A DNA stretch of 32,000 bases from Candidatus Saccharimonadota bacterium. Lineage in GTDB: Archaea > Nanohalarchaeota > Nanosalinia > Nanosalinales > Nanosalinaceae. The notes beneath the pieces were generated by a model. It did not search any database. It saw nothing but the letters and a program-made list of their open reading frames with translations, and was not told the DNA's origin. This document shows, piece after piece, positions 1 to 32,000 of this stretch (the first letter of the stretch is position 1; every line of letters starts with the position of its first letter). The stretch lies in NCBI RefSeq assembly GCF_047555085.1, contig NZ_CP180230.1:150001-182000 (forward strand). The letters are read 5' to 3'. The position numbers were made by a program, and so were the translations under genes.

Positions 1-526
1 CACTGGCGGAGGAGCGATGTTCGCGGAGCCGGGAAACGTCATAACGTACTCGATATATATTCCAAAGGATCAGGTTCCTGAAGATGTTGAACAGAGTTAC
101 AGGGAGCTGGATAATTTTGCTGTAGAGGCCTTACAGGATCTTGGTGTGGAGGCGAGTTACAGGCCTCTGAACGATATTGAACATGAGGACGGCAAGCTTG
201 GGGGTGCTGCGCAGTTGAGGAAGAATGATTCTGTGCTGCATCATACTACGATGAGTTATGATCTTGATACGGAGGAGATGCTCCGTGTACTCAGGATTGG
301 AAAGGAGAAGGTTTCAGATAAAGCAGTGAAATCTGCCGAGAAACGTGTATCACGTATCACAGATCACATCGATAGTTCAAGGGAGGAAGTTATCGAGAAG
401 ATTATTGAGAAGTTTGTCGAAGGGAAAGAGTACGAGGAAGGAGGCCTTTCGGAGGATGAGTTAAGCAGGGCGGAGAAACTGGCTGAGGAAAAGTTTTGCT
501 CCAGTGATTGGAACAGGAAACTCTAG
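1..526 (+). CDS. lplA: lipoate-protein ligase A family protein, 5'-truncated by window edge
   Basis: The frame is open from nt 2 (T-G-G-G-A-M-F...), so the GGGA(V/M)(F/Y) adenylate-binding motif sits at the window edge. Downstream, GKLGGAAQLRK resembles the catalytic-lysine K-x-SG-x-AQ segment of the LplA/LipB/BirA-fold ligases. Stop TAG at 524-526. Confidence 0.75.
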   Translation, partial: TGGGAMFAEPGNVITYSIYIPKDQVPEDVEQSYRELDNFAVEALQDLGVEASYRPLNDIEHEDGKLGGAAQLRKNDSVLHHTTMSYDLDTEEMLRVLRIGKEKVSDKAVKSAEKRVSRITDHIDSSREEVIEKIIEKFVEGKEYEEGGLSEDELSRAEKLAEEKFCSSDWNRKL

Positions 527-580
527 GTTATACTCTGGTTTCCGGTTATCATTTAACACTCATTTACATCTTTCCAATGT

Positions 581-1483
581 ATGAGACCGAAGGTAAAAGG
601 ACTTCACCACATCACAATCATCTGCGGAGAACCCGGTAAAAACGCTGATTTCTACATCGATGTACTGGGCATGCGGATGGTGAAAAAAACCGTTAACCAC
701 GACGCACCGGAACTGTACCATTTATTCTACGGAGATGCAGAGGGAACACCGGGATCCAGCGTAACATTCTTCCCGATGATGGCGGACAACCAGGGACAGC
801 CAGGAACAGGCCAGGTGACGGAACTAGGCCTCAGAATCCCGGAAAACTCGCTGAGTTACTGGAAAAACCGTCTACATGAAAACGATGTAACTTACGGAGT
901 CGAAAATTTGAGAGGCCTGGAAACTTTAACTTTTGAAGATCCTGACGGCCTTGACCTCAGATTGATACCGGGCAACGACGGAGATTTCACGCCGTGGAGC
1001 GAAAGCACAGTGCCGGAGGACAAACAGATAAGAGGCATGAAACAGGTAAAAATTGAGGCCTCTCAGCACGATCTTTCAAGACAGCTGCTGGAGTTGATGG
1101 ATCTTGAGAAAGTCGGAGACAGTTTCTTCCGTGCCAGCGACGGCTCCGGTGTACACCTTGTCGAAAGCAATCAACGTGGAAAGATGGGGCGTGGATCCGT
1201 CCATCACATCGCTTTCAAAGTTGAAGACGAGGAGATGCAGGAGGCCTGGAGAGAGGAACTGCAGAACATGGGCATGATGCCTTCGCCGGTGACTGACAGA
1301 AGATACTTCAAATCGTTATACTTCAGGGAGCCTTCCGGAGTGCTGTACGAGTTCGCGACGATGGGGCCTGGATACACGGCTGATGAGGAACTTGAAGAGC
1401 TTGGAGAAAATCTTGTGCTTCCCGACGAACTTGAAGGCAGGAGAAGGGAGATAGAAAACTCTCTACCGGAGTTCGACAGGTGA
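581..1483 (+). CDS. VOC/glyoxalase-family ring-cleaving dioxygenase (MhqO-like)
   Basis: 300-aa ORF. The N-terminus GLHHITIICGEPGKNADFYIDVLGMRMVKKTVNHDAPELYHLFYGD and the second repeat GSVHHIAFKV...YFKSLYFREPSGVLYEF are typical of two-domain vicinal-oxygen-chelate dioxygenases of the MhqO/YfiE type. Confidence 0.7.
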   Translation: MRPKVKGLHHITIICGEPGKNADFYIDVLGMRMVKKTVNHDAPELYHLFYGDAEGTPGSSVTFFPMMADNQGQPGTGQVTELGLRIPENSLSYWKNRLHENDVTYGVENLRGLETLTFEDPDGLDLRLIPGNDGDFTPWSESTVPEDKQIRGMKQVKIEASQHDLSRQLLELMDLEKVGDSFFRASDGSGVHLVESNQRGKMGRGSVHHIAFKVEDEEMQEAWREELQNMGMMPSPVTDRRYFKSLYFREPSGVLYEFATMGPGYTADEELEELGENLVLPDELEGRRREIENSLPEFDR

Positions 1484-1489
1484 AAAACT

Positions 1490-2092
1490 TTGGTACACTC
1501 AGACAGGCCTGTAATCGAGAAAGGAACTATGGAATCCGGAAAAGCTGTGATAATGATACACGGGAGAGGAGCCACTGCACAGAGCATCCTCAACCTTTCC
1601 GAAAAACTTCCAGAGGCCTACTACATGGCACCGCAGGCCTCGAAAAGGGAGTGGTATCCGAGAAGTTTTCTGGAAAAGAGGGAGAAAAATCAGCCGCATC
1701 TCGACTCCGCACTGAAGAAGATCGATGAACTTGTAGAAGAGGCCTCTGAGAAAGTAGGACGGGAAAATGTTTTCCTACTCGGATTCTCGCAGGGAGCATG
1801 TCTCGCATCAGAGTACGCTGCGTCTAATCCCGGAAGATTCGGAGGTGTGATACTTTTCAGCGGAGGCCTGATAGGAGATAAAGTTGAAAGTTTTGAAGGC
1901 GACATGCAGGGGACGAAAGTTTTCATAGGATGCAGCGACAACGATCCGCATATCCCGCTGGAAAGGGTCAACGAGACAGAGGAAGTTTTCCAGCAGCTTG
2001 GAGCTGAAGTGGAAAAATACATCATGGAGGGCTCACACCACGGAATAGTCGAGTACGAGATCGAGAAGGCCTCGGAGATAATCTCTGGGTAA
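1490..2092 (+). CDS. phospholipase/carboxylesterase-family alpha/beta hydrolase (MhqD-like)
   Basis: Has VIMIHGRG (oxyanion region), the GFSQGA nucleophile elbow (G-x-S-x-G), a late D and a HH pair, and is ~200 aa like dienelactone-hydrolase/carboxylesterase family members. The start is uncertain: TTG at 1490 or ATG at 1529. Confidence 0.7.
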   Translation: MVHSDRPVIEKGTMESGKAVIMIHGRGATAQSILNLSEKLPEAYYMAPQASKREWYPRSFLEKREKNQPHLDSALKKIDELVEEASEKVGRENVFLLGFSQGACLASEYAASNPGRFGGVILFSGGLIGDKVESFEGDMQGTKVFIGCSDNDPHIPLERVNETEEVFQQLGAEVEKYIMEGSHHGIVEYEIEKASEIISG

Positions 2093-2225
2093 AAAATTTT
2101 TTCCAGGGTTTATTACTGTACAGGTAATCCGGTTAAATATTTTCGCCGTCAAAGACTTGTACGGAAGCAGGGCCTGAATCTACATATCGAATTTTTCCCA
2201 GGCCTTTTTCTGAGGTGTTTTTCAC

Positions 2226-2456
2226 ATGATAATAATAGATTCAGAGACACGTTACGACGGAGAAAACTACAAGGCGATAGGTGCACACGGCGAAGGCGAC
2301 GAAGAATTTCTGTACTTTGCACAGCCTGTGAAAGATCAGCTTGAAGCACACAGGAATCACGATAAACTGCTGAACGCGTTACTTGACGGCGAAGAAGATG
2401 AAATAGTCAGAGAGGCCTCTCTCGAGCCTTCCTACAGTGAGCCGGATACTTACTGA
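2226..2456 (+). CDS. small acidic hypothetical protein
   Basis: 76-aa ORF with the same acidic composition as its neighbours, flanked by AT-rich intergenic DNA. No recognisable motif. Confidence 0.4.
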   Translation: MIIIDSETRYDGENYKAIGAHGEGDEEFLYFAQPVKDQLEAHRNHDKLLNALLDGEEDEIVREASLEPSYSEPDTY

Positions 2457-2483
2457 AAAATTTTTCTTCCGTAAAAATATTTC

Positions 2484-2933
2484 ATGTCCGGCGTTGTCGA
2501 TAATTTCCTGGCTGAACTTGACTGGCAGGAGGTTGCTAAAGATGAATACCTGTCTTCGGATTCGGAGACTCTTGGTGTGGACTGTCTTGGGACGTGTCTA
2601 GGCCTGGCGGTTCATGATCCGAAGACCGGTACAGGCTATCTTTTGCACGCCTCTACCGTCGGAAACGAAGAGCTTGAAAGCCAGGTACAGGAGTTTGTCG
2701 ATGAACTCGATCAGCTCTCGGAGCCGTACGAGGTTCTTGCTGGAGGAACTATGGCCTCACAGTACAATCCTCTTGATGAAGAAGAGTTCACACATCAGGC
2801 TAGAGAAACTGTAGAAAATGTTCTCGACGACGGTGGTATCAGCTACCAGGCCTCGTGGAATGATCCTCCGGTATACAACAGGATGATTGTATCTCCGGAC
2901 TACGGCATACTTTACGACAGGCCTGAAGTCTAG
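2484..2933 (+). CDS. CheD-like (chemoreceptor glutamine deamidase fold) protein
   Basis: LGTCLGLAVHDPKTGTGYLLHA parallels the CheD core LG(S)C(V)A(V)xxxDPxxxxGxxxH, which carries the catalytic Cys and His. It is followed by AGGTMAS (CheD has AGGA-x-MF) and a C-terminal G-I...D...R-x-h segment. Similarity was judged by eye only. Confidence 0.45.
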   Translation: MSGVVDNFLAELDWQEVAKDEYLSSDSETLGVDCLGTCLGLAVHDPKTGTGYLLHASTVGNEELESQVQEFVDELDQLSEPYEVLAGGTMASQYNPLDEEEFTHQARETVENVLDDGGISYQASWNDPPVYNRMIVSPDYGILYDRPEV

Positions 2934-3448
2934 TACTTCGGATTTTTCTCATCTACATCGTTGAGAAAGTTTTCGTGACGTGCCATGAGGAAGAAAAGAT
3001 CGCTCAAACGATTTATGTATGCCAGGACTTCTTCACGGAGTTCTTCTCTTTCGTCAAGCCTCACTATTTTCCTTTCTGCTCTCCGGGCGACGCTTCGGGC
3101 CTGATGGAGATGAGACGCACTTTTGCATCCTCCTGCCAGTATAAATTTTCTTAGAGGCGGGCATTTGTCCTGGTACCTGTCGCAGAGATCTTCCAGTCTG
3201 TCGATATTTTCCTGTGAAACTTTAACGTCGGGATCCCTGTTCGCAAGTTCGGCCTGGAGAATATGCAGCTCGTTCTGAATTTCCTCCAGTTCATCTTCTT
3301 TCTCCTCTGTGTAGCTGCGGCAGAGGCCTGTCAAAGAGTTCAGTTCGTCGACTGTTCCGTAGGCCTCGATTCTTTCGCTGCTTTTCGATACTCTTTCGCC
3401 GGAACTTAGATCTGTCCGGCCTCTGTCTCCTCTGCCTGTGTATACCAT
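2930..3448 (-). CDS. pduO: ATP:cob(I)alamin adenosyltransferase, PduO/MMAB type
   Basis: The N-terminus MVYTGRGDRGRTDLSSGERVSKSSERIEAYGTVDELNSLTG is the hallmark PduO-type motif (T-x-x-GD-x-G-x-T). The ~170-aa length also fits. Its stop overlaps the stop of the convergent upstream gene (CTAG at 2930-2933). Confidence 0.85.
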   Translation of the reverse strand: MVYTGRGDRGRTDLSSGERVSKSSERIEAYGTVDELNSLTGLCRSYTEEKEDELEEIQNELHILQAELANRDPDVKVSQENIDRLEDLCDRYQDKCPPLRKFILAGGCKSASHLHQARSVARRAERKIVRLDEREELREEVLAYINRLSDLFFLMARHENFLNDVDEKNPKY

Positions 3449-3488
3449 TTGCCCAGTAAATAAAATCGTTGCCAGTCTTAATTAGCTT

Positions 3489-4142
3489 ATGGCAGGCCTG
3501 AAAGAATCGGAGCTTGATGAGCTTAAAAATCGTTTGAGGGAAGAGTTCTTGGATTACTACGAGATGGCTGGAGGGAAAAACTATCGTTTCCATCACCTTG
3601 TCAGAGCTCATAGATACGTCGTGAAACTTATCGAGAGGCCTGAGATCAGGGAACTGGATTTTGATCAGAAAGTTCTAGAAGTTGCAGCGCTTTTCCACGA
3701 TATCGGCAGGAAAGAGGATATCGAGGATGGTTTTCTTGATCCTATCGAGGCCCATGAAGGCCACGATGAGACAGGAGAGGAAATCGTCGACGAATACGTT
3801 GAAGAATTTCTGACGGAGGAACAGTTAGCGGAAGTCAAGGAGATTATCGGGAATCATCACTCGGAGCCGGAAAGAGTTGAAACAAGGATTTTGCAGGATG
3901 CGGACACACTGGGTATTTTCGGCCCGTTGAATATCTGGCGGATGATCCATTATGCATCTGACAATGAGAGGCCTCTTGAAGATACTTTTGAGTATTTCTG
4001 GAGCGAAGGAACTGAGAGAAGGATCAAGAAGATGCAGGAACTGAACTTTGACTGCTCGAAGAGGATCGCCCGGAAAAGAATGAAGGATTTTCAGGAGACA
4101 ATGCAGAGGATCGAGGAAGAACATTTCGGTGAAGACATCTAG
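3489..4142 (+). CDS. HD-domain metal-dependent phosphohydrolase
   Basis: Has H...LFHDIGR (the HD dyad) plus later GNHH and DADTLG motifs typical of the HD superfamily. Confidence 0.75.
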   Translation: MAGLKESELDELKNRLREEFLDYYEMAGGKNYRFHHLVRAHRYVVKLIERPEIRELDFDQKVLEVAALFHDIGRKEDIEDGFLDPIEAHEGHDETGEEIVDEYVEEFLTEEQLAEVKEIIGNHHSEPERVETRILQDADTLGIFGPLNIWRMIHYASDNERPLEDTFEYFWSEGTERRIKKMQELNFDCSKRIARKRMKDFQETMQRIEEEHFGEDI

Positions 4143-4144
4143 AA

Positions 4145-4153
4145 TTTTAAATT
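4145..4153 (+). promoter_or_regulatory. TATA-like box (TTTTAAATT) about 27 nt upstream of the sucC-like GTG start; implies a leaderless mRNA
   Basis: An AT-rich box is centred ~27 nt before the start codon at 4176, with no Shine-Dalgarno sequence between them. The same geometry is seen at 12118-12129 before ATG 12146 and at 13461-13471 before ATG 13494. Confidence 0.35.
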
Positions 4154-4175
4154 CAGAGAACAGAGGTATCAATAC

Positions 4176-5309
4176 GTGAAACTTTACGAACACGAAGCGA
4201 AAAAAATACTTGAAGAGCACGGCCTGGAAACGCCCGGCAAAGGCCTGGAAGAAGACGGTAAACAGTACGTCGTGAAGGCTCAGGTATTCTCCAACAGCAG
4301 GAAGGATAAAGGAGGAATAAAATTTGCTAAAGGGCGTACAGAGGCCGAGGCAGAGAAGCAGGAGATGATAGGAGGCCGTCTTGACTCTGAGGAGATAAAA
4401 AATGTTCTAGTGGAGGAGAAAGTAGACTTCACTGATGAGTACTATGTTTCATTCATGTACGATACAGATACAAGGAATCCTGTCCTGATATTCTCTCCGG
4501 AAGGGGGAACAGGTATAGAGGATCGTGAGGCCTCGAAGCTTTCTTTGAAGGATGATTCTCAGTTCCGTTTCAGGCGTTTCCTAAAGGATCAGGGATTTGA
4601 AGGAAAGGAGATAGTCAGGCTTGCGATGGTTCTTCAGAGTCTTTTCCACGCCTTCCTTGAAGAGGATGCCCGTTTGCTCGAAGTGAATCCTCTGGCGAAG
4701 ACTGAGGACGGTTACGTCGTTCTGGATGCCATGATGGATCTGGAGGACGATGCAGCCTACAGACACGACAGGGACTTCCCTGAGAGAGGTGCTGAAGGCC
4801 AGGAGAAAACTGAAAGAGAGTTAAAGGCCCAGAAGATCGATGAAGATGATCACAGAGGAGTTGCTGGAAAGTACACTGAAATGGATGGAGAAATCGGCAT
4901 GATGCTGGCTGGAGGAGGAGCTTCACTAACGAATATGGATGCATTGATAGAGTACGGCGGCAAGCCAGCGAATTATACCGAGTACGGAGGGAATCCGCCG
5001 ACAGAGAAAGTCTACAGGCTTTCAAAAGTGATAATGTCAAAGCCAAGCCTCAGAGGCCTGTGGCATGTCGGTGGAACGGCGAACAATACGGATGTTGAAA
5101 GAACTATGGATGGTTTCATACAGGCCTTGAGAGAGGAGAAGCCGGATTATCCTATAGTAATCAGGAGGGATGGTCCACATGCGGATGAGGCGTTCGAGAA
5201 GCTGAGAGAGGTCAGGGATGAACTTGATCTGGATATGAAGCTGTTCAGAAACGATAAAGCTATGACTGAGTCGGCTAGAGACTTAATGGAGATGGTGGAT
5301 AGTCGATGA
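4176..5309 (+). CDS. sucC: succinyl-CoA synthetase beta-subunit-like ATP-grasp protein (SucC / citryl-CoA synthetase large-subunit family)
   Basis: MKLYEHEAKKILEEHGLETP and VVKAQV...GGIKFA match the SucC N-terminal ATP-grasp domain. GGGASLTNMDALIEYGGKPANYTEYGGNP matches the SucC C-terminal ligase-CoA motif. GTG start. Confidence 0.8.
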   Translation: MKLYEHEAKKILEEHGLETPGKGLEEDGKQYVVKAQVFSNSRKDKGGIKFAKGRTEAEAEKQEMIGGRLDSEEIKNVLVEEKVDFTDEYYVSFMYDTDTRNPVLIFSPEGGTGIEDREASKLSLKDDSQFRFRRFLKDQGFEGKEIVRLAMVLQSLFHAFLEEDARLLEVNPLAKTEDGYVVLDAMMDLEDDAAYRHDRDFPERGAEGQEKTERELKAQKIDEDDHRGVAGKYTEMDGEIGMMLAGGGASLTNMDALIEYGGKPANYTEYGGNPPTEKVYRLSKVIMSKPSLRGLWHVGGTANNTDVERTMDGFIQALREEKPDYPIVIRRDGPHADEAFEKLREVRDELDLDMKLFRNDKAMTESARDLMEMVDSR

Positions 5310-5956
5310 GTTTGATCCCTGTTTTTGATATAGGAGATACTCTTGTACCTTCGAGAAAGTTTGCTGCACACATAATCGAGGACGAGTTGCGTCAGAGGAA
5401 TCACAGGCCTGTCCACAGTTTTGATCCGGACAAGTTCATGATGTATGATCCGGAGCAGATAAGTCGGTATCTGGAGAAGTACGGAATTGAAGGAGATGCC
5501 GAGAAACTGGCAAATGACTGCCGTGAAAGATACATAGAGGCCTTTGAGGATCTGATGCTGGAGAACGATGTGTTCGATTTCTTCGCTAAATGTAACAGAG
5601 AGTTCGGAACTATAGGTATAGTCAGCGATAACACTTTGAAGGCAAAGGAACTGATGGAAAATCTGCTGAACAAGCATGGAGTCGAGTATGATACTATCGT
5701 TGTATCGGATGAAGTCGGAGTGGAGAAGCCGGATCCCGAGATATTCAAGGCCTTTATCGAGAAACGTGATGAGGAGGCCTCAGAGTTCGTTTACATCGGC
5801 AATGATGCAGAAAGGGATTCTGGCGCAGTTGACGCAGGTATGGAGTTTATCTGGACCACACAGTTCGACAACGTGAACTCAACGTATGAAGGACATGCCA
5901 TAAATGAACTTGATTTCCAGGAGCTTGAGGCTACGATCAGAGAGGTGGAAAAATAG
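5306..5956 (+). CDS. HAD-superfamily hydrolase
   Basis: Motif I is FDIGDTLV (D-x-D/G-x-T), motif II is IVSDN, and motif IV is YIGNDAERD. The start ATG overlaps the sucC-like stop (ATGA at 5306-5309), and its stop abuts the sucD-like ATG at 5957. Confidence 0.7.
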   Translation: MSLIPVFDIGDTLVPSRKFAAHIIEDELRQRNHRPVHSFDPDKFMMYDPEQISRYLEKYGIEGDAEKLANDCRERYIEAFEDLMLENDVFDFFAKCNREFGTIGIVSDNTLKAKELMENLLNKHGVEYDTIVVSDEVGVEKPDPEIFKAFIEKRDEEASEFVYIGNDAERDSGAVDAGMEFIWTTQFDNVNSTYEGHAINELDFQELEATIREVEK

Positions 5957-6853
5957 ATGAGCATATTCGCAGATGAAGACACTAAACTACTAATTCAAGG
6001 GATTACAGGCAGAGCGGCAAGCGAAAAGACACCACACATGATAGATTACGGCACCGATGTCGTTGCAGGTGTGACACCCGGCAAAGGAGGCCAGGAAGTT
6101 GAAGGAGTTCCCGTCTATGACACCGTCCGGGAGGCTGTAGAGGAGCATCCGGAGATCAATACTTCACTCATATATGTTCCTCATTTCGCAGCTAAAGACG
6201 CTATACTCGAGGCCCTGGACTCCGGTGTAAAGAAGATCAATGTCACAACTGAAAGAATCCCTACAAGAGATATGTGGGAAGTACTTGACAGGCTGGAACA
6301 GGAAGACGCTACTCTTGTCGGACCTACAAGCGTAGGAGTCATAAGCCCGGGAAAGGCCAAGATAGGCCCTATAGGAGGAAACAAAGCCGAAGAGGCCTAT
6401 GAAGAAGGCCGTGTGGGGATTATTTCCAAGTCTGGAGGCATGACGACTGAGACAGCTCAAGTCGTCCAGAACGCCGGATTCGGAATATCCACAGCTATGG
6501 ATATCGGAGGAGACAAGATCGCAGGAACAACTTTCGTTGAGGCCCTCCAGATGTTTGAGGAAGACGATCAGACAGATGCTGTCGTCATGTTCGGCGAACT
6601 TGGAGGAACATACGAGAATCAGGTCGCAGAGTTCATGGAGGAGAATCCTGACTTCGATATGCCGGTAGTGGCATTTATCACAGGCGAGTTCACTGAAGAT
6701 ATGCCTACACAGCAGTACGGCCATGCCGGAGCAGTCATCAGAGGCGACAGGGAGAAGCCGTCCTACAAACAGAAGATTCTGAGAGAAGCAGGAGTCCATG
6801 TAGTGGACGTACACCACGAAATCGGCAGTAAACTGGAAGAACTTCTGAAGTGA
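5957..6853 (+). CDS. sucD: succinyl-CoA synthetase alpha-subunit-like protein (SucD / citryl-CoA synthetase small-subunit family)
   Basis: LIQGITGRAASEKTPHMIDYGTDVVAGVTPGKGG is the CoA-binding Rossmann region, SKSGGMTTE is present, and GHAGA is the phosphohistidine loop. Confidence 0.9.
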   Translation: MSIFADEDTKLLIQGITGRAASEKTPHMIDYGTDVVAGVTPGKGGQEVEGVPVYDTVREAVEEHPEINTSLIYVPHFAAKDAILEALDSGVKKINVTTERIPTRDMWEVLDRLEQEDATLVGPTSVGVISPGKAKIGPIGGNKAEEAYEEGRVGIISKSGGMTTETAQVVQNAGFGISTAMDIGGDKIAGTTFVEALQMFEEDDQTDAVVMFGELGGTYENQVAEFMEENPDFDMPVVAFITGEFTEDMPTQQYGHAGAVIRGDREKPSYKQKILREAGVHVVDVHHEIGSKLEELLK

Positions 6854-6874
6854 CAAGAGATAAAATTTTTGAGG

Positions 6875-6892
6875 CCTGAAAACTGTTTCAGG
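6875..6892 (+). promoter_or_regulatory. 7-bp hairpin (CCTGAAA-actg-TTTCAGG) between the sucD-like gene and the first nuclease-like gene
   Basis: Perfect inverted repeat read directly from the sequence. Its 3' arm overlaps the GGAGG Shine-Dalgarno-like element at 6891-6895, which lies 12 nt before GTG 6907. Confidence 0.3.
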
Positions 6893-6906
6893 AGGAAACA
6901 GGAAGA

Positions 6907-7827
6907 GTGGAACAGTTCAGCGTATCAAATCTGGTTGATTACAGATGGATCAGAGATAGAGAGAACTTTGACGATCTGAAAAATTTTCTGGCGCATAATC
7001 TCGCATCTTCAAGCTTCAGAGAAAACAGTCCGACACCAAATTTTTCCAGGATGAGTCAAGATCAGGCCAAAGCAGTCCTGATACATGATTCAGCTCTTGA
7101 ACTGTACAGCGCAGCTGATGAGATGGCCGAAGACATACAGGCCTCTGAGATAAAACAGATTCTTGAATCAAATATTACAGAGGAGACCGGAAGACTGGGA
7201 AGACAGTTCAGAGACTTTGAGGACTCAGGTATATCACGGGAACATGTAAAAAGCGGAAAAATATACGGAAGAAAAGTCGATGATGTTCTTAACAGTATAG
7301 CAGATTTCTACGCAGAATCTCTGCCTCTGGAGGACTTTGAAATACTTCATATAGAAGACGAACTTTCAAACAACAGTTTTACTGGCAGAGCAGATCTTGT
7401 ACGTCGTCTTGATGGAATTACTGAATTAAGAGATGTCAAGACACATTATACAAATGAGCGGCCTATTTTCCCTGTAGATGACTACAAGATATCGGCCTAT
7501 GCTCTGCTTGCTCACGGAGAGGATCTGGAAATCGACAGAGTAGTACTTGAGTATCCTGTGCAGGGACAGCAATACGAGGTAGAGCCTGAGAACTGGCTGG
7601 CCTATATTGCATCGGATGCATCGGAGCTTGAGGCCTTGCTTGAAGATACAAGGCGTTTACAGGCCGATAAACTTGAGGAAGTATATGGGAGGCCTCACCT
7701 GCACTCGGATAGAGAGTACGTTGAAGCTCTTGATGCTGCGGTACACGGCGAGAAAAAGGAGTACGCTAGACGTGCAGCAGAGGAAGTCATAGCAGAAAAC
7801 TTTCCCGAGGCCTCATCTAGATCCTGA
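6907..7827 (+). CDS. PD-(D/E)xK (RecB/Cas4-like fold) nuclease-family protein, paralog A
   Basis: GRADLV (motif II Asp), ELRDVKT (motif III D-x-K) and YKISAYALLA (Q/K-x-x-x-Y helix) occur in canonical order and spacing. The N-terminal SVSNLVDY resembles the Cas4/RecB N-terminus but lacks Cys residues. GTG start with GGAGG upstream. Confidence 0.5.
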   Translation: MEQFSVSNLVDYRWIRDRENFDDLKNFLAHNLASSSFRENSPTPNFSRMSQDQAKAVLIHDSALELYSAADEMAEDIQASEIKQILESNITEETGRLGRQFRDFEDSGISREHVKSGKIYGRKVDDVLNSIADFYAESLPLEDFEILHIEDELSNNSFTGRADLVRRLDGITELRDVKTHYTNERPIFPVDDYKISAYALLAHGEDLEIDRVVLEYPVQGQQYEVEPENWLAYIASDASELEALLEDTRRLQADKLEEVYGRPHLHSDREYVEALDAAVHGEKKEYARRAAEEVIAENFPEASSRS

Positions 7828-7907
7828 TCCATCCTTCTGAACTGGAAAGTAGTTAACGATTAGTGATAAAAGATTTCGAGGCCTGTACATCTCTGGAGGC
7901 GTAAAAT

Positions 7908-8792
7908 ATGTCGGAGAACTTTCAGGGCAATATCCCGGTATCCATGGCTAAACAGGTTTTCAGAGGCATGGAATCGGGTAGAACTGACTTCGTGAAGCAG
8001 GCAGTTGTCGATAAAGGCCTGCCTGTAAGGGATGAAGGTGATTTACCTGTTTCAAGCAACTCCGAGATACTTTTCGGGAAGTTCCCGGAAGAATACGCCG
8101 TGAAAGGCCTTTTACACGATGCAGCTGTTAATCTGTATGCCAGAGAGCAGGATTTCCGTGATCTTGGAGTCGATCCCTCTGAACAGGAGATAATTGAATT
8201 ACTTGAGGGGAGTATCGATGGAACAGGATCGGCGACACCGGAACTCAGGCACAGAGTCAATGAACTGGAGACAAAATATGATTTAAGGCCTGATGAGCTG
8301 CTTCAGTACAGTTTCGGCGATAGAACTGTCTCAGATATGCTTCAGGAACTGGCGGAACACAGGAGCAGAAACTGGCAGCAGGACACTGCAGGTTTTTCAT
8401 CCATAGAGGCCGAAGTACCGGTGTTCCAGAGAGGCCTATCAGGAAGGATGGATCTGGTGCTGTCAGGAGAACAGGATCAGGTAAGAGAGCTCAAGATGAA
8501 GGACTCTGGATCAAGAGAGGACGAGTTCCAGGCCTCTGCCTACTGGCTTATCGCTGAAGGGGAGCCGGAGATCGTTCTGGAGTATCCTCTGACTGATGAA
8601 AGATTGAGCTTTGATCCGGATTCGGACGTGAACGATTTTGATCCACGTGAGTACGCATTCGACGTCTACCGTTCCCGTGACAGAGCCGTTGAGCTTGTGG
8701 AGGAGCTTAGAGGCCTGCAGAGCAAGTACTTCGATTTCTATGATTCACGTGAAAAAGCCACTAGAGAAGCGTTGAAGGAGCTCGAGGTGTAA
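7908..8792 (+). CDS. PD-(D/E)xK (RecB/Cas4-like fold) nuclease-family protein, paralog B
   Basis: GRMDLV, RELKMK (E-x-K), FQASAYWLIA (QxxxY) and IVLEYP align block by block with paralog A, which has LHD/IHD...LY, GR-x-DLV, EL+xxK, SAY-x-L-x-A and VLEYP. GGAGG lies 10 nt before the ATG. Confidence 0.55.
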   Translation: MSENFQGNIPVSMAKQVFRGMESGRTDFVKQAVVDKGLPVRDEGDLPVSSNSEILFGKFPEEYAVKGLLHDAAVNLYAREQDFRDLGVDPSEQEIIELLEGSIDGTGSATPELRHRVNELETKYDLRPDELLQYSFGDRTVSDMLQELAEHRSRNWQQDTAGFSSIEAEVPVFQRGLSGRMDLVLSGEQDQVRELKMKDSGSREDEFQASAYWLIAEGEPEIVLEYPLTDERLSFDPDSDVNDFDPREYAFDVYRSRDRAVELVEELRGLQSKYFDFYDSREKATREALKELEV

Positions 8793-8795
8793 AAA

Positions 8796-9854
8796 TTGGA
8801 TACTACTGAGTTAAGCTGGCAGAAGAATAGAGAGGATTATCTGAAAAAAGCCTATGCAGCCGTCAATGCAGACAATGATCCTGTGCCGTTGAATGAAGCA
8901 GTTGAGAACTGGAACATGCTTACAGGAGAGGCCTCTAAGCATTTCTTCTGGAAATCGCTGGGCCTTTTCAGAATCAACGATAGCCTGGATATTATAGACG
9001 ACTCGGGAGATCACCTGATAGATATAGATACTGATATTTCGCTTGAAGATTTACAGGAAGATATAGAGCTTGTTCCTGGAGACGGAAGAAACGTCAGGAA
9101 GCATAAAAAAAGCGATTACAGAGGATACGGTGATCTGAGTGTTCCTGAAGTTCCACTTTTCATAGCATGGGAACATCTTGACAGGAACGGATACGAAATC
9201 TTTCCTTACGAGGATCCGGAATTAAGAGGCCTTGCAGGCAGAACTGAGTCCTCTGAAGGAGCTGAGGAAAAATGGCTGGGGTTCTACAGTCATGATGGAC
9301 GAAAGCAAAGCAGTTCTTGGATCAATCAGGTTTTCAGAGGCCTCACTGTGGAAGGCGAAGATTTTCTGTCTACTGAAGATGTTTTCAGCGACAGGAATGC
9401 AGAGAACTATGTTGAGAAGATCTGGGAGTCGGAGCCTCTGAAGATCCGGCAGCGACTTAACAGTGTATGGGATGCAGCTCTGGAAACTGTTGAGGAAGAG
9501 CTTCCGAGACGCGTTGAAGAATACGAGGATCGCTGGGGTAACGATATAGATGAAAGAGAGGCCCTGAAGCGGGAGATGCGTTTGATGGCCGGTGACGACG
9601 AGTTCAGAGAGGACGGTGCCTATATAGAGAGAATCGTCCACGGCTACTGGGATGGAGAACTTGAAAGGTATTCGCCGGTTCTTGATCCGTTCCTGGAGAA
9701 TATAGAGTCAACGCCTCTGGAGGAAGGTGACATGCCGTACGGAGAAGCTGTACGTGGCTCTGAAACTTCTGAAGGCAAGAAAGAAAGGAACAGGATGTAC
9801 ATGCAGCATTTCCTTGATCTGGTCTGGCAGATGTCGGAGGAGCGTTACAGTTAA
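8796..9854 (+). CDS. acidic hypothetical protein (352 aa), probably co-transcribed with the nuclease-like pair
   Basis: Long ORF with neighbour-like acidic composition. It starts (TTG) only 3 nt after the upstream stop. No motif recognised. Confidence 0.5.
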   Translation: MDTTELSWQKNREDYLKKAYAAVNADNDPVPLNEAVENWNMLTGEASKHFFWKSLGLFRINDSLDIIDDSGDHLIDIDTDISLEDLQEDIELVPGDGRNVRKHKKSDYRGYGDLSVPEVPLFIAWEHLDRNGYEIFPYEDPELRGLAGRTESSEGAEEKWLGFYSHDGRKQSSSWINQVFRGLTVEGEDFLSTEDVFSDRNAENYVEKIWESEPLKIRQRLNSVWDAALETVEEELPRRVEEYEDRWGNDIDEREALKREMRLMAGDDEFREDGAYIERIVHGYWDGELERYSPVLDPFLENIESTPLEEGDMPYGEAVRGSETSEGKKERNRMYMQHFLDLVWQMSEERYS

Positions 9855-9894
9855 AGGGAAAAATTCTTTACTTTTCGACCACGAAGTATTCTCT

Positions 9895-10602
9895 ATGAGT
9901 AACGACTGGAAGACAGAGATATCTTCAAGCGGAGAAGACGCAGTCATCCGCGGAGAGAAACTGGAAAAAGTAATGGATATGGATTTCTCCGATTCAATAT
10001 GGCTTTTGCTGAAAGGAGAGAAGCCAACTGAAGAGGAATCCGAAATATTCAAGGCGATACTTTCAGGATCAATAGATCACGGAGTAGGAAATCCATCCAC
10101 AGTCTCCGCACGGACAGTTCAGAGCGGAGGAAACGACATGAATACTTCAGTAGCTGCTGGCATAATGGCATTAGGAGACAGCCACGGAGGAGCAATCGAA
10201 GAAGGTATGAAGATTCTCCAGAGTGAAAAATCAGCCGAAGAGATAGTCGAAGAATATCTGGAAAGCGGAGAAAAGATTCCAGGCCTTGGACACAAAGTAT
10301 ACAGCGAAAAAGATCCGAGAACAGAAAAGATACTGGAGAAAGCAGATAGTCTAGGCCTCTCAGGAAGGTATGTCGAGAAAATGAAAGATATTCAGGAGGC
10401 CTTTGCTGATGAAAAAGTCAGACTGGTGATGAACGTCGACGGCGGGATCGCAGCAGTTATGAGTGATATGGACTGGGATCCTGAGCTTGGGAAAGGATTC
10501 TTCATAATCGCAAGGACGCCAGGATTAGTGGCGCACGTCAGAGAGGAGATGGACAGGCCTGATTTCAGGAGAGAGGACGGTGAATACACCGGTGAACAGT
10601 GA
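9895..10602 (+). CDS. truncated citrate-synthase-family protein (citryl-CoA lyase / ATP-citrate-lyase C-terminal-domain-like)
   Basis: LGDSHGGA (citrate synthase GPLHGGA region), GLGHKVYSEKDPR (signature G-[FL]-GH-x-VY-x-x-DPR), MNVDGG (catalytic Asp region) and ARTPGLVAHVREE are all present. The ~235-aa length lacks the N-terminal third of true citrate synthases. I chose ATG 9895 because the longer 9727 ORF overlaps the previous gene with a basic, non-neighbour-like peptide. Confidence 0.7.
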   Translation: MSNDWKTEISSSGEDAVIRGEKLEKVMDMDFSDSIWLLLKGEKPTEEESEIFKAILSGSIDHGVGNPSTVSARTVQSGGNDMNTSVAAGIMALGDSHGGAIEEGMKILQSEKSAEEIVEEYLESGEKIPGLGHKVYSEKDPRTEKILEKADSLGLSGRYVEKMKDIQEAFADEKVRLVMNVDGGIAAVMSDMDWDPELGKGFFIIARTPGLVAHVREEMDRPDFRREDGEYTGEQ

Positions 10603-10939
10603 AGATCCTGTCTTTGGATTCAGCGTACTGAAGCAGGATTTCTCCGACATTGATCTTACAGAAGACGATGTCGACAGGATGCTCTCCAGAACAGGAAACG
10701 GCCATGTCATGGAGGATGTCGAGGACTGCAGTGTAAGACTGGAAGTTTACGGAGAGGACGGAGATTTCAATTACGAAGTCAGAGTAATGTATCATGACGG
10801 CCCGGACTGGGATGACCCCACTATAGGAGAGACAGATAAGATCCACTCTGCCAGTACGAAAACATACAGAGGAGAAGTACCTGAGGGCACGGAAGTGTAC
10901 AGAGAAGCCCGAAAAATAGAGGAAAGCATGTTCCGATAA
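10580..10939 (+). CDS. small acidic hypothetical protein
   Basis: 119-aa acidic ORF whose GTG start overlaps the end of the upstream gene. The start is uncertain and no motif was recognised. Confidence 0.4.
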   Translation: MNTPVNSEDPVFGFSVLKQDFSDIDLTEDDVDRMLSRTGNGHVMEDVEDCSVRLEVYGEDGDFNYEVRVMYHDGPDWDDPTIGETDKIHSASTKTYRGEVPEGTEVYREARKIEESMFR

Positions 10940-10964
10940 AAAAGAGAAGAATTTTTTGGAGCCT

Positions 10965-11498
10965 TCAGAGCTTGCTGTTGATCTCCCTCAGTTCCTGAAG
11001 GATCTCCTGAAGGACTTCATCTCTTGAGGCCTCTCCTTCGGAACTATCCGTCTTTATCCTCTTGTTGATAAGATCCTGAACTTTCTTCGGCTCTCTGATA
11101 CTTCTGAAACGCATCTCGACTCCCTGACCTCCTGCAGTCGAGATCTCAACGTTTCCGTAGCCAAAGTAGTTGCCGAACAGGCCCTGTGAGAACGAAATGT
11201 TCTGTATCTTGTCGAAGCCGATCTTCTGTACATCCCGTGAAAGCACGCCTTTCTTCCTGTAAACTCCGTTAGATGTCACAACGTAGTACGTGTTCTTCAC
11301 GCTGAGATAGGCTCCGATTATAATCAAGAGGCCTACTCCAAAGATTGACAATGGAAGGCCTATAATCACAGCCGGAATAACGCTTTTGATACGCGGCTGG
11401 CCCTTCCACTGGATTTCTTCATCCGAGTCAAGTGAAAGCCAGTCAAACTCTTCCATGTTCAGAAATTTGCTGTTCAACTGGTTTAATACTTTTTCCAA
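10965..11498 (-). CDS. membrane protein with bacterial-type PH domain (bPH_2/YdbS-YdbT-like)
   Basis: EEIQWKGQP is followed by a two-helix hydrophobic hairpin (VIPAVIIGLPLSIFGVGLLIIIGAYL). Then YYVVTSNGVYRKKGVLSRDVQKIGFDKIQNISFSQGLFGNYFGYGNVEI matches the bPH_2 pattern. An alternative start at ATG 11456 would fit a shared divergent AT-box near 11483. Confidence 0.7.
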   Translation of the reverse strand: MEKVLNQLNSKFLNMEEFDWLSLDSDEEIQWKGQPRIKSVIPAVIIGLPLSIFGVGLLIIIGAYLSVKNTYYVVTSNGVYRKKGVLSRDVQKIGFDKIQNISFSQGLFGNYFGYGNVEISTAGGQGVEMRFRSIREPKKVQDLINKRIKTDSSEGEASRDEVLQEILQELREINSKL

Positions 11499-11516
11499 CT
11501 AAGTTTTCTATTGTCG

Positions 11517-11834
11517 ATGAGTCAGGACCACACCGAATACAGATCCCGACTGGGAAAAGTTGCGATAGCCACATCTCATATAGAGAGGCAGAGGAACGAC
11601 TCCAGCGACTGGGAGATACTCGAGAGAAACTTTCCAGATCAACTTATCGCAGATCAGGTCCACTTCTCAAACATCAAACAGGTAACTTACACCGAAGGCT
11701 CAACATATCCATACATCGAGTTCGAACTGGAAGATGTCAACAAAAAAATGTTTTTCTCAATCGGAGATCCATACAAGGAAATATTCAAAGAACTCAAGGA
11801 ACGACTGGCAGCTTACAGACAGGCCTACCAGTAA
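11517..11834 (+). CDS. hypothetical protein
   Basis: ~105-aa ORF (ATG 11517; the ORF track starts at TTG 11511). I preferred it over the overlapping basic, Cys/Arg-rich 11432-11917 ORF. No motif recognised. Confidence 0.45.
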   Translation: MSQDHTEYRSRLGKVAIATSHIERQRNDSSDWEILERNFPDQLIADQVHFSNIKQVTYTEGSTYPYIEFELEDVNKKMFFSIGDPYKEIFKELKERLAAYRQAYQ

Positions 11835-11874
11835 AAATCTCTCTACAACCGATATTTTTTGGAAGAAAAACTGA

Positions 11875-11895
11875 GAGCCATGCCAAGCATGGCTC
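11875..11895. terminator. 9-bp perfect hairpin (GAGCCATGC-caa-GCATGGCTC), possible terminator downstream of tRNA-Glu
   Basis: Inverted repeat read from the sequence. On the minus strand it is followed by a T-rich run (GTTTTTCTT). Function is inferred only. Confidence 0.3.
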
Positions 11896-11981
11896 ATTGC
11901 GTGTAAACCGAGCGTAACCAGTTTGCGGTCATTCGAAAATCAGAGATTTTCTGCTTGTCAAGCATCAAAAGAAAAATTTGA

Positions 11982-12056
<75 letters not shown>

Positions 12057-12145
12057 GAATACGCGTGTAAATGTTGGAGGAGTTAACACTTTTAAGGCCT
12101 TGTCATGTCGAAAGAAACATAATTTTTTACAGGCCTCTATAACAT

Positions 12146-12547
12146 ATGAGCGACTGTGTCTTCTGCAGTATAATCAACGACGATATTCCTTCTCACAAAG
12201 TCTACGAGGACGAAAATGTTGTAGCGTTCCTCGATGCGAATCCTGTGTCGAAAGGACATACTCTGGTCGTCCCTAAGACTCATGTCGACAATATACACGA
12301 TGCCTCTGAGATGCAGTACATGTGGGATGCTCTCGTGGAGGTGTCGAACGCACTGGAAAAGGCCTGTGATCCGGAGGGAATCAATATCGCACAGAACAAT
12401 GGTGAGGCAGCAGGCCAGGAAGTATTTCATCTGCATTTCCACGTAACTCCGATCTATGAGGGAGACGAGCTGGAAATCGAGTACGATCGCTCCGAACTGG
12501 AGGATGGAGAGAGTATAGCCGCTGCAGTGAAAGATAATATCGCATAA
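12146..12547 (+). CDS. HIT (histidine triad) family nucleotide hydrolase
   Basis: The N-terminal C-x-F-C...I segment, the NPVSKGHTLVVPK region and the histidine triad HLHFHV are all present. Confidence 0.85.
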   Translation: MSDCVFCSIINDDIPSHKVYEDENVVAFLDANPVSKGHTLVVPKTHVDNIHDASEMQYMWDALVEVSNALEKACDPEGINIAQNNGEAAGQEVFHLHFHVTPIYEGDELEIEYDRSELEDGESIAAAVKDNIA

Positions 12548-12631
12548 AAAGCCTGCAGGAGAGTCTTTAGGCCCGCCTAAACTTTTTCAGGGGCCGAAAG
12601 GATATTAAGAGTGTTTTGAAAGTTTTCTTGC

Positions 12632-13456
12632 ATGTCTTTAATTGAAAACTTGTTGATAGTTTTTGTAGCAGGATTGATAACTGACCTGGCGACAGGCCTG
12701 GGTGTAATACCGTTCTTCTTCACAGAAGACTTCAGTGATAGGTGGCTTGTAGGCCTCTGGGGGCTTGCATCCGGTATAATGCTTTCTGCATCATTCCTTG
12801 GACTTATACCAGAAGGCTTGGCAGCTGGAAGTAATTTCCCGATCTATGGATCTGGTGTGCTGGCTGTATCGATGGGGCTGTTTATAGGAGCAGGCCTCGT
12901 GATTGCAGCAGGACGCTGGCTGGATGAGGCCGAGCTTGATCCCGGAACTTTCGAAGAAGCAGATTTCAAGAAGATGGCTCTGATACTGGGAATCTTGACT
13001 GTTCACAGCTTCCCTGAAGGAGTTGCTATCGGGGTTGCTTTCGCCGAACTTGGTCTTGGAAGCGGTGTACCGGTCCTTGGATTTGCTATACCGGCTATAG
13101 CGATAACGATGACTATAGCGATCTCTATACACAACATTCCTGAAGGAATCGCCATAGCTATACCTTTCAAATCTATGGGCATAAGCAACTGGAAGACTGT
13201 CGGAGCAGCAGTATTTTCAAGCGTACCGCAGCCAATAGGAGCTGTAATCGCATTCCTTTTCGTCACACAGGCCCAGACATTCCTTCCGCTGGGATACGGA
13301 TTCGCTGCAGGAGCGATGATCTATCTCGTGATCACAGAATTTTTCGATGAGGCCTTTGAACAGGGCCGTCATCTCGAGAGAAGAGGCCTTCCGGCTTTCG
13401 CAGCAGGGAATATCGGTGGCCTGGCGGTCATGGTGCTGCTGTTCCTGATGGTCTAG
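12632..13456 (+). CDS. zupT: ZIP-family divalent metal (zinc) transporter
   Basis: Polytopic hydrophobic protein carrying the paired signature motifs HSFPEGVAIG and HNIPEGIAIA that are characteristic of ZupT/ZIP transporters. Confidence 0.85.
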   Translation: MSLIENLLIVFVAGLITDLATGLGVIPFFFTEDFSDRWLVGLWGLASGIMLSASFLGLIPEGLAAGSNFPIYGSGVLAVSMGLFIGAGLVIAAGRWLDEAELDPGTFEEADFKKMALILGILTVHSFPEGVAIGVAFAELGLGSGVPVLGFAIPAIAITMTIAISIHNIPEGIAIAIPFKSMGISNWKTVGAAVFSSVPQPIGAVIAFLFVTQAQTFLPLGYGFAAGAMIYLVITEFFDEAFEQGRHLERRGLPAFAAGNIGGLAVMVLLFLMV

Positions 13457-13493
13457 CTGGAAATTTAAATTCGTGCCATGTCTAGTTGCTTGT

Positions 13494-14066
13494 ATGGCCA
13501 GTGATGATACTCTGGAGAGGATCGAAGAAATCCAGAACGAGATTCAGGAGCTTCTTTCCGAGGCAGAAGACAGGGAACAGGATGTGCAGCAAGATCTCAA
13601 CTCTCTGAAAGACAAGATACAGTATCTTAGGGATAATGCAAGAGGTGCCAGAGAGCCTGATGAACTTGAAGATATGACGAATATTTTTGTGGAGGCCTGT
13701 CATCACCTTGTCAGAGATCTCCGTGTTGAAAAGGAAATAAATCAGGAGATACAGCAACTTGGTGATGATGAAGAAACGTATATTGCCTTGATGAACAGGA
13801 TTCAGGGGGATGAAATACCGGAGGAAAGAAGACAGAGGATTCAGAGCCAGATAGGCCGTATACCGAAAGAAGATATAGAATCTGCGTTACAGGAAGACAG
13901 GGAACTGGAGAGACGTGAAGCACGTGAGACAAGAAATCAGATAGAGGAACTGAGCGAAGTATTCAACGATCTTTCACACAACTTGAAAGGCCGGAGGATG
14001 AAATCTCGACTTGAAGATGCAAGAGAGGCCTGGGTGCAGCTAACACACGTGGAGGCTGAGCTCTAA
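13494..14066 (+). CDS. acidic coiled-coil hypothetical protein
   Basis: E/Q/R/L-rich heptad-like sequence throughout. I chose ATG 13494 because the AAATTTAAATT box at 13461-13471 lies ~28 nt upstream; the ORF track begins at GTG 13473. Confidence 0.5.
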   Translation: MASDDTLERIEEIQNEIQELLSEAEDREQDVQQDLNSLKDKIQYLRDNARGAREPDELEDMTNIFVEACHHLVRDLRVEKEINQEIQQLGDDEETYIALMNRIQGDEIPEERRQRIQSQIGRIPKEDIESALQEDRELERREARETRNQIEELSEVFNDLSHNLKGRRMKSRLEDAREAWVQLTHVEAEL

Positions 14067-14068
14067 GG

Positions 14069-14461
14069 ATGGAGGCAACAGAACTTGCAGGAACACTTAT
14101 CATACAGGATGAAGGCCTATTGCTTCTGTACAGAGAGGATGAGCAGCACTGGGAGCTTCCTGGTGGAAAAGTCAGAGAAGATGAAAGTCCGACACAGGCT
14201 GCTGTAAGAGAAGCACAGGAAGAGATCTGTATCGATGTGACACTGGAGAAGCCATTTTTCTCCGGAGAGTTCGAGCACGATGGAGAACTTTTCCTGTGGC
14301 ATGGCTACATCGCAAATACAGGAGATAAGCCGGAGCTTCAGGAGGAAAAGTTCTCCGAGTTGAAGTGGTTCGATGCCGAGATGCTTGACGAGGAGGAGCT
14401 TGCTCCGAACGTAAGACAGATAGAACCGGCGCTAAGAAGAGTCCTCAAGGCCAAAGAATAA
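14069..14461 (+). CDS. NUDIX hydrolase
   Basis: The Nudix box GGKVREDESPTQAAVREAQEEICI matches G-x5-E-x7-REUxEExGU. Confidence 0.85.
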   Translation: MEATELAGTLIIQDEGLLLLYREDEQHWELPGGKVREDESPTQAAVREAQEEICIDVTLEKPFFSGEFEHDGELFLWHGYIANTGDKPELQEEKFSELKWFDAEMLDEEELAPNVRQIEPALRRVLKAKE

Positions 14462-14488
14462 AACAAATAAGTTATAACAGCTTTACAG

Positions 14489-15070
14489 ATGAGTCCTGAC
14501 GGCATACTGTTCAATTTCATCCATTCGCTGCCAGGGAATCCTGCAGTGGATCAACTGATGATCTTCTTCGCAGAATTTCTTGTACTGGCCGTGCCCGCTG
14601 CCCTAGTCTACCTGTGGTACCAAGGCAAGGCTGGAAGGATAGACTCGCTATACGTTTTCATAGCTGTCACAGTAGCTTTGATCGCATCCTATGCCGTTCT
14701 GGGACAGGCCATCCAGCACGAGTCGCCTTTCCAGGTATACAACACTATAGCATCAGGCGAACCGGAGAACAGTTTCCCAAGCCAGCACACCGCAACTTTA
14801 CTTGCAATGGTGCTGCCTCTACTATGGAGAAAGAGGAAAAATTTCGCATACTTCTTCCTTGGAACAGGCCTCCTGACAGGATTCTCACGCATATACATAG
14901 GAGAACACTACCCCGTCGATATACTTGGATCAGCGATCGCAGCAATCATAGGATTCGCTGCAGTCATACTGATCGAAAAATACATGGATAGCTACGTAGA
15001 GGCCCTAGCGAATCTCGGCCATAAAGTAGAGAGAAAGATTTCCAGGCCTTTCAGAAAAATCCCTGTATGA
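14489..15070 (+). CDS. PAP2-family (type 2 phosphatidic acid / undecaprenyl-diphosphate) phosphatase
   Basis: Multi-pass membrane protein with PSQH (the PSGH-like motif 2) and SRIYIGEHYPVD (the SR-x5-H-x3-D motif 3). Confidence 0.8.
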   Translation: MSPDGILFNFIHSLPGNPAVDQLMIFFAEFLVLAVPAALVYLWYQGKAGRIDSLYVFIAVTVALIASYAVLGQAIQHESPFQVYNTIASGEPENSFPSQHTATLLAMVLPLLWRKRKNFAYFFLGTGLLTGFSRIYIGEHYPVDILGSAIAAIIGFAAVILIEKYMDSYVEALANLGHKVERKISRPFRKIPV

Positions 15071-15097
15071 TAGAAAGTAAAAGGAAAAATTTGGGAA

Positions 15098-15298
15098 TTA
15101 GCTGATGTGGTGTTCGCCGACTTCGTCGATTACATCGACGTTAGTCATAAACACTGTACGGCAACAGTACTTCTCCAGGCCTAGATCATCAAGGACTTCT
15201 CCTGCGTCTTCCTCGTCCTCTTCAACTCTTTCCTGGAATTCTTCCCATTCGTCGCCGATAACTTTTCCACAGCTAAAGCATCTTACTGGTACTTGCAT
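15098..15298 (-). CDS. rpoN: DNA-directed RNA polymerase subunit N (Rpo10/RpoN)
   Basis: MQVPVRCFSCGKVIGDEWEEF...LGLEKYCCRTVF carries the CxxC...CC zinc motif and the conserved Rpb10/RpoN sequence. It also sits at the usual position after the S9 gene. Confidence 0.9.
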   Translation of the reverse strand: MQVPVRCFSCGKVIGDEWEEFQERVEEDEEDAGEVLDDLGLEKYCCRTVFMTNVDVIDEVGEHHIS

Positions 15299-15325
15299 AA
15301 AATAAAACCTCGCAGAGGCCTACCT

Positions 15326-15742
15326 TTAACGGTAGGACTTCTGCTGTTTGTGACGAGCTCCCTTGCTCGACTGACTTGGTTTTCTGGTCTCGGTTCTTCG
15401 AGGATCCTCGACCATCATATTCCTGTCGTAATCCCTGAAATCTCTTTCAAGCTGGTCGCTGTCGGTGTACTCTACAAGGCCTCTGGCGATAGCCATTCGA
15501 ATGGCCTCTGTCTGCCCCTGCTTTCCGCCTCCGTTTGCGTCGACACGGATGTCAAGATCGCCGACGATATCTTCTCCGGCTATGTTCAGAGGCTCCTTGA
15601 TTCTCTCCGCCTGCATATCGCTCTGGTTCGCCCAGAGATGCACAGGCCTGGAGTTGATCCTCAGAGTTCCTTCTCCTTCCTTGACTGTTGCACGGGCCTT
15701 CGCCGTCTTCCTCTTTCCGTTAGTATGTACAGAATCTGACAT
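15326..15742 (-). CDS. rps9: 30S ribosomal protein S9 (uS9)
   Basis: GKRKTAKARATVKEG-GTLRIN, GGGKQGQTEAIRMAIARGL and the C-terminal ...KGARHKQQKSYR are all uS9 hallmarks. Confidence 0.95.
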   Translation of the reverse strand: MSDSVHTNGKRKTAKARATVKEGEGTLRINSRPVHLWANQSDMQAERIKEPLNIAGEDIVGDLDIRVDANGGGKQGQTEAIRMAIARGLVEYTDSDQLERDFRDYDRNMMVEDPRRTETRKPSQSSKGARHKQQKSYR

Positions 15743-16173
15743 TATCTTTCACCTACCGGCTCCCAGCCGATATGTCTTGATACTTTACCAAGTTTTACAT
15801 AGTTCCTGTTCTGAAGCTCGTCTCCAGACTTTGTGTCAACTTCCTCTACATCGTCCTCAAACTCGTGAGGAACACCGATGTAGGCCTTCACACGTGAAAG
15901 AGCCTCCTTCCCGCGATCCTCCTTGTAAGGAACCATTCCACGCAGACTGCGCTTCAAAATCCTTTCAGGACTCTTAGGGAAATGAGGGCCTCTATCACGG
16001 ACACCTCTATCATGCTTCGTCTTGTACTCATCAAGAACCTGCTCCGTATCACCGGATACAACAGCTTCCTCAGAGTTGACAACTCTAACTTCTTCGCCGT
16101 CAAGAGCTTCCTGAGCGATCTCAGAAGCCAGACGTCCGATAACTCGATTACTTGCATCAATCACTTTTGTCAT
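15742..16173 (-). CDS. rpl13: 50S ribosomal protein L13 (uL13)
   Basis: VIDASNRVIGRLASEIAQ... and ILKRSLRGMVPYK match uL13. Its stop overlaps the S9 start by 1 nt (TAATG). Confidence 0.95.
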   Translation of the reverse strand: MTKVIDASNRVIGRLASEIAQEALDGEEVRVVNSEEAVVSGDTEQVLDEYKTKHDRGVRDRGPHFPKSPERILKRSLRGMVPYKEDRGKEALSRVKAYIGVPHEFEDDVEEVDTKSGDELQNRNYVKLGKVSRHIGWEPVGER

Positions 16174-16225
16174 TATTCGAAACTCACCTGAGTTTCTGTA
16201 AATCCGAAAATTCTCTGAATTTTCA

Positions 16226-16600
16226 TCATTTAATCACCTTTACATTGGAGCCTTCAGGATTATCCTCGACAAGATCACGGATGAACATAAACTCTCCGTT
16301 CTCCCTGATCTCACTTTTAGCTCCTTTAGAGGCCTTGAAAGCCGCAACATTAACTTCCTTGCTCAAACGTCCTGAGCCAAGAACTTTTCCGGGAACGACA
16401 ACAGTATCGCCGTCCTCAGCATTCCTCTCGATATCCGAGATATTCACTTCAGGCCTCTTCCTGTTAACTTTTCCAAGATTTTCAGCAACTTCCTTCCAGA
16501 TAGTTGCATCCTGATGCTCCAAGAGCTCAATAGTCTCCAGAAGCACTGTATTCGTAGGGTCTGCATTATTATCCATTGTTGAATTAACACCTCGCGGCAC
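16226..16600 (-). CDS. rpl18e: 50S ribosomal protein L18e (eL18)
   Basis: NISDIERNAEDGDTVVVPGKVLGSGRL and KEVNVAAFKASKGAKSEI match eL18, and the gene holds the canonical position upstream of L13-S9-RpoN. Start is GTG 16600 or ATG 16576. Confidence 0.85.
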   Translation of the reverse strand: MPRGVNSTMDNNADPTNTVLLETIELLEHQDATIWKEVAENLGKVNRKRPEVNISDIERNAEDGDTVVVPGKVLGSGRLSKEVNVAAFKASKGAKSEIRENGEFMFIRDLVEDNPEGSNVKVIK

Positions 16601-16748
16601 ATGGCGATCCTCTGTAGAGGTCGCCCGCTTAAGCAGATCTAATATCTGCGGTTGCCACTACTGGTATTACTGAAAAGAGAACTGAAGTTTTATAAATCGG
16701 GTTTAGAGAGGTCAACAGATTTAAGCCGCCGCCAGAAAAACACAGTAT

Positions 16749-17642
16749 ATGACAGGAAACGGGCCTGTAAGAATAGGCCAGGAAGTGGAGAAATTCGTCA
16801 ACAATCCGGGGCCTGTACTAAGACAGGTAGAAAGCTTCAGACAGAAACTTGACAGAAATCTGGAGAAAGTCCTACAAGATGCCGAGAAAGGAATAGAAAA
16901 CAGTTTACTCGGCCATCCACAGGAACCTGAAGTATACCCGATATTCACACCAGAACTTACTGAAGTAGGAGAAGACAGACTGCTTATTGCCTTGTCTATA
17001 GCACTTTTCGAACTTGCCAATCCCTCCAGTGACCCGCTTCACAGAAAACTTGAAAACACTAGCGAGGCCTCAGTGGGGAAAACTGCTGAAGGCCTGCTCA
17101 ACGGATTCAGGAACGGACAGTTCAACTGGAGTGCAAAATACGAGAAAGAGGACAACTCCATGCTTTTCAACGAAATACCTGAAAAACAGCTGCCTCCAAG
17201 CACGGAAGCACCTGACATACTTGCATTCCTCTGGAACGGATTAAACAGCTCCATCGACGCAGGAGTAGACAGGAACTACGGAATAGGCCTCAGAACACTC
17301 GAAGCCAACACCGTACACGAAATGACACACGCACTCAACACACAGGCCACTACACCGCTGAAAAACAGTAAAACAGAAGTAATCGATGAGGCCTCCGCCA
17401 TGGCATCAACTTACGTAGTAGGAGGCAAGATGCCGGATGAAGACTACAGTGATGAAGGCCTGAATCAGAGAGAACTTGAACAGGCCAGAAAAATACTTGG
17501 AAGATTCGTGGATGAAAAAGGCCACAGAAAAGAAACTGTCTCACTGATAAGAAATATCTCAATCCGCAGCATACAGATCCTTGCCGATAACCCGGGCCAC
17601 GACACCACTAAAGTACTGGAAAACTCGATAAATCAACTCTAG
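16749..17642 (+). CDS. hypothetical protein with an HExxH (zincin-like) motif
   Basis: 297-aa ORF containing TVHEMTHAL, a candidate zinc-metallopeptidase HExxH motif. No other recognisable domain, so the call is tentative. Confidence 0.4.
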   Translation: MTGNGPVRIGQEVEKFVNNPGPVLRQVESFRQKLDRNLEKVLQDAEKGIENSLLGHPQEPEVYPIFTPELTEVGEDRLLIALSIALFELANPSSDPLHRKLENTSEASVGKTAEGLLNGFRNGQFNWSAKYEKEDNSMLFNEIPEKQLPPSTEAPDILAFLWNGLNSSIDAGVDRNYGIGLRTLEANTVHEMTHALNTQATTPLKNSKTEVIDEASAMASTYVVGGKMPDEDYSDEGLNQRELEQARKILGRFVDEKGHRKETVSLIRNISIRSIQILADNPGHDTTKVLENSINQL

Positions 17643-17681
17643 AAAAAACTTTTTCTCCACAAAAAAGGAAAAAGAAAAAAG

Positions 17682-17712
17682 TGAGAGGCCTCAAAAATTC
17701 AGAGGCCTCTCA
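17682..17712. terminator. bidirectional terminator hairpin (TGAGAGGCCTC-aaaaattca-GAGGCCTCTCA)
   Basis: Perfect 11-bp stem lying between two convergent genes (stops at 17642 and 17724). It is flanked by A-runs on the plus strand, which read as T-runs on the minus strand. Each arm contains AGGCCT. Confidence 0.6.
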
Positions 17713-17723
17713 AATGAGATTTT

Positions 17724-20700
17724 TTATTCTACGACGCTGCCTGAAGCAGTATCGACTGTGACCTGTGTCTCGCCGGAAAGAGCTTCTTCATGCTGGCCAT
17801 AGTTAGCCAGGAAGTTTCCTGCAGCTCTCGTATCTTCTCCGGTGTAACCTGCAACGACAAGAGCATCATGCTCGTCGTTAAAGGCCTCAGGTACAAGCTG
17901 TAGAAGGCCTTCTCCCTCTGTGTAATCACTTGTACTCCAGGTCTTGTTCATGTCAGCAAGATCCTGCACAAGTCCGTTCGCAGCAGGCCCTCCGACAAGA
18001 ATCAAGTTCCTGTTGTCCTGAACTTCACTGATGTAATCGTCGCTGTCAAGAGCAACGCTCTGAGCAGGCCATCCGGTCGGCATCATCGACTCAACTGTAC
18101 CGGTAGCACCAGCAGAAGCACTCAGGCCTCCCTCGGCACCAGTAACAGCAGCACCAGCCGTAGACTGGCCATCAGGAATATTCAACGTGAACTCTCCCTG
18201 ACCATCATCATCGTACTCGGAATAAGCACCGAATACATCATAACCGGCCTCTACATTGTCATCAGACTCAAGAGTCTGCTGCTCTCTCGTGTCACCAGTA
18301 TAAGACGCATCCTGTACATCAAGTTCATCATCGTCAGCATCATCGTAACTGACGGTGTTGATGTAGGCGTTCTCGTTGTCACTGTCGTCCTCAGGTTCCA
18401 TGGTGATTGCTGCAACACTTACTGGATCTACGCTTGTAGAGCCACTTTCTGTGTAAGTAGTTGTAGGATCGCTCTGAGGATTGATAGTGAACTTTGTAGG
18501 ATTACTGCCCGAGGTTACATCGGTTGTGTTCATCCTTACACGGACATCTCTGTCAGCTGTTAGAGAGGATGGAGGGCTGTCGTTGAAGTCAAGAGTCACT
18601 GTGTTGCCATTGTTGCTTGTTGTGGCTTGGCTTACAGTAACACTTGTCCATCCGCCGCTTCCATCAGCGTAATCTACTGTGTAGTTGGATGTAGCACTTG
18701 GAAGCTGGACGTCATCGTCAGTAATCTCTATCTGATCTAGACTATCTCCAGCACTGTTGTCGCTTACCGGTGCTGTCAACTGTGTATCGCTACTGCTATC
18801 GCTTGCAAAGTAGTCGGAAACGGTGATGCTTAGAGTGGTGTCTGTTGACTCTGTTACTGTTGCAGGAGCAACGTGTAGATCGTTTCCATCATATCTTGCT
18901 CTGTAATCAAGCTGTCCTACTGTGAATGTACTAGAGCTTGATGGAACTGTAACGTCTACCTGCTGTTCATCAGTTGACTCTGTGCTTGGAAGCTCAAGTG
19001 TTACTGTATCTCCTTCAGATACGTCCTGAGCTACTACTGCATCCTTTGCTAGAGCGATTGCTGCACCTGAGTCTGTGTCTACAGGTGTAAATACTGATGT
19101 GGCTCCGTCTCCAGACTGACCTGTATCCTCGTAACCTGCACTATCGCCCCAGGTTACTTCTAGACCGGTATCGCTGCCAGAGTCGGTAGCTGAGTCGCTG
19201 TCGTAGTCGAAGTAGTAGGTCTGTCCATCGATGATTTCTTCTCCCTGTGCCTGTGTATCGTCGACGTCTCCGTCGTCGTGGTCAAGTTCTACTTCTACTG
19301 TGTTGCCTGTTACAGCATCACGTAGATCGACTGTTGATTCTTCGTTGTCGCTTGAATCGAAGTCTACGCTTGTGACTTCCCACATGTGTGCGAAGTCTCC
19401 TGCGTCTGTTGCGAAGTACTCGTCTTCAGCAACTGGCTGTCCTTCTGCGGAAACAATTGCGTCTCCGTCGCTGTCTGCCAGTTCAACTACCTGATCATCT
19501 TCTTCATCGTAGAAAGCCCATTCAACTGATGCGGAGTCTCCGTTGTTTCCTGTGAAGTCGATTGTTGCTGTGTCGTCTCCGCTTGTTGAGACTTCTACCT
19601 GTCCGACGTTTTCTCCGTTCTCTGAAGCGTCAGGATTCAGGCCGCCGAAGTGTACTTCGACGTCTTCGAACATGCTGTGGCTCCAGGAATCTCCTGCAGC
19701 AAGATAATCGCTGTCGTCATCCTCGGATCCAAGGTATAGATCGATTGAAGAAACTCCTTCTCCAAGATTGCCGCTTGTCAGTCCTCCATCGCCGTTGAAC
19801 ATGACGTGTGTTCCTTCGATTTCGTCTCCATCGTCATCTTCAATAGCTGAATCGTGCGATAGGACTAGTTCTTCGCTTCCGATTGCGAACTGTACGACTC
19901 CGCTGCTTGACTCGGAACCGCCGGTCTTGATGATCTGGTCTACTCGGACCTGCTGTCCGTCGATGTTGAATGTAGCATCGGTGTCCTCGCTTCTGAGGTT
20001 GCCGTCTACACGGATAGCAGCGTTACCATCAGAACCTCCGCTGTTGACGGATACGACTTCTAGTGTGTGTTCTTCGCCGTTGATGGTGACTGTTGTGCTT
20101 TCGCCTGTTTCGACTGTTACTTCTTCGCTTGAACCGTAAAGAACTAGCTCACTATCATCGTAAGCATTGTCGTCCTGTGATACGGTGTAGGTCTTTCCGA
20201 ACAGTTCGATTTCCTCTCCCTGAACATCTTCATCGGAGAAGTTCAGACTGTCTCCGAAGTTTGCCTGAAGGTTGACAAGGTAATCTTCATCGTTTACCTC
20301 GCCTTCAGATGGGACAGGAACGTGAAGAACAGGATCTTCGTTGTCAAGTCCATCAACGTCGTTACCGAAGCTGATATCCTTGGCTCCTACATTCAGGTAA
20401 CTTGTAATATCGGTCTCTGTACCTGAATCATCTCTGAACGTTGTCTCTGCAAGGAAGTCCAGATCGTCTTCTGTAAGTGTCTCTCGAACTGAATCAAGAG
20501 TATCTCCGAAGTAAAGCTGATCGTTCCTTGTATCCAGAGTAACTCCGCCGTCTGCACTCCAACCGAAGCTACCGGAAACATCAACAGATCTTGTCTCAGA
20601 CATTGCAGCATCGTTACCAAGCTGACCTGCAATCTCTGTAGCAGCTACAACATCTGTAGCCTTAGCGTCTGCTCCCATAACAAGAGTGGAAGCAATCTCA

Positions 20701-20873
20701 CCGTCATCATTGATGAACGGGTGAGGATAATCTCCTAGATCGCCGGATCCACTTGACCCACTGTGAGAACTAGCTGAAACCATTGCTGCTCCTCCAGCAA
20801 TAGTAGCTCCTACCAGTAGTGCGGTTCCTGCGACTGCCTTCGAACTTTCTTTGATCTTTTCAATTCGTTTCAT
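17724..20873 (-). CDS. secreted S-layer-type surface (glyco)protein, paralog 1 (1049 aa)
   Basis: - N-terminal signal/anchor: KAVAGTALLVGATIAGGAAMVSA.
- LGDYPHPFI-x-DG...LVMGADAKATDVVAATEIAGQLG matches the archaeal S-layer N-terminal pattern (LxDYPxPFV...vVvG..A...DV.aA..IA..L).
- The C-terminal NLILVGGPAAN...ALVVAGYTGEDTRAAGNFLANY matches the S-layer C-terminal pattern.
- Extremely D/S/T/G/V-rich with many N-x-S/T sequons.
- GGTGA Shine-Dalgarno sequence 9 nt before the ATG. Confidence 0.7.
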   Translation of the reverse strand: MKRIEKIKESSKAVAGTALLVGATIAGGAAMVSASSHSGSSGSGDLGDYPHPFINDDGEIASTLVMGADAKATDVVAATEIAGQLGNDAAMSETRSVDVSGSFGWSADGGVTLDTRNDQLYFGDTLDSVRETLTEDDLDFLAETTFRDDSGTETDITSYLNVGAKDISFGNDVDGLDNEDPVLHVPVPSEGEVNDEDYLVNLQANFGDSLNFSDEDVQGEEIELFGKTYTVSQDDNAYDDSELVLYGSSEEVTVETGESTTVTINGEEHTLEVVSVNSGGSDGNAAIRVDGNLRSEDTDATFNIDGQQVRVDQIIKTGGSESSSGVVQFAIGSEELVLSHDSAIEDDDGDEIEGTHVMFNGDGGLTSGNLGEGVSSIDLYLGSEDDDSDYLAAGDSWSHSMFEDVEVHFGGLNPDASENGENVGQVEVSTSGDDTATIDFTGNNGDSASVEWAFYDEEDDQVVELADSDGDAIVSAEGQPVAEDEYFATDAGDFAHMWEVTSVDFDSSDNEESTVDLRDAVTGNTVEVELDHDDGDVDDTQAQGEEIIDGQTYYFDYDSDSATDSGSDTGLEVTWGDSAGYEDTGQSGDGATSVFTPVDTDSGAAIALAKDAVVAQDVSEGDTVTLELPSTESTDEQQVDVTVPSSSSTFTVGQLDYRARYDGNDLHVAPATVTESTDTTLSITVSDYFASDSSSDTQLTAPVSDNSAGDSLDQIEITDDDVQLPSATSNYTVDYADGSGGWTSVTVSQATTSNNGNTVTLDFNDSPPSSLTADRDVRVRMNTTDVTSGSNPTKFTINPQSDPTTTYTESGSTSVDPVSVAAITMEPEDDSDNENAYINTVSYDDADDDELDVQDASYTGDTREQQTLESDDNVEAGYDVFGAYSEYDDDGQGEFTLNIPDGQSTAGAAVTGAEGGLSASAGATGTVESMMPTGWPAQSVALDSDDYISEVQDNRNLILVGGPAANGLVQDLADMNKTWSTSDYTEGEGLLQLVPEAFNDEHDALVVAGYTGEDTRAAGNFLANYGQHEEALSGETQVTVDTASGSVVE

Positions 20874-21034
20874 GTGTGTAATTCACCTTGAATTCTTTAA
20901 CTCCAGAGAGTTCTCCCTGGAAAAGTGGCTCTAGTGTAACCACTTCGTGCGCGCGCACAGTTCAAAATTATATTTTATAGCTGAGTTACTGCGAGATAGC
21001 GATTTCTAACTGTGCAGTACAAGAATAAAATGTC

Positions 21035-21066
21035 CCAACCTTTTAAATCCTTTGCCTTAAAGGCCT
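21035..21066 (-). promoter_or_regulatory. candidate distal promoter box for S-layer paralog 1 (minus strand: AGGCCTTTAAGGCAAAGGATTTAAAAGGTTGG)
   Basis: A near-identical block occurs upstream of paralog 2 at 24399-24430 and contains a TTTAAAA TATA-like core. A second conserved TATA-like element (ATAAAATA on the minus strand) lies nearer the genes, at ~20969-20978 and ~24200-24208. Confidence 0.3.
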
Positions 21067-21212
21067 TTTTACAGCTTGTAAACACGTCTTAACAATTTTT
21101 CAGGCCCGTAAAAATATTCAGACGCTTTTTCAACCAGTTAGAAATAATTTCGAACTTTCAGAATCAGTTAAATTGTATCTAGTAAGTGAAAATAAAAAGA
21201 GAAAGAAAAAAG

Positions 21213-21238
21213 TGAAAGGCCCCGTTAGAGGCCTTTCA
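21213..21238 (-). terminator. terminator hairpin after S-layer paralog 2 (TGAAAGGCC-ccgttaga-GGCCTTTCA)
   Basis: Perfect 9-bp stem 12 nt after the stop at 21250, followed on the minus strand by a T-rich tract (CTTTTTTCTTTCTCTTTTTATTTT). Confidence 0.55.
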
Positions 21239-21249
21239 AGGAGACAGGA

Positions 21250-24108
21250 TTACTGTACAACACTTCCTTCTGCTGTGTTGATTGTAACCTGTGTCTCTCC
21301 GTCAAGAGCTTCTTCGTGCTGTCCGTAGTTGGACAGGAAGCGACCTGCTTCTCTTGTGTCTTCTCCGGTGTAACCGGCGACTACAAGTGCGTCGTGGTTC
21401 TCGTTGAATGCTTCAGGTACAAGCTGTAGAAGGCCTTCTCCCTCTGTGTAATCGCTTGTACTCCAGGTCTTGTTGGCGTCAGCTAGCTCCTGTGTTAGGC
21501 TGTTAGCTGCCGGTCCTCCAACAAGGATCAGATTCCTGTCGTTCTTGACTTCGCCGATGTAATCGTCGCTGTCAAGAGCAACACTCTGAGCAGGCCATCC
21601 AGTAGGTGTCATTGTCTCTACACTACCAGAAGCTCCTGCGGAAGCTGAAAGACTTCCATCCTGTCCAGTCACAGCAACTCCAGCTGTAGACTGTCCATCA
21701 GGAAGATGCAATGTGAAGCTTCCCTGACCATCGCTGTCGTACTCGGAGTAAGCTCCGAATACATCATATCCAGCGCTGACATCGTCGTCAGACTCCATCG
21801 TTACCCAATCATCTGTGTCTCCGTTGATTGTGGCTGTTGTCGATGGAGATCCTACTGTAAGTTCCTCATCACCAGAATCGTATCCGTTGGTGATTGTGTA
21901 GGTGTTCTCTGTGTCGCTATCGTCTTCAGGCTCGATAACGAGTGCTGCAGGATCAGTCTCTGAAGGTGAAACTGTTAGAGAGCTTCCACTAGCGTCAAAC
22001 GTGTAAGTCTCTCCTCCGTTTACCTGTGCTGTCAAGACTCCGTCGTTGTCATCGTCTCCGACTGTAACGCCAGAGCTTGATTCTACGTTGTTGATGGTGT
22101 TTGTATCTACATCGTAGTCGAAGTGAACTGTCGCTTCATCTGTAGATTCGGTAGATGGCAGTTCGTAGACTACATCAGTATCTGATCCGGTGCTGGAGCT
22201 GTCTAGTGTTGCTGTCTGTGTGAATGCTACTGATGCTCCAGAATCAGTGTCTAGAGGTGTGAATACTGAAGTTGTGCCTGTTGTGACGCCGGTATCGGTG
22301 TCATCGTCGTTACCGGTAAAGTCTGATGAGTCTCCCCATGCTACCTGTAGACCGGTTCCTGTTGAGTCGCCATCTAGGACGAAATGGTATGCCTGTCCAT
22401 CGATGATTTCTTCGCCGACGTAGTCAACGTGGGATCTGTCGCCTGTACTGTCGTCTGGCTGTGCGTCTAGTTCTACTTCTACTGTGTTGCCTGTTACAGC
22501 GTCACGTAGATCGATTGTTGCTTCGTCGCCTACTGAAGGTGTGTTGCTGTTTGAGTCTGTGTCTCTATCGATGCTTGTTACTTCCCACATGTGTGCGAAG
22601 TCTCCGGCATCTGCTGCGAAGTACTCGTCTTCTGCGATAGACTGTCCTTCAACTGAGATGAAGTTGTGTCCGTCTGAGTCAGCTAGTTCTAGGCCGTCTC
22701 CTGTAACAGGTTCTCCATCTTCAGGATCTGCTCCATAAATGTAGTTAATTGAAGCATCGTCTCCTGAGTCTCCTGTCATATCCAGTGTGACTGTGTCGTC
22801 GCCTGAAGTTGAAACTTCAACCATGCCGACGTTGTCTCCTGCTTCCTGTGCGTCAGGATTCAGACCGCCGAATTGTAGCTCGACGTCTTCGAACATGCTG
22901 TGGGAGAATGTTTCTCCTGCTGTGACGTAATTTTCGTCGTCATCTTCTGCACCGACATAAACGTCAATGCTGGAAATCTCTACTCCATCATCGGATGCGA
23001 CGATGTCTGTTACATCTGAATCTCCATTGAATTCAACGTGTGATCCTTCGATGTCGTCGCCGTCTTCATCCTGAATAGGCTCGCCATCTACAAGAGTTAG
23101 TTCTTCTGATCCGATTGCGAACTGTACTACTCCAGAGCTTGACTCAGATCCTCCTGTTTTGATGATCTGGTCTACTCGGACCTGCTGTCCGTCGATGTTG
23201 AATGTTGCGTCAGTGTCTTCAGATCTTAGTGATCCGTCGACTCTGATTGCTGCGTTTCCGTCGTCTCCGCCGGAGTTGACAGATACAACTTCTAGAGTGT
23301 GTTCTTCGCCGTTGATTGTAACGGTTGTGGATTCTCCAGTTTCGACTGTTACTTCTTCCTGTGCTCCGTAAAGAAGAAGCTCGTCAGCGTCTAGGTCTCC
23401 TCTCTGTCCGTTTTCGTTCTCCTGTGCGATTGTGTAAGTCTTTCCGAACAGTTCGATTTCCTCTCCAGCTACATCGCTGTCAGAGAAATCAAGACTGTCT
23501 CCGAAGTTTGCCTGAAGGTTGTAAACGTATGTGGTTGCGTCTACGCTTCCTTCGGCTGCATTTCCGAAGTCTACGTGAAGAGCTGGATCTTCGTCTTCTT
23601 CAGCTTCTCCGAAAGTTACAGGATGCTCTCCTACATTCAGGTATGTTGTGATGTCTGTTGATGTTCCTGAATCGTCCTGGAATGTTGTCTCTGCAAGGAA
23701 GTCTAGATCGTCCTGTGTTAGTGTCTCTCTTACTTCGTCAATGTTGTCGCCGAAGTAGAGGTTGTCGTTTCTTGTGTCTAGTGTTGTTCCTCCGTCTGCG
23801 CTCCATCCGAAGCTTCCTGCTACGTCAACTGATTCTGTGGATGTTGAGAATGCGTCGTTTCCTAGCTGTCCTGCGATTTCTGTTGCAGCTACGACGTCTG
23901 TTGCTTTTGCGTCTGCTCCCATTACAAGAGTAGATGCTACGTTGCCATCATCGTCGATGAATGGACTTGGATAGTCGCCTAGGTCACCACTTGACCCGCT
24001 GTCCTGAGCAGATACCATTGCAGCTCCTCCTGCAATTGTTGCTCCGACCAGCAGTGCGGTTCCTGCGACTGCTTTAGAACTTTCTTTGATCTTGGTAATT
24101 GTTTTCAT
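21250..24108 (-). CDS. secreted S-layer-type surface (glyco)protein, paralog 2 (~952 aa)
   Basis: Same N-terminal signal, S-layer N- and C-terminal blocks and several near-identical internal blocks as paralog 1. I chose ATG 24108 because MKTITKIKESS aligns with MKRIEKIKESS of paralog 1 and GGTGA lies 10 nt upstream. The ORF track extends to GTG 24120. Confidence 0.7.
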   Translation of the reverse strand: MKTITKIKESSKAVAGTALLVGATIAGGAAMVSAQDSGSSGDLGDYPSPFIDDDGNVASTLVMGADAKATDVVAATEIAGQLGNDAFSTSTESVDVAGSFGWSADGGTTLDTRNDNLYFGDNIDEVRETLTQDDLDFLAETTFQDDSGTSTDITTYLNVGEHPVTFGEAEEDEDPALHVDFGNAAEGSVDATTYVYNLQANFGDSLDFSDSDVAGEEIELFGKTYTIAQENENGQRGDLDADELLLYGAQEEVTVETGESTTVTINGEEHTLEVVSVNSGGDDGNAAIRVDGSLRSEDTDATFNIDGQQVRVDQIIKTGGSESSSGVVQFAIGSEELTLVDGEPIQDEDGDDIEGSHVEFNGDSDVTDIVASDDGVEISSIDVYVGAEDDDENYVTAGETFSHSMFEDVELQFGGLNPDAQEAGDNVGMVEVSTSGDDTVTLDMTGDSGDDASINYIYGADPEDGEPVTGDGLELADSDGHNFISVEGQSIAEDEYFAADAGDFAHMWEVTSIDRDTDSNSNTPSVGDEATIDLRDAVTGNTVEVELDAQPDDSTGDRSHVDYVGEEIIDGQAYHFVLDGDSTGTGLQVAWGDSSDFTGNDDDTDTGVTTGTTSVFTPLDTDSGASVAFTQTATLDSSSTGSDTDVVYELPSTESTDEATVHFDYDVDTNTINNVESSSGVTVGDDDNDGVLTAQVNGGETYTFDASGSSLTVSPSETDPAALVIEPEDDSDTENTYTITNGYDSGDEELTVGSPSTTATINGDTDDWVTMESDDDVSAGYDVFGAYSEYDSDGQGSFTLHLPDGQSTAGVAVTGQDGSLSASAGASGSVETMTPTGWPAQSVALDSDDYIGEVKNDRNLILVGGPAANSLTQELADANKTWSTSDYTEGEGLLQLVPEAFNENHDALVVAGYTGEDTREAGRFLSNYGQHEEALDGETQVTINTAEGSVVQ

Positions 24109-24398
24109 GTTTGAAGTCACCGTGTTGTTGATTGTTTGAAGACGCGTTGTGTCTTCGAGTCGGTGGCTGGTAGGCCACGCGTGTGCACGTGTGTTTTCTT
24201 TATTTTATGAACAGGCCTGTGCCTGGACCCGTCACGGATCTTTTGTATCGAAGCAGTTTCCGATGCTGCTTCGCGGGATCCCGTTCCCGGAAAAAAACCT
24301 GAGTCGATTGCTTCCTGACTCAATCACTATAGCGGGAAACCTGAGATCCATCGGCTATCGCTGTATCTGGCCGAAGTCCTTGTTCCAACCATTACCAC

Positions 24399-24430
24399 CC
24401 TACCTTTTTAAACCCTTTGAATAAAGGCCT
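24399..24430 (-). promoter_or_regulatory. candidate distal promoter box for S-layer paralog 2 (minus strand: AGGCCTTTATTCAAAGGGTTTAAAAAGGTAGG)
   Basis: Conserved with 21035-21066 and has a TATA-like TTTAAAAA core. If used, it implies a ~290-nt leader. Confidence 0.3.
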
Positions 24431-24490
24431 GTTCTAACCGTTCATGCACTGTTCTAACACGTTCTTTACCGTTCAAATTCCTGATTCAAC

Positions 24491-24684
24491 GTTTTAGAAT
24501 CCTTCTTTCGTTAATCAAAACTCTTAGAACTTTACAGAGAGGCCTGAAAATGTCTTTCCGGGCTTCTATACAAACTATATTTTACAGGTTTTCAATCTTT
24601 TTCTAGAGGCCTGAAAATCTTTCTCTGACTTATTGAGGCCTGTTTGAATCTTTATGAACTTTTAGAGTCTGAAAAATCTTTCCC
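24491..24684. repeat. array of 4-6 degenerate direct repeats, consensus ~T(T/C)TAGAGGCCTGAAAAT-CTTTC
   Basis: Copies read directly from the sequence:
- 24536-24559: AGAGAGGCCTGAAAATGTCTTTCC
- 24603-24625: CTAGAGGCCTGAAAATCTTTCTC
- 24631-24656: TATTGAGGCCTGTTTGAATCTTTATG
- 24661-24684: TTTAGAGTCTGAAAAATCTTTCCC
- weaker copies at 24491-24510 and ~24522-24535
Related copies lie at 27001-27035, 27049-27074 and 6866-6890. Confidence 0.5.
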
Positions 24685-25189
24685 AGCATTGTTCGCCCAA
24701 CTTCGAACAGGAGTACAGGCCTCTACGTAAAGTTTTACAGGGAGAGAAAAGTTCTGGGGAAAGTTGAGGAATTCTGTATGACTGTTCACGCCGATTTTCC
24801 GCATCCTTATTTATTACTTCGGGATGAATGACTCGGTATAGGTTATGTTATCACTGACATTGATGTTGGTGGCAAGGGAGCTGGTACAGAGCTCCAGGAT
24901 CATGCTCGCATTCTAGAACTTTCCTAATTTCTTCATCAAAAATTTTTCCCGGTTCTACAATCGCCTAGAGGCCTCTATACGGAAAATATAAAAGCAAGCC
25001 CGTTTTTTGTGTAATCCGGTGAGGAAGATTCCTGGAGAACCAATAAACCAATAAGTCGAAGCAGGAGTTTTGGGGATGGTCGATAAGTACAGCTAGCTCT
25101 TCAAAAAGCTGGTATAAAAAGAATGGCTCTAGTGGACTTAACGCTAATCACTCAATTTATGGGCTCTCTAACTCTCTGATTATGGGATA

Positions 25190-25620
25190 AACGTAGCTAG
25201 AGCGATGCTTTGGAAGCTAGGTCTTCCGAAAGCATTTTTAAATTATGTCCCTATAATGTTACATAGGGCATAACCGAAAGACCAATCCACGAGTACGTTA
25301 TGCCAAATCCGAACCAGCCTATAACATAACCAACACTGGCTTAGGTGTCGACCCCTAGGGTGTGTTGGTACCCTAGGGGGTGTCTTTACCCTATTTTTTA
25401 CCCAATTTTGAGAGAATAGTTTCTGTTCGATAGCACTGATATTCTTAAGGGTTGAATAGAAACCAGAGCTTGGGTGGTGACCAATCACCAAGGGTAAAGA
25501 CACGCTAGACTCAAAGGAATACTTTGACGTTTTTGTCAAGTCTCTTCTGCAAAGTCTAGCTCGACAGCTAGTGAGCGGACTGGGGGCCTTCGTGCCCCCA
25601 TTAGTTCACTAGTTTGTCTA
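25190..25620. other. ORF-free, hairpin-dense segment (possible structured ncRNA or relic element), unassigned
   Basis: Inverted repeats read directly from the sequence:
- 25205-25235: ATGCTTTGGAAG / CTTCCGAAAGCAT
- 25244-25272
- tandem ACCC(C)TAGGG(GG)TGT at 25351-25385
- 13-bp long-range pair, 25380-25392 with 25491-25503
- TGGTGA-ccaa-TCACCA inside that pair
- 25504-25511 with 25553-25560
- nested hairpin 25568-25612: CTAGTGA..GGGGGC-cttcgt-GCCCCC..TCACTAG
No family was recognised. Confidence 0.3.
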
Positions 25621-25853
25621 CCCTAATTCTCTAAGGTATGAGTCAAAACCGCATCGACGATGTGCTTTTGCTTGATCCTAATGTTAGCACTGAGGAACGC
25701 AGAGATTATCGAAGCCTTGAGAAATAATAATTACGGCTCGAAGAAAGAGCTAGCTGAAGACTCTCAGAAGAAACATTGTGGTAAAATTCAAGCAGAATGG
25801 CAGAAAATTTTCTCCAGAAAGTCCGTAGCTGGAAAAATTATGTTAGAAAAATA

Positions 25854-25936
25854 TGCCGGGAGCAAGATTTGAACTTGCGAACCCCTGCGGGAACAGATCT
25901 TGAGTCTGTCGCCTTTGGCCACTTGGCTATCCCGGC
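25854..25936 (-). tRNA. tRNA-Leu (anticodon CAA)
   Basis: Reverse-complement cloverleaf: acceptor GCCGGGA/TCCCGGC, anticodon stem ACAGA/TCTGT with loop CTCAAGA (anticodon CAA), long variable arm TCCCGCAGGGGTTC, T-arm GCAAG-TTCAAAT-CTTGC, and discriminator A. No encoded CCA. Confidence 0.9.
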
Positions 25937-25980
25937 ATCGTGTAAAAATTGTTCTGTGCAAGAAATGTTTAAAGTATGTG

Positions 25981-26460
25981 TTAGAGGCCTTCTGCATCGA
26001 TGTGGCTGATCTGGTTTTTCAGGGCCTCTGCGGCGAGGTGTCCTTCCTGTACGTCGTGTCCTGTTACGTAGTCTTCCGGTGTTTTTTCTCCGGAGATTAT
26101 CTTCAGTTCTCTTTCCAGTTCGTGGTATCTGTCTCGGATCTCTCCCATACGTGAATCGATCTCATCTGCTCTCTGTGGTGTGCCGTTTCTGCCGTCGAGA
26201 AAGGCCTGTAACTCTCCTGAAAGCAGAAAAAGCTGATCGTCTACGTCTGCTTTCCTGTCACGGGCCTGTTCAACGGCCTCGTCTCTAAGTTCCTTCAGAT
26301 CGAAAAGTTCTGATGGAAATACTTCCTCTCCAAGAGTGTCGAAAAGTTCTCCGTGATACTCTCCGGCTGCATCGGCATAGTTCGCTGCCTCGACAGTTTT
26401 ACTGTAGAAAGTTTCGTAGGCCTCTTCCAGTTCATCAAGGTATACTTCCAGTTGTTCCAC
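25981..26460 (-). CDS. acidic helical hypothetical protein
   Basis: 159-aa E/D/L-rich ORF with a GTG start, lying immediately upstream of tRNA-Leu on the same strand. No motif recognised. Confidence 0.5.
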   Translation of the reverse strand: MEQLEVYLDELEEAYETFYSKTVEAANYADAAGEYHGELFDTLGEEVFPSELFDLKELRDEAVEQARDRKADVDDQLFLLSGELQAFLDGRNGTPQRADEIDSRMGEIRDRYHELERELKIISGEKTPEDYVTGHDVQEGHLAAEALKNQISHIDAEGL

Positions 26461-26497
26461 AAAAAATAGTTGTAGAGAAAATTTTTAGGCCTTTTTA

Positions 26498-26851
26498 CTA
26501 GAAAGTACGGCTCTGACGCAGCTGTGTCTTCTGCGGATCAGGATCCTCGATACTGTACGCATCGTCTTTCACATCAGCGTATTTCCCGCATTCAGGACAT
26601 CTGATGTATCCCTGGTGATCGCCCTTGATTCTTTTGTTGTATCCGCAGACACACTGGGCCTGAGGGTTCACAGGTTCTACATCCAGATCAATTCTTTCAA
26701 GGATAGTCCCCATGGCAAAGTAGTTGAAAAGATTCTCGAATGTATCGGGATCACAGATATTCCTGTTCACTTTGATATGTGCATGCCCGTTCGTGGATAC
26801 ACGTGACAGATCCTGCATCACGTTAATCAGTACGTTCCCAAGTTTCTCCAT
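26498..26851 (-). CDS. HypA-like zinc-ribbon metallochaperone-family protein
   Basis: The layout matches HypA/HybF: an N-terminal helix, then h-x-V-x-h...PDTFENLFNYFAMGTILE (compare pe-l-x-FaFe...gT), then LDVEPV, then C-x-C...CPEC as the zinc site. The canonical N-terminal M-H-E nickel site is absent (MEKLG). I preferred ATG 26851 to TTG 26869. Confidence 0.45.
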   Translation of the reverse strand: MEKLGNVLINVMQDLSRVSTNGHAHIKVNRNICDPDTFENLFNYFAMGTILERIDLDVEPVNPQAQCVCGYNKRIKGDHQGYIRCPECGKYADVKDDAYSIEDPDPQKTQLRQSRTF

Positions 26852-27218
26852 TCTGGTATCACTTCTCAAGTAGCATAATTTTTCTCCACGGGGTTTTTCT
26901 ATTTCCTAGATATGTATGTAATGGTTAACAGTCTTTAATAAAGATTATTTTGGCTTTCCATCCCCGGATTTACTGAAAATTCATATGCTCTAAGAAAAAG
27001 TTAGAGGCCTGAAAAATAATTTTTAAAGTCTTTAACTCTAAAAAGAACTTTTAGAGGCCTTTATTTGCTTCTGGAAAGATTTTAAGGTTTTTTAATTTAG
27101 AGGAGGTGACATCGATATGTATATTGGAGAGGTTTCGGCTTTTCTGAATTGATGTATGAAGCACTGATAGACTGGATTAAAGCAACTTTCAGGTACTTTT
27201 TATCCAATAGAAAGTTTT

Positions 27219-28310
27219 TCAGGTAGCTTTTCCTATATTTTCCCCGGACTGGTATCTGTCCGGATCAGCTGCATAATCCTGGCCGTCGTCGTAGAAATCT
27301 TTAGCATCCAGAATCTCTTTTCTGACGTGTTCGGCCTCTTCATCCACTCGATGTATTGCTTCTAACAGGTCCTCGAAGGCTTCGTTTATTTCATCTGCTT
27401 TCCTGACACGTAAAGTCCCGGCGCCAGGCCCCATACGATCCTGATTCGCCTGTACATCTGCAAAATATCTTGCTACATCCCTCAGAGAAGCAGTGTTTCC
27501 GTATTTCAACTCGTGTATTTTTTCCTGTATACGCTCTACGTTTTGAAGAGTCTGATCCTCTACTTCCGCGCCTCTTTTCTTCAAGGCCTCTCCCTGTTTT
27601 ATCAGAGTGTTAAGCTGTTCCTTCAAGGTTTTTGCTTTACTCTCTATCTTGTGTATCTCTCCTGTTTTATCACTATCTTCTACTTCTTCAAGGACGCCGA
27701 CAAGATTTTCAAGTCGTTCCTCCTCCATTCTCAGACGTCCTATCTCTTCTTCAAGCATCTCTATTGCCGGTATGCTGTCCTGTATCTCAACTTCCTCGAT
27801 ATCGTCAATATTTACGAGGATGGTATGCATACGCCGTACATCTGTCTTGAATTTTTCAACTTCTTCGAGAAGTTTATCCGAAGGAAACTCTCCATCACGT
27901 TCAATTCTTCCGTTTCCGTACTGGCTATCCATGTCAGGATCAGCATTATATCCCAGCGCCTTACTGGATTGAGCATTCTTCAGAGAATTCTTCATATTAA
28001 TTATATCCTCGAAAAGAGCACTCTCCTCGTTTTCAACTTCTGTCTCAGTATTGCTTATATCCGAGAGTTTCTGGAACTCATTTTCTTCCCGCTCATAGAC
28101 CTCCTCTTCAGCTTCTTCAATCTCGGCCTCTATCTCGTTAATCTCCATCTCAAGTTCTTCAACAGCGTTCAAAAACTTTCTCTTATTCTTCAGGATCTGA
28201 CTGGTATCGATGCTTCCTCCTTCAAACAGATCTGAGAGAATACTTCCTTCCTGATCCTTAACAGACTCTTCCTTAGATTCTATATCCCGAATCTCATCAC
28301 TAAGACTCAC
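27219..28310 (-). CDS. large acidic coiled-coil hypothetical protein (363 aa)
   Basis: Long E/I/L/K-rich heptad-like stretches such as EELEMEINEIEAEIEEAEEEVYE. GTG start. No enzymatic motif. Confidence 0.55.
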   Translation of the reverse strand: MSLSDEIRDIESKEESVKDQEGSILSDLFEGGSIDTSQILKNKRKFLNAVEELEMEINEIEAEIEEAEEEVYEREENEFQKLSDISNTETEVENEESALFEDIINMKNSLKNAQSSKALGYNADPDMDSQYGNGRIERDGEFPSDKLLEEVEKFKTDVRRMHTILVNIDDIEEVEIQDSIPAIEMLEEEIGRLRMEEERLENLVGVLEEVEDSDKTGEIHKIESKAKTLKEQLNTLIKQGEALKKRGAEVEDQTLQNVERIQEKIHELKYGNTASLRDVARYFADVQANQDRMGPGAGTLRVRKADEINEAFEDLLEAIHRVDEEAEHVRKEILDAKDFYDDGQDYAADPDRYQSGENIGKAT

Positions 28311-28455
28311 GGGCAGTAATTACAGCTCCTGATTTAAAACGATGAACAGAGGCCTTGATGCATGAAAAATTTCCCCTCCTTCCTGCTGAGAACGTATAGG
28401 CCTAGAGATTGAATTTGAAAATTTCAAAAAAGTCTTGTACAAAAATTTTACTGGT

Positions 28456-28809
28456 ATGAGCCGTGATATCGAGGCCTGGATGGAAGATTTCAGAGAGGCC
28501 TGGAAGGATAAAGATATTGACAGAGTAATGAGTCTGTTTACAGATGGTGTCGAATACTTCGAGACGCCGTTCCTGAAGTTCGAAAATAGAGAAGAGTTGC
28601 GTGAGGAATGGAAAGGTATCAGGGATCAACAGGATATCAATCTCGATTTTGAGGTTTTCAGTTCTGACGGCGATAAGTTTACAGTCAAATGGGATCTGGA
28701 GTATACACAGGACGGTGAAAGTTTCACTTCCAGAGGCGTATATCTGATACGGCTGAACTCGGAGAATAACTGCTACAATTTCGTTCAGTATCCTGTAGCA
28801 GATGAATAG
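28456..28809 (+). CDS. NTF2/SnoaL-like fold protein
   Basis: WMEDFREAWKDKDIDRVMSLFTDGVEYFETPF...FTVKWDLEY...SRGVYLIRLN follows the SnoaL/DUF4440-type alpha+beta cone pattern. I preferred ATG 28456 to TTG 28435. Confidence 0.55.
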   Translation: MSRDIEAWMEDFREAWKDKDIDRVMSLFTDGVEYFETPFLKFENREELREEWKGIRDQQDINLDFEVFSSDGDKFTVKWDLEYTQDGESFTSRGVYLIRLNSENNCYNFVQYPVADE

Positions 28810-28847
28810 AAAGATTTTCTAATACCAAGAAAATTTCAGAGAAATTT

Positions 28848-28922
28848 TAGCGGGGCGTGGATTTGAACCACGGACCTCCGGGTTATGAGCCCGACGAGCA
28901 CTCCTGACTGCTCCACCCCGCT
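28848..28922 (-). tRNA. initiator tRNA-Met (anticodon CAU)
   Basis: Reverse complement: AGCGGGG...CCCCGCT-A with an A1:U72 pair, anticodon loop CTCATAA (anticodon CAT), three consecutive G:C pairs closing the anticodon stem (GGG/CCC), and T-arm CGTGG-TTCAAAT-CCACG. These are the archaeal initiator identity features. Confidence 0.9.
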
Positions 28923-29029
28923 TTCTCTGTGTACTGTTTTGAGGTAGGAAGATTTTTAACCCCATTCATGTGAAGGCCTCTCTTTTCCGGCCGAAGATAT
29001 TTTATCTTTTGAGTGCTGTTGTATCCTAC

Positions 29030-29704
29030 ATGGATAGATCTGAGGAACTGGTTCCGGCTGATGCAGCTGCAAAATCTGCTGAGATAGAAGTCGTTGACTT
29101 CCACGGTATAGTGGAGTCTTTCGAGAACGGAGGCCTTGATGATTTCGATTCAGAGGTCGATACTTTTCTCGAGGAATCTGAACGGGCTGGAAGATCGAGG
29201 CCTGTTCTTTACGTGGATGAAGGATTGTACGGTAATGTTTCGCAGGTAGCTGAGGTAGGTGCTGTTAACGGAAATATTCCTGTAAGGCTGCTTCCCAAAC
29301 AGACGGATCTTTTCGCGATGCTGAACCGTTTCTCGTTCGATGAAGGTGTTAAAGACGTACTTGAAGGTGGAAGAGCTCTTCTGGTGAATCCTGGCGGAGG
29401 AACAGGTTATGAAGGTGTTGCCTATCTCCAGGTAGGCGAGGATGTAGCACAGCAGGCCTATGACAGCGCTGTTTCTGATATAGGAGCCAGAGAGTATCTT
29501 GAAACTCAGAGAGGAGTTGACGTTATGGATCTTCCTGGTGGAGGCCTTGAGGTACAGGTCGATGAAAGCAGTATAGGAAGGGATTTTGACTACGTTGAGG
29601 ATGATTCTCTTGTCCTCCAGTTCGGAGATGAAAAAGTTGAACTGGAGTACGACAGGGTCAGGGCTGGAAATCAGGACGAAGTGTACAAGTTCGTCATCGA
29701 GTAA
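29030..29704 (+). CDS. acidic hypothetical protein
   Basis: ~224-aa ORF from ATG 29030. The GTG 28970 extension encodes a hydrophobic/basic peptide that runs toward the tRNA. No motif recognised. Confidence 0.5.
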   Translation: MDRSEELVPADAAAKSAEIEVVDFHGIVESFENGGLDDFDSEVDTFLEESERAGRSRPVLYVDEGLYGNVSQVAEVGAVNGNIPVRLLPKQTDLFAMLNRFSFDEGVKDVLEGGRALLVNPGGGTGYEGVAYLQVGEDVAQQAYDSAVSDIGAREYLETQRGVDVMDLPGGGLEVQVDESSIGRDFDYVEDDSLVLQFGDEKVELEYDRVRAGNQDEVYKFVIE

Positions 29705-29747
29705 GGCCTCTTATTTTTAACATCTCTTATCTTATTTCTTGTTTACA

Positions 29748-30407
29748 ATGACGAAGGTTCTCGGTATCGATGAAGCGGGCAGAGGCCCGGTAGTAGGAAG
29801 CATGTTTATCGGAGGATTTCTTGTAGATGAAAAAGATCTCGAGGAACTGGAAGATCTCGGTGTAAAGGATTCGAAGAAACTTTCCGACAAGAAACGTGAA
29901 AGATTGAGAGAGGAGATCGAGGATCTTGGAGAAGTCTTCCTGAAGGAGTTCACAGCATCTGATATAGATGACTTGAGAGAGGTCATGAGCTTGAATGAGA
30001 TAGAATTGAAAGGTTTCGCAGATCTTGTTGACAGGGCGAGGCCTGACAAGGTTTTCATGGATCTTCCGGAGCCGAACGCAGAAAGATTTATCGGAAAAGT
30101 CAAGGATCTTATGAATTACACCGGTGATATCGCCTTTGTTGCAGAGCACGGCGCAGATGATACTTTCCCTGTTGTTTCAGCGGCCTCTATAGCTGCTAAA
30201 AGCGCAAGAGAAAGCCACGTCGATGAACTGAAGAAGAAGTACGGCTACGACTTCAAGTCCGGTTATCCGCACGATGAGCCGACGATCAACTTCCTGAAGA
30301 ATCATATCGATGAGTACGGAGAGCTTCCAGAGGAGACAAGACTTTCATGGAGCACCGCTGAACGTATCTTGAAGGAAAGTCAGCAGAACTCTCTCGGAGA
30401 TTTCTAG
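29748..30407 (+). CDS. rnhB: ribonuclease HII
   Basis: VLGIDEAGRGPVVGSMFIGG contains the catalytic D-E-A-G-R-G motif, and DSKKLS and later SAASIAAK match RNase HII. Confidence 0.9.
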   Translation: MTKVLGIDEAGRGPVVGSMFIGGFLVDEKDLEELEDLGVKDSKKLSDKKRERLREEIEDLGEVFLKEFTASDIDDLREVMSLNEIELKGFADLVDRARPDKVFMDLPEPNAERFIGKVKDLMNYTGDIAFVAEHGADDTFPVVSAASIAAKSARESHVDELKKKYGYDFKSGYPHDEPTINFLKNHIDEYGELPEETRLSWSTAERILKESQQNSLGDF

Positions 30408-30452
30408 AGATAAATTATAACTTGAAAAAGATAGAGGCCTGTTTCTATTTCT

Positions 30453-30989
30453 ATGCCATCAGGAAGTTTCACAGGCTCACGTGTAGTGGTGAGAGACGAT
30501 GAACACGCAGAGGAAGTACATGATGAACACTACTACGGGAAGTACAACGACGATGTACTGGAGCTTTCGATGGTAGAGGCCTATCACCTGATAGACAGGG
30601 ATCTTATAGAAGTCGAGAACGATGGTGAGAAGCTTTCAAAGGATGAGGCCTTCGAGCTTTTCACTTCAAAAGATGAAGAATTCTATCACAAGTATCAGGC
30701 CTACAGTGATCTACGGGAGAGAGGTTTTATCGTCAAGACAGGTTTCAAGTTTGGAGCGCATTTCCGTGTGTATCCGAGAGGTGTCAATCCGTATCAGGAA
30801 GGCCCTAAGAAGCAGAAGCAGCATACTAAATGGGTTGTCCATGCTGTCCCGGAGAACGATACTTTGAGTTTTCAGGAGATGAGCCGTGCGGTACGCCTGG
30901 CGAATAATATCCGTGCTACGATGTTGTGGGCGGTAGTAGATAACGAGTCAGGTGTAACTTACTACGAAGTCGATAGACTGACTCCATAG
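30453..30989 (+). CDS. endA: tRNA-splicing endonuclease
   Basis: YSDLRERGFIVKTGFKFGAHFRVYPRG (G-x-KFG-x-x-F-x-x-Y), the catalytic H in HTKWVVHAV, and SFQEMSRAVRLANNIRATM (R-x-a-x-x-x-K/R region) are present. The ~180-aa length fits the homotetramer-type EndA. Confidence 0.85.
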   Translation: MPSGSFTGSRVVVRDDEHAEEVHDEHYYGKYNDDVLELSMVEAYHLIDRDLIEVENDGEKLSKDEAFELFTSKDEEFYHKYQAYSDLRERGFIVKTGFKFGAHFRVYPRGVNPYQEGPKKQKQHTKWVVHAVPENDTLSFQEMSRAVRLANNIRATMLWAVVDNESGVTYYEVDRLTP

Positions 30990-30998
30990 AAAATTTTT

Positions 30999-31931
30999 TC
31001 AGGCCTGGAAGAGATCGATTCTTGACGTTCTGCTGACGTTTTTCCGCATACGTTTTCCTATGATCAGGCCTATGATGAGGCCTGCGAGGTGTGCGGAGCT
31101 GGCGAATCCGCCGATCACAGGCAGTGTTGTTCCCATAAGTTTGGATGTCAGGTTCAGTACCTCGATTGCTCCGAAGGCTTTCACAGCTGTCTGAATTTTC
31201 ATAGGGATAACAAAGTACAGCAGTACTTCTGCCTGTGGATAAAGCATTGCTACTGCGCCTACTGCAGCAACTACTGCTCCTGAGGCTCCGACAGCTGGTG
31301 TCATTGTTCCTATGCCTGATGAGAATGCTGCGCCGTGCAGTAAACTGTAAATATTGCTCATCAGGACGTAGGCAAGGCTTGAGATAAGGCCTGTACCGAT
31401 GTAGAACTTCAGCATCTCTTTGCTTCCTATAGCTTTCTCCAGTATGCTTCCGAAAAAGTAAAACGTTATCATGTTGGCCATCAGGTGGAAAAGGCCTGCG
31501 TGAAGAATCATAACGGTCAGCAGACTCCATGGATGGGTAACAAGATACCCGACGGCAGGATTCAGTACAAGATTGTTGAAGTAACCGGGGACTATGAACT
31601 GCAGCATGAAAGAGAAAGATGTCAGTGCTATGATCGATAAAGTGTAATTATTTTTTAGCGTGGAAAGAATATCGTTTCCAAGGCCTGTACTTCTGCGATT
31701 CCTGTGAACTTCCTTTTTCACGTCCTGAGACTCGAATTTTTCATCGAACCATTTCTCATCAGAGGCCTCTTCTTTTTCCTCTCCCTTGTTCAGGTACTCC
31801 TCTTTCTTCCCTGAGTCAAGGCCTTCACAGTCGTGATTCTCCGGTAGACGGTGCTCCGAACAGAACTTTTCCCCGCAGTAATGGCAGGTAAAGCTCATAG
31901 TCTGCTTGCCGCATTCGGAGCACTCGGCCAT
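30999..31931 (-). CDS. rhomboid-family intramembrane serine protease with N-terminal AN1-type zinc finger
   Basis: The N-terminus C-x2-C...C-x-x-C...C-x2-H-R-x5-H-x-C (CSECGK...CHYCGEKFCSEHRLPENHDC) is an AN1 finger. The membrane core has HAGLFHLMANM (H-x4-H-x3-N), GASGAV (catalytic G-x-S-G) and a late AHLAG (catalytic His). Confidence 0.8.
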   Translation of the reverse strand: MAECSECGKQTMSFTCHYCGEKFCSEHRLPENHDCEGLDSGKKEEYLNKGEEKEEASDEKWFDEKFESQDVKKEVHRNRRSTGLGNDILSTLKNNYTLSIIALTSFSFMLQFIVPGYFNNLVLNPAVGYLVTHPWSLLTVMILHAGLFHLMANMITFYFFGSILEKAIGSKEMLKFYIGTGLISSLAYVLMSNIYSLLHGAAFSSGIGTMTPAVGASGAVVAAVGAVAMLYPQAEVLLYFVIPMKIQTAVKAFGAIEVLNLTSKLMGTTLPVIGGFASSAHLAGLIIGLIIGKRMRKNVSRTSRIDLFQA

Positions 31932-32000
31932 ACAGAAGAACTACTCACGTATCTTTTTATCAATCTTCATACATCAGATCTCCAGTTATTCCCGACATAT

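Follow-up and report, generated by a model that had tools for sequence, protein, structure and literature searches.

Cyanobacterial genomes carry short repeated sequences termed highly iterated palindromes, HIP1 (GCGATCGC) and the alternate hexamer HIPs (GGCGCC, GCCGGC, GCsGC). HIP1 is a GC-rich palindrome that is over-represented 15-300x, is found both between genes and in every codon phase within them, can reach a density of about one site per gene or higher, and is present in most but not all members of the group. Its one-base variants cluster at outer positions, and its core matches the specificity of a Type II enzyme. The alternate HIPs track cognate methyltransferases (PMC4390886). Explanations of HIP1, long a puzzle, are disputed and invoke a bias in repair, selection on the structure of the nucleoid, or a role in uptake or transformation (PMC4390886; PMC5861425; 10.64898/2026.06.24.733823). 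An earlier note on the DNA analysed here made no mention of this close and well-known analogue (PMC4390886, PMC5861425).

Here, we describe a computational analysis of the hexamer AGGCCT in Candidatus Nanosalina sp. VS9-1, a DPANN nanohaloarchaeon and thus a tiny halophilic symbiotic archaeon. The VS9-1 sequence analysed is one stretch of 32 kb (the window), and the relatives are represented by 27 nanohaloarchaeal loci. AGGCCT shares the above properties of HIP1, and its hyper-abundance is apparently a so far unreported archaeal counterpart of the cyanobacterial palindromes; literature searches on the abundance of the motif found no paper reporting it, in line with the novelty claimed in the earlier note. 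We present evidence for a force that favours the complete hexamer site by site, and suggest, with a probability of about 0.4, that AGGCCT is a HIP-type palindrome recognised by a sequence-specific double-stranded DNA protein, likely a StuI-type methyltransferase that tags the cell's own DNA.

Abundance of AGGCCT and statistical controls

The window contains exactly 125 copies of AGGCCT, the number previously estimated by eye, and a zero-order model predicts 6.7, within the 6-8 that had been expected from base composition. Dinucleotide-preserving shuffles (n = 100) gave 6.42±2.64 copies with a maximum of 16. As the earlier note had claimed, the excess belongs to the hexamer as a whole: GGCC outside AGGCCT occurs 93 times against 94 expected, the second-highest palindromic hexamer reaches only 2.4x, and the one-base variants (AGGCCC 16, GGGCCT 12, AGGCCG 11, CGGCCT 11, AGGCCA 16, TGGCCT 4) match the rough estimate of 5-15 each. 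Among all hexamers AGGCCT ranks first under Markov models of orders 1-3 (z = 64, 32 and 12.8). Under a maximal-order Markov model, which the note had proposed as a check, the signal disappears, being absorbed by the 5-mers that make up the motif itself, and we judge this to be the wrong test here.

The codon-preserving shuffle that had also been proposed left the enrichment in place. When synonymous codons were shuffled with the protein sequence kept, 13.4±3.6 sites were expected against 95-100 observed in coding sequence (z = 24 for 100), an excess of 7-7.5x that holds in every codon phase; shuffling the codon order yielded 7.5. Coding copies are distributed 15/45/40 over the three phases, and the phase examples previously given at positions 126, 161 and 442 are correct. 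We thus give next to no credence to an origin of the enrichment in codon usage, in biased amino-acid or dipeptide composition, or in an artefact of assembly. Codon effects of this kind do exist, since CTCGAG and GAGCTC, abundant in Caldarchaeales loci, are codon-driven, but their ratios are 1.0-1.4 and most copies are in phase 0. AGGCCT is, moreover, denser in intergenic than in coding DNA, and its enrichment recurs in independent metagenome-assembled genomes (L005, L019 and L063) from separate studies. The dinucleotide and synonymous shuffles refute this origin. A force at the level of DNA rather than protein, as had been proposed, is borne out by the codon-preserving shuffles, the use of three phases and both strands, the higher intergenic density and the symmetric flanks.

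Distribution of AGGCCT in the window

The features referred to below are as follows.

1-32000, genes on both strands: the population of 125 AGGCCT sites, from counts and shuffles; 101 wholly in coding sequence, 23 intergenic, 1 across a boundary
1-18129: AGGCCT-dense region of housekeeping genes, 85 sites, ~4.7/kb, with 67-100% of compatible positions filled in most genes
5957-6853, plus strand: CoA-ligase alpha-like gene, site-poor, 1.1 sites/kb, 1/3 compatible positions
6872-6877: example of an intergenic AGGCCT preceded by a T-rich tract resembling a TATA element or a terminator, 9-45 nt 5' of a start codon
2200, 7879, 12095, 12131, 26487, 28350, 28398 and 30435: copies placed like that at 6872, after a T-rich tract and before a start codon
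17682-17712: bidirectional terminator-like hairpin between convergent genes, AGGCCT in each arm (17686, 17703), U-tracts on both strands
17724-20873 and 21250-24120, minus strand: two tandem S-layer-like genes (Pfam S_layer_C), AGGCCT-poor
21213-21238, minus strand: terminator-like hairpin just 3' of the S-layer gene at 21250-24120, AGGCCT (21229) and a degenerate AAGGCCC, then a U-tract
24534-24693, plus strand: ~34-nt AGGCCT-containing repeat (family D1), 3 copies spaced by 59-67 bp

At compatible positions, where the amino acids permit AGGCCT, 99 of 138 are occupied (72%). The mean density is approximately one site per 250 bp, or about 4/kb; the earlier note's figure of one per 250 bp is right as a mean but not as a uniform spread, as 85 copies lie within the first 18.1 kb. 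The two S-layer-like genes, at 0.95 and 0.35 sites/kb, hold only 4 copies in 6 kb, and 4 of their 13 compatible positions are occupied (Fisher p = 0.0015 versus the rest of the window). The codon usage of both genes is typical of the window and does not account for their depletion. The CoA-ligase alpha-like protein, at 90% amino-acid identity to L001 and L013, falls among weakly enriched lineages. The neighbouring gene at 4176-5309 does not, and the CoA-ligase gene may be a recombinant import.

Folding confirms on both strands the terminator with AGGCCT arms previously proposed at 17682-17712 (-21 and -21.5 kcal/mol; z = -4.9 and -4.7), and the hairpin at 21213-21238 folds at -18 kcal/mol (z = -5.1). 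The ~34-nt repeat, which sits within a 1.1-kb non-coding stretch containing 7 AGGCCT sites, had no match in Rfam.

Patchy occurrence among nanohaloarchaea

Among the nanohaloarchaea sampled, the trait is strong in 4 lineages, intermediate in ~3 and absent in most others; the earlier note had recommended such a comparison with related genomes. Four gene trees place enriched genomes among non-enriched ones, and gain or loss occurs between lineages whose proteins are only ~65-90% identical. In four enriched genomes 211/312 compatible positions are occupied, versus 40/602 in 14 non-enriched relatives. AGGCCT-compatible peptides are themselves 47% more frequent in the enriched genomes (5.09/kb versus 3.46/kb, p = 9e-11), and individual sites arose through amino-acid changes, for example from KK or EE to RP. 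The positions of the sites are mostly unconserved among relatives, and those of L003, L005 and L013 show weak nesting in the sites of the window.

Nature of the force

Compatible positions lacking the site are found one, two and three bases off in the proportions 47:41:13 in enriched genomes and 234:241:87 at baseline (p = 0.61). Whether a compatible position is occupied does not depend on how far away the nearest other site lies (median 111 versus 102 bp, p = 0.46). Together, these results indicate a selection-like force on the hexamer as a unit, exerted site by site. They show a strong fixation bias (log odds ~3.4) for the complete hexamer that treats each position independently and operates genome-wide, VS9-1 being read through its window, and that has almost saturated the synonymous options and even shifted protein sequences.

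The baseline proportions of the remaining states argue against a T:G-to-C:G repair drive of the very-short-patch (VSP) type, raised in the earlier note, in which an m5C methyltransferase and a T:G-specific endonuclease or glycosylase would turn AGGTCT and AGGCTT into AGGCCT. One-step C-to-T neighbours at compatible positions are depleted relative neither to A/G variants nor to baseline (22/101 in enriched genomes, 115/562 at baseline), a depletion of 3-fold or more being rejected at p = 1e-5; states two and three bases off are depleted to an equal proportion, the outer A/T bases cannot arise by such a mechanism, and known VSP effects are ~1.3-fold versus 16-fold here. In whole-sequence counts, however, AGGTCT/AGACCT and AGGCTT/AAGCCT stand at 0.55-0.61 of the relatives' level, and outer transitions accumulate (13 versus 0.7 expected) while inner C-to-T decay products show no excess, which could reflect a role of T:G repair in maintenance. 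As the creative force, VSP repair is largely refuted and very improbable.

The independence from neighbouring sites also argues against models based on coverage or saturating uptake. In the first, Elhai's model of a methyl-directed mismatch-repair strand signal, hemimethylated AGGCCT would guide a MutH-like nickase, and either selection or a repair ratchet would raise site density until coverage suffices. At one site per ~250 bp, AGGCCT is as dense as GATC in E. coli, and one-base variants cluster at the outer positions, where the ratchet predicts their enrichment. The model nevertheless predicts saturation near 1 site/kb and redundancy of nearby sites, against the ~4/kb and neighbour-independence seen here, and GGCC alone is not enriched; we regard it as quite improbable.

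In the second, likewise raised in the earlier note, a receptor for DNA uptake or recombination would prefer AGGCCT-bearing DNA, methylated or not, in the manner of the USS and DUS uptake sequences, and site-bearing alleles would spread by transformation and recombination (molecular drive). A force on the whole hexamer irrespective of mutational route, terminator hairpins built from paired copies, the depletion of some genes and the gene-tree discordance, which suggests DNA exchange among lineages, are all consistent with such a signal. Import of environmental DNA has been proposed for nanohaloarchaea (PMC10266531), and HIP1 is now proposed as an uptake signal (10.64898/2026.06.24.733823). A 6-mer is, however, a poor discriminator, known uptake sequences being 9-12 bp, non-palindromic and present at ~1 per kb. 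With several sites already on every fragment at 4 sites/kb, an added site near another should gain less, which the occupancy data do not show, and the apparently imported gene at 5957-6853 is AGGCCT-poor. Uptake or self-recognition of this type is an unlikely but credible alternative.

The putative reader of the palindrome

The earlier note had extended the motif to AGAGGCCTCT. The copies it listed exist, yet the window holds 7 rather than 5 (those at 1738 and 3967 had been missed), and the consensus was overstated: pooled from four other enriched genomes, the flanks carry <=0.13 bit per position. The extended consensus is weak and specific to the VS9-1 lineage. The motif ends sharply at 6 bp, its flanks having next to no information in common, and such a palindrome is typical of recognition by Type II enzymes.

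Contiguous 6-bp recognition without flank information is atypical of architectural proteins, and gain and loss between close lineages would be unexpected for a core chromatin component. Both observations make it improbable that AGGCCT is bound by an abundant nucleoid-associated or chromosome-organising protein, with site density kept high by selection on compaction or segregation, a role of the kind that Xu et al. suggested for HIP1. The strand-symmetric spread of sites through the window, the selection-like bias for the whole hexamer and the weak nesting of sites among lineages would fit such a protein; no spacing signature was found in the 32 kb, periodicities of 10-90 kb being beyond its reach.

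The reader that we favour is an enzyme of the restriction-modification (R-M) type, most likely a StuI-type AGGCCT DNA methyltransferase, orphan or within an R-M system. Its gene would have come and gone among nanohaloarchaeal lineages, and the patchiness of the trait would follow from this. Interleaved gene trees are what mobile genes for methyltransferases or R-M systems should produce, and in this the trait resembles the alternate HIPs with their cognate methyltransferases (PMC4390886). Methylated AGGCCT would serve as a per-site tag of the cell's own DNA, and could separate the genome from the host or environmental DNA that these nucleotide-auxotrophic symbionts are thought to import. Several observations count against this reading. 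R-M target sites are normally avoided rather than enriched, no methyltransferase gene was found in the window or in the 27 nanohaloarchaeal loci, a homology search gave matches dominated by bacterial enzymes, and the depletion of the S-layer genes is not accounted for by their codon usage, which is typical. We also know of no function whose benefit would accumulate from one site to the next at a density of 4 per kb. PacBio SMRT kinetics detect m5C poorly. The sole published nanohaloarchaeal methylome (SVXNc), obtained by this method and covering m6A and m4C only, shows GDGCHC and not AGGCCT (PMC10266531).

Comparison with known systems

A StuI-type R-M system of identical specificity occurs in Alcanivorax borkumensis SK2, where almost every copy of the site is methylated by it, at the outer C (PMC12128166). 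In that bacterium, unlike VS9-1, AGGCCT is not hyper-abundant (~0.5/kb, 1,674 sites). The CCWGG site of E. coli Dcm/Vsr is likewise a methylation-site palindrome, methylation being only proposed for AGGCCT, and is raised above expectation by a process at the DNA level; the effect is small, and its signature, depletion of T-neighbours, was sought for AGGCCT and not found. Chi sites (RecBCD/AddAB) are over-represented short motifs that mark a cell's own DNA, a role proposed here for AGGCCT, but they are asymmetric and oriented by replication, and a palindrome has no polarity. To our knowledge, archaea lack RecBCD.

The uptake sequences of Haemophilus (USS) and Neisseria (DUS) resemble AGGCCT as hyper-abundant short motifs of coding and non-coding DNA that form paired-copy terminator hairpins, are favoured as whole motifs, affect the encoded peptides and are depleted from some genes. 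They differ in length, symmetry and density and in their experimentally shown role, and the occupancy of AGGCCT shows no saturation. HIP1 and the alternate HIPs are the closest known analogue. AGGCCT is set apart from HIP1 by its DPANN host, its different sequence with outer A/T bases, a density of ~4 per kb that is several times the typical HIP1 density, the filling of ~70% of compatible positions, a much patchier distribution, positions that are mostly unconserved where HIP1 sites are conserved according to Xu et al., and a cognate methyltransferase that is only a candidate.

AGGCCT is enriched at the level of DNA

The exact number of AGGCCT hexamers in 32,000 bp is 125, in agreement with the roughly 125 copies counted by eye in the earlier note. 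Base composition (zero-order) predicts 6.7 copies, an 18.7-fold excess, and 100 dinucleotide-preserving shuffles yielded 6.42 ± 2.64 copies with a maximum of 16 (observed, 19-fold). AGGCCT is the most frequent hexamer of the window, at an overall density of 3.9/kb, and ranks first under Markov models of orders 1, 2, and 3 (z = 64, 32, and 12.8, respectively); among the 64 palindromic hexamers, its 18.7-fold enrichment compares with 2.4-fold for the runner-up. Orders 1-3 and shuffles were used in place of a maximal-order Markov z-score, an unsuitable test under which the signal vanishes because it is absorbed by the motif's own 5-mers. The enrichment is specific to the complete hexamer: GGCC outside AGGCCT occurs at expectation (93 observed, 94 expected), and each one-base variant is present in 4-16 copies, close to the earlier estimate. 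Other GC-rich palindromes are strongly avoided in the window, with no copies of GGGCCC or GCCGGC (5.1 expected for each) and observed/expected ratios of 0.18 for CGCG and 0.23 for GCGC. GDGCHC, a restriction-modification target reported in Ca. Nanohalococcus SVXNc, has a ratio of 0.45 in the window and below 1 in most nanohaloarchaeal loci.

A force that acts on the DNA rather than on protein sequence, as the earlier note had argued, is evident from the genes, which hold 100 AGGCCT copies compared with 13.4 ± 3.6 when synonymous codons are permuted and the protein is kept (7.3-fold; z = 24) and with 7.5 when codon order is permuted. All codon phases are in use, 15 copies being read as R-P, 45 as [E/K/Q]-A-[S/Y/F/L/C/W], and 40 as x-G-L. 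The hexamer is denser between genes, with 23 sites in 3.9 kb of intergenic DNA and 101 in 28 kb of coding DNA (4.7-6/kb versus 3.1-3.6/kb). When the same synonymous shuffle was applied to other abundant palindromic hexamers in the fetched loci, CTCGAG and GAGCTC (Caldarchaeales), TTCGAA, and GCCGGC were explained by codon usage (1.0-1.5-fold). TCCGGA, the top palindromic hexamer in nearly all of the Leptospirillum/Nitrospirae MAG loci (L020-L039, L049, L062; up to 52 copies in 21 kb), remained 2.0-2.5-fold enriched in all three phases (z = 10-18). This enrichment is real but weaker, and TCCGGA is possibly an analogous iterated palindrome in bacteria.

The bases flanking AGGCCT show the symmetry that recognition of double-stranded DNA would produce. 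Window sites are preferentially flanked by T at -5 to -3, A at -2, and a base other than T at -1; in the pool of five enriched genomes, no flanking position holds more than 0.13 bit. The extended consensus AGAGGCCTCT proposed in the earlier note is therefore a weak feature confined to the VS9-1 lineage (seven copies in the window rather than five, those at 1738 and 3967 having been overlooked), and the determinant common to the enriched genomes is the bare hexamer. Between genes, AGGCCT is often found 9-45 nt upstream of a start codon and after a T-rich tract, suggestive of a promoter element, but the spacers are short, 3' ends are equally used, and 80% of copies lie inside genes, so that a promoter function is not the primary explanation.

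Occupancy is near saturation and extends to protein sequence

We defined a compatible position as one at which the encoded amino acids permit AGGCCT through synonymous codon choice. The L numbers denote fetched loci; those compared here are nanohaloarchaeal, and the MAGs of L019, L005, and L003 have the accessions JAWOFP01, JBDGSM01, and CP046106, respectively.

Occupancy of AGGCCT-compatible positions (genomes; occupied/compatible; occupancy; compatible positions per kb)
Window; 99/138; 72%; about 5
Four enriched genomes (window, L005, L019, L063); 211/312; 68%; 5.09
L003 and L013; 43/141; 30%; 4.06
14 non-enriched relatives; 40/602; 7%; 3.46

Occupancy reaches 100% in many window genes, and the odds ratio of occupancy corresponds to an effective bias of ~3.4 natural-log units. 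AGGCCT-compatible peptides are themselves 47% more common in enriched genomes (p = 9e-11), and alignments reveal window sites that arose via amino-acid changes, such as EE or EP to RP and KK to RP. Thus, the force is strong enough to change proteins.

The bias acts on the complete hexamer, site by site

The very-short-patch repair drive suggested in the earlier note would turn AGGTCT and AGGCTT into AGGCCT, leaving those states selectively missing, and would call for an encoded m5C methyltransferase together with a Vsr- or Mig-like mismatch enzyme. At compatible positions this T:G-derived depletion is absent: inner transition one-offs (AGGTCT/AGACCT and AGGCTT/AAGCCT) make up 22/101 non-site states in enriched genomes and 115/562 in relatives (Fisher p = 0.79). 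The counts exclude both a two-fold (p = 0.002) and a three-fold (p = 1e-5) depletion, and at positions 4 and 5 of the motif T is not under-represented relative to A or G. An apparent depletion of neighbors in crude whole-sequence counts disappeared once context was controlled. Conversion of near-sites more generally predicts that one-off states are lost relative to two- and three-off states; their proportions are unaltered, at 47:41:13 in enriched genomes and 234:241:87 in relatives (p = 0.61). A bias in fixation that favors the complete hexamer, whether selection or an equivalent drive, would deplete all of these states in proportion.

Models based on coverage or saturation, including the mismatch-repair ratchet of Elhai, evenly spaced binding sites, and an uptake bias when every fragment already has sites, predict unoccupied compatible positions near existing sites. 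Distance to the nearest site had no effect on occupancy, with medians of 102 bp for unoccupied and 111 bp for occupied compatible positions (p = 0.46), and selection for coverage or spacing is rejected; each site behaves independently of its neighbors. The methyl-directed mismatch-repair coverage model (Elhai 2015) additionally predicts saturation at ~1 site/kb, and the 3.9/kb found is about four times that ceiling.

Non-site states show a single anomaly, a surplus of transitions at the outer positions, with GGGCCT and AGGCCC together accounting for 13/101 in enriched genomes versus 4/562 in relatives (0.7 expected, p = 2e-8). Neither outer transversions nor inner C-to-T products are in excess at compatible positions. 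Over whole sequences, outer variants reach 1.9-5.4 times their level in relatives and inner variants 0.5-1.1 times. Either the site-reading protein tolerates R...Y ends, or T:G repair shields the inner cytosines.

Enrichment is patchy among nanohaloarchaea

An exact sequence match assigns the window to Candidatus Nanosalina sp. VS9-1 (taxid 3388566), a nanohaloarchaeon and DPANN symbiont of haloarchaea with a chromosome of 1,046,238 bp. Ca. Nanohalococcus occultus SVXNc was rejected as the source because GDGCHC is less strongly avoided in the window. AGGCCT density was compared over the window and 26 nanohaloarchaeal loci.

Density classes of AGGCCT (class; loci; sites per kb)
Strong; window, L005, L019, L063; 3.4-3.9
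Intermediate; L003, L064; 1.0-1.7
Weak; L001, L002, L012, L013, L014, L068, L069; 0.5-0.8
Background; remaining 13 loci; 0-0.3

Saturation over orthologous genes forms a continuum from 0.79 down to 0. Four gene trees place enriched genomes among non-enriched ones: L003 and L005 cluster, L019 is distant from both, and the window's nearest relatives by several genes (L001 and L013) are weakly enriched. Site positions in alignments are mostly lineage-specific. At shared compatible positions, the sites of L003, L005, and L013 are nested in those of the window (6/6, 4/4, and 4/4; best p = 0.037), and those of L019 look independent; the counts involved are small, and synonymous divergence has reached saturation. 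The interleaved trees and lineage-specific sites indicate that the trait was gained or lost several times, with the same hexamer each time. No close relative of VS9-1 was found in the collections, and a metagenome scan returned four loci, all distant; of 10 VS9-1 proteins checked, 8 have no cluster partner at 90% identity, and the nearest related contigs (S9 cluster) are 70-76% identical in nucleotides.

Local features and candidate genes

Genes and AGGCCT hairpins in the window
Lipoate ligase, cobalamin adenosyltransferase, HIT, NUDIX, ZIP, and PAP2 proteins
Citryl-CoA synthetase/lyase-like proteins
Ribosomal proteins S9, L13, and L18e
RNase HII, tRNA-splicing endonuclease, and rhomboid protease
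Three tRNAs and two large S-layer-like genes
17682-17712 and 21213-21238, terminator-like hairpins formed from AGGCCT copies

The window encodes no DNA methyltransferase or restriction enzyme. A motif scan for methyltransferases found none in about 390 kb of nanohaloarchaeal DNA (all loci), and a homology search with M.HaeIII returned bacterial enzymes only. A variable insertion at 6907-9854, flanked by genes that most relatives have side by side, contains two paralogous (26% identity) genes weakly similar to Cas4/RecB-like PD-(D/E)XK nucleases and one gene of unknown function; it has a homologue in L003 only, other relatives having different genes or nothing there. We rejected the nuclease-like genes (6907-8792), present only in the window and L003, as the responsible nuclease because they are absent from that locus in the enriched L005, L019, and L063 and their family matches are weak. 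Matches to AGGCCT-rich viral contigs were collagen-like tandem repeats from non-halophiles and were likewise discarded. One viral contig, L096 (IMGVR_UViG_3300031867_007516), has 22 dispersed copies in 10.8 kb, ~8 times expectation and not a tandem repeat; the balance of its acidic and basic residues marks a non-halophile.

The two S-layer genes (17724-24120) are depleted of AGGCCT, with 4/13 compatible positions occupied versus 95/125 in the other genes (p = 0.0015). They use codons as the rest of the window does, and occupancy is normal in the genes for ribosomal proteins (5/7). The depletion is explained neither by foreign origin nor by high expression alone. Both paralogues share an upstream element on the minus strand, AGGCCT-TTA-N-CAAAGG-(A/G)TTTAAAA-GGT-GGG (21030-21066 and 24395-24430), in which AGGCCT precedes a TATA-like box by ~17 nt and is separated from the start codon by 190-300 nt. 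A 1.1-kb stretch lacking a convincing ORF (24121-25242) lies upstream of the second S-layer gene, with seven AGGCCT sites, several long-range inverted repeats, three copies of a ~34-nt repeat spaced 59-67 bp apart (24534-24693), and no Rfam match.

The gene at 5957-6853 is also AGGCCT-poor and branches elsewhere than its neighbor does: its product is 90% identical to those of L001 and L013 and far from those of L003 and L005, with which the product of the adjoining gene (4176-5309) groups. Low site content together with the divergent branching suggests that recombination imported it from a non-enriched lineage, and the tree discordance suggests homologous gene replacement between nanohaloarchaeal lineages. 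Together with 9727-10602, these two genes, encoding separate ATP-grasp/citrate-binding, CoA-ligase alpha-like, and citrate-synthase-like C-terminal components (4176-5309, 5957-6853, and 9727-10602, respectively), are predicted to form a split ATP-citrate-lyase or citryl-CoA synthetase/lyase-like set. Its closest homologues outside nanohaloarchaea (32-36% identity) are found in Leptospirillum/Nitrospirae, which use the reverse TCA cycle. ORFs 8796-9854 and 9727-10602 overlap by 128 bp; relatives match the latter product only from residue ~59 onward, so its true start is probably further downstream than that of the longest ORF.

Interpretation and relation to known systems

Recognition of a sharply defined, uninterrupted 6-bp palindrome with no contribution from the flanks is the hallmark of Type II restriction-modification-type enzymes and is atypical of a transcription factor or architectural protein. 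In Alcanivorax borkumensis SK2 a restriction-modification system methylates the outer cytosine of nearly all 1,674 AGGCCT sites (PMC12128166); the specificity is the same, yet the site is not hyper-abundant there. The patchy distribution of the trait fits a mobile determinant. We give roughly two chances in five to the reading that AGGCCT is a tag of the type of the cyanobacterial highly iterated palindromes (HIPs). The selection-like bias that fixes the complete AGGCCT at each position independently, and its strength, are shown by the counts above; an AGGCCT-specific methyltransferase-type protein would read, and presumably methylate, the hexamer to the benefit of its carrier.

Nanohaloarchaea have been proposed to import environmental DNA for nucleotides (PMC10266531), and for this reason a role for AGGCCT as a tag of own DNA is attractive, if speculative. 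In an elaboration that we consider improbable, a recognition system in this DPANN ectosymbiont, living on imported host or environmental DNA, would read or methylate AGGCCT, spare or recombine DNA of its own kind, and degrade foreign DNA for nucleotides, moving among lineages and rewriting thousands of codons as they diverge. If true, this own-DNA tag would represent Archaea's first sequence for uptake or self-recognition, and the HIP1 problem, still unsolved, could be studied in a tractable model.

In cyanobacteria, highly iterated palindromes have posed an open puzzle for about 30 years, with biased repair, selection for nucleoid structure, and uptake signaling all still argued, and an independent archaeal case would show the phenomenon to be general. 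The archaeal case offers a genome of only 1 Mb, a simple hexamer that is a commercial restriction site (StuI), related lineages at very different saturation (0 to 79% of compatible positions), and, for some nanohaloarchaea, cultured co-cultures. With the trait switching on and off from one related lineage to another, the gene responsible could be identified by phylogenetic profiling. A force that alters proteins bears on how codon usage and protein evolution are modeled in reduced genomes, as well as on composition-based binning and detection of horizontal gene transfer in hypersaline metagenomes.

Literature searches turned up neither a description of nanohaloarchaeal AGGCCT enrichment nor a paper devoted to strain VS9-1, and AGGCCT goes unmentioned in the two nanohaloarchaeal methylome papers. 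Bacterial uptake sequences (USS/DUS), which mark DNA for preferential uptake through a dedicated receptor, are non-palindromic, 9-12 bp long, and present at ~1/kb, unlike a 6-bp palindrome at 3.9/kb with flanks of no more than 0.13 bit per position. Inverted AGGCCT pairs do resemble them in occurring in terminator-like hairpins, in two examples only (17682-17712 and 21213-21238), and these hairpins may just exploit an abundant GC-rich palindrome in AT-rich spacers.

The closest described phenomenon is the cyanobacterial HIP family. HIP1 is an 8-mer with a methylated CGATCG core, and hexameric alternate HIPs (GGCGCC and GCCGGC) appear where a cognate methyltransferase is present (PMC4390886). 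HIP1 sites are reportedly shared by different genomes more often than expected (Xu et al. 2018), and a periodic distribution at a scale of 10-90 kb belongs to the description of HIPs. What HIP1 does is a matter of continuing dispute among a repair by-product (Elhai), selection tied to nucleoid organization (PMC5861425), and a methylation-dependent transformation or uptake signal (10.64898/2026.06.24.733823). Like HIP1 and the alternate HIPs, AGGCCT is a short, GC-rich palindrome that is grossly over-represented (15-300-fold for HIPs, 18.7-fold here), occurs in all frames and in intergenic DNA beyond codon usage, and has one-base deviations biased to the first and last positions. It differs in that the motif is neither GCGATCGC nor a described alternate and the host is a DPANN archaeon rather than a cyanobacterium, which makes it an analogue of HIPs and not a strict member. 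The enrichment of AGGCCT is thus real, strong, and apparently unreported, and is best classed as an archaeal form of the highly-iterated-palindrome phenomenon.

Follow-up and report, generated by a model that had tools for sequence, protein, structure and literature searches.

AGGCCT-free stretches at a tandem S-layer locus: a probable outcome of protein composition, codon usage and decaying accessory DNA

Organization of the S-layer locus

The window, a 32 kb stretch of DNA that constitutes our sample of this genome, carries two tandem S-layer genes with PF05124 domains on the minus strand. Paralog 1 (17724..20873, –) encodes 1049 aa, and paralog 2 (21250..24120, –) encodes 956 aa when read from a GTG; translation probably begins instead at the ATG at 24108, which follows GGTGA and yields a product of 952 aa. 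The preliminary description singled out the 3' (C-terminal) ends of both genes as conserved, which is correct but extends to the 5' ends, the paralogs sharing 66% identity over aa 1–640 and 72% over the last 250 aa, with divergence confined to the middle. The hypervariable centre of paralog 1 (18359..19331, –; the hypervariable S-layer part spans ~230 aa) shows 35–63% nucleotide identity to the ortholog in the related genome L017, versus 71–89% on either side, and its dinucleotide signature is the window's most atypical. The N-terminal 600 aa of the S-layer proteins are not fast-evolving.

A TATA-like box, GGATTTAAAAGG (21039..21050, –), with an AGGCCT just upstream at 21061, is the putative promoter of paralog 1, as its conservation suggests. 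Paralog 2 has a corresponding box, GGGTTTAAAAAGG (24403..24415, –), likewise with an AGGCCT just upstream (24425), followed by a leader element, TTTTTTTCCGGGAACGGGATCCCGCGAAGC (24268..24297, –), that is conserved upstream of S-layer genes in L019, L099, L054, L021, L003, L123 and L124. Three copies of a ~20–34 nt repeat (GAAAGAnTTTTCAGGCCTCT; 24534..24693, –), two of them containing AGGCCT, lie upstream of the paralog 2 promoter. A terminator-like hairpin (21213..21238, –) follows the paralog 2 stop codon and bears an AGGCCT in its stem at 21229, a site kept in L017. The tRNA-Leu(CAA) gene (25853..25937, –) is found upstream of an S-layer gene in L123 and L124 as well. Elsewhere in the window, the ribosomal protein genes S9, L13 and L18e (15326..16600, –) served as a high-expression control; they contain five motifs, with five of seven possible sites realised, a normal density.

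AGGCCT abundance and the three largest gaps

The window contains 125 copies of AGGCCT, against 6.4 ± 2.6 (maximum 16) in 100 dinucleotide-preserving shuffles, an enrichment of ~20-fold. The sites, ~4 per kb with V preferred at –1 and B at +1, fall in all three codon phases and between genes. We defined an opportunity as a position where AGGCCT is compatible with the existing amino-acid sequence (RP, [KQE]-A-[FLSYCW] or x-G-L); background genes realise 93 of 121 synonymous opportunities (77%). Opportunities themselves exceed the shuffle expectation 1.75-fold in motif-rich genomes (1.04 in motif-poor ones), and there is a surplus of [KQE]-A-x tripeptides, which fits V/T→A changes. Outside the deserts the near-motif AGGTCT/AGACCT is ~9-fold depleted (2 observed, 18 expected), and the transversion neighbour AGGGCT/AGCCCT is depleted too. 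Turnover is high: compared with L028 (75% nucleotide identity), eight sites are shared while 15 and 8 are unique, so that most are lineage-specific, and the differing sites changed via point substitutions. AGGCCT richness is patchy among nanohaloarchaea, and the literature searched yielded no description of its hyper-abundance in this group. No cognate methyltransferase for AGGCCT was identified in the window. The source is a member of the Nanohaloarchaeota, and these patterns suggest a strong, ongoing pressure on its genome that creates AGGCCT in situ by point substitution, in every codon phase and in non-coding DNA. The deserts may then be places that offer this pressure little to work on.

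The three largest inter-motif gaps lie exactly where the preliminary description placed them: 18124→21061 (2937 bp), 21431→24213 (2782 bp) and 24969→25985 (1016 bp), the next longest measuring 943 bp (9338–10281). Desert 1 (18130..21060) covers codons 1 to ~914 of paralog 1 with its 5' leader and ends at the AGGCCT just upstream of the TATA-like box. Desert 2 (21437..24212) covers codons 1 to ~894 of paralog 2 and the first ~90 nt of its leader. Desert 3 (24975..25984) consists of tRNA-Leu, a 43-bp spacer and 878 bp of hairpin-rich DNA devoid of ORFs. Within the S-layer ORFs, AGGCCT occurs only at 17882, 17905 and 18124 in paralog 1, all within its C-terminal 135 aa, and at 21431 in paralog 2. 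Gaps of this length had been considered very unlikely under a Poisson model. At the outside rate of 4.7 per kb this applies to the two long ones (P(0) of 1 × 10⁻⁶ and 2 × 10⁻⁶) but not to the 1-kb gap (0.0085), since with ~112 gaps in the window about one 1-kb gap is expected by chance on this crude model.

Composition and codon usage of the S-layer genes

The S-layer proteins contain very little R, K, L and P but abundant D, T, S and G, and their genes offer 6.5 AGGCCT opportunities per 1000 aa, compared with 17 for the rest of the window (S-layer family baseline, 4.2 ± 1.4 per 1000 aa). Such a sequence leaves just 6–7 encodable positions per gene; paralogs 1 and 2 hold seven and six, of which three and one, respectively, are realised. 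In addition, the genes share a codon dialect with no ATA, little GCC or NNG and much CTA, GCC making up 7% of their Ala codons versus 23–31% elsewhere. This family-wide dialect, which avoids the GCC and NNG codons that AGGCCT needs, also occurs in the motif-poor genomes L018, L099, L101, L019 and L021 and, being common to motif-rich and motif-poor relatives, is no sign of foreign origin.

Synonymous-codon permutation predicts 0.61 and 0.51 AGGCCT in paralogs 1 and 2 (0.67 and 0.47 in another run), and re-encoding with background codon usage predicts 0.76 and 0.79; an average gene would have ~2.3 per 1000 aa. Fewer than one copy per gene is thus expected, and amino-acid composition, which the preliminary description played down, together with the codon dialect accounts for the coding deserts. 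Across five motif-rich genomes pooled, S-layer genes contain 12 AGGCCT against 2.5 expected (4.8-fold) and background genes 124 against 21.5 (5.8-fold; difference P = 0.32), under a null that is partly circular, as a gene escaping the pressure would likewise have motif-unfriendly codon usage. Relative to this chance level, below one AGGCCT per gene given their sequence and codon usage, the S-layer genes are about as strongly enriched as other genes, so that neither special exclusion nor import nor rapid evolution has to be invoked.

A different measure leaves room for direct counter-selection of AGGCCT in what would be the most heavily transcribed unit of the cell, beyond the prediction from codon usage. 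The pooled fraction of opportunities realised is 12/35 (34%) in S-layer genes versus 122/171 (71%) in background genes (Fisher P = 6 × 10⁻⁵). Most of the shortfall lies in phase 1, which needs GCC (4/16 versus 52/75, P = 0.0015); phase 2, whose codons (xxA, GGC, CTx) the dialect does not disfavour, stands at 8/19 versus 46/67 (P = 0.058). If the pressure saturates, following a logistic rather than a multiplicative model, an S-layer deficit of about two-fold is left unexplained. At aa 410–412 of paralog 1, for instance, GGC GGC CTG is one step from AGGCCT, toward a preferred codon; the step is unrealised here and realised in L017. As a site of protein binding, methylation or cleavage, the motif might hamper transcription or mRNA function. 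The extreme codon bias, suggestive of very high expression, and the beginning of desert 1 right at the putative paralog 1 promoter would agree with this, and there is a precedent in the cyanobacterial motif HIP1 (GCGATCGC), which is less frequent where transcripts are more abundant, over and above the effect of codon bias (PMC5861425), and which is absent from rDNA and ribosomal-protein genes (PMC3025956). However, L18e, L13 and S9 across six motif-rich genomes realise 25 of 34 opportunities (74%), equal to background, which argues against the preliminary proposal of counter-selection in highly transcribed genes as a general rule. The S-layer transcripts themselves hold AGGCCT at four of the seven opportunities in their 3' ends in the window, the motif is present in the paralog 2 leader and in terminator hairpins, it occurs within the N-terminal part in L017 and L123, and the genes remain enriched over the permutation null. 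Other large, acidic, low-K/R surface proteins (L008, L004) realise 8/12, 10/20, 11/13, 9/9 and 3/5 of their opportunities. We consider counter-selection unlikely.

The non-coding desert beside tRNA-Leu

Composition cannot explain the non-coding desert, as the preliminary description recognized. The other non-coding DNA of the window holds 19 AGGCCT in 3005 bp (6.3 per kb), 33-fold over the first-order Markov expectation, whereas the 878 bases at 24975–25852 hold none where 5.6–9.4 are expected (P(0) 0.004 to 8 × 10⁻⁵). The near-zero S-layer expectation and a normal 25.0–25.98 kb segment, which had been coupled as evidence against unusual deserts, come apart: the former holds, and the segment is not normal. 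Its dinucleotide signature is modestly atypical and resembles that of the adjacent motif-bearing non-coding DNA. A pseudogene with two frameshifts (25647..25816, +), homologous to L123 8403–8738, derives from an accessory HTH gene of the HVO_A0114 family (PF25212), with three collinear matches in three frames (combined E = 3 × 10⁻¹²). The spacer between tRNA-Leu(CAA) and the S-layer genes is variable, and relatives hold small accessory HTH and toxin–antitoxin-like genes there. No att-like repeat of the tRNA was found for the desert, and no integrase in the window. Here the spacer appears to be a decayed remnant consisting of the pseudogene and hairpin-rich DNA; most likely it is younger in the genome than its surroundings or was constrained until recently, which would leave it without AGGCCT. 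Younger, decaying accessory DNA is thus the most plausible interpretation.

The segment could instead be a functional structured element (for example a site of replication or recombination, a group of palindromes bound by proteins, or a large non-coding RNA) whose constraint excludes AGGCCT, as in tRNA genes. It is indeed hairpin-rich, with fold z-scores of –6.7 and –7.2 for the two strands versus –2.3 for the adjoining 24121–24974; it contains nested perfect inverted repeats, such as the 13-nt arms at 25380–25392 and 25491–25503, and no ORFs of typical acidic composition. This reading is nevertheless quite improbable: no Rfam family matches even at E ≤ 1, no similarity to the related loci compared extends beyond the pseudogene and the tRNA, folding is equally strong on both strands, as expected for palindromic DNA rather than for an RNA with G–U pairs, and a protein gene, now decayed, demonstrably makes up part of the segment.

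Recent import of the S-layer genes

Import, or evolution too fast for the motif to form, had also been proposed; import is a plausible origin of the non-coding desert, with its decayed accessory gene and its place in a variable spacer next to a tRNA, and unsupported for the S-layer genes. That these genes were, wholly or in large part, acquired recently through import or homologous replacement from lineages lacking the motif pressure, with no time to accumulate AGGCCT, is very doubtful, although the locus lies between variable segments with toxin–antitoxin-like genes and adjoins a tRNA in several genomes, its hypervariable centre is compositionally atypical, AGGTCT/AGACCT is at the expected level inside the deserts (5 observed versus 4) while purged elsewhere, and patchy motif richness implies that motif-poor donors exist. 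The locus keeps its position in four motif-rich relatives (L001, L017, L028, L123); the tandem order and the orthologous, collinear alignment with L017 (71–89% nucleotide identity) imply that both paralogs predate the split; and the rapid AGGCCT turnover over comparable divergence left ample time. The foreign-looking codon usage is family-wide, C-terminal identity to relatives equals that of flanking housekeeping genes, and every S-layer AGGTCT/AGACCT would need an amino-acid change (T→A, D→G), some at invariant residues.

Collectively, we favour, with moderate confidence, the interpretation that the unusual protein composition and codon usage of the S-layer genes give rise to two deserts, and that the third represents what is left of a decayed accessory gene next to a tRNA gene.

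Comparison with known systems

In E. coli, Dcm/Vsr very-short-patch repair shapes CCWGG and CTWGG frequencies. The depletion of the transition neighbour AGGTCT/AGACCT alongside excess AGGCCT is similar, and the excess of [KQE]-A-x tripeptides fits a T:G→C:G repair bias. However, AGGCCT enrichment and the saturation of synonymous sites far exceed the Vsr effect, deamination repair does not explain the depletion of AGGGCT/AGCCCT, and neither a vsr nor an m5C methyltransferase gene was seen. Neisseria and Haemophilus carry DNA uptake sequences (DUS/USS), 9–12 nt long, non-palindromic and present at ~1 per kb, that are depleted in recently acquired islands; they too are dense genome-wide short motifs whose local absence marks foreign or flexible DNA, whereas no competence is known in nanohaloarchaea and the main AGGCCT deserts lie in resident genes rather than in islands. 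Hypersaline archaea such as Haloquadratum have flexible or metagenomic islands that harbour cell-surface genes. The S-layer genes studied here likewise have a hypervariable central domain and are flanked by variable toxin–antitoxin/HTH segments and a tRNA, but they are syntenic and orthologous across the sub-clade, with variation limited to the central domain and the spacers on either side.

The closest analogue of the AGGCCT deserts is provided by the HIP1-poor genes of cyanobacteria, described as 'HIP1-less' (Delaye et al. 2011, PMC3025956; Xu et al. 2018, PMC5861425; Elhai 2015, PMC4390886). Both motifs are short palindromes, over-represented 15–300-fold, that arise in situ through substitutions and are found in every reading frame as well as in non-coding DNA. 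Both are patchily distributed across related genomes, and one-off variants at their central positions are disfavoured. In both, genes poor in copies for their length are codon-biased and highly expressed or putatively alien. In contrast to HIP1, which lacks copies in most ribosomal-protein genes, AGGCCT is undepleted in such genes, has no cognate methyltransferase identified in the window, and is a denser 6-mer (~4 per kb) of DPANN archaea.

S-layer composition and codon usage

The three longest AGGCCT-free intervals of the window lie at 18130–21060 (desert 1, S-layer paralog 1 and its leader), 21437–24212 (desert 2, paralog 2 and its leader) and 24975–25984 (desert 3, hairpin-rich ORF-free DNA and tRNA-Leu), as the preliminary description had reported, and the next longest measures 943 bp. 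At the density found outside them (4.7 per kb), the Poisson probability of an empty interval is 1e-6, 2e-6 and 0.0085 for deserts 1, 2 and 3, respectively. The seeming improbability arises because this null model is unsuitable, and the Poisson argument originally advanced overstated the anomaly ~20-fold in expected count. Gaps in a hyper-abundant motif should not be taken for foreign DNA until the amino-acid sequence and codon dialect of the gene have been allowed for; treated in this way, the deserts are mostly ordinary and of low to moderate interest.

The paralogs are tandem minus-strand genes (17724–20873 and 21250–24120) whose products differ from proteins elsewhere in their content of R (1.4 vs 5.8%), K (1.0 vs 5.4%), L (5.6 vs 8.7%) and P (2.3 vs 3.5%). 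AGGCCT can be encoded synonymously at RP, [KQE]-A-[FLSYCW] or x-G-L, here termed opportunities, which are realised where the DNA reads AGGCCT. Opportunities number 7 in paralog 1 and 6 in paralog 2, which amounts to 6.5 per 1000 aa where other genes have 17; only three per gene fall inside a desert, and 43 S-layer homologues average 4.2 ± 1.4 per 1000 aa. Codon usage is distinctive as well, with ATA at 1% of Ile codons (43% elsewhere), GCC at 7% of Ala codons (23–31% elsewhere), NNG at 3% of four-fold codons (18% elsewhere) and CTA at 33% of Leu codons (5% elsewhere).

When each S-layer gene of eight other nanohaloarchaeal loci was compared with its own flanks, the same dialect was common to L017, L018, L099, L101, L019 and L021 and weaker in L100 and L054. 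It is present in motif-rich and motif-poor genomes alike, and is thus a property of the gene family; it is neither a mark of foreign origin nor a result of motif avoidance. Its likely cause is translational selection acting on a highly abundant protein. CTA makes up 28–43% of Leu codons in the S-layer genes of the window, L017, L018, L019, L021, L099 and L101, against 5–21% in their flanks; ribosomal-protein genes, at 7%, differ from the S-layer genes in this respect and have ATA avoidance in common with them.

Permutation of synonymous codons within each S-layer gene predicts 0.67 and 0.47 copies of AGGCCT for paralogs 1 and 2, and re-encoding with background codon usage predicts 0.76 and 0.79, where 3 and 1 are observed; for background genes, the permutation null gives 16.2 against 94 observed. 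Pooled over five motif-rich genomes, S-layer genes carry 12 copies with 2.5 expected (4.8-fold), and the background of the window and L123, a motif-rich syntenic locus, carries 124 with 21.5 expected (5.8-fold), a difference that is not significant (P = 0.32). A near-zero expected count, given amino-acid sequence and codon usage, had been named at the outset as the result that would speak against an anomaly; with fewer than one AGGCCT expected per S-layer gene, this is what was found for the coding part. S-layer sequence together with the codon dialect accounts for both coding deserts.

A residual difference concerns the realisation of opportunities: background genes realise 122/171 and S-layer genes 12/35 (Fisher P = 6e-5). 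The shortfall sits mainly in phase 1, where GCC is required (4/16 vs 52/75, P = 0.0015); phase 2 stands at 8/19 vs 46/67 (P = 0.058). Inside a desert realisation is zero by construction, so the 0 of 6 counted there constitutes no independent test. An approximately two-fold deficit may be left over, depending on the choice between a multiplicative and a saturating model of the pressure, and we regard it as small. Other large, acidic, low-K/R surface proteins (fn3, PKD, YadA-like), from the motif-rich loci L008 and L004, realise 8/12, 10/20, 11/13, 9/9 and 3/5 of their opportunities; composition by itself thus does not keep the motif out, and the specific S-layer sequence and dialect matter rather than acidity as such. 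The AGGTCT/AGACCT near-motifs surviving in S-layer genes would all require T->A or D->G replacements to become AGGCCT, some at family-invariant residues, which fits purifying selection and not missing exposure to the pressure.

Membrane proteins rich in x-G-L form a further low-saturation class, realising 10–55% of opportunities (5/10, 5/9, 4/9, 4/10, 4/10 and 1/9). They are a ZIP transporter at 12632–13456, its orthologues in L004, L005, L008 and L028, and a protein encoded at 16501–17304 in L123.

Abundance, turnover and protein imprint of AGGCCT

The 32-kb window, which sets the scope for this genome, contains 125 copies of AGGCCT, compared with 6.4 ± 2.6 in dinucleotide-preserving shuffles, and observed/expected ratios of 12.5–22 were obtained for L001, L004, L005, L008, L017 and L028. 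Copies lie in every codon phase (14, 43 and 42) as well as in intergenic DNA (26 in 4.7 kb); AGGCCT is therefore a DNA-level signal rather than a peptide motif. Loci of related genomes fall into motif-rich (~2.4–4.6 per kb: the window, L001, L004 from SG9, L005, L008, L017, L028 and L123, the last at 2.56 per kb), intermediate (0.5–0.6 per kb: L007, L099 and L100) and motif-poor (~0–0.3 per kb: L003 from Nanosalina, L002, L006, L009, L010, L018, L101 and L124).

The window belongs to the Nanohaloarchaeota, its L13 protein matching best MAG NHA29 (77%) and Nanosalina J07AB43 (72%); its proteome is acidic and its GC content 47%. AGGCCT-richness is patchy within the phylum, SG9 and several MAGs being rich and Nanosalina J07AB43 lacking it, although the latter is nearer to the window than SG9 by L13 identity. 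The literature searched held no description of AGGCCT hyper-abundance in nanohaloarchaea.

In the non-S-layer genes of the window, 93 of 121 synonymous opportunities (77%) read AGGCCT, and the opportunities themselves exceed the 69 expected from within-protein shuffles. Across loci, motif-rich genomes show a 1.75-fold excess and motif-poor nanohaloarchaea one of 1.04-fold; the DNA-level pressure has thus apparently altered protein sequences too, raising motif-compatible tripeptides by ~70%.

Along 6 kb of orthologous genes at 75% nucleotide identity, the window and L028 share 8 sites, with 15 present only in the window and 8 only in L028, so sites are gained and lost fast. In alignments with L028 and L017, the sequence opposite a lineage-specific site lies 1–3 substitutions away, and no conservation of AGGCCT flanks extends past ±1–3 nt. 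The motif is made in situ by point substitution and is not carried by a mobile repeat. Outside the deserts, AGGTCT/AGACCT occurs 2 times against 18 expected and AGGGCT/AGCCCT 2 times against 12, NGGCCT variants are enriched, AGGCCV/BGGCCT 2–3.5-fold, and T immediately 5' or A immediately 3' of AGGCCT is rare. The purge of the transition neighbours AGGTCT/AGACCT fits a T:G->C:G repair bias; that of the transversion neighbours does not. No methyltransferase domain was found among the window's genes.

Recent import, rapid evolution and high expression

High expression in general had been proposed to select against the motif, but the ribosomal-protein genes L18e, L13 and S9 realise 25/34 opportunities in six motif-rich genomes, and they keep AGGCCT while avoiding ATA much as S-layer genes do. 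Accessory and toxin-antitoxin genes of L123 and L017 carry 1.0 AGGCCT per kb, compared with 3.3 in core genes; over the permutation null their enrichment is 5.0 against 5.8, similar across all gene classes.

The suggestion that the S-layer genes are recent imports found no support. They combine extreme codon bias with AGGCCT depletion, and a tRNA-Leu adjoins the locus. Rather than being absent at the syntenic position in relatives, as an island would be, they are present beside w16749 (a window gene) and L18e-L13-S9 in L001, L017, L028 and L123, and their codon usage, instead of being foreign, is the family dialect of the eight other loci; the deviation of S-layer codon usage (chi-square 444, 40 d.f.) was accordingly dismissed as evidence for import. 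In L017 the paralogs stand in tandem in the same order, paralog 2 -> paralog 1, collinear at 71–89% nucleotide identity over the alignable parts (the C-terminus of each paralog, the promoter region between the genes and paralog 1 codons 1–600), and only paralog 1 ~aa 515–840 (18359–19331) cannot be aligned (35–63%). Both paralogs are thus older than a split across which most motif sites turned over. No att-like repeat of tRNA-Leu of at least 12 nt was found near the locus in a search of the window, nor any integrase in the window.

Evolution too fast for the motif to form is likewise not supported: the N-terminal S-layer region is conserved to the same degree as flanking genes, and C-terminal identities (75–78% with L028, 60% with L001) lie within or near the 57–90% of the housekeeping flanks.

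The central domain of the S-layer proteins (18359–19331 in paralog 1 and the matching part of paralog 2) is hypervariable, and the dinucleotide-signature distance in the paralog 1 centre, 0.26, is the highest of any 880-nt interval. Elsewhere, a 2.3-kb AGGCCT-free stretch of L123 (4061–6384) takes in RNase HII and tRNA-Met as well as a small ORF and a PIN/VapB pair. The 363-aa gene at 27219–28310, with no Pfam match and a GC content of 0.43, has one AGGCCT (1/3 opportunities), lies partly in a gap at 27584–28350, holds the window's only AGACCT outside S-layer genes and may be another atypical gene.

Organization of the S-layer locus

Both paralogs match PF05124 (E = 1.6e-12 and 1.3e-17 for paralogs 1 and 2) and share 66% identity over aa 1–640 and 72% over their final 250 aa, diverging in between. 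Exact-protein look-ups matched no record; homologues numbered 54, nearly all from Nanohaloarchaeota, and many are annotated as S-layer proteins, in agreement with the PF05124/TIGR01564 family. A metagenome scan for S-layer relatives returned 80 loci, one of them motif-rich (L028, C-terminus only) and most of them distant DPANN S-layer genes. Two PF05124 homologues at 41–42% identity (P0031 and P0033) are annotated in Saliphagus and Haloferacaceae (Halorubrum), potential nanohaloarchaeal hosts, where they could reflect gene transfer or contamination.

A TATA-like GG(A/G)TTTAAAA box stands ~165–300 nt 5' of the S-layer start codon (24124–24476 and 20899–21069 in the window), and promoter/leader conservation is seen 5' of the S-layer genes in L003, L019, L021, L054, L099, L123 and L124. 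The leader element TTTTTTTCCGGGAACGGGATCCCGCGGAGC retains 80–90% nucleotide identity although the S-layer proteins are only ~45–50% identical, and the 21-mer at 24645–24665 is identical in L124. Upstream of the paralog 2 promoter, GAAAGAnTTTTCAGGCCTCT occurs in three copies 59–67 nt apart (24534–24693), two holding AGGCCT and the third AGACTCT, and the 13-mer TTTTCAGGCCTCT is found again at 27003–27015; these repeats may be regulator binding sites. Terminator-like hairpins directly after the S-layer stop codons hold or adjoin AGGCCT (21213–21238 and 17686–17708; L017 462–473 and 3945–3964), and the hairpin copies at 21234 and 17708 are kept in L017.

Toxin-antitoxin-like genes and small genes of the HTH type (PIN, ParE, RHH, MNT/NTP_transf_2, DUF433 and HVO_A0114/DUF7718) are regular neighbours of nanohaloarchaeal S-layer genes, at 4064–6470 in L017, 5879–6679 and 12148–13401 in L018, 6945–9206 and 12959–17310 in L099, 5491–6077, 7577–9191 and 13214–13876 in L123, and 2409–3206 and 7188–9408 in L124. 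The sole integrase among these flanks lies ~8 kb from the L018 S-layer gene. The layout that emerges comprises a conserved promoter and leader, a hypervariable centre and, on the flanks, variable accessory spacers and tRNA-Leu.

The non-coding desert

In 24975–25852 (878 bp) no AGGCCT occurs, against 5.6–9.4 expected (P = 0.004 to 8e-5); other non-coding DNA of the window carries 6.3 per kb, and the adjoining 24121–24974 (854 bp) holds 7. The segment lacks ORFs with the usual acidic make-up, no phage similarity was detected in the ORF-free DNA, and a search there for an S-layer pseudogene found none.

Gene order in L123 runs rhomboid, EndA, RNase HII, ..., HypA-like, a homologue of the window gene w25981, tRNA-Leu(CAA), two HVO_A0114/DUF7718 gene pairs and S-layer, followed by RHH/DUF433, a w16749 homologue and L18e-L13-S9. 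The content of the spacer from tRNA-Leu to the S-layer gene varies among genomes, and by this order the desert occupies the position of a variable accessory spacer; tRNA-Leu(CAA) precedes S-layer genes in motif-poor L124 too. Within the desert, 25647–25816 gives three collinear matches (63–70% identity, frames +3, +1 and +2, combined E = 3e-12) and is a twice-frameshifted remnant of an HVO_A0114-family (PF25212) gene, the family of the L123 gene being taken from a precomputed Pfam list. We infer that the non-coding desert is decaying accessory DNA, younger than its surroundings.

The main alternative is a functional structured element. The segment folds far better than shuffles (z = -6.7 and -7.2 on the two strands), and an Rfam scan of 20800–26000 at E <= 1 returned tRNA only. 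As decayed accessory spacer, the non-coding desert is a separate feature of modest significance.

Perfect hairpins are dense in 25200–25620, where 13-nt arms at 25380–25392 and 25491–25503 enclose two hairpins in a nested long-range pairing, and which also holds CCCCTAGGGT/ACCCTAGGGG and GGGGGC/GCCCCC. A viral-contig scan with one hairpin sequence returned nothing, and a second hairpin matched 21 unrelated contigs through a bare 18-nt GC hairpin only, which we attribute to chance. RNase P was considered because the ORF-free DNA holds the strings GAAAGUCC and GGCUUA, and was rejected, their order being wrong and Rfam giving no match. With regard to a replication origin, no orc1/cdc6 gene was found nearby.

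Functional reading and comparison with HIP1

AGGCCT exceeds the order-of-magnitude over-representation by which HIP-like motifs are recognized. It would be a functional binding, methylation or repair-directing site of this kind, with the S-layer units and the hairpin-rich segment actively kept free of it, in a reading that we consider improbable. Were it true, AGGCCT would have reshaped protein sequences while being incompatible with extreme transcription or other local DNA function, and the deserts would map where the element harms, providing a handle on its function.

The underlying system is of more interest than the deserts and merits separate study: in a subset of Nanohaloarchaeota, a HIP1-like palindrome reaches ~4 per kb and fills about three-quarters of synonymous opportunities. 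Its patchiness, quick turnover and AGGTCT/AGACCT purge make it tractable for asking how such motifs arise, repair bias and selection being the candidate origins of the hyper-abundance.

The closest analogue is HIP1 of cyanobacteria, where HIP1-poor genes are codon-biased and highly expressed, or putatively alien (PMC3025956), and where HIP1 is anticorrelated with expression, partly since its codons are non-preferred (PMC5861425). AGGCCT appears to repeat this pattern of motif-poor genes with another motif and in archaea; it differs from HIP1 in that ribosomal-protein genes show no depletion here.
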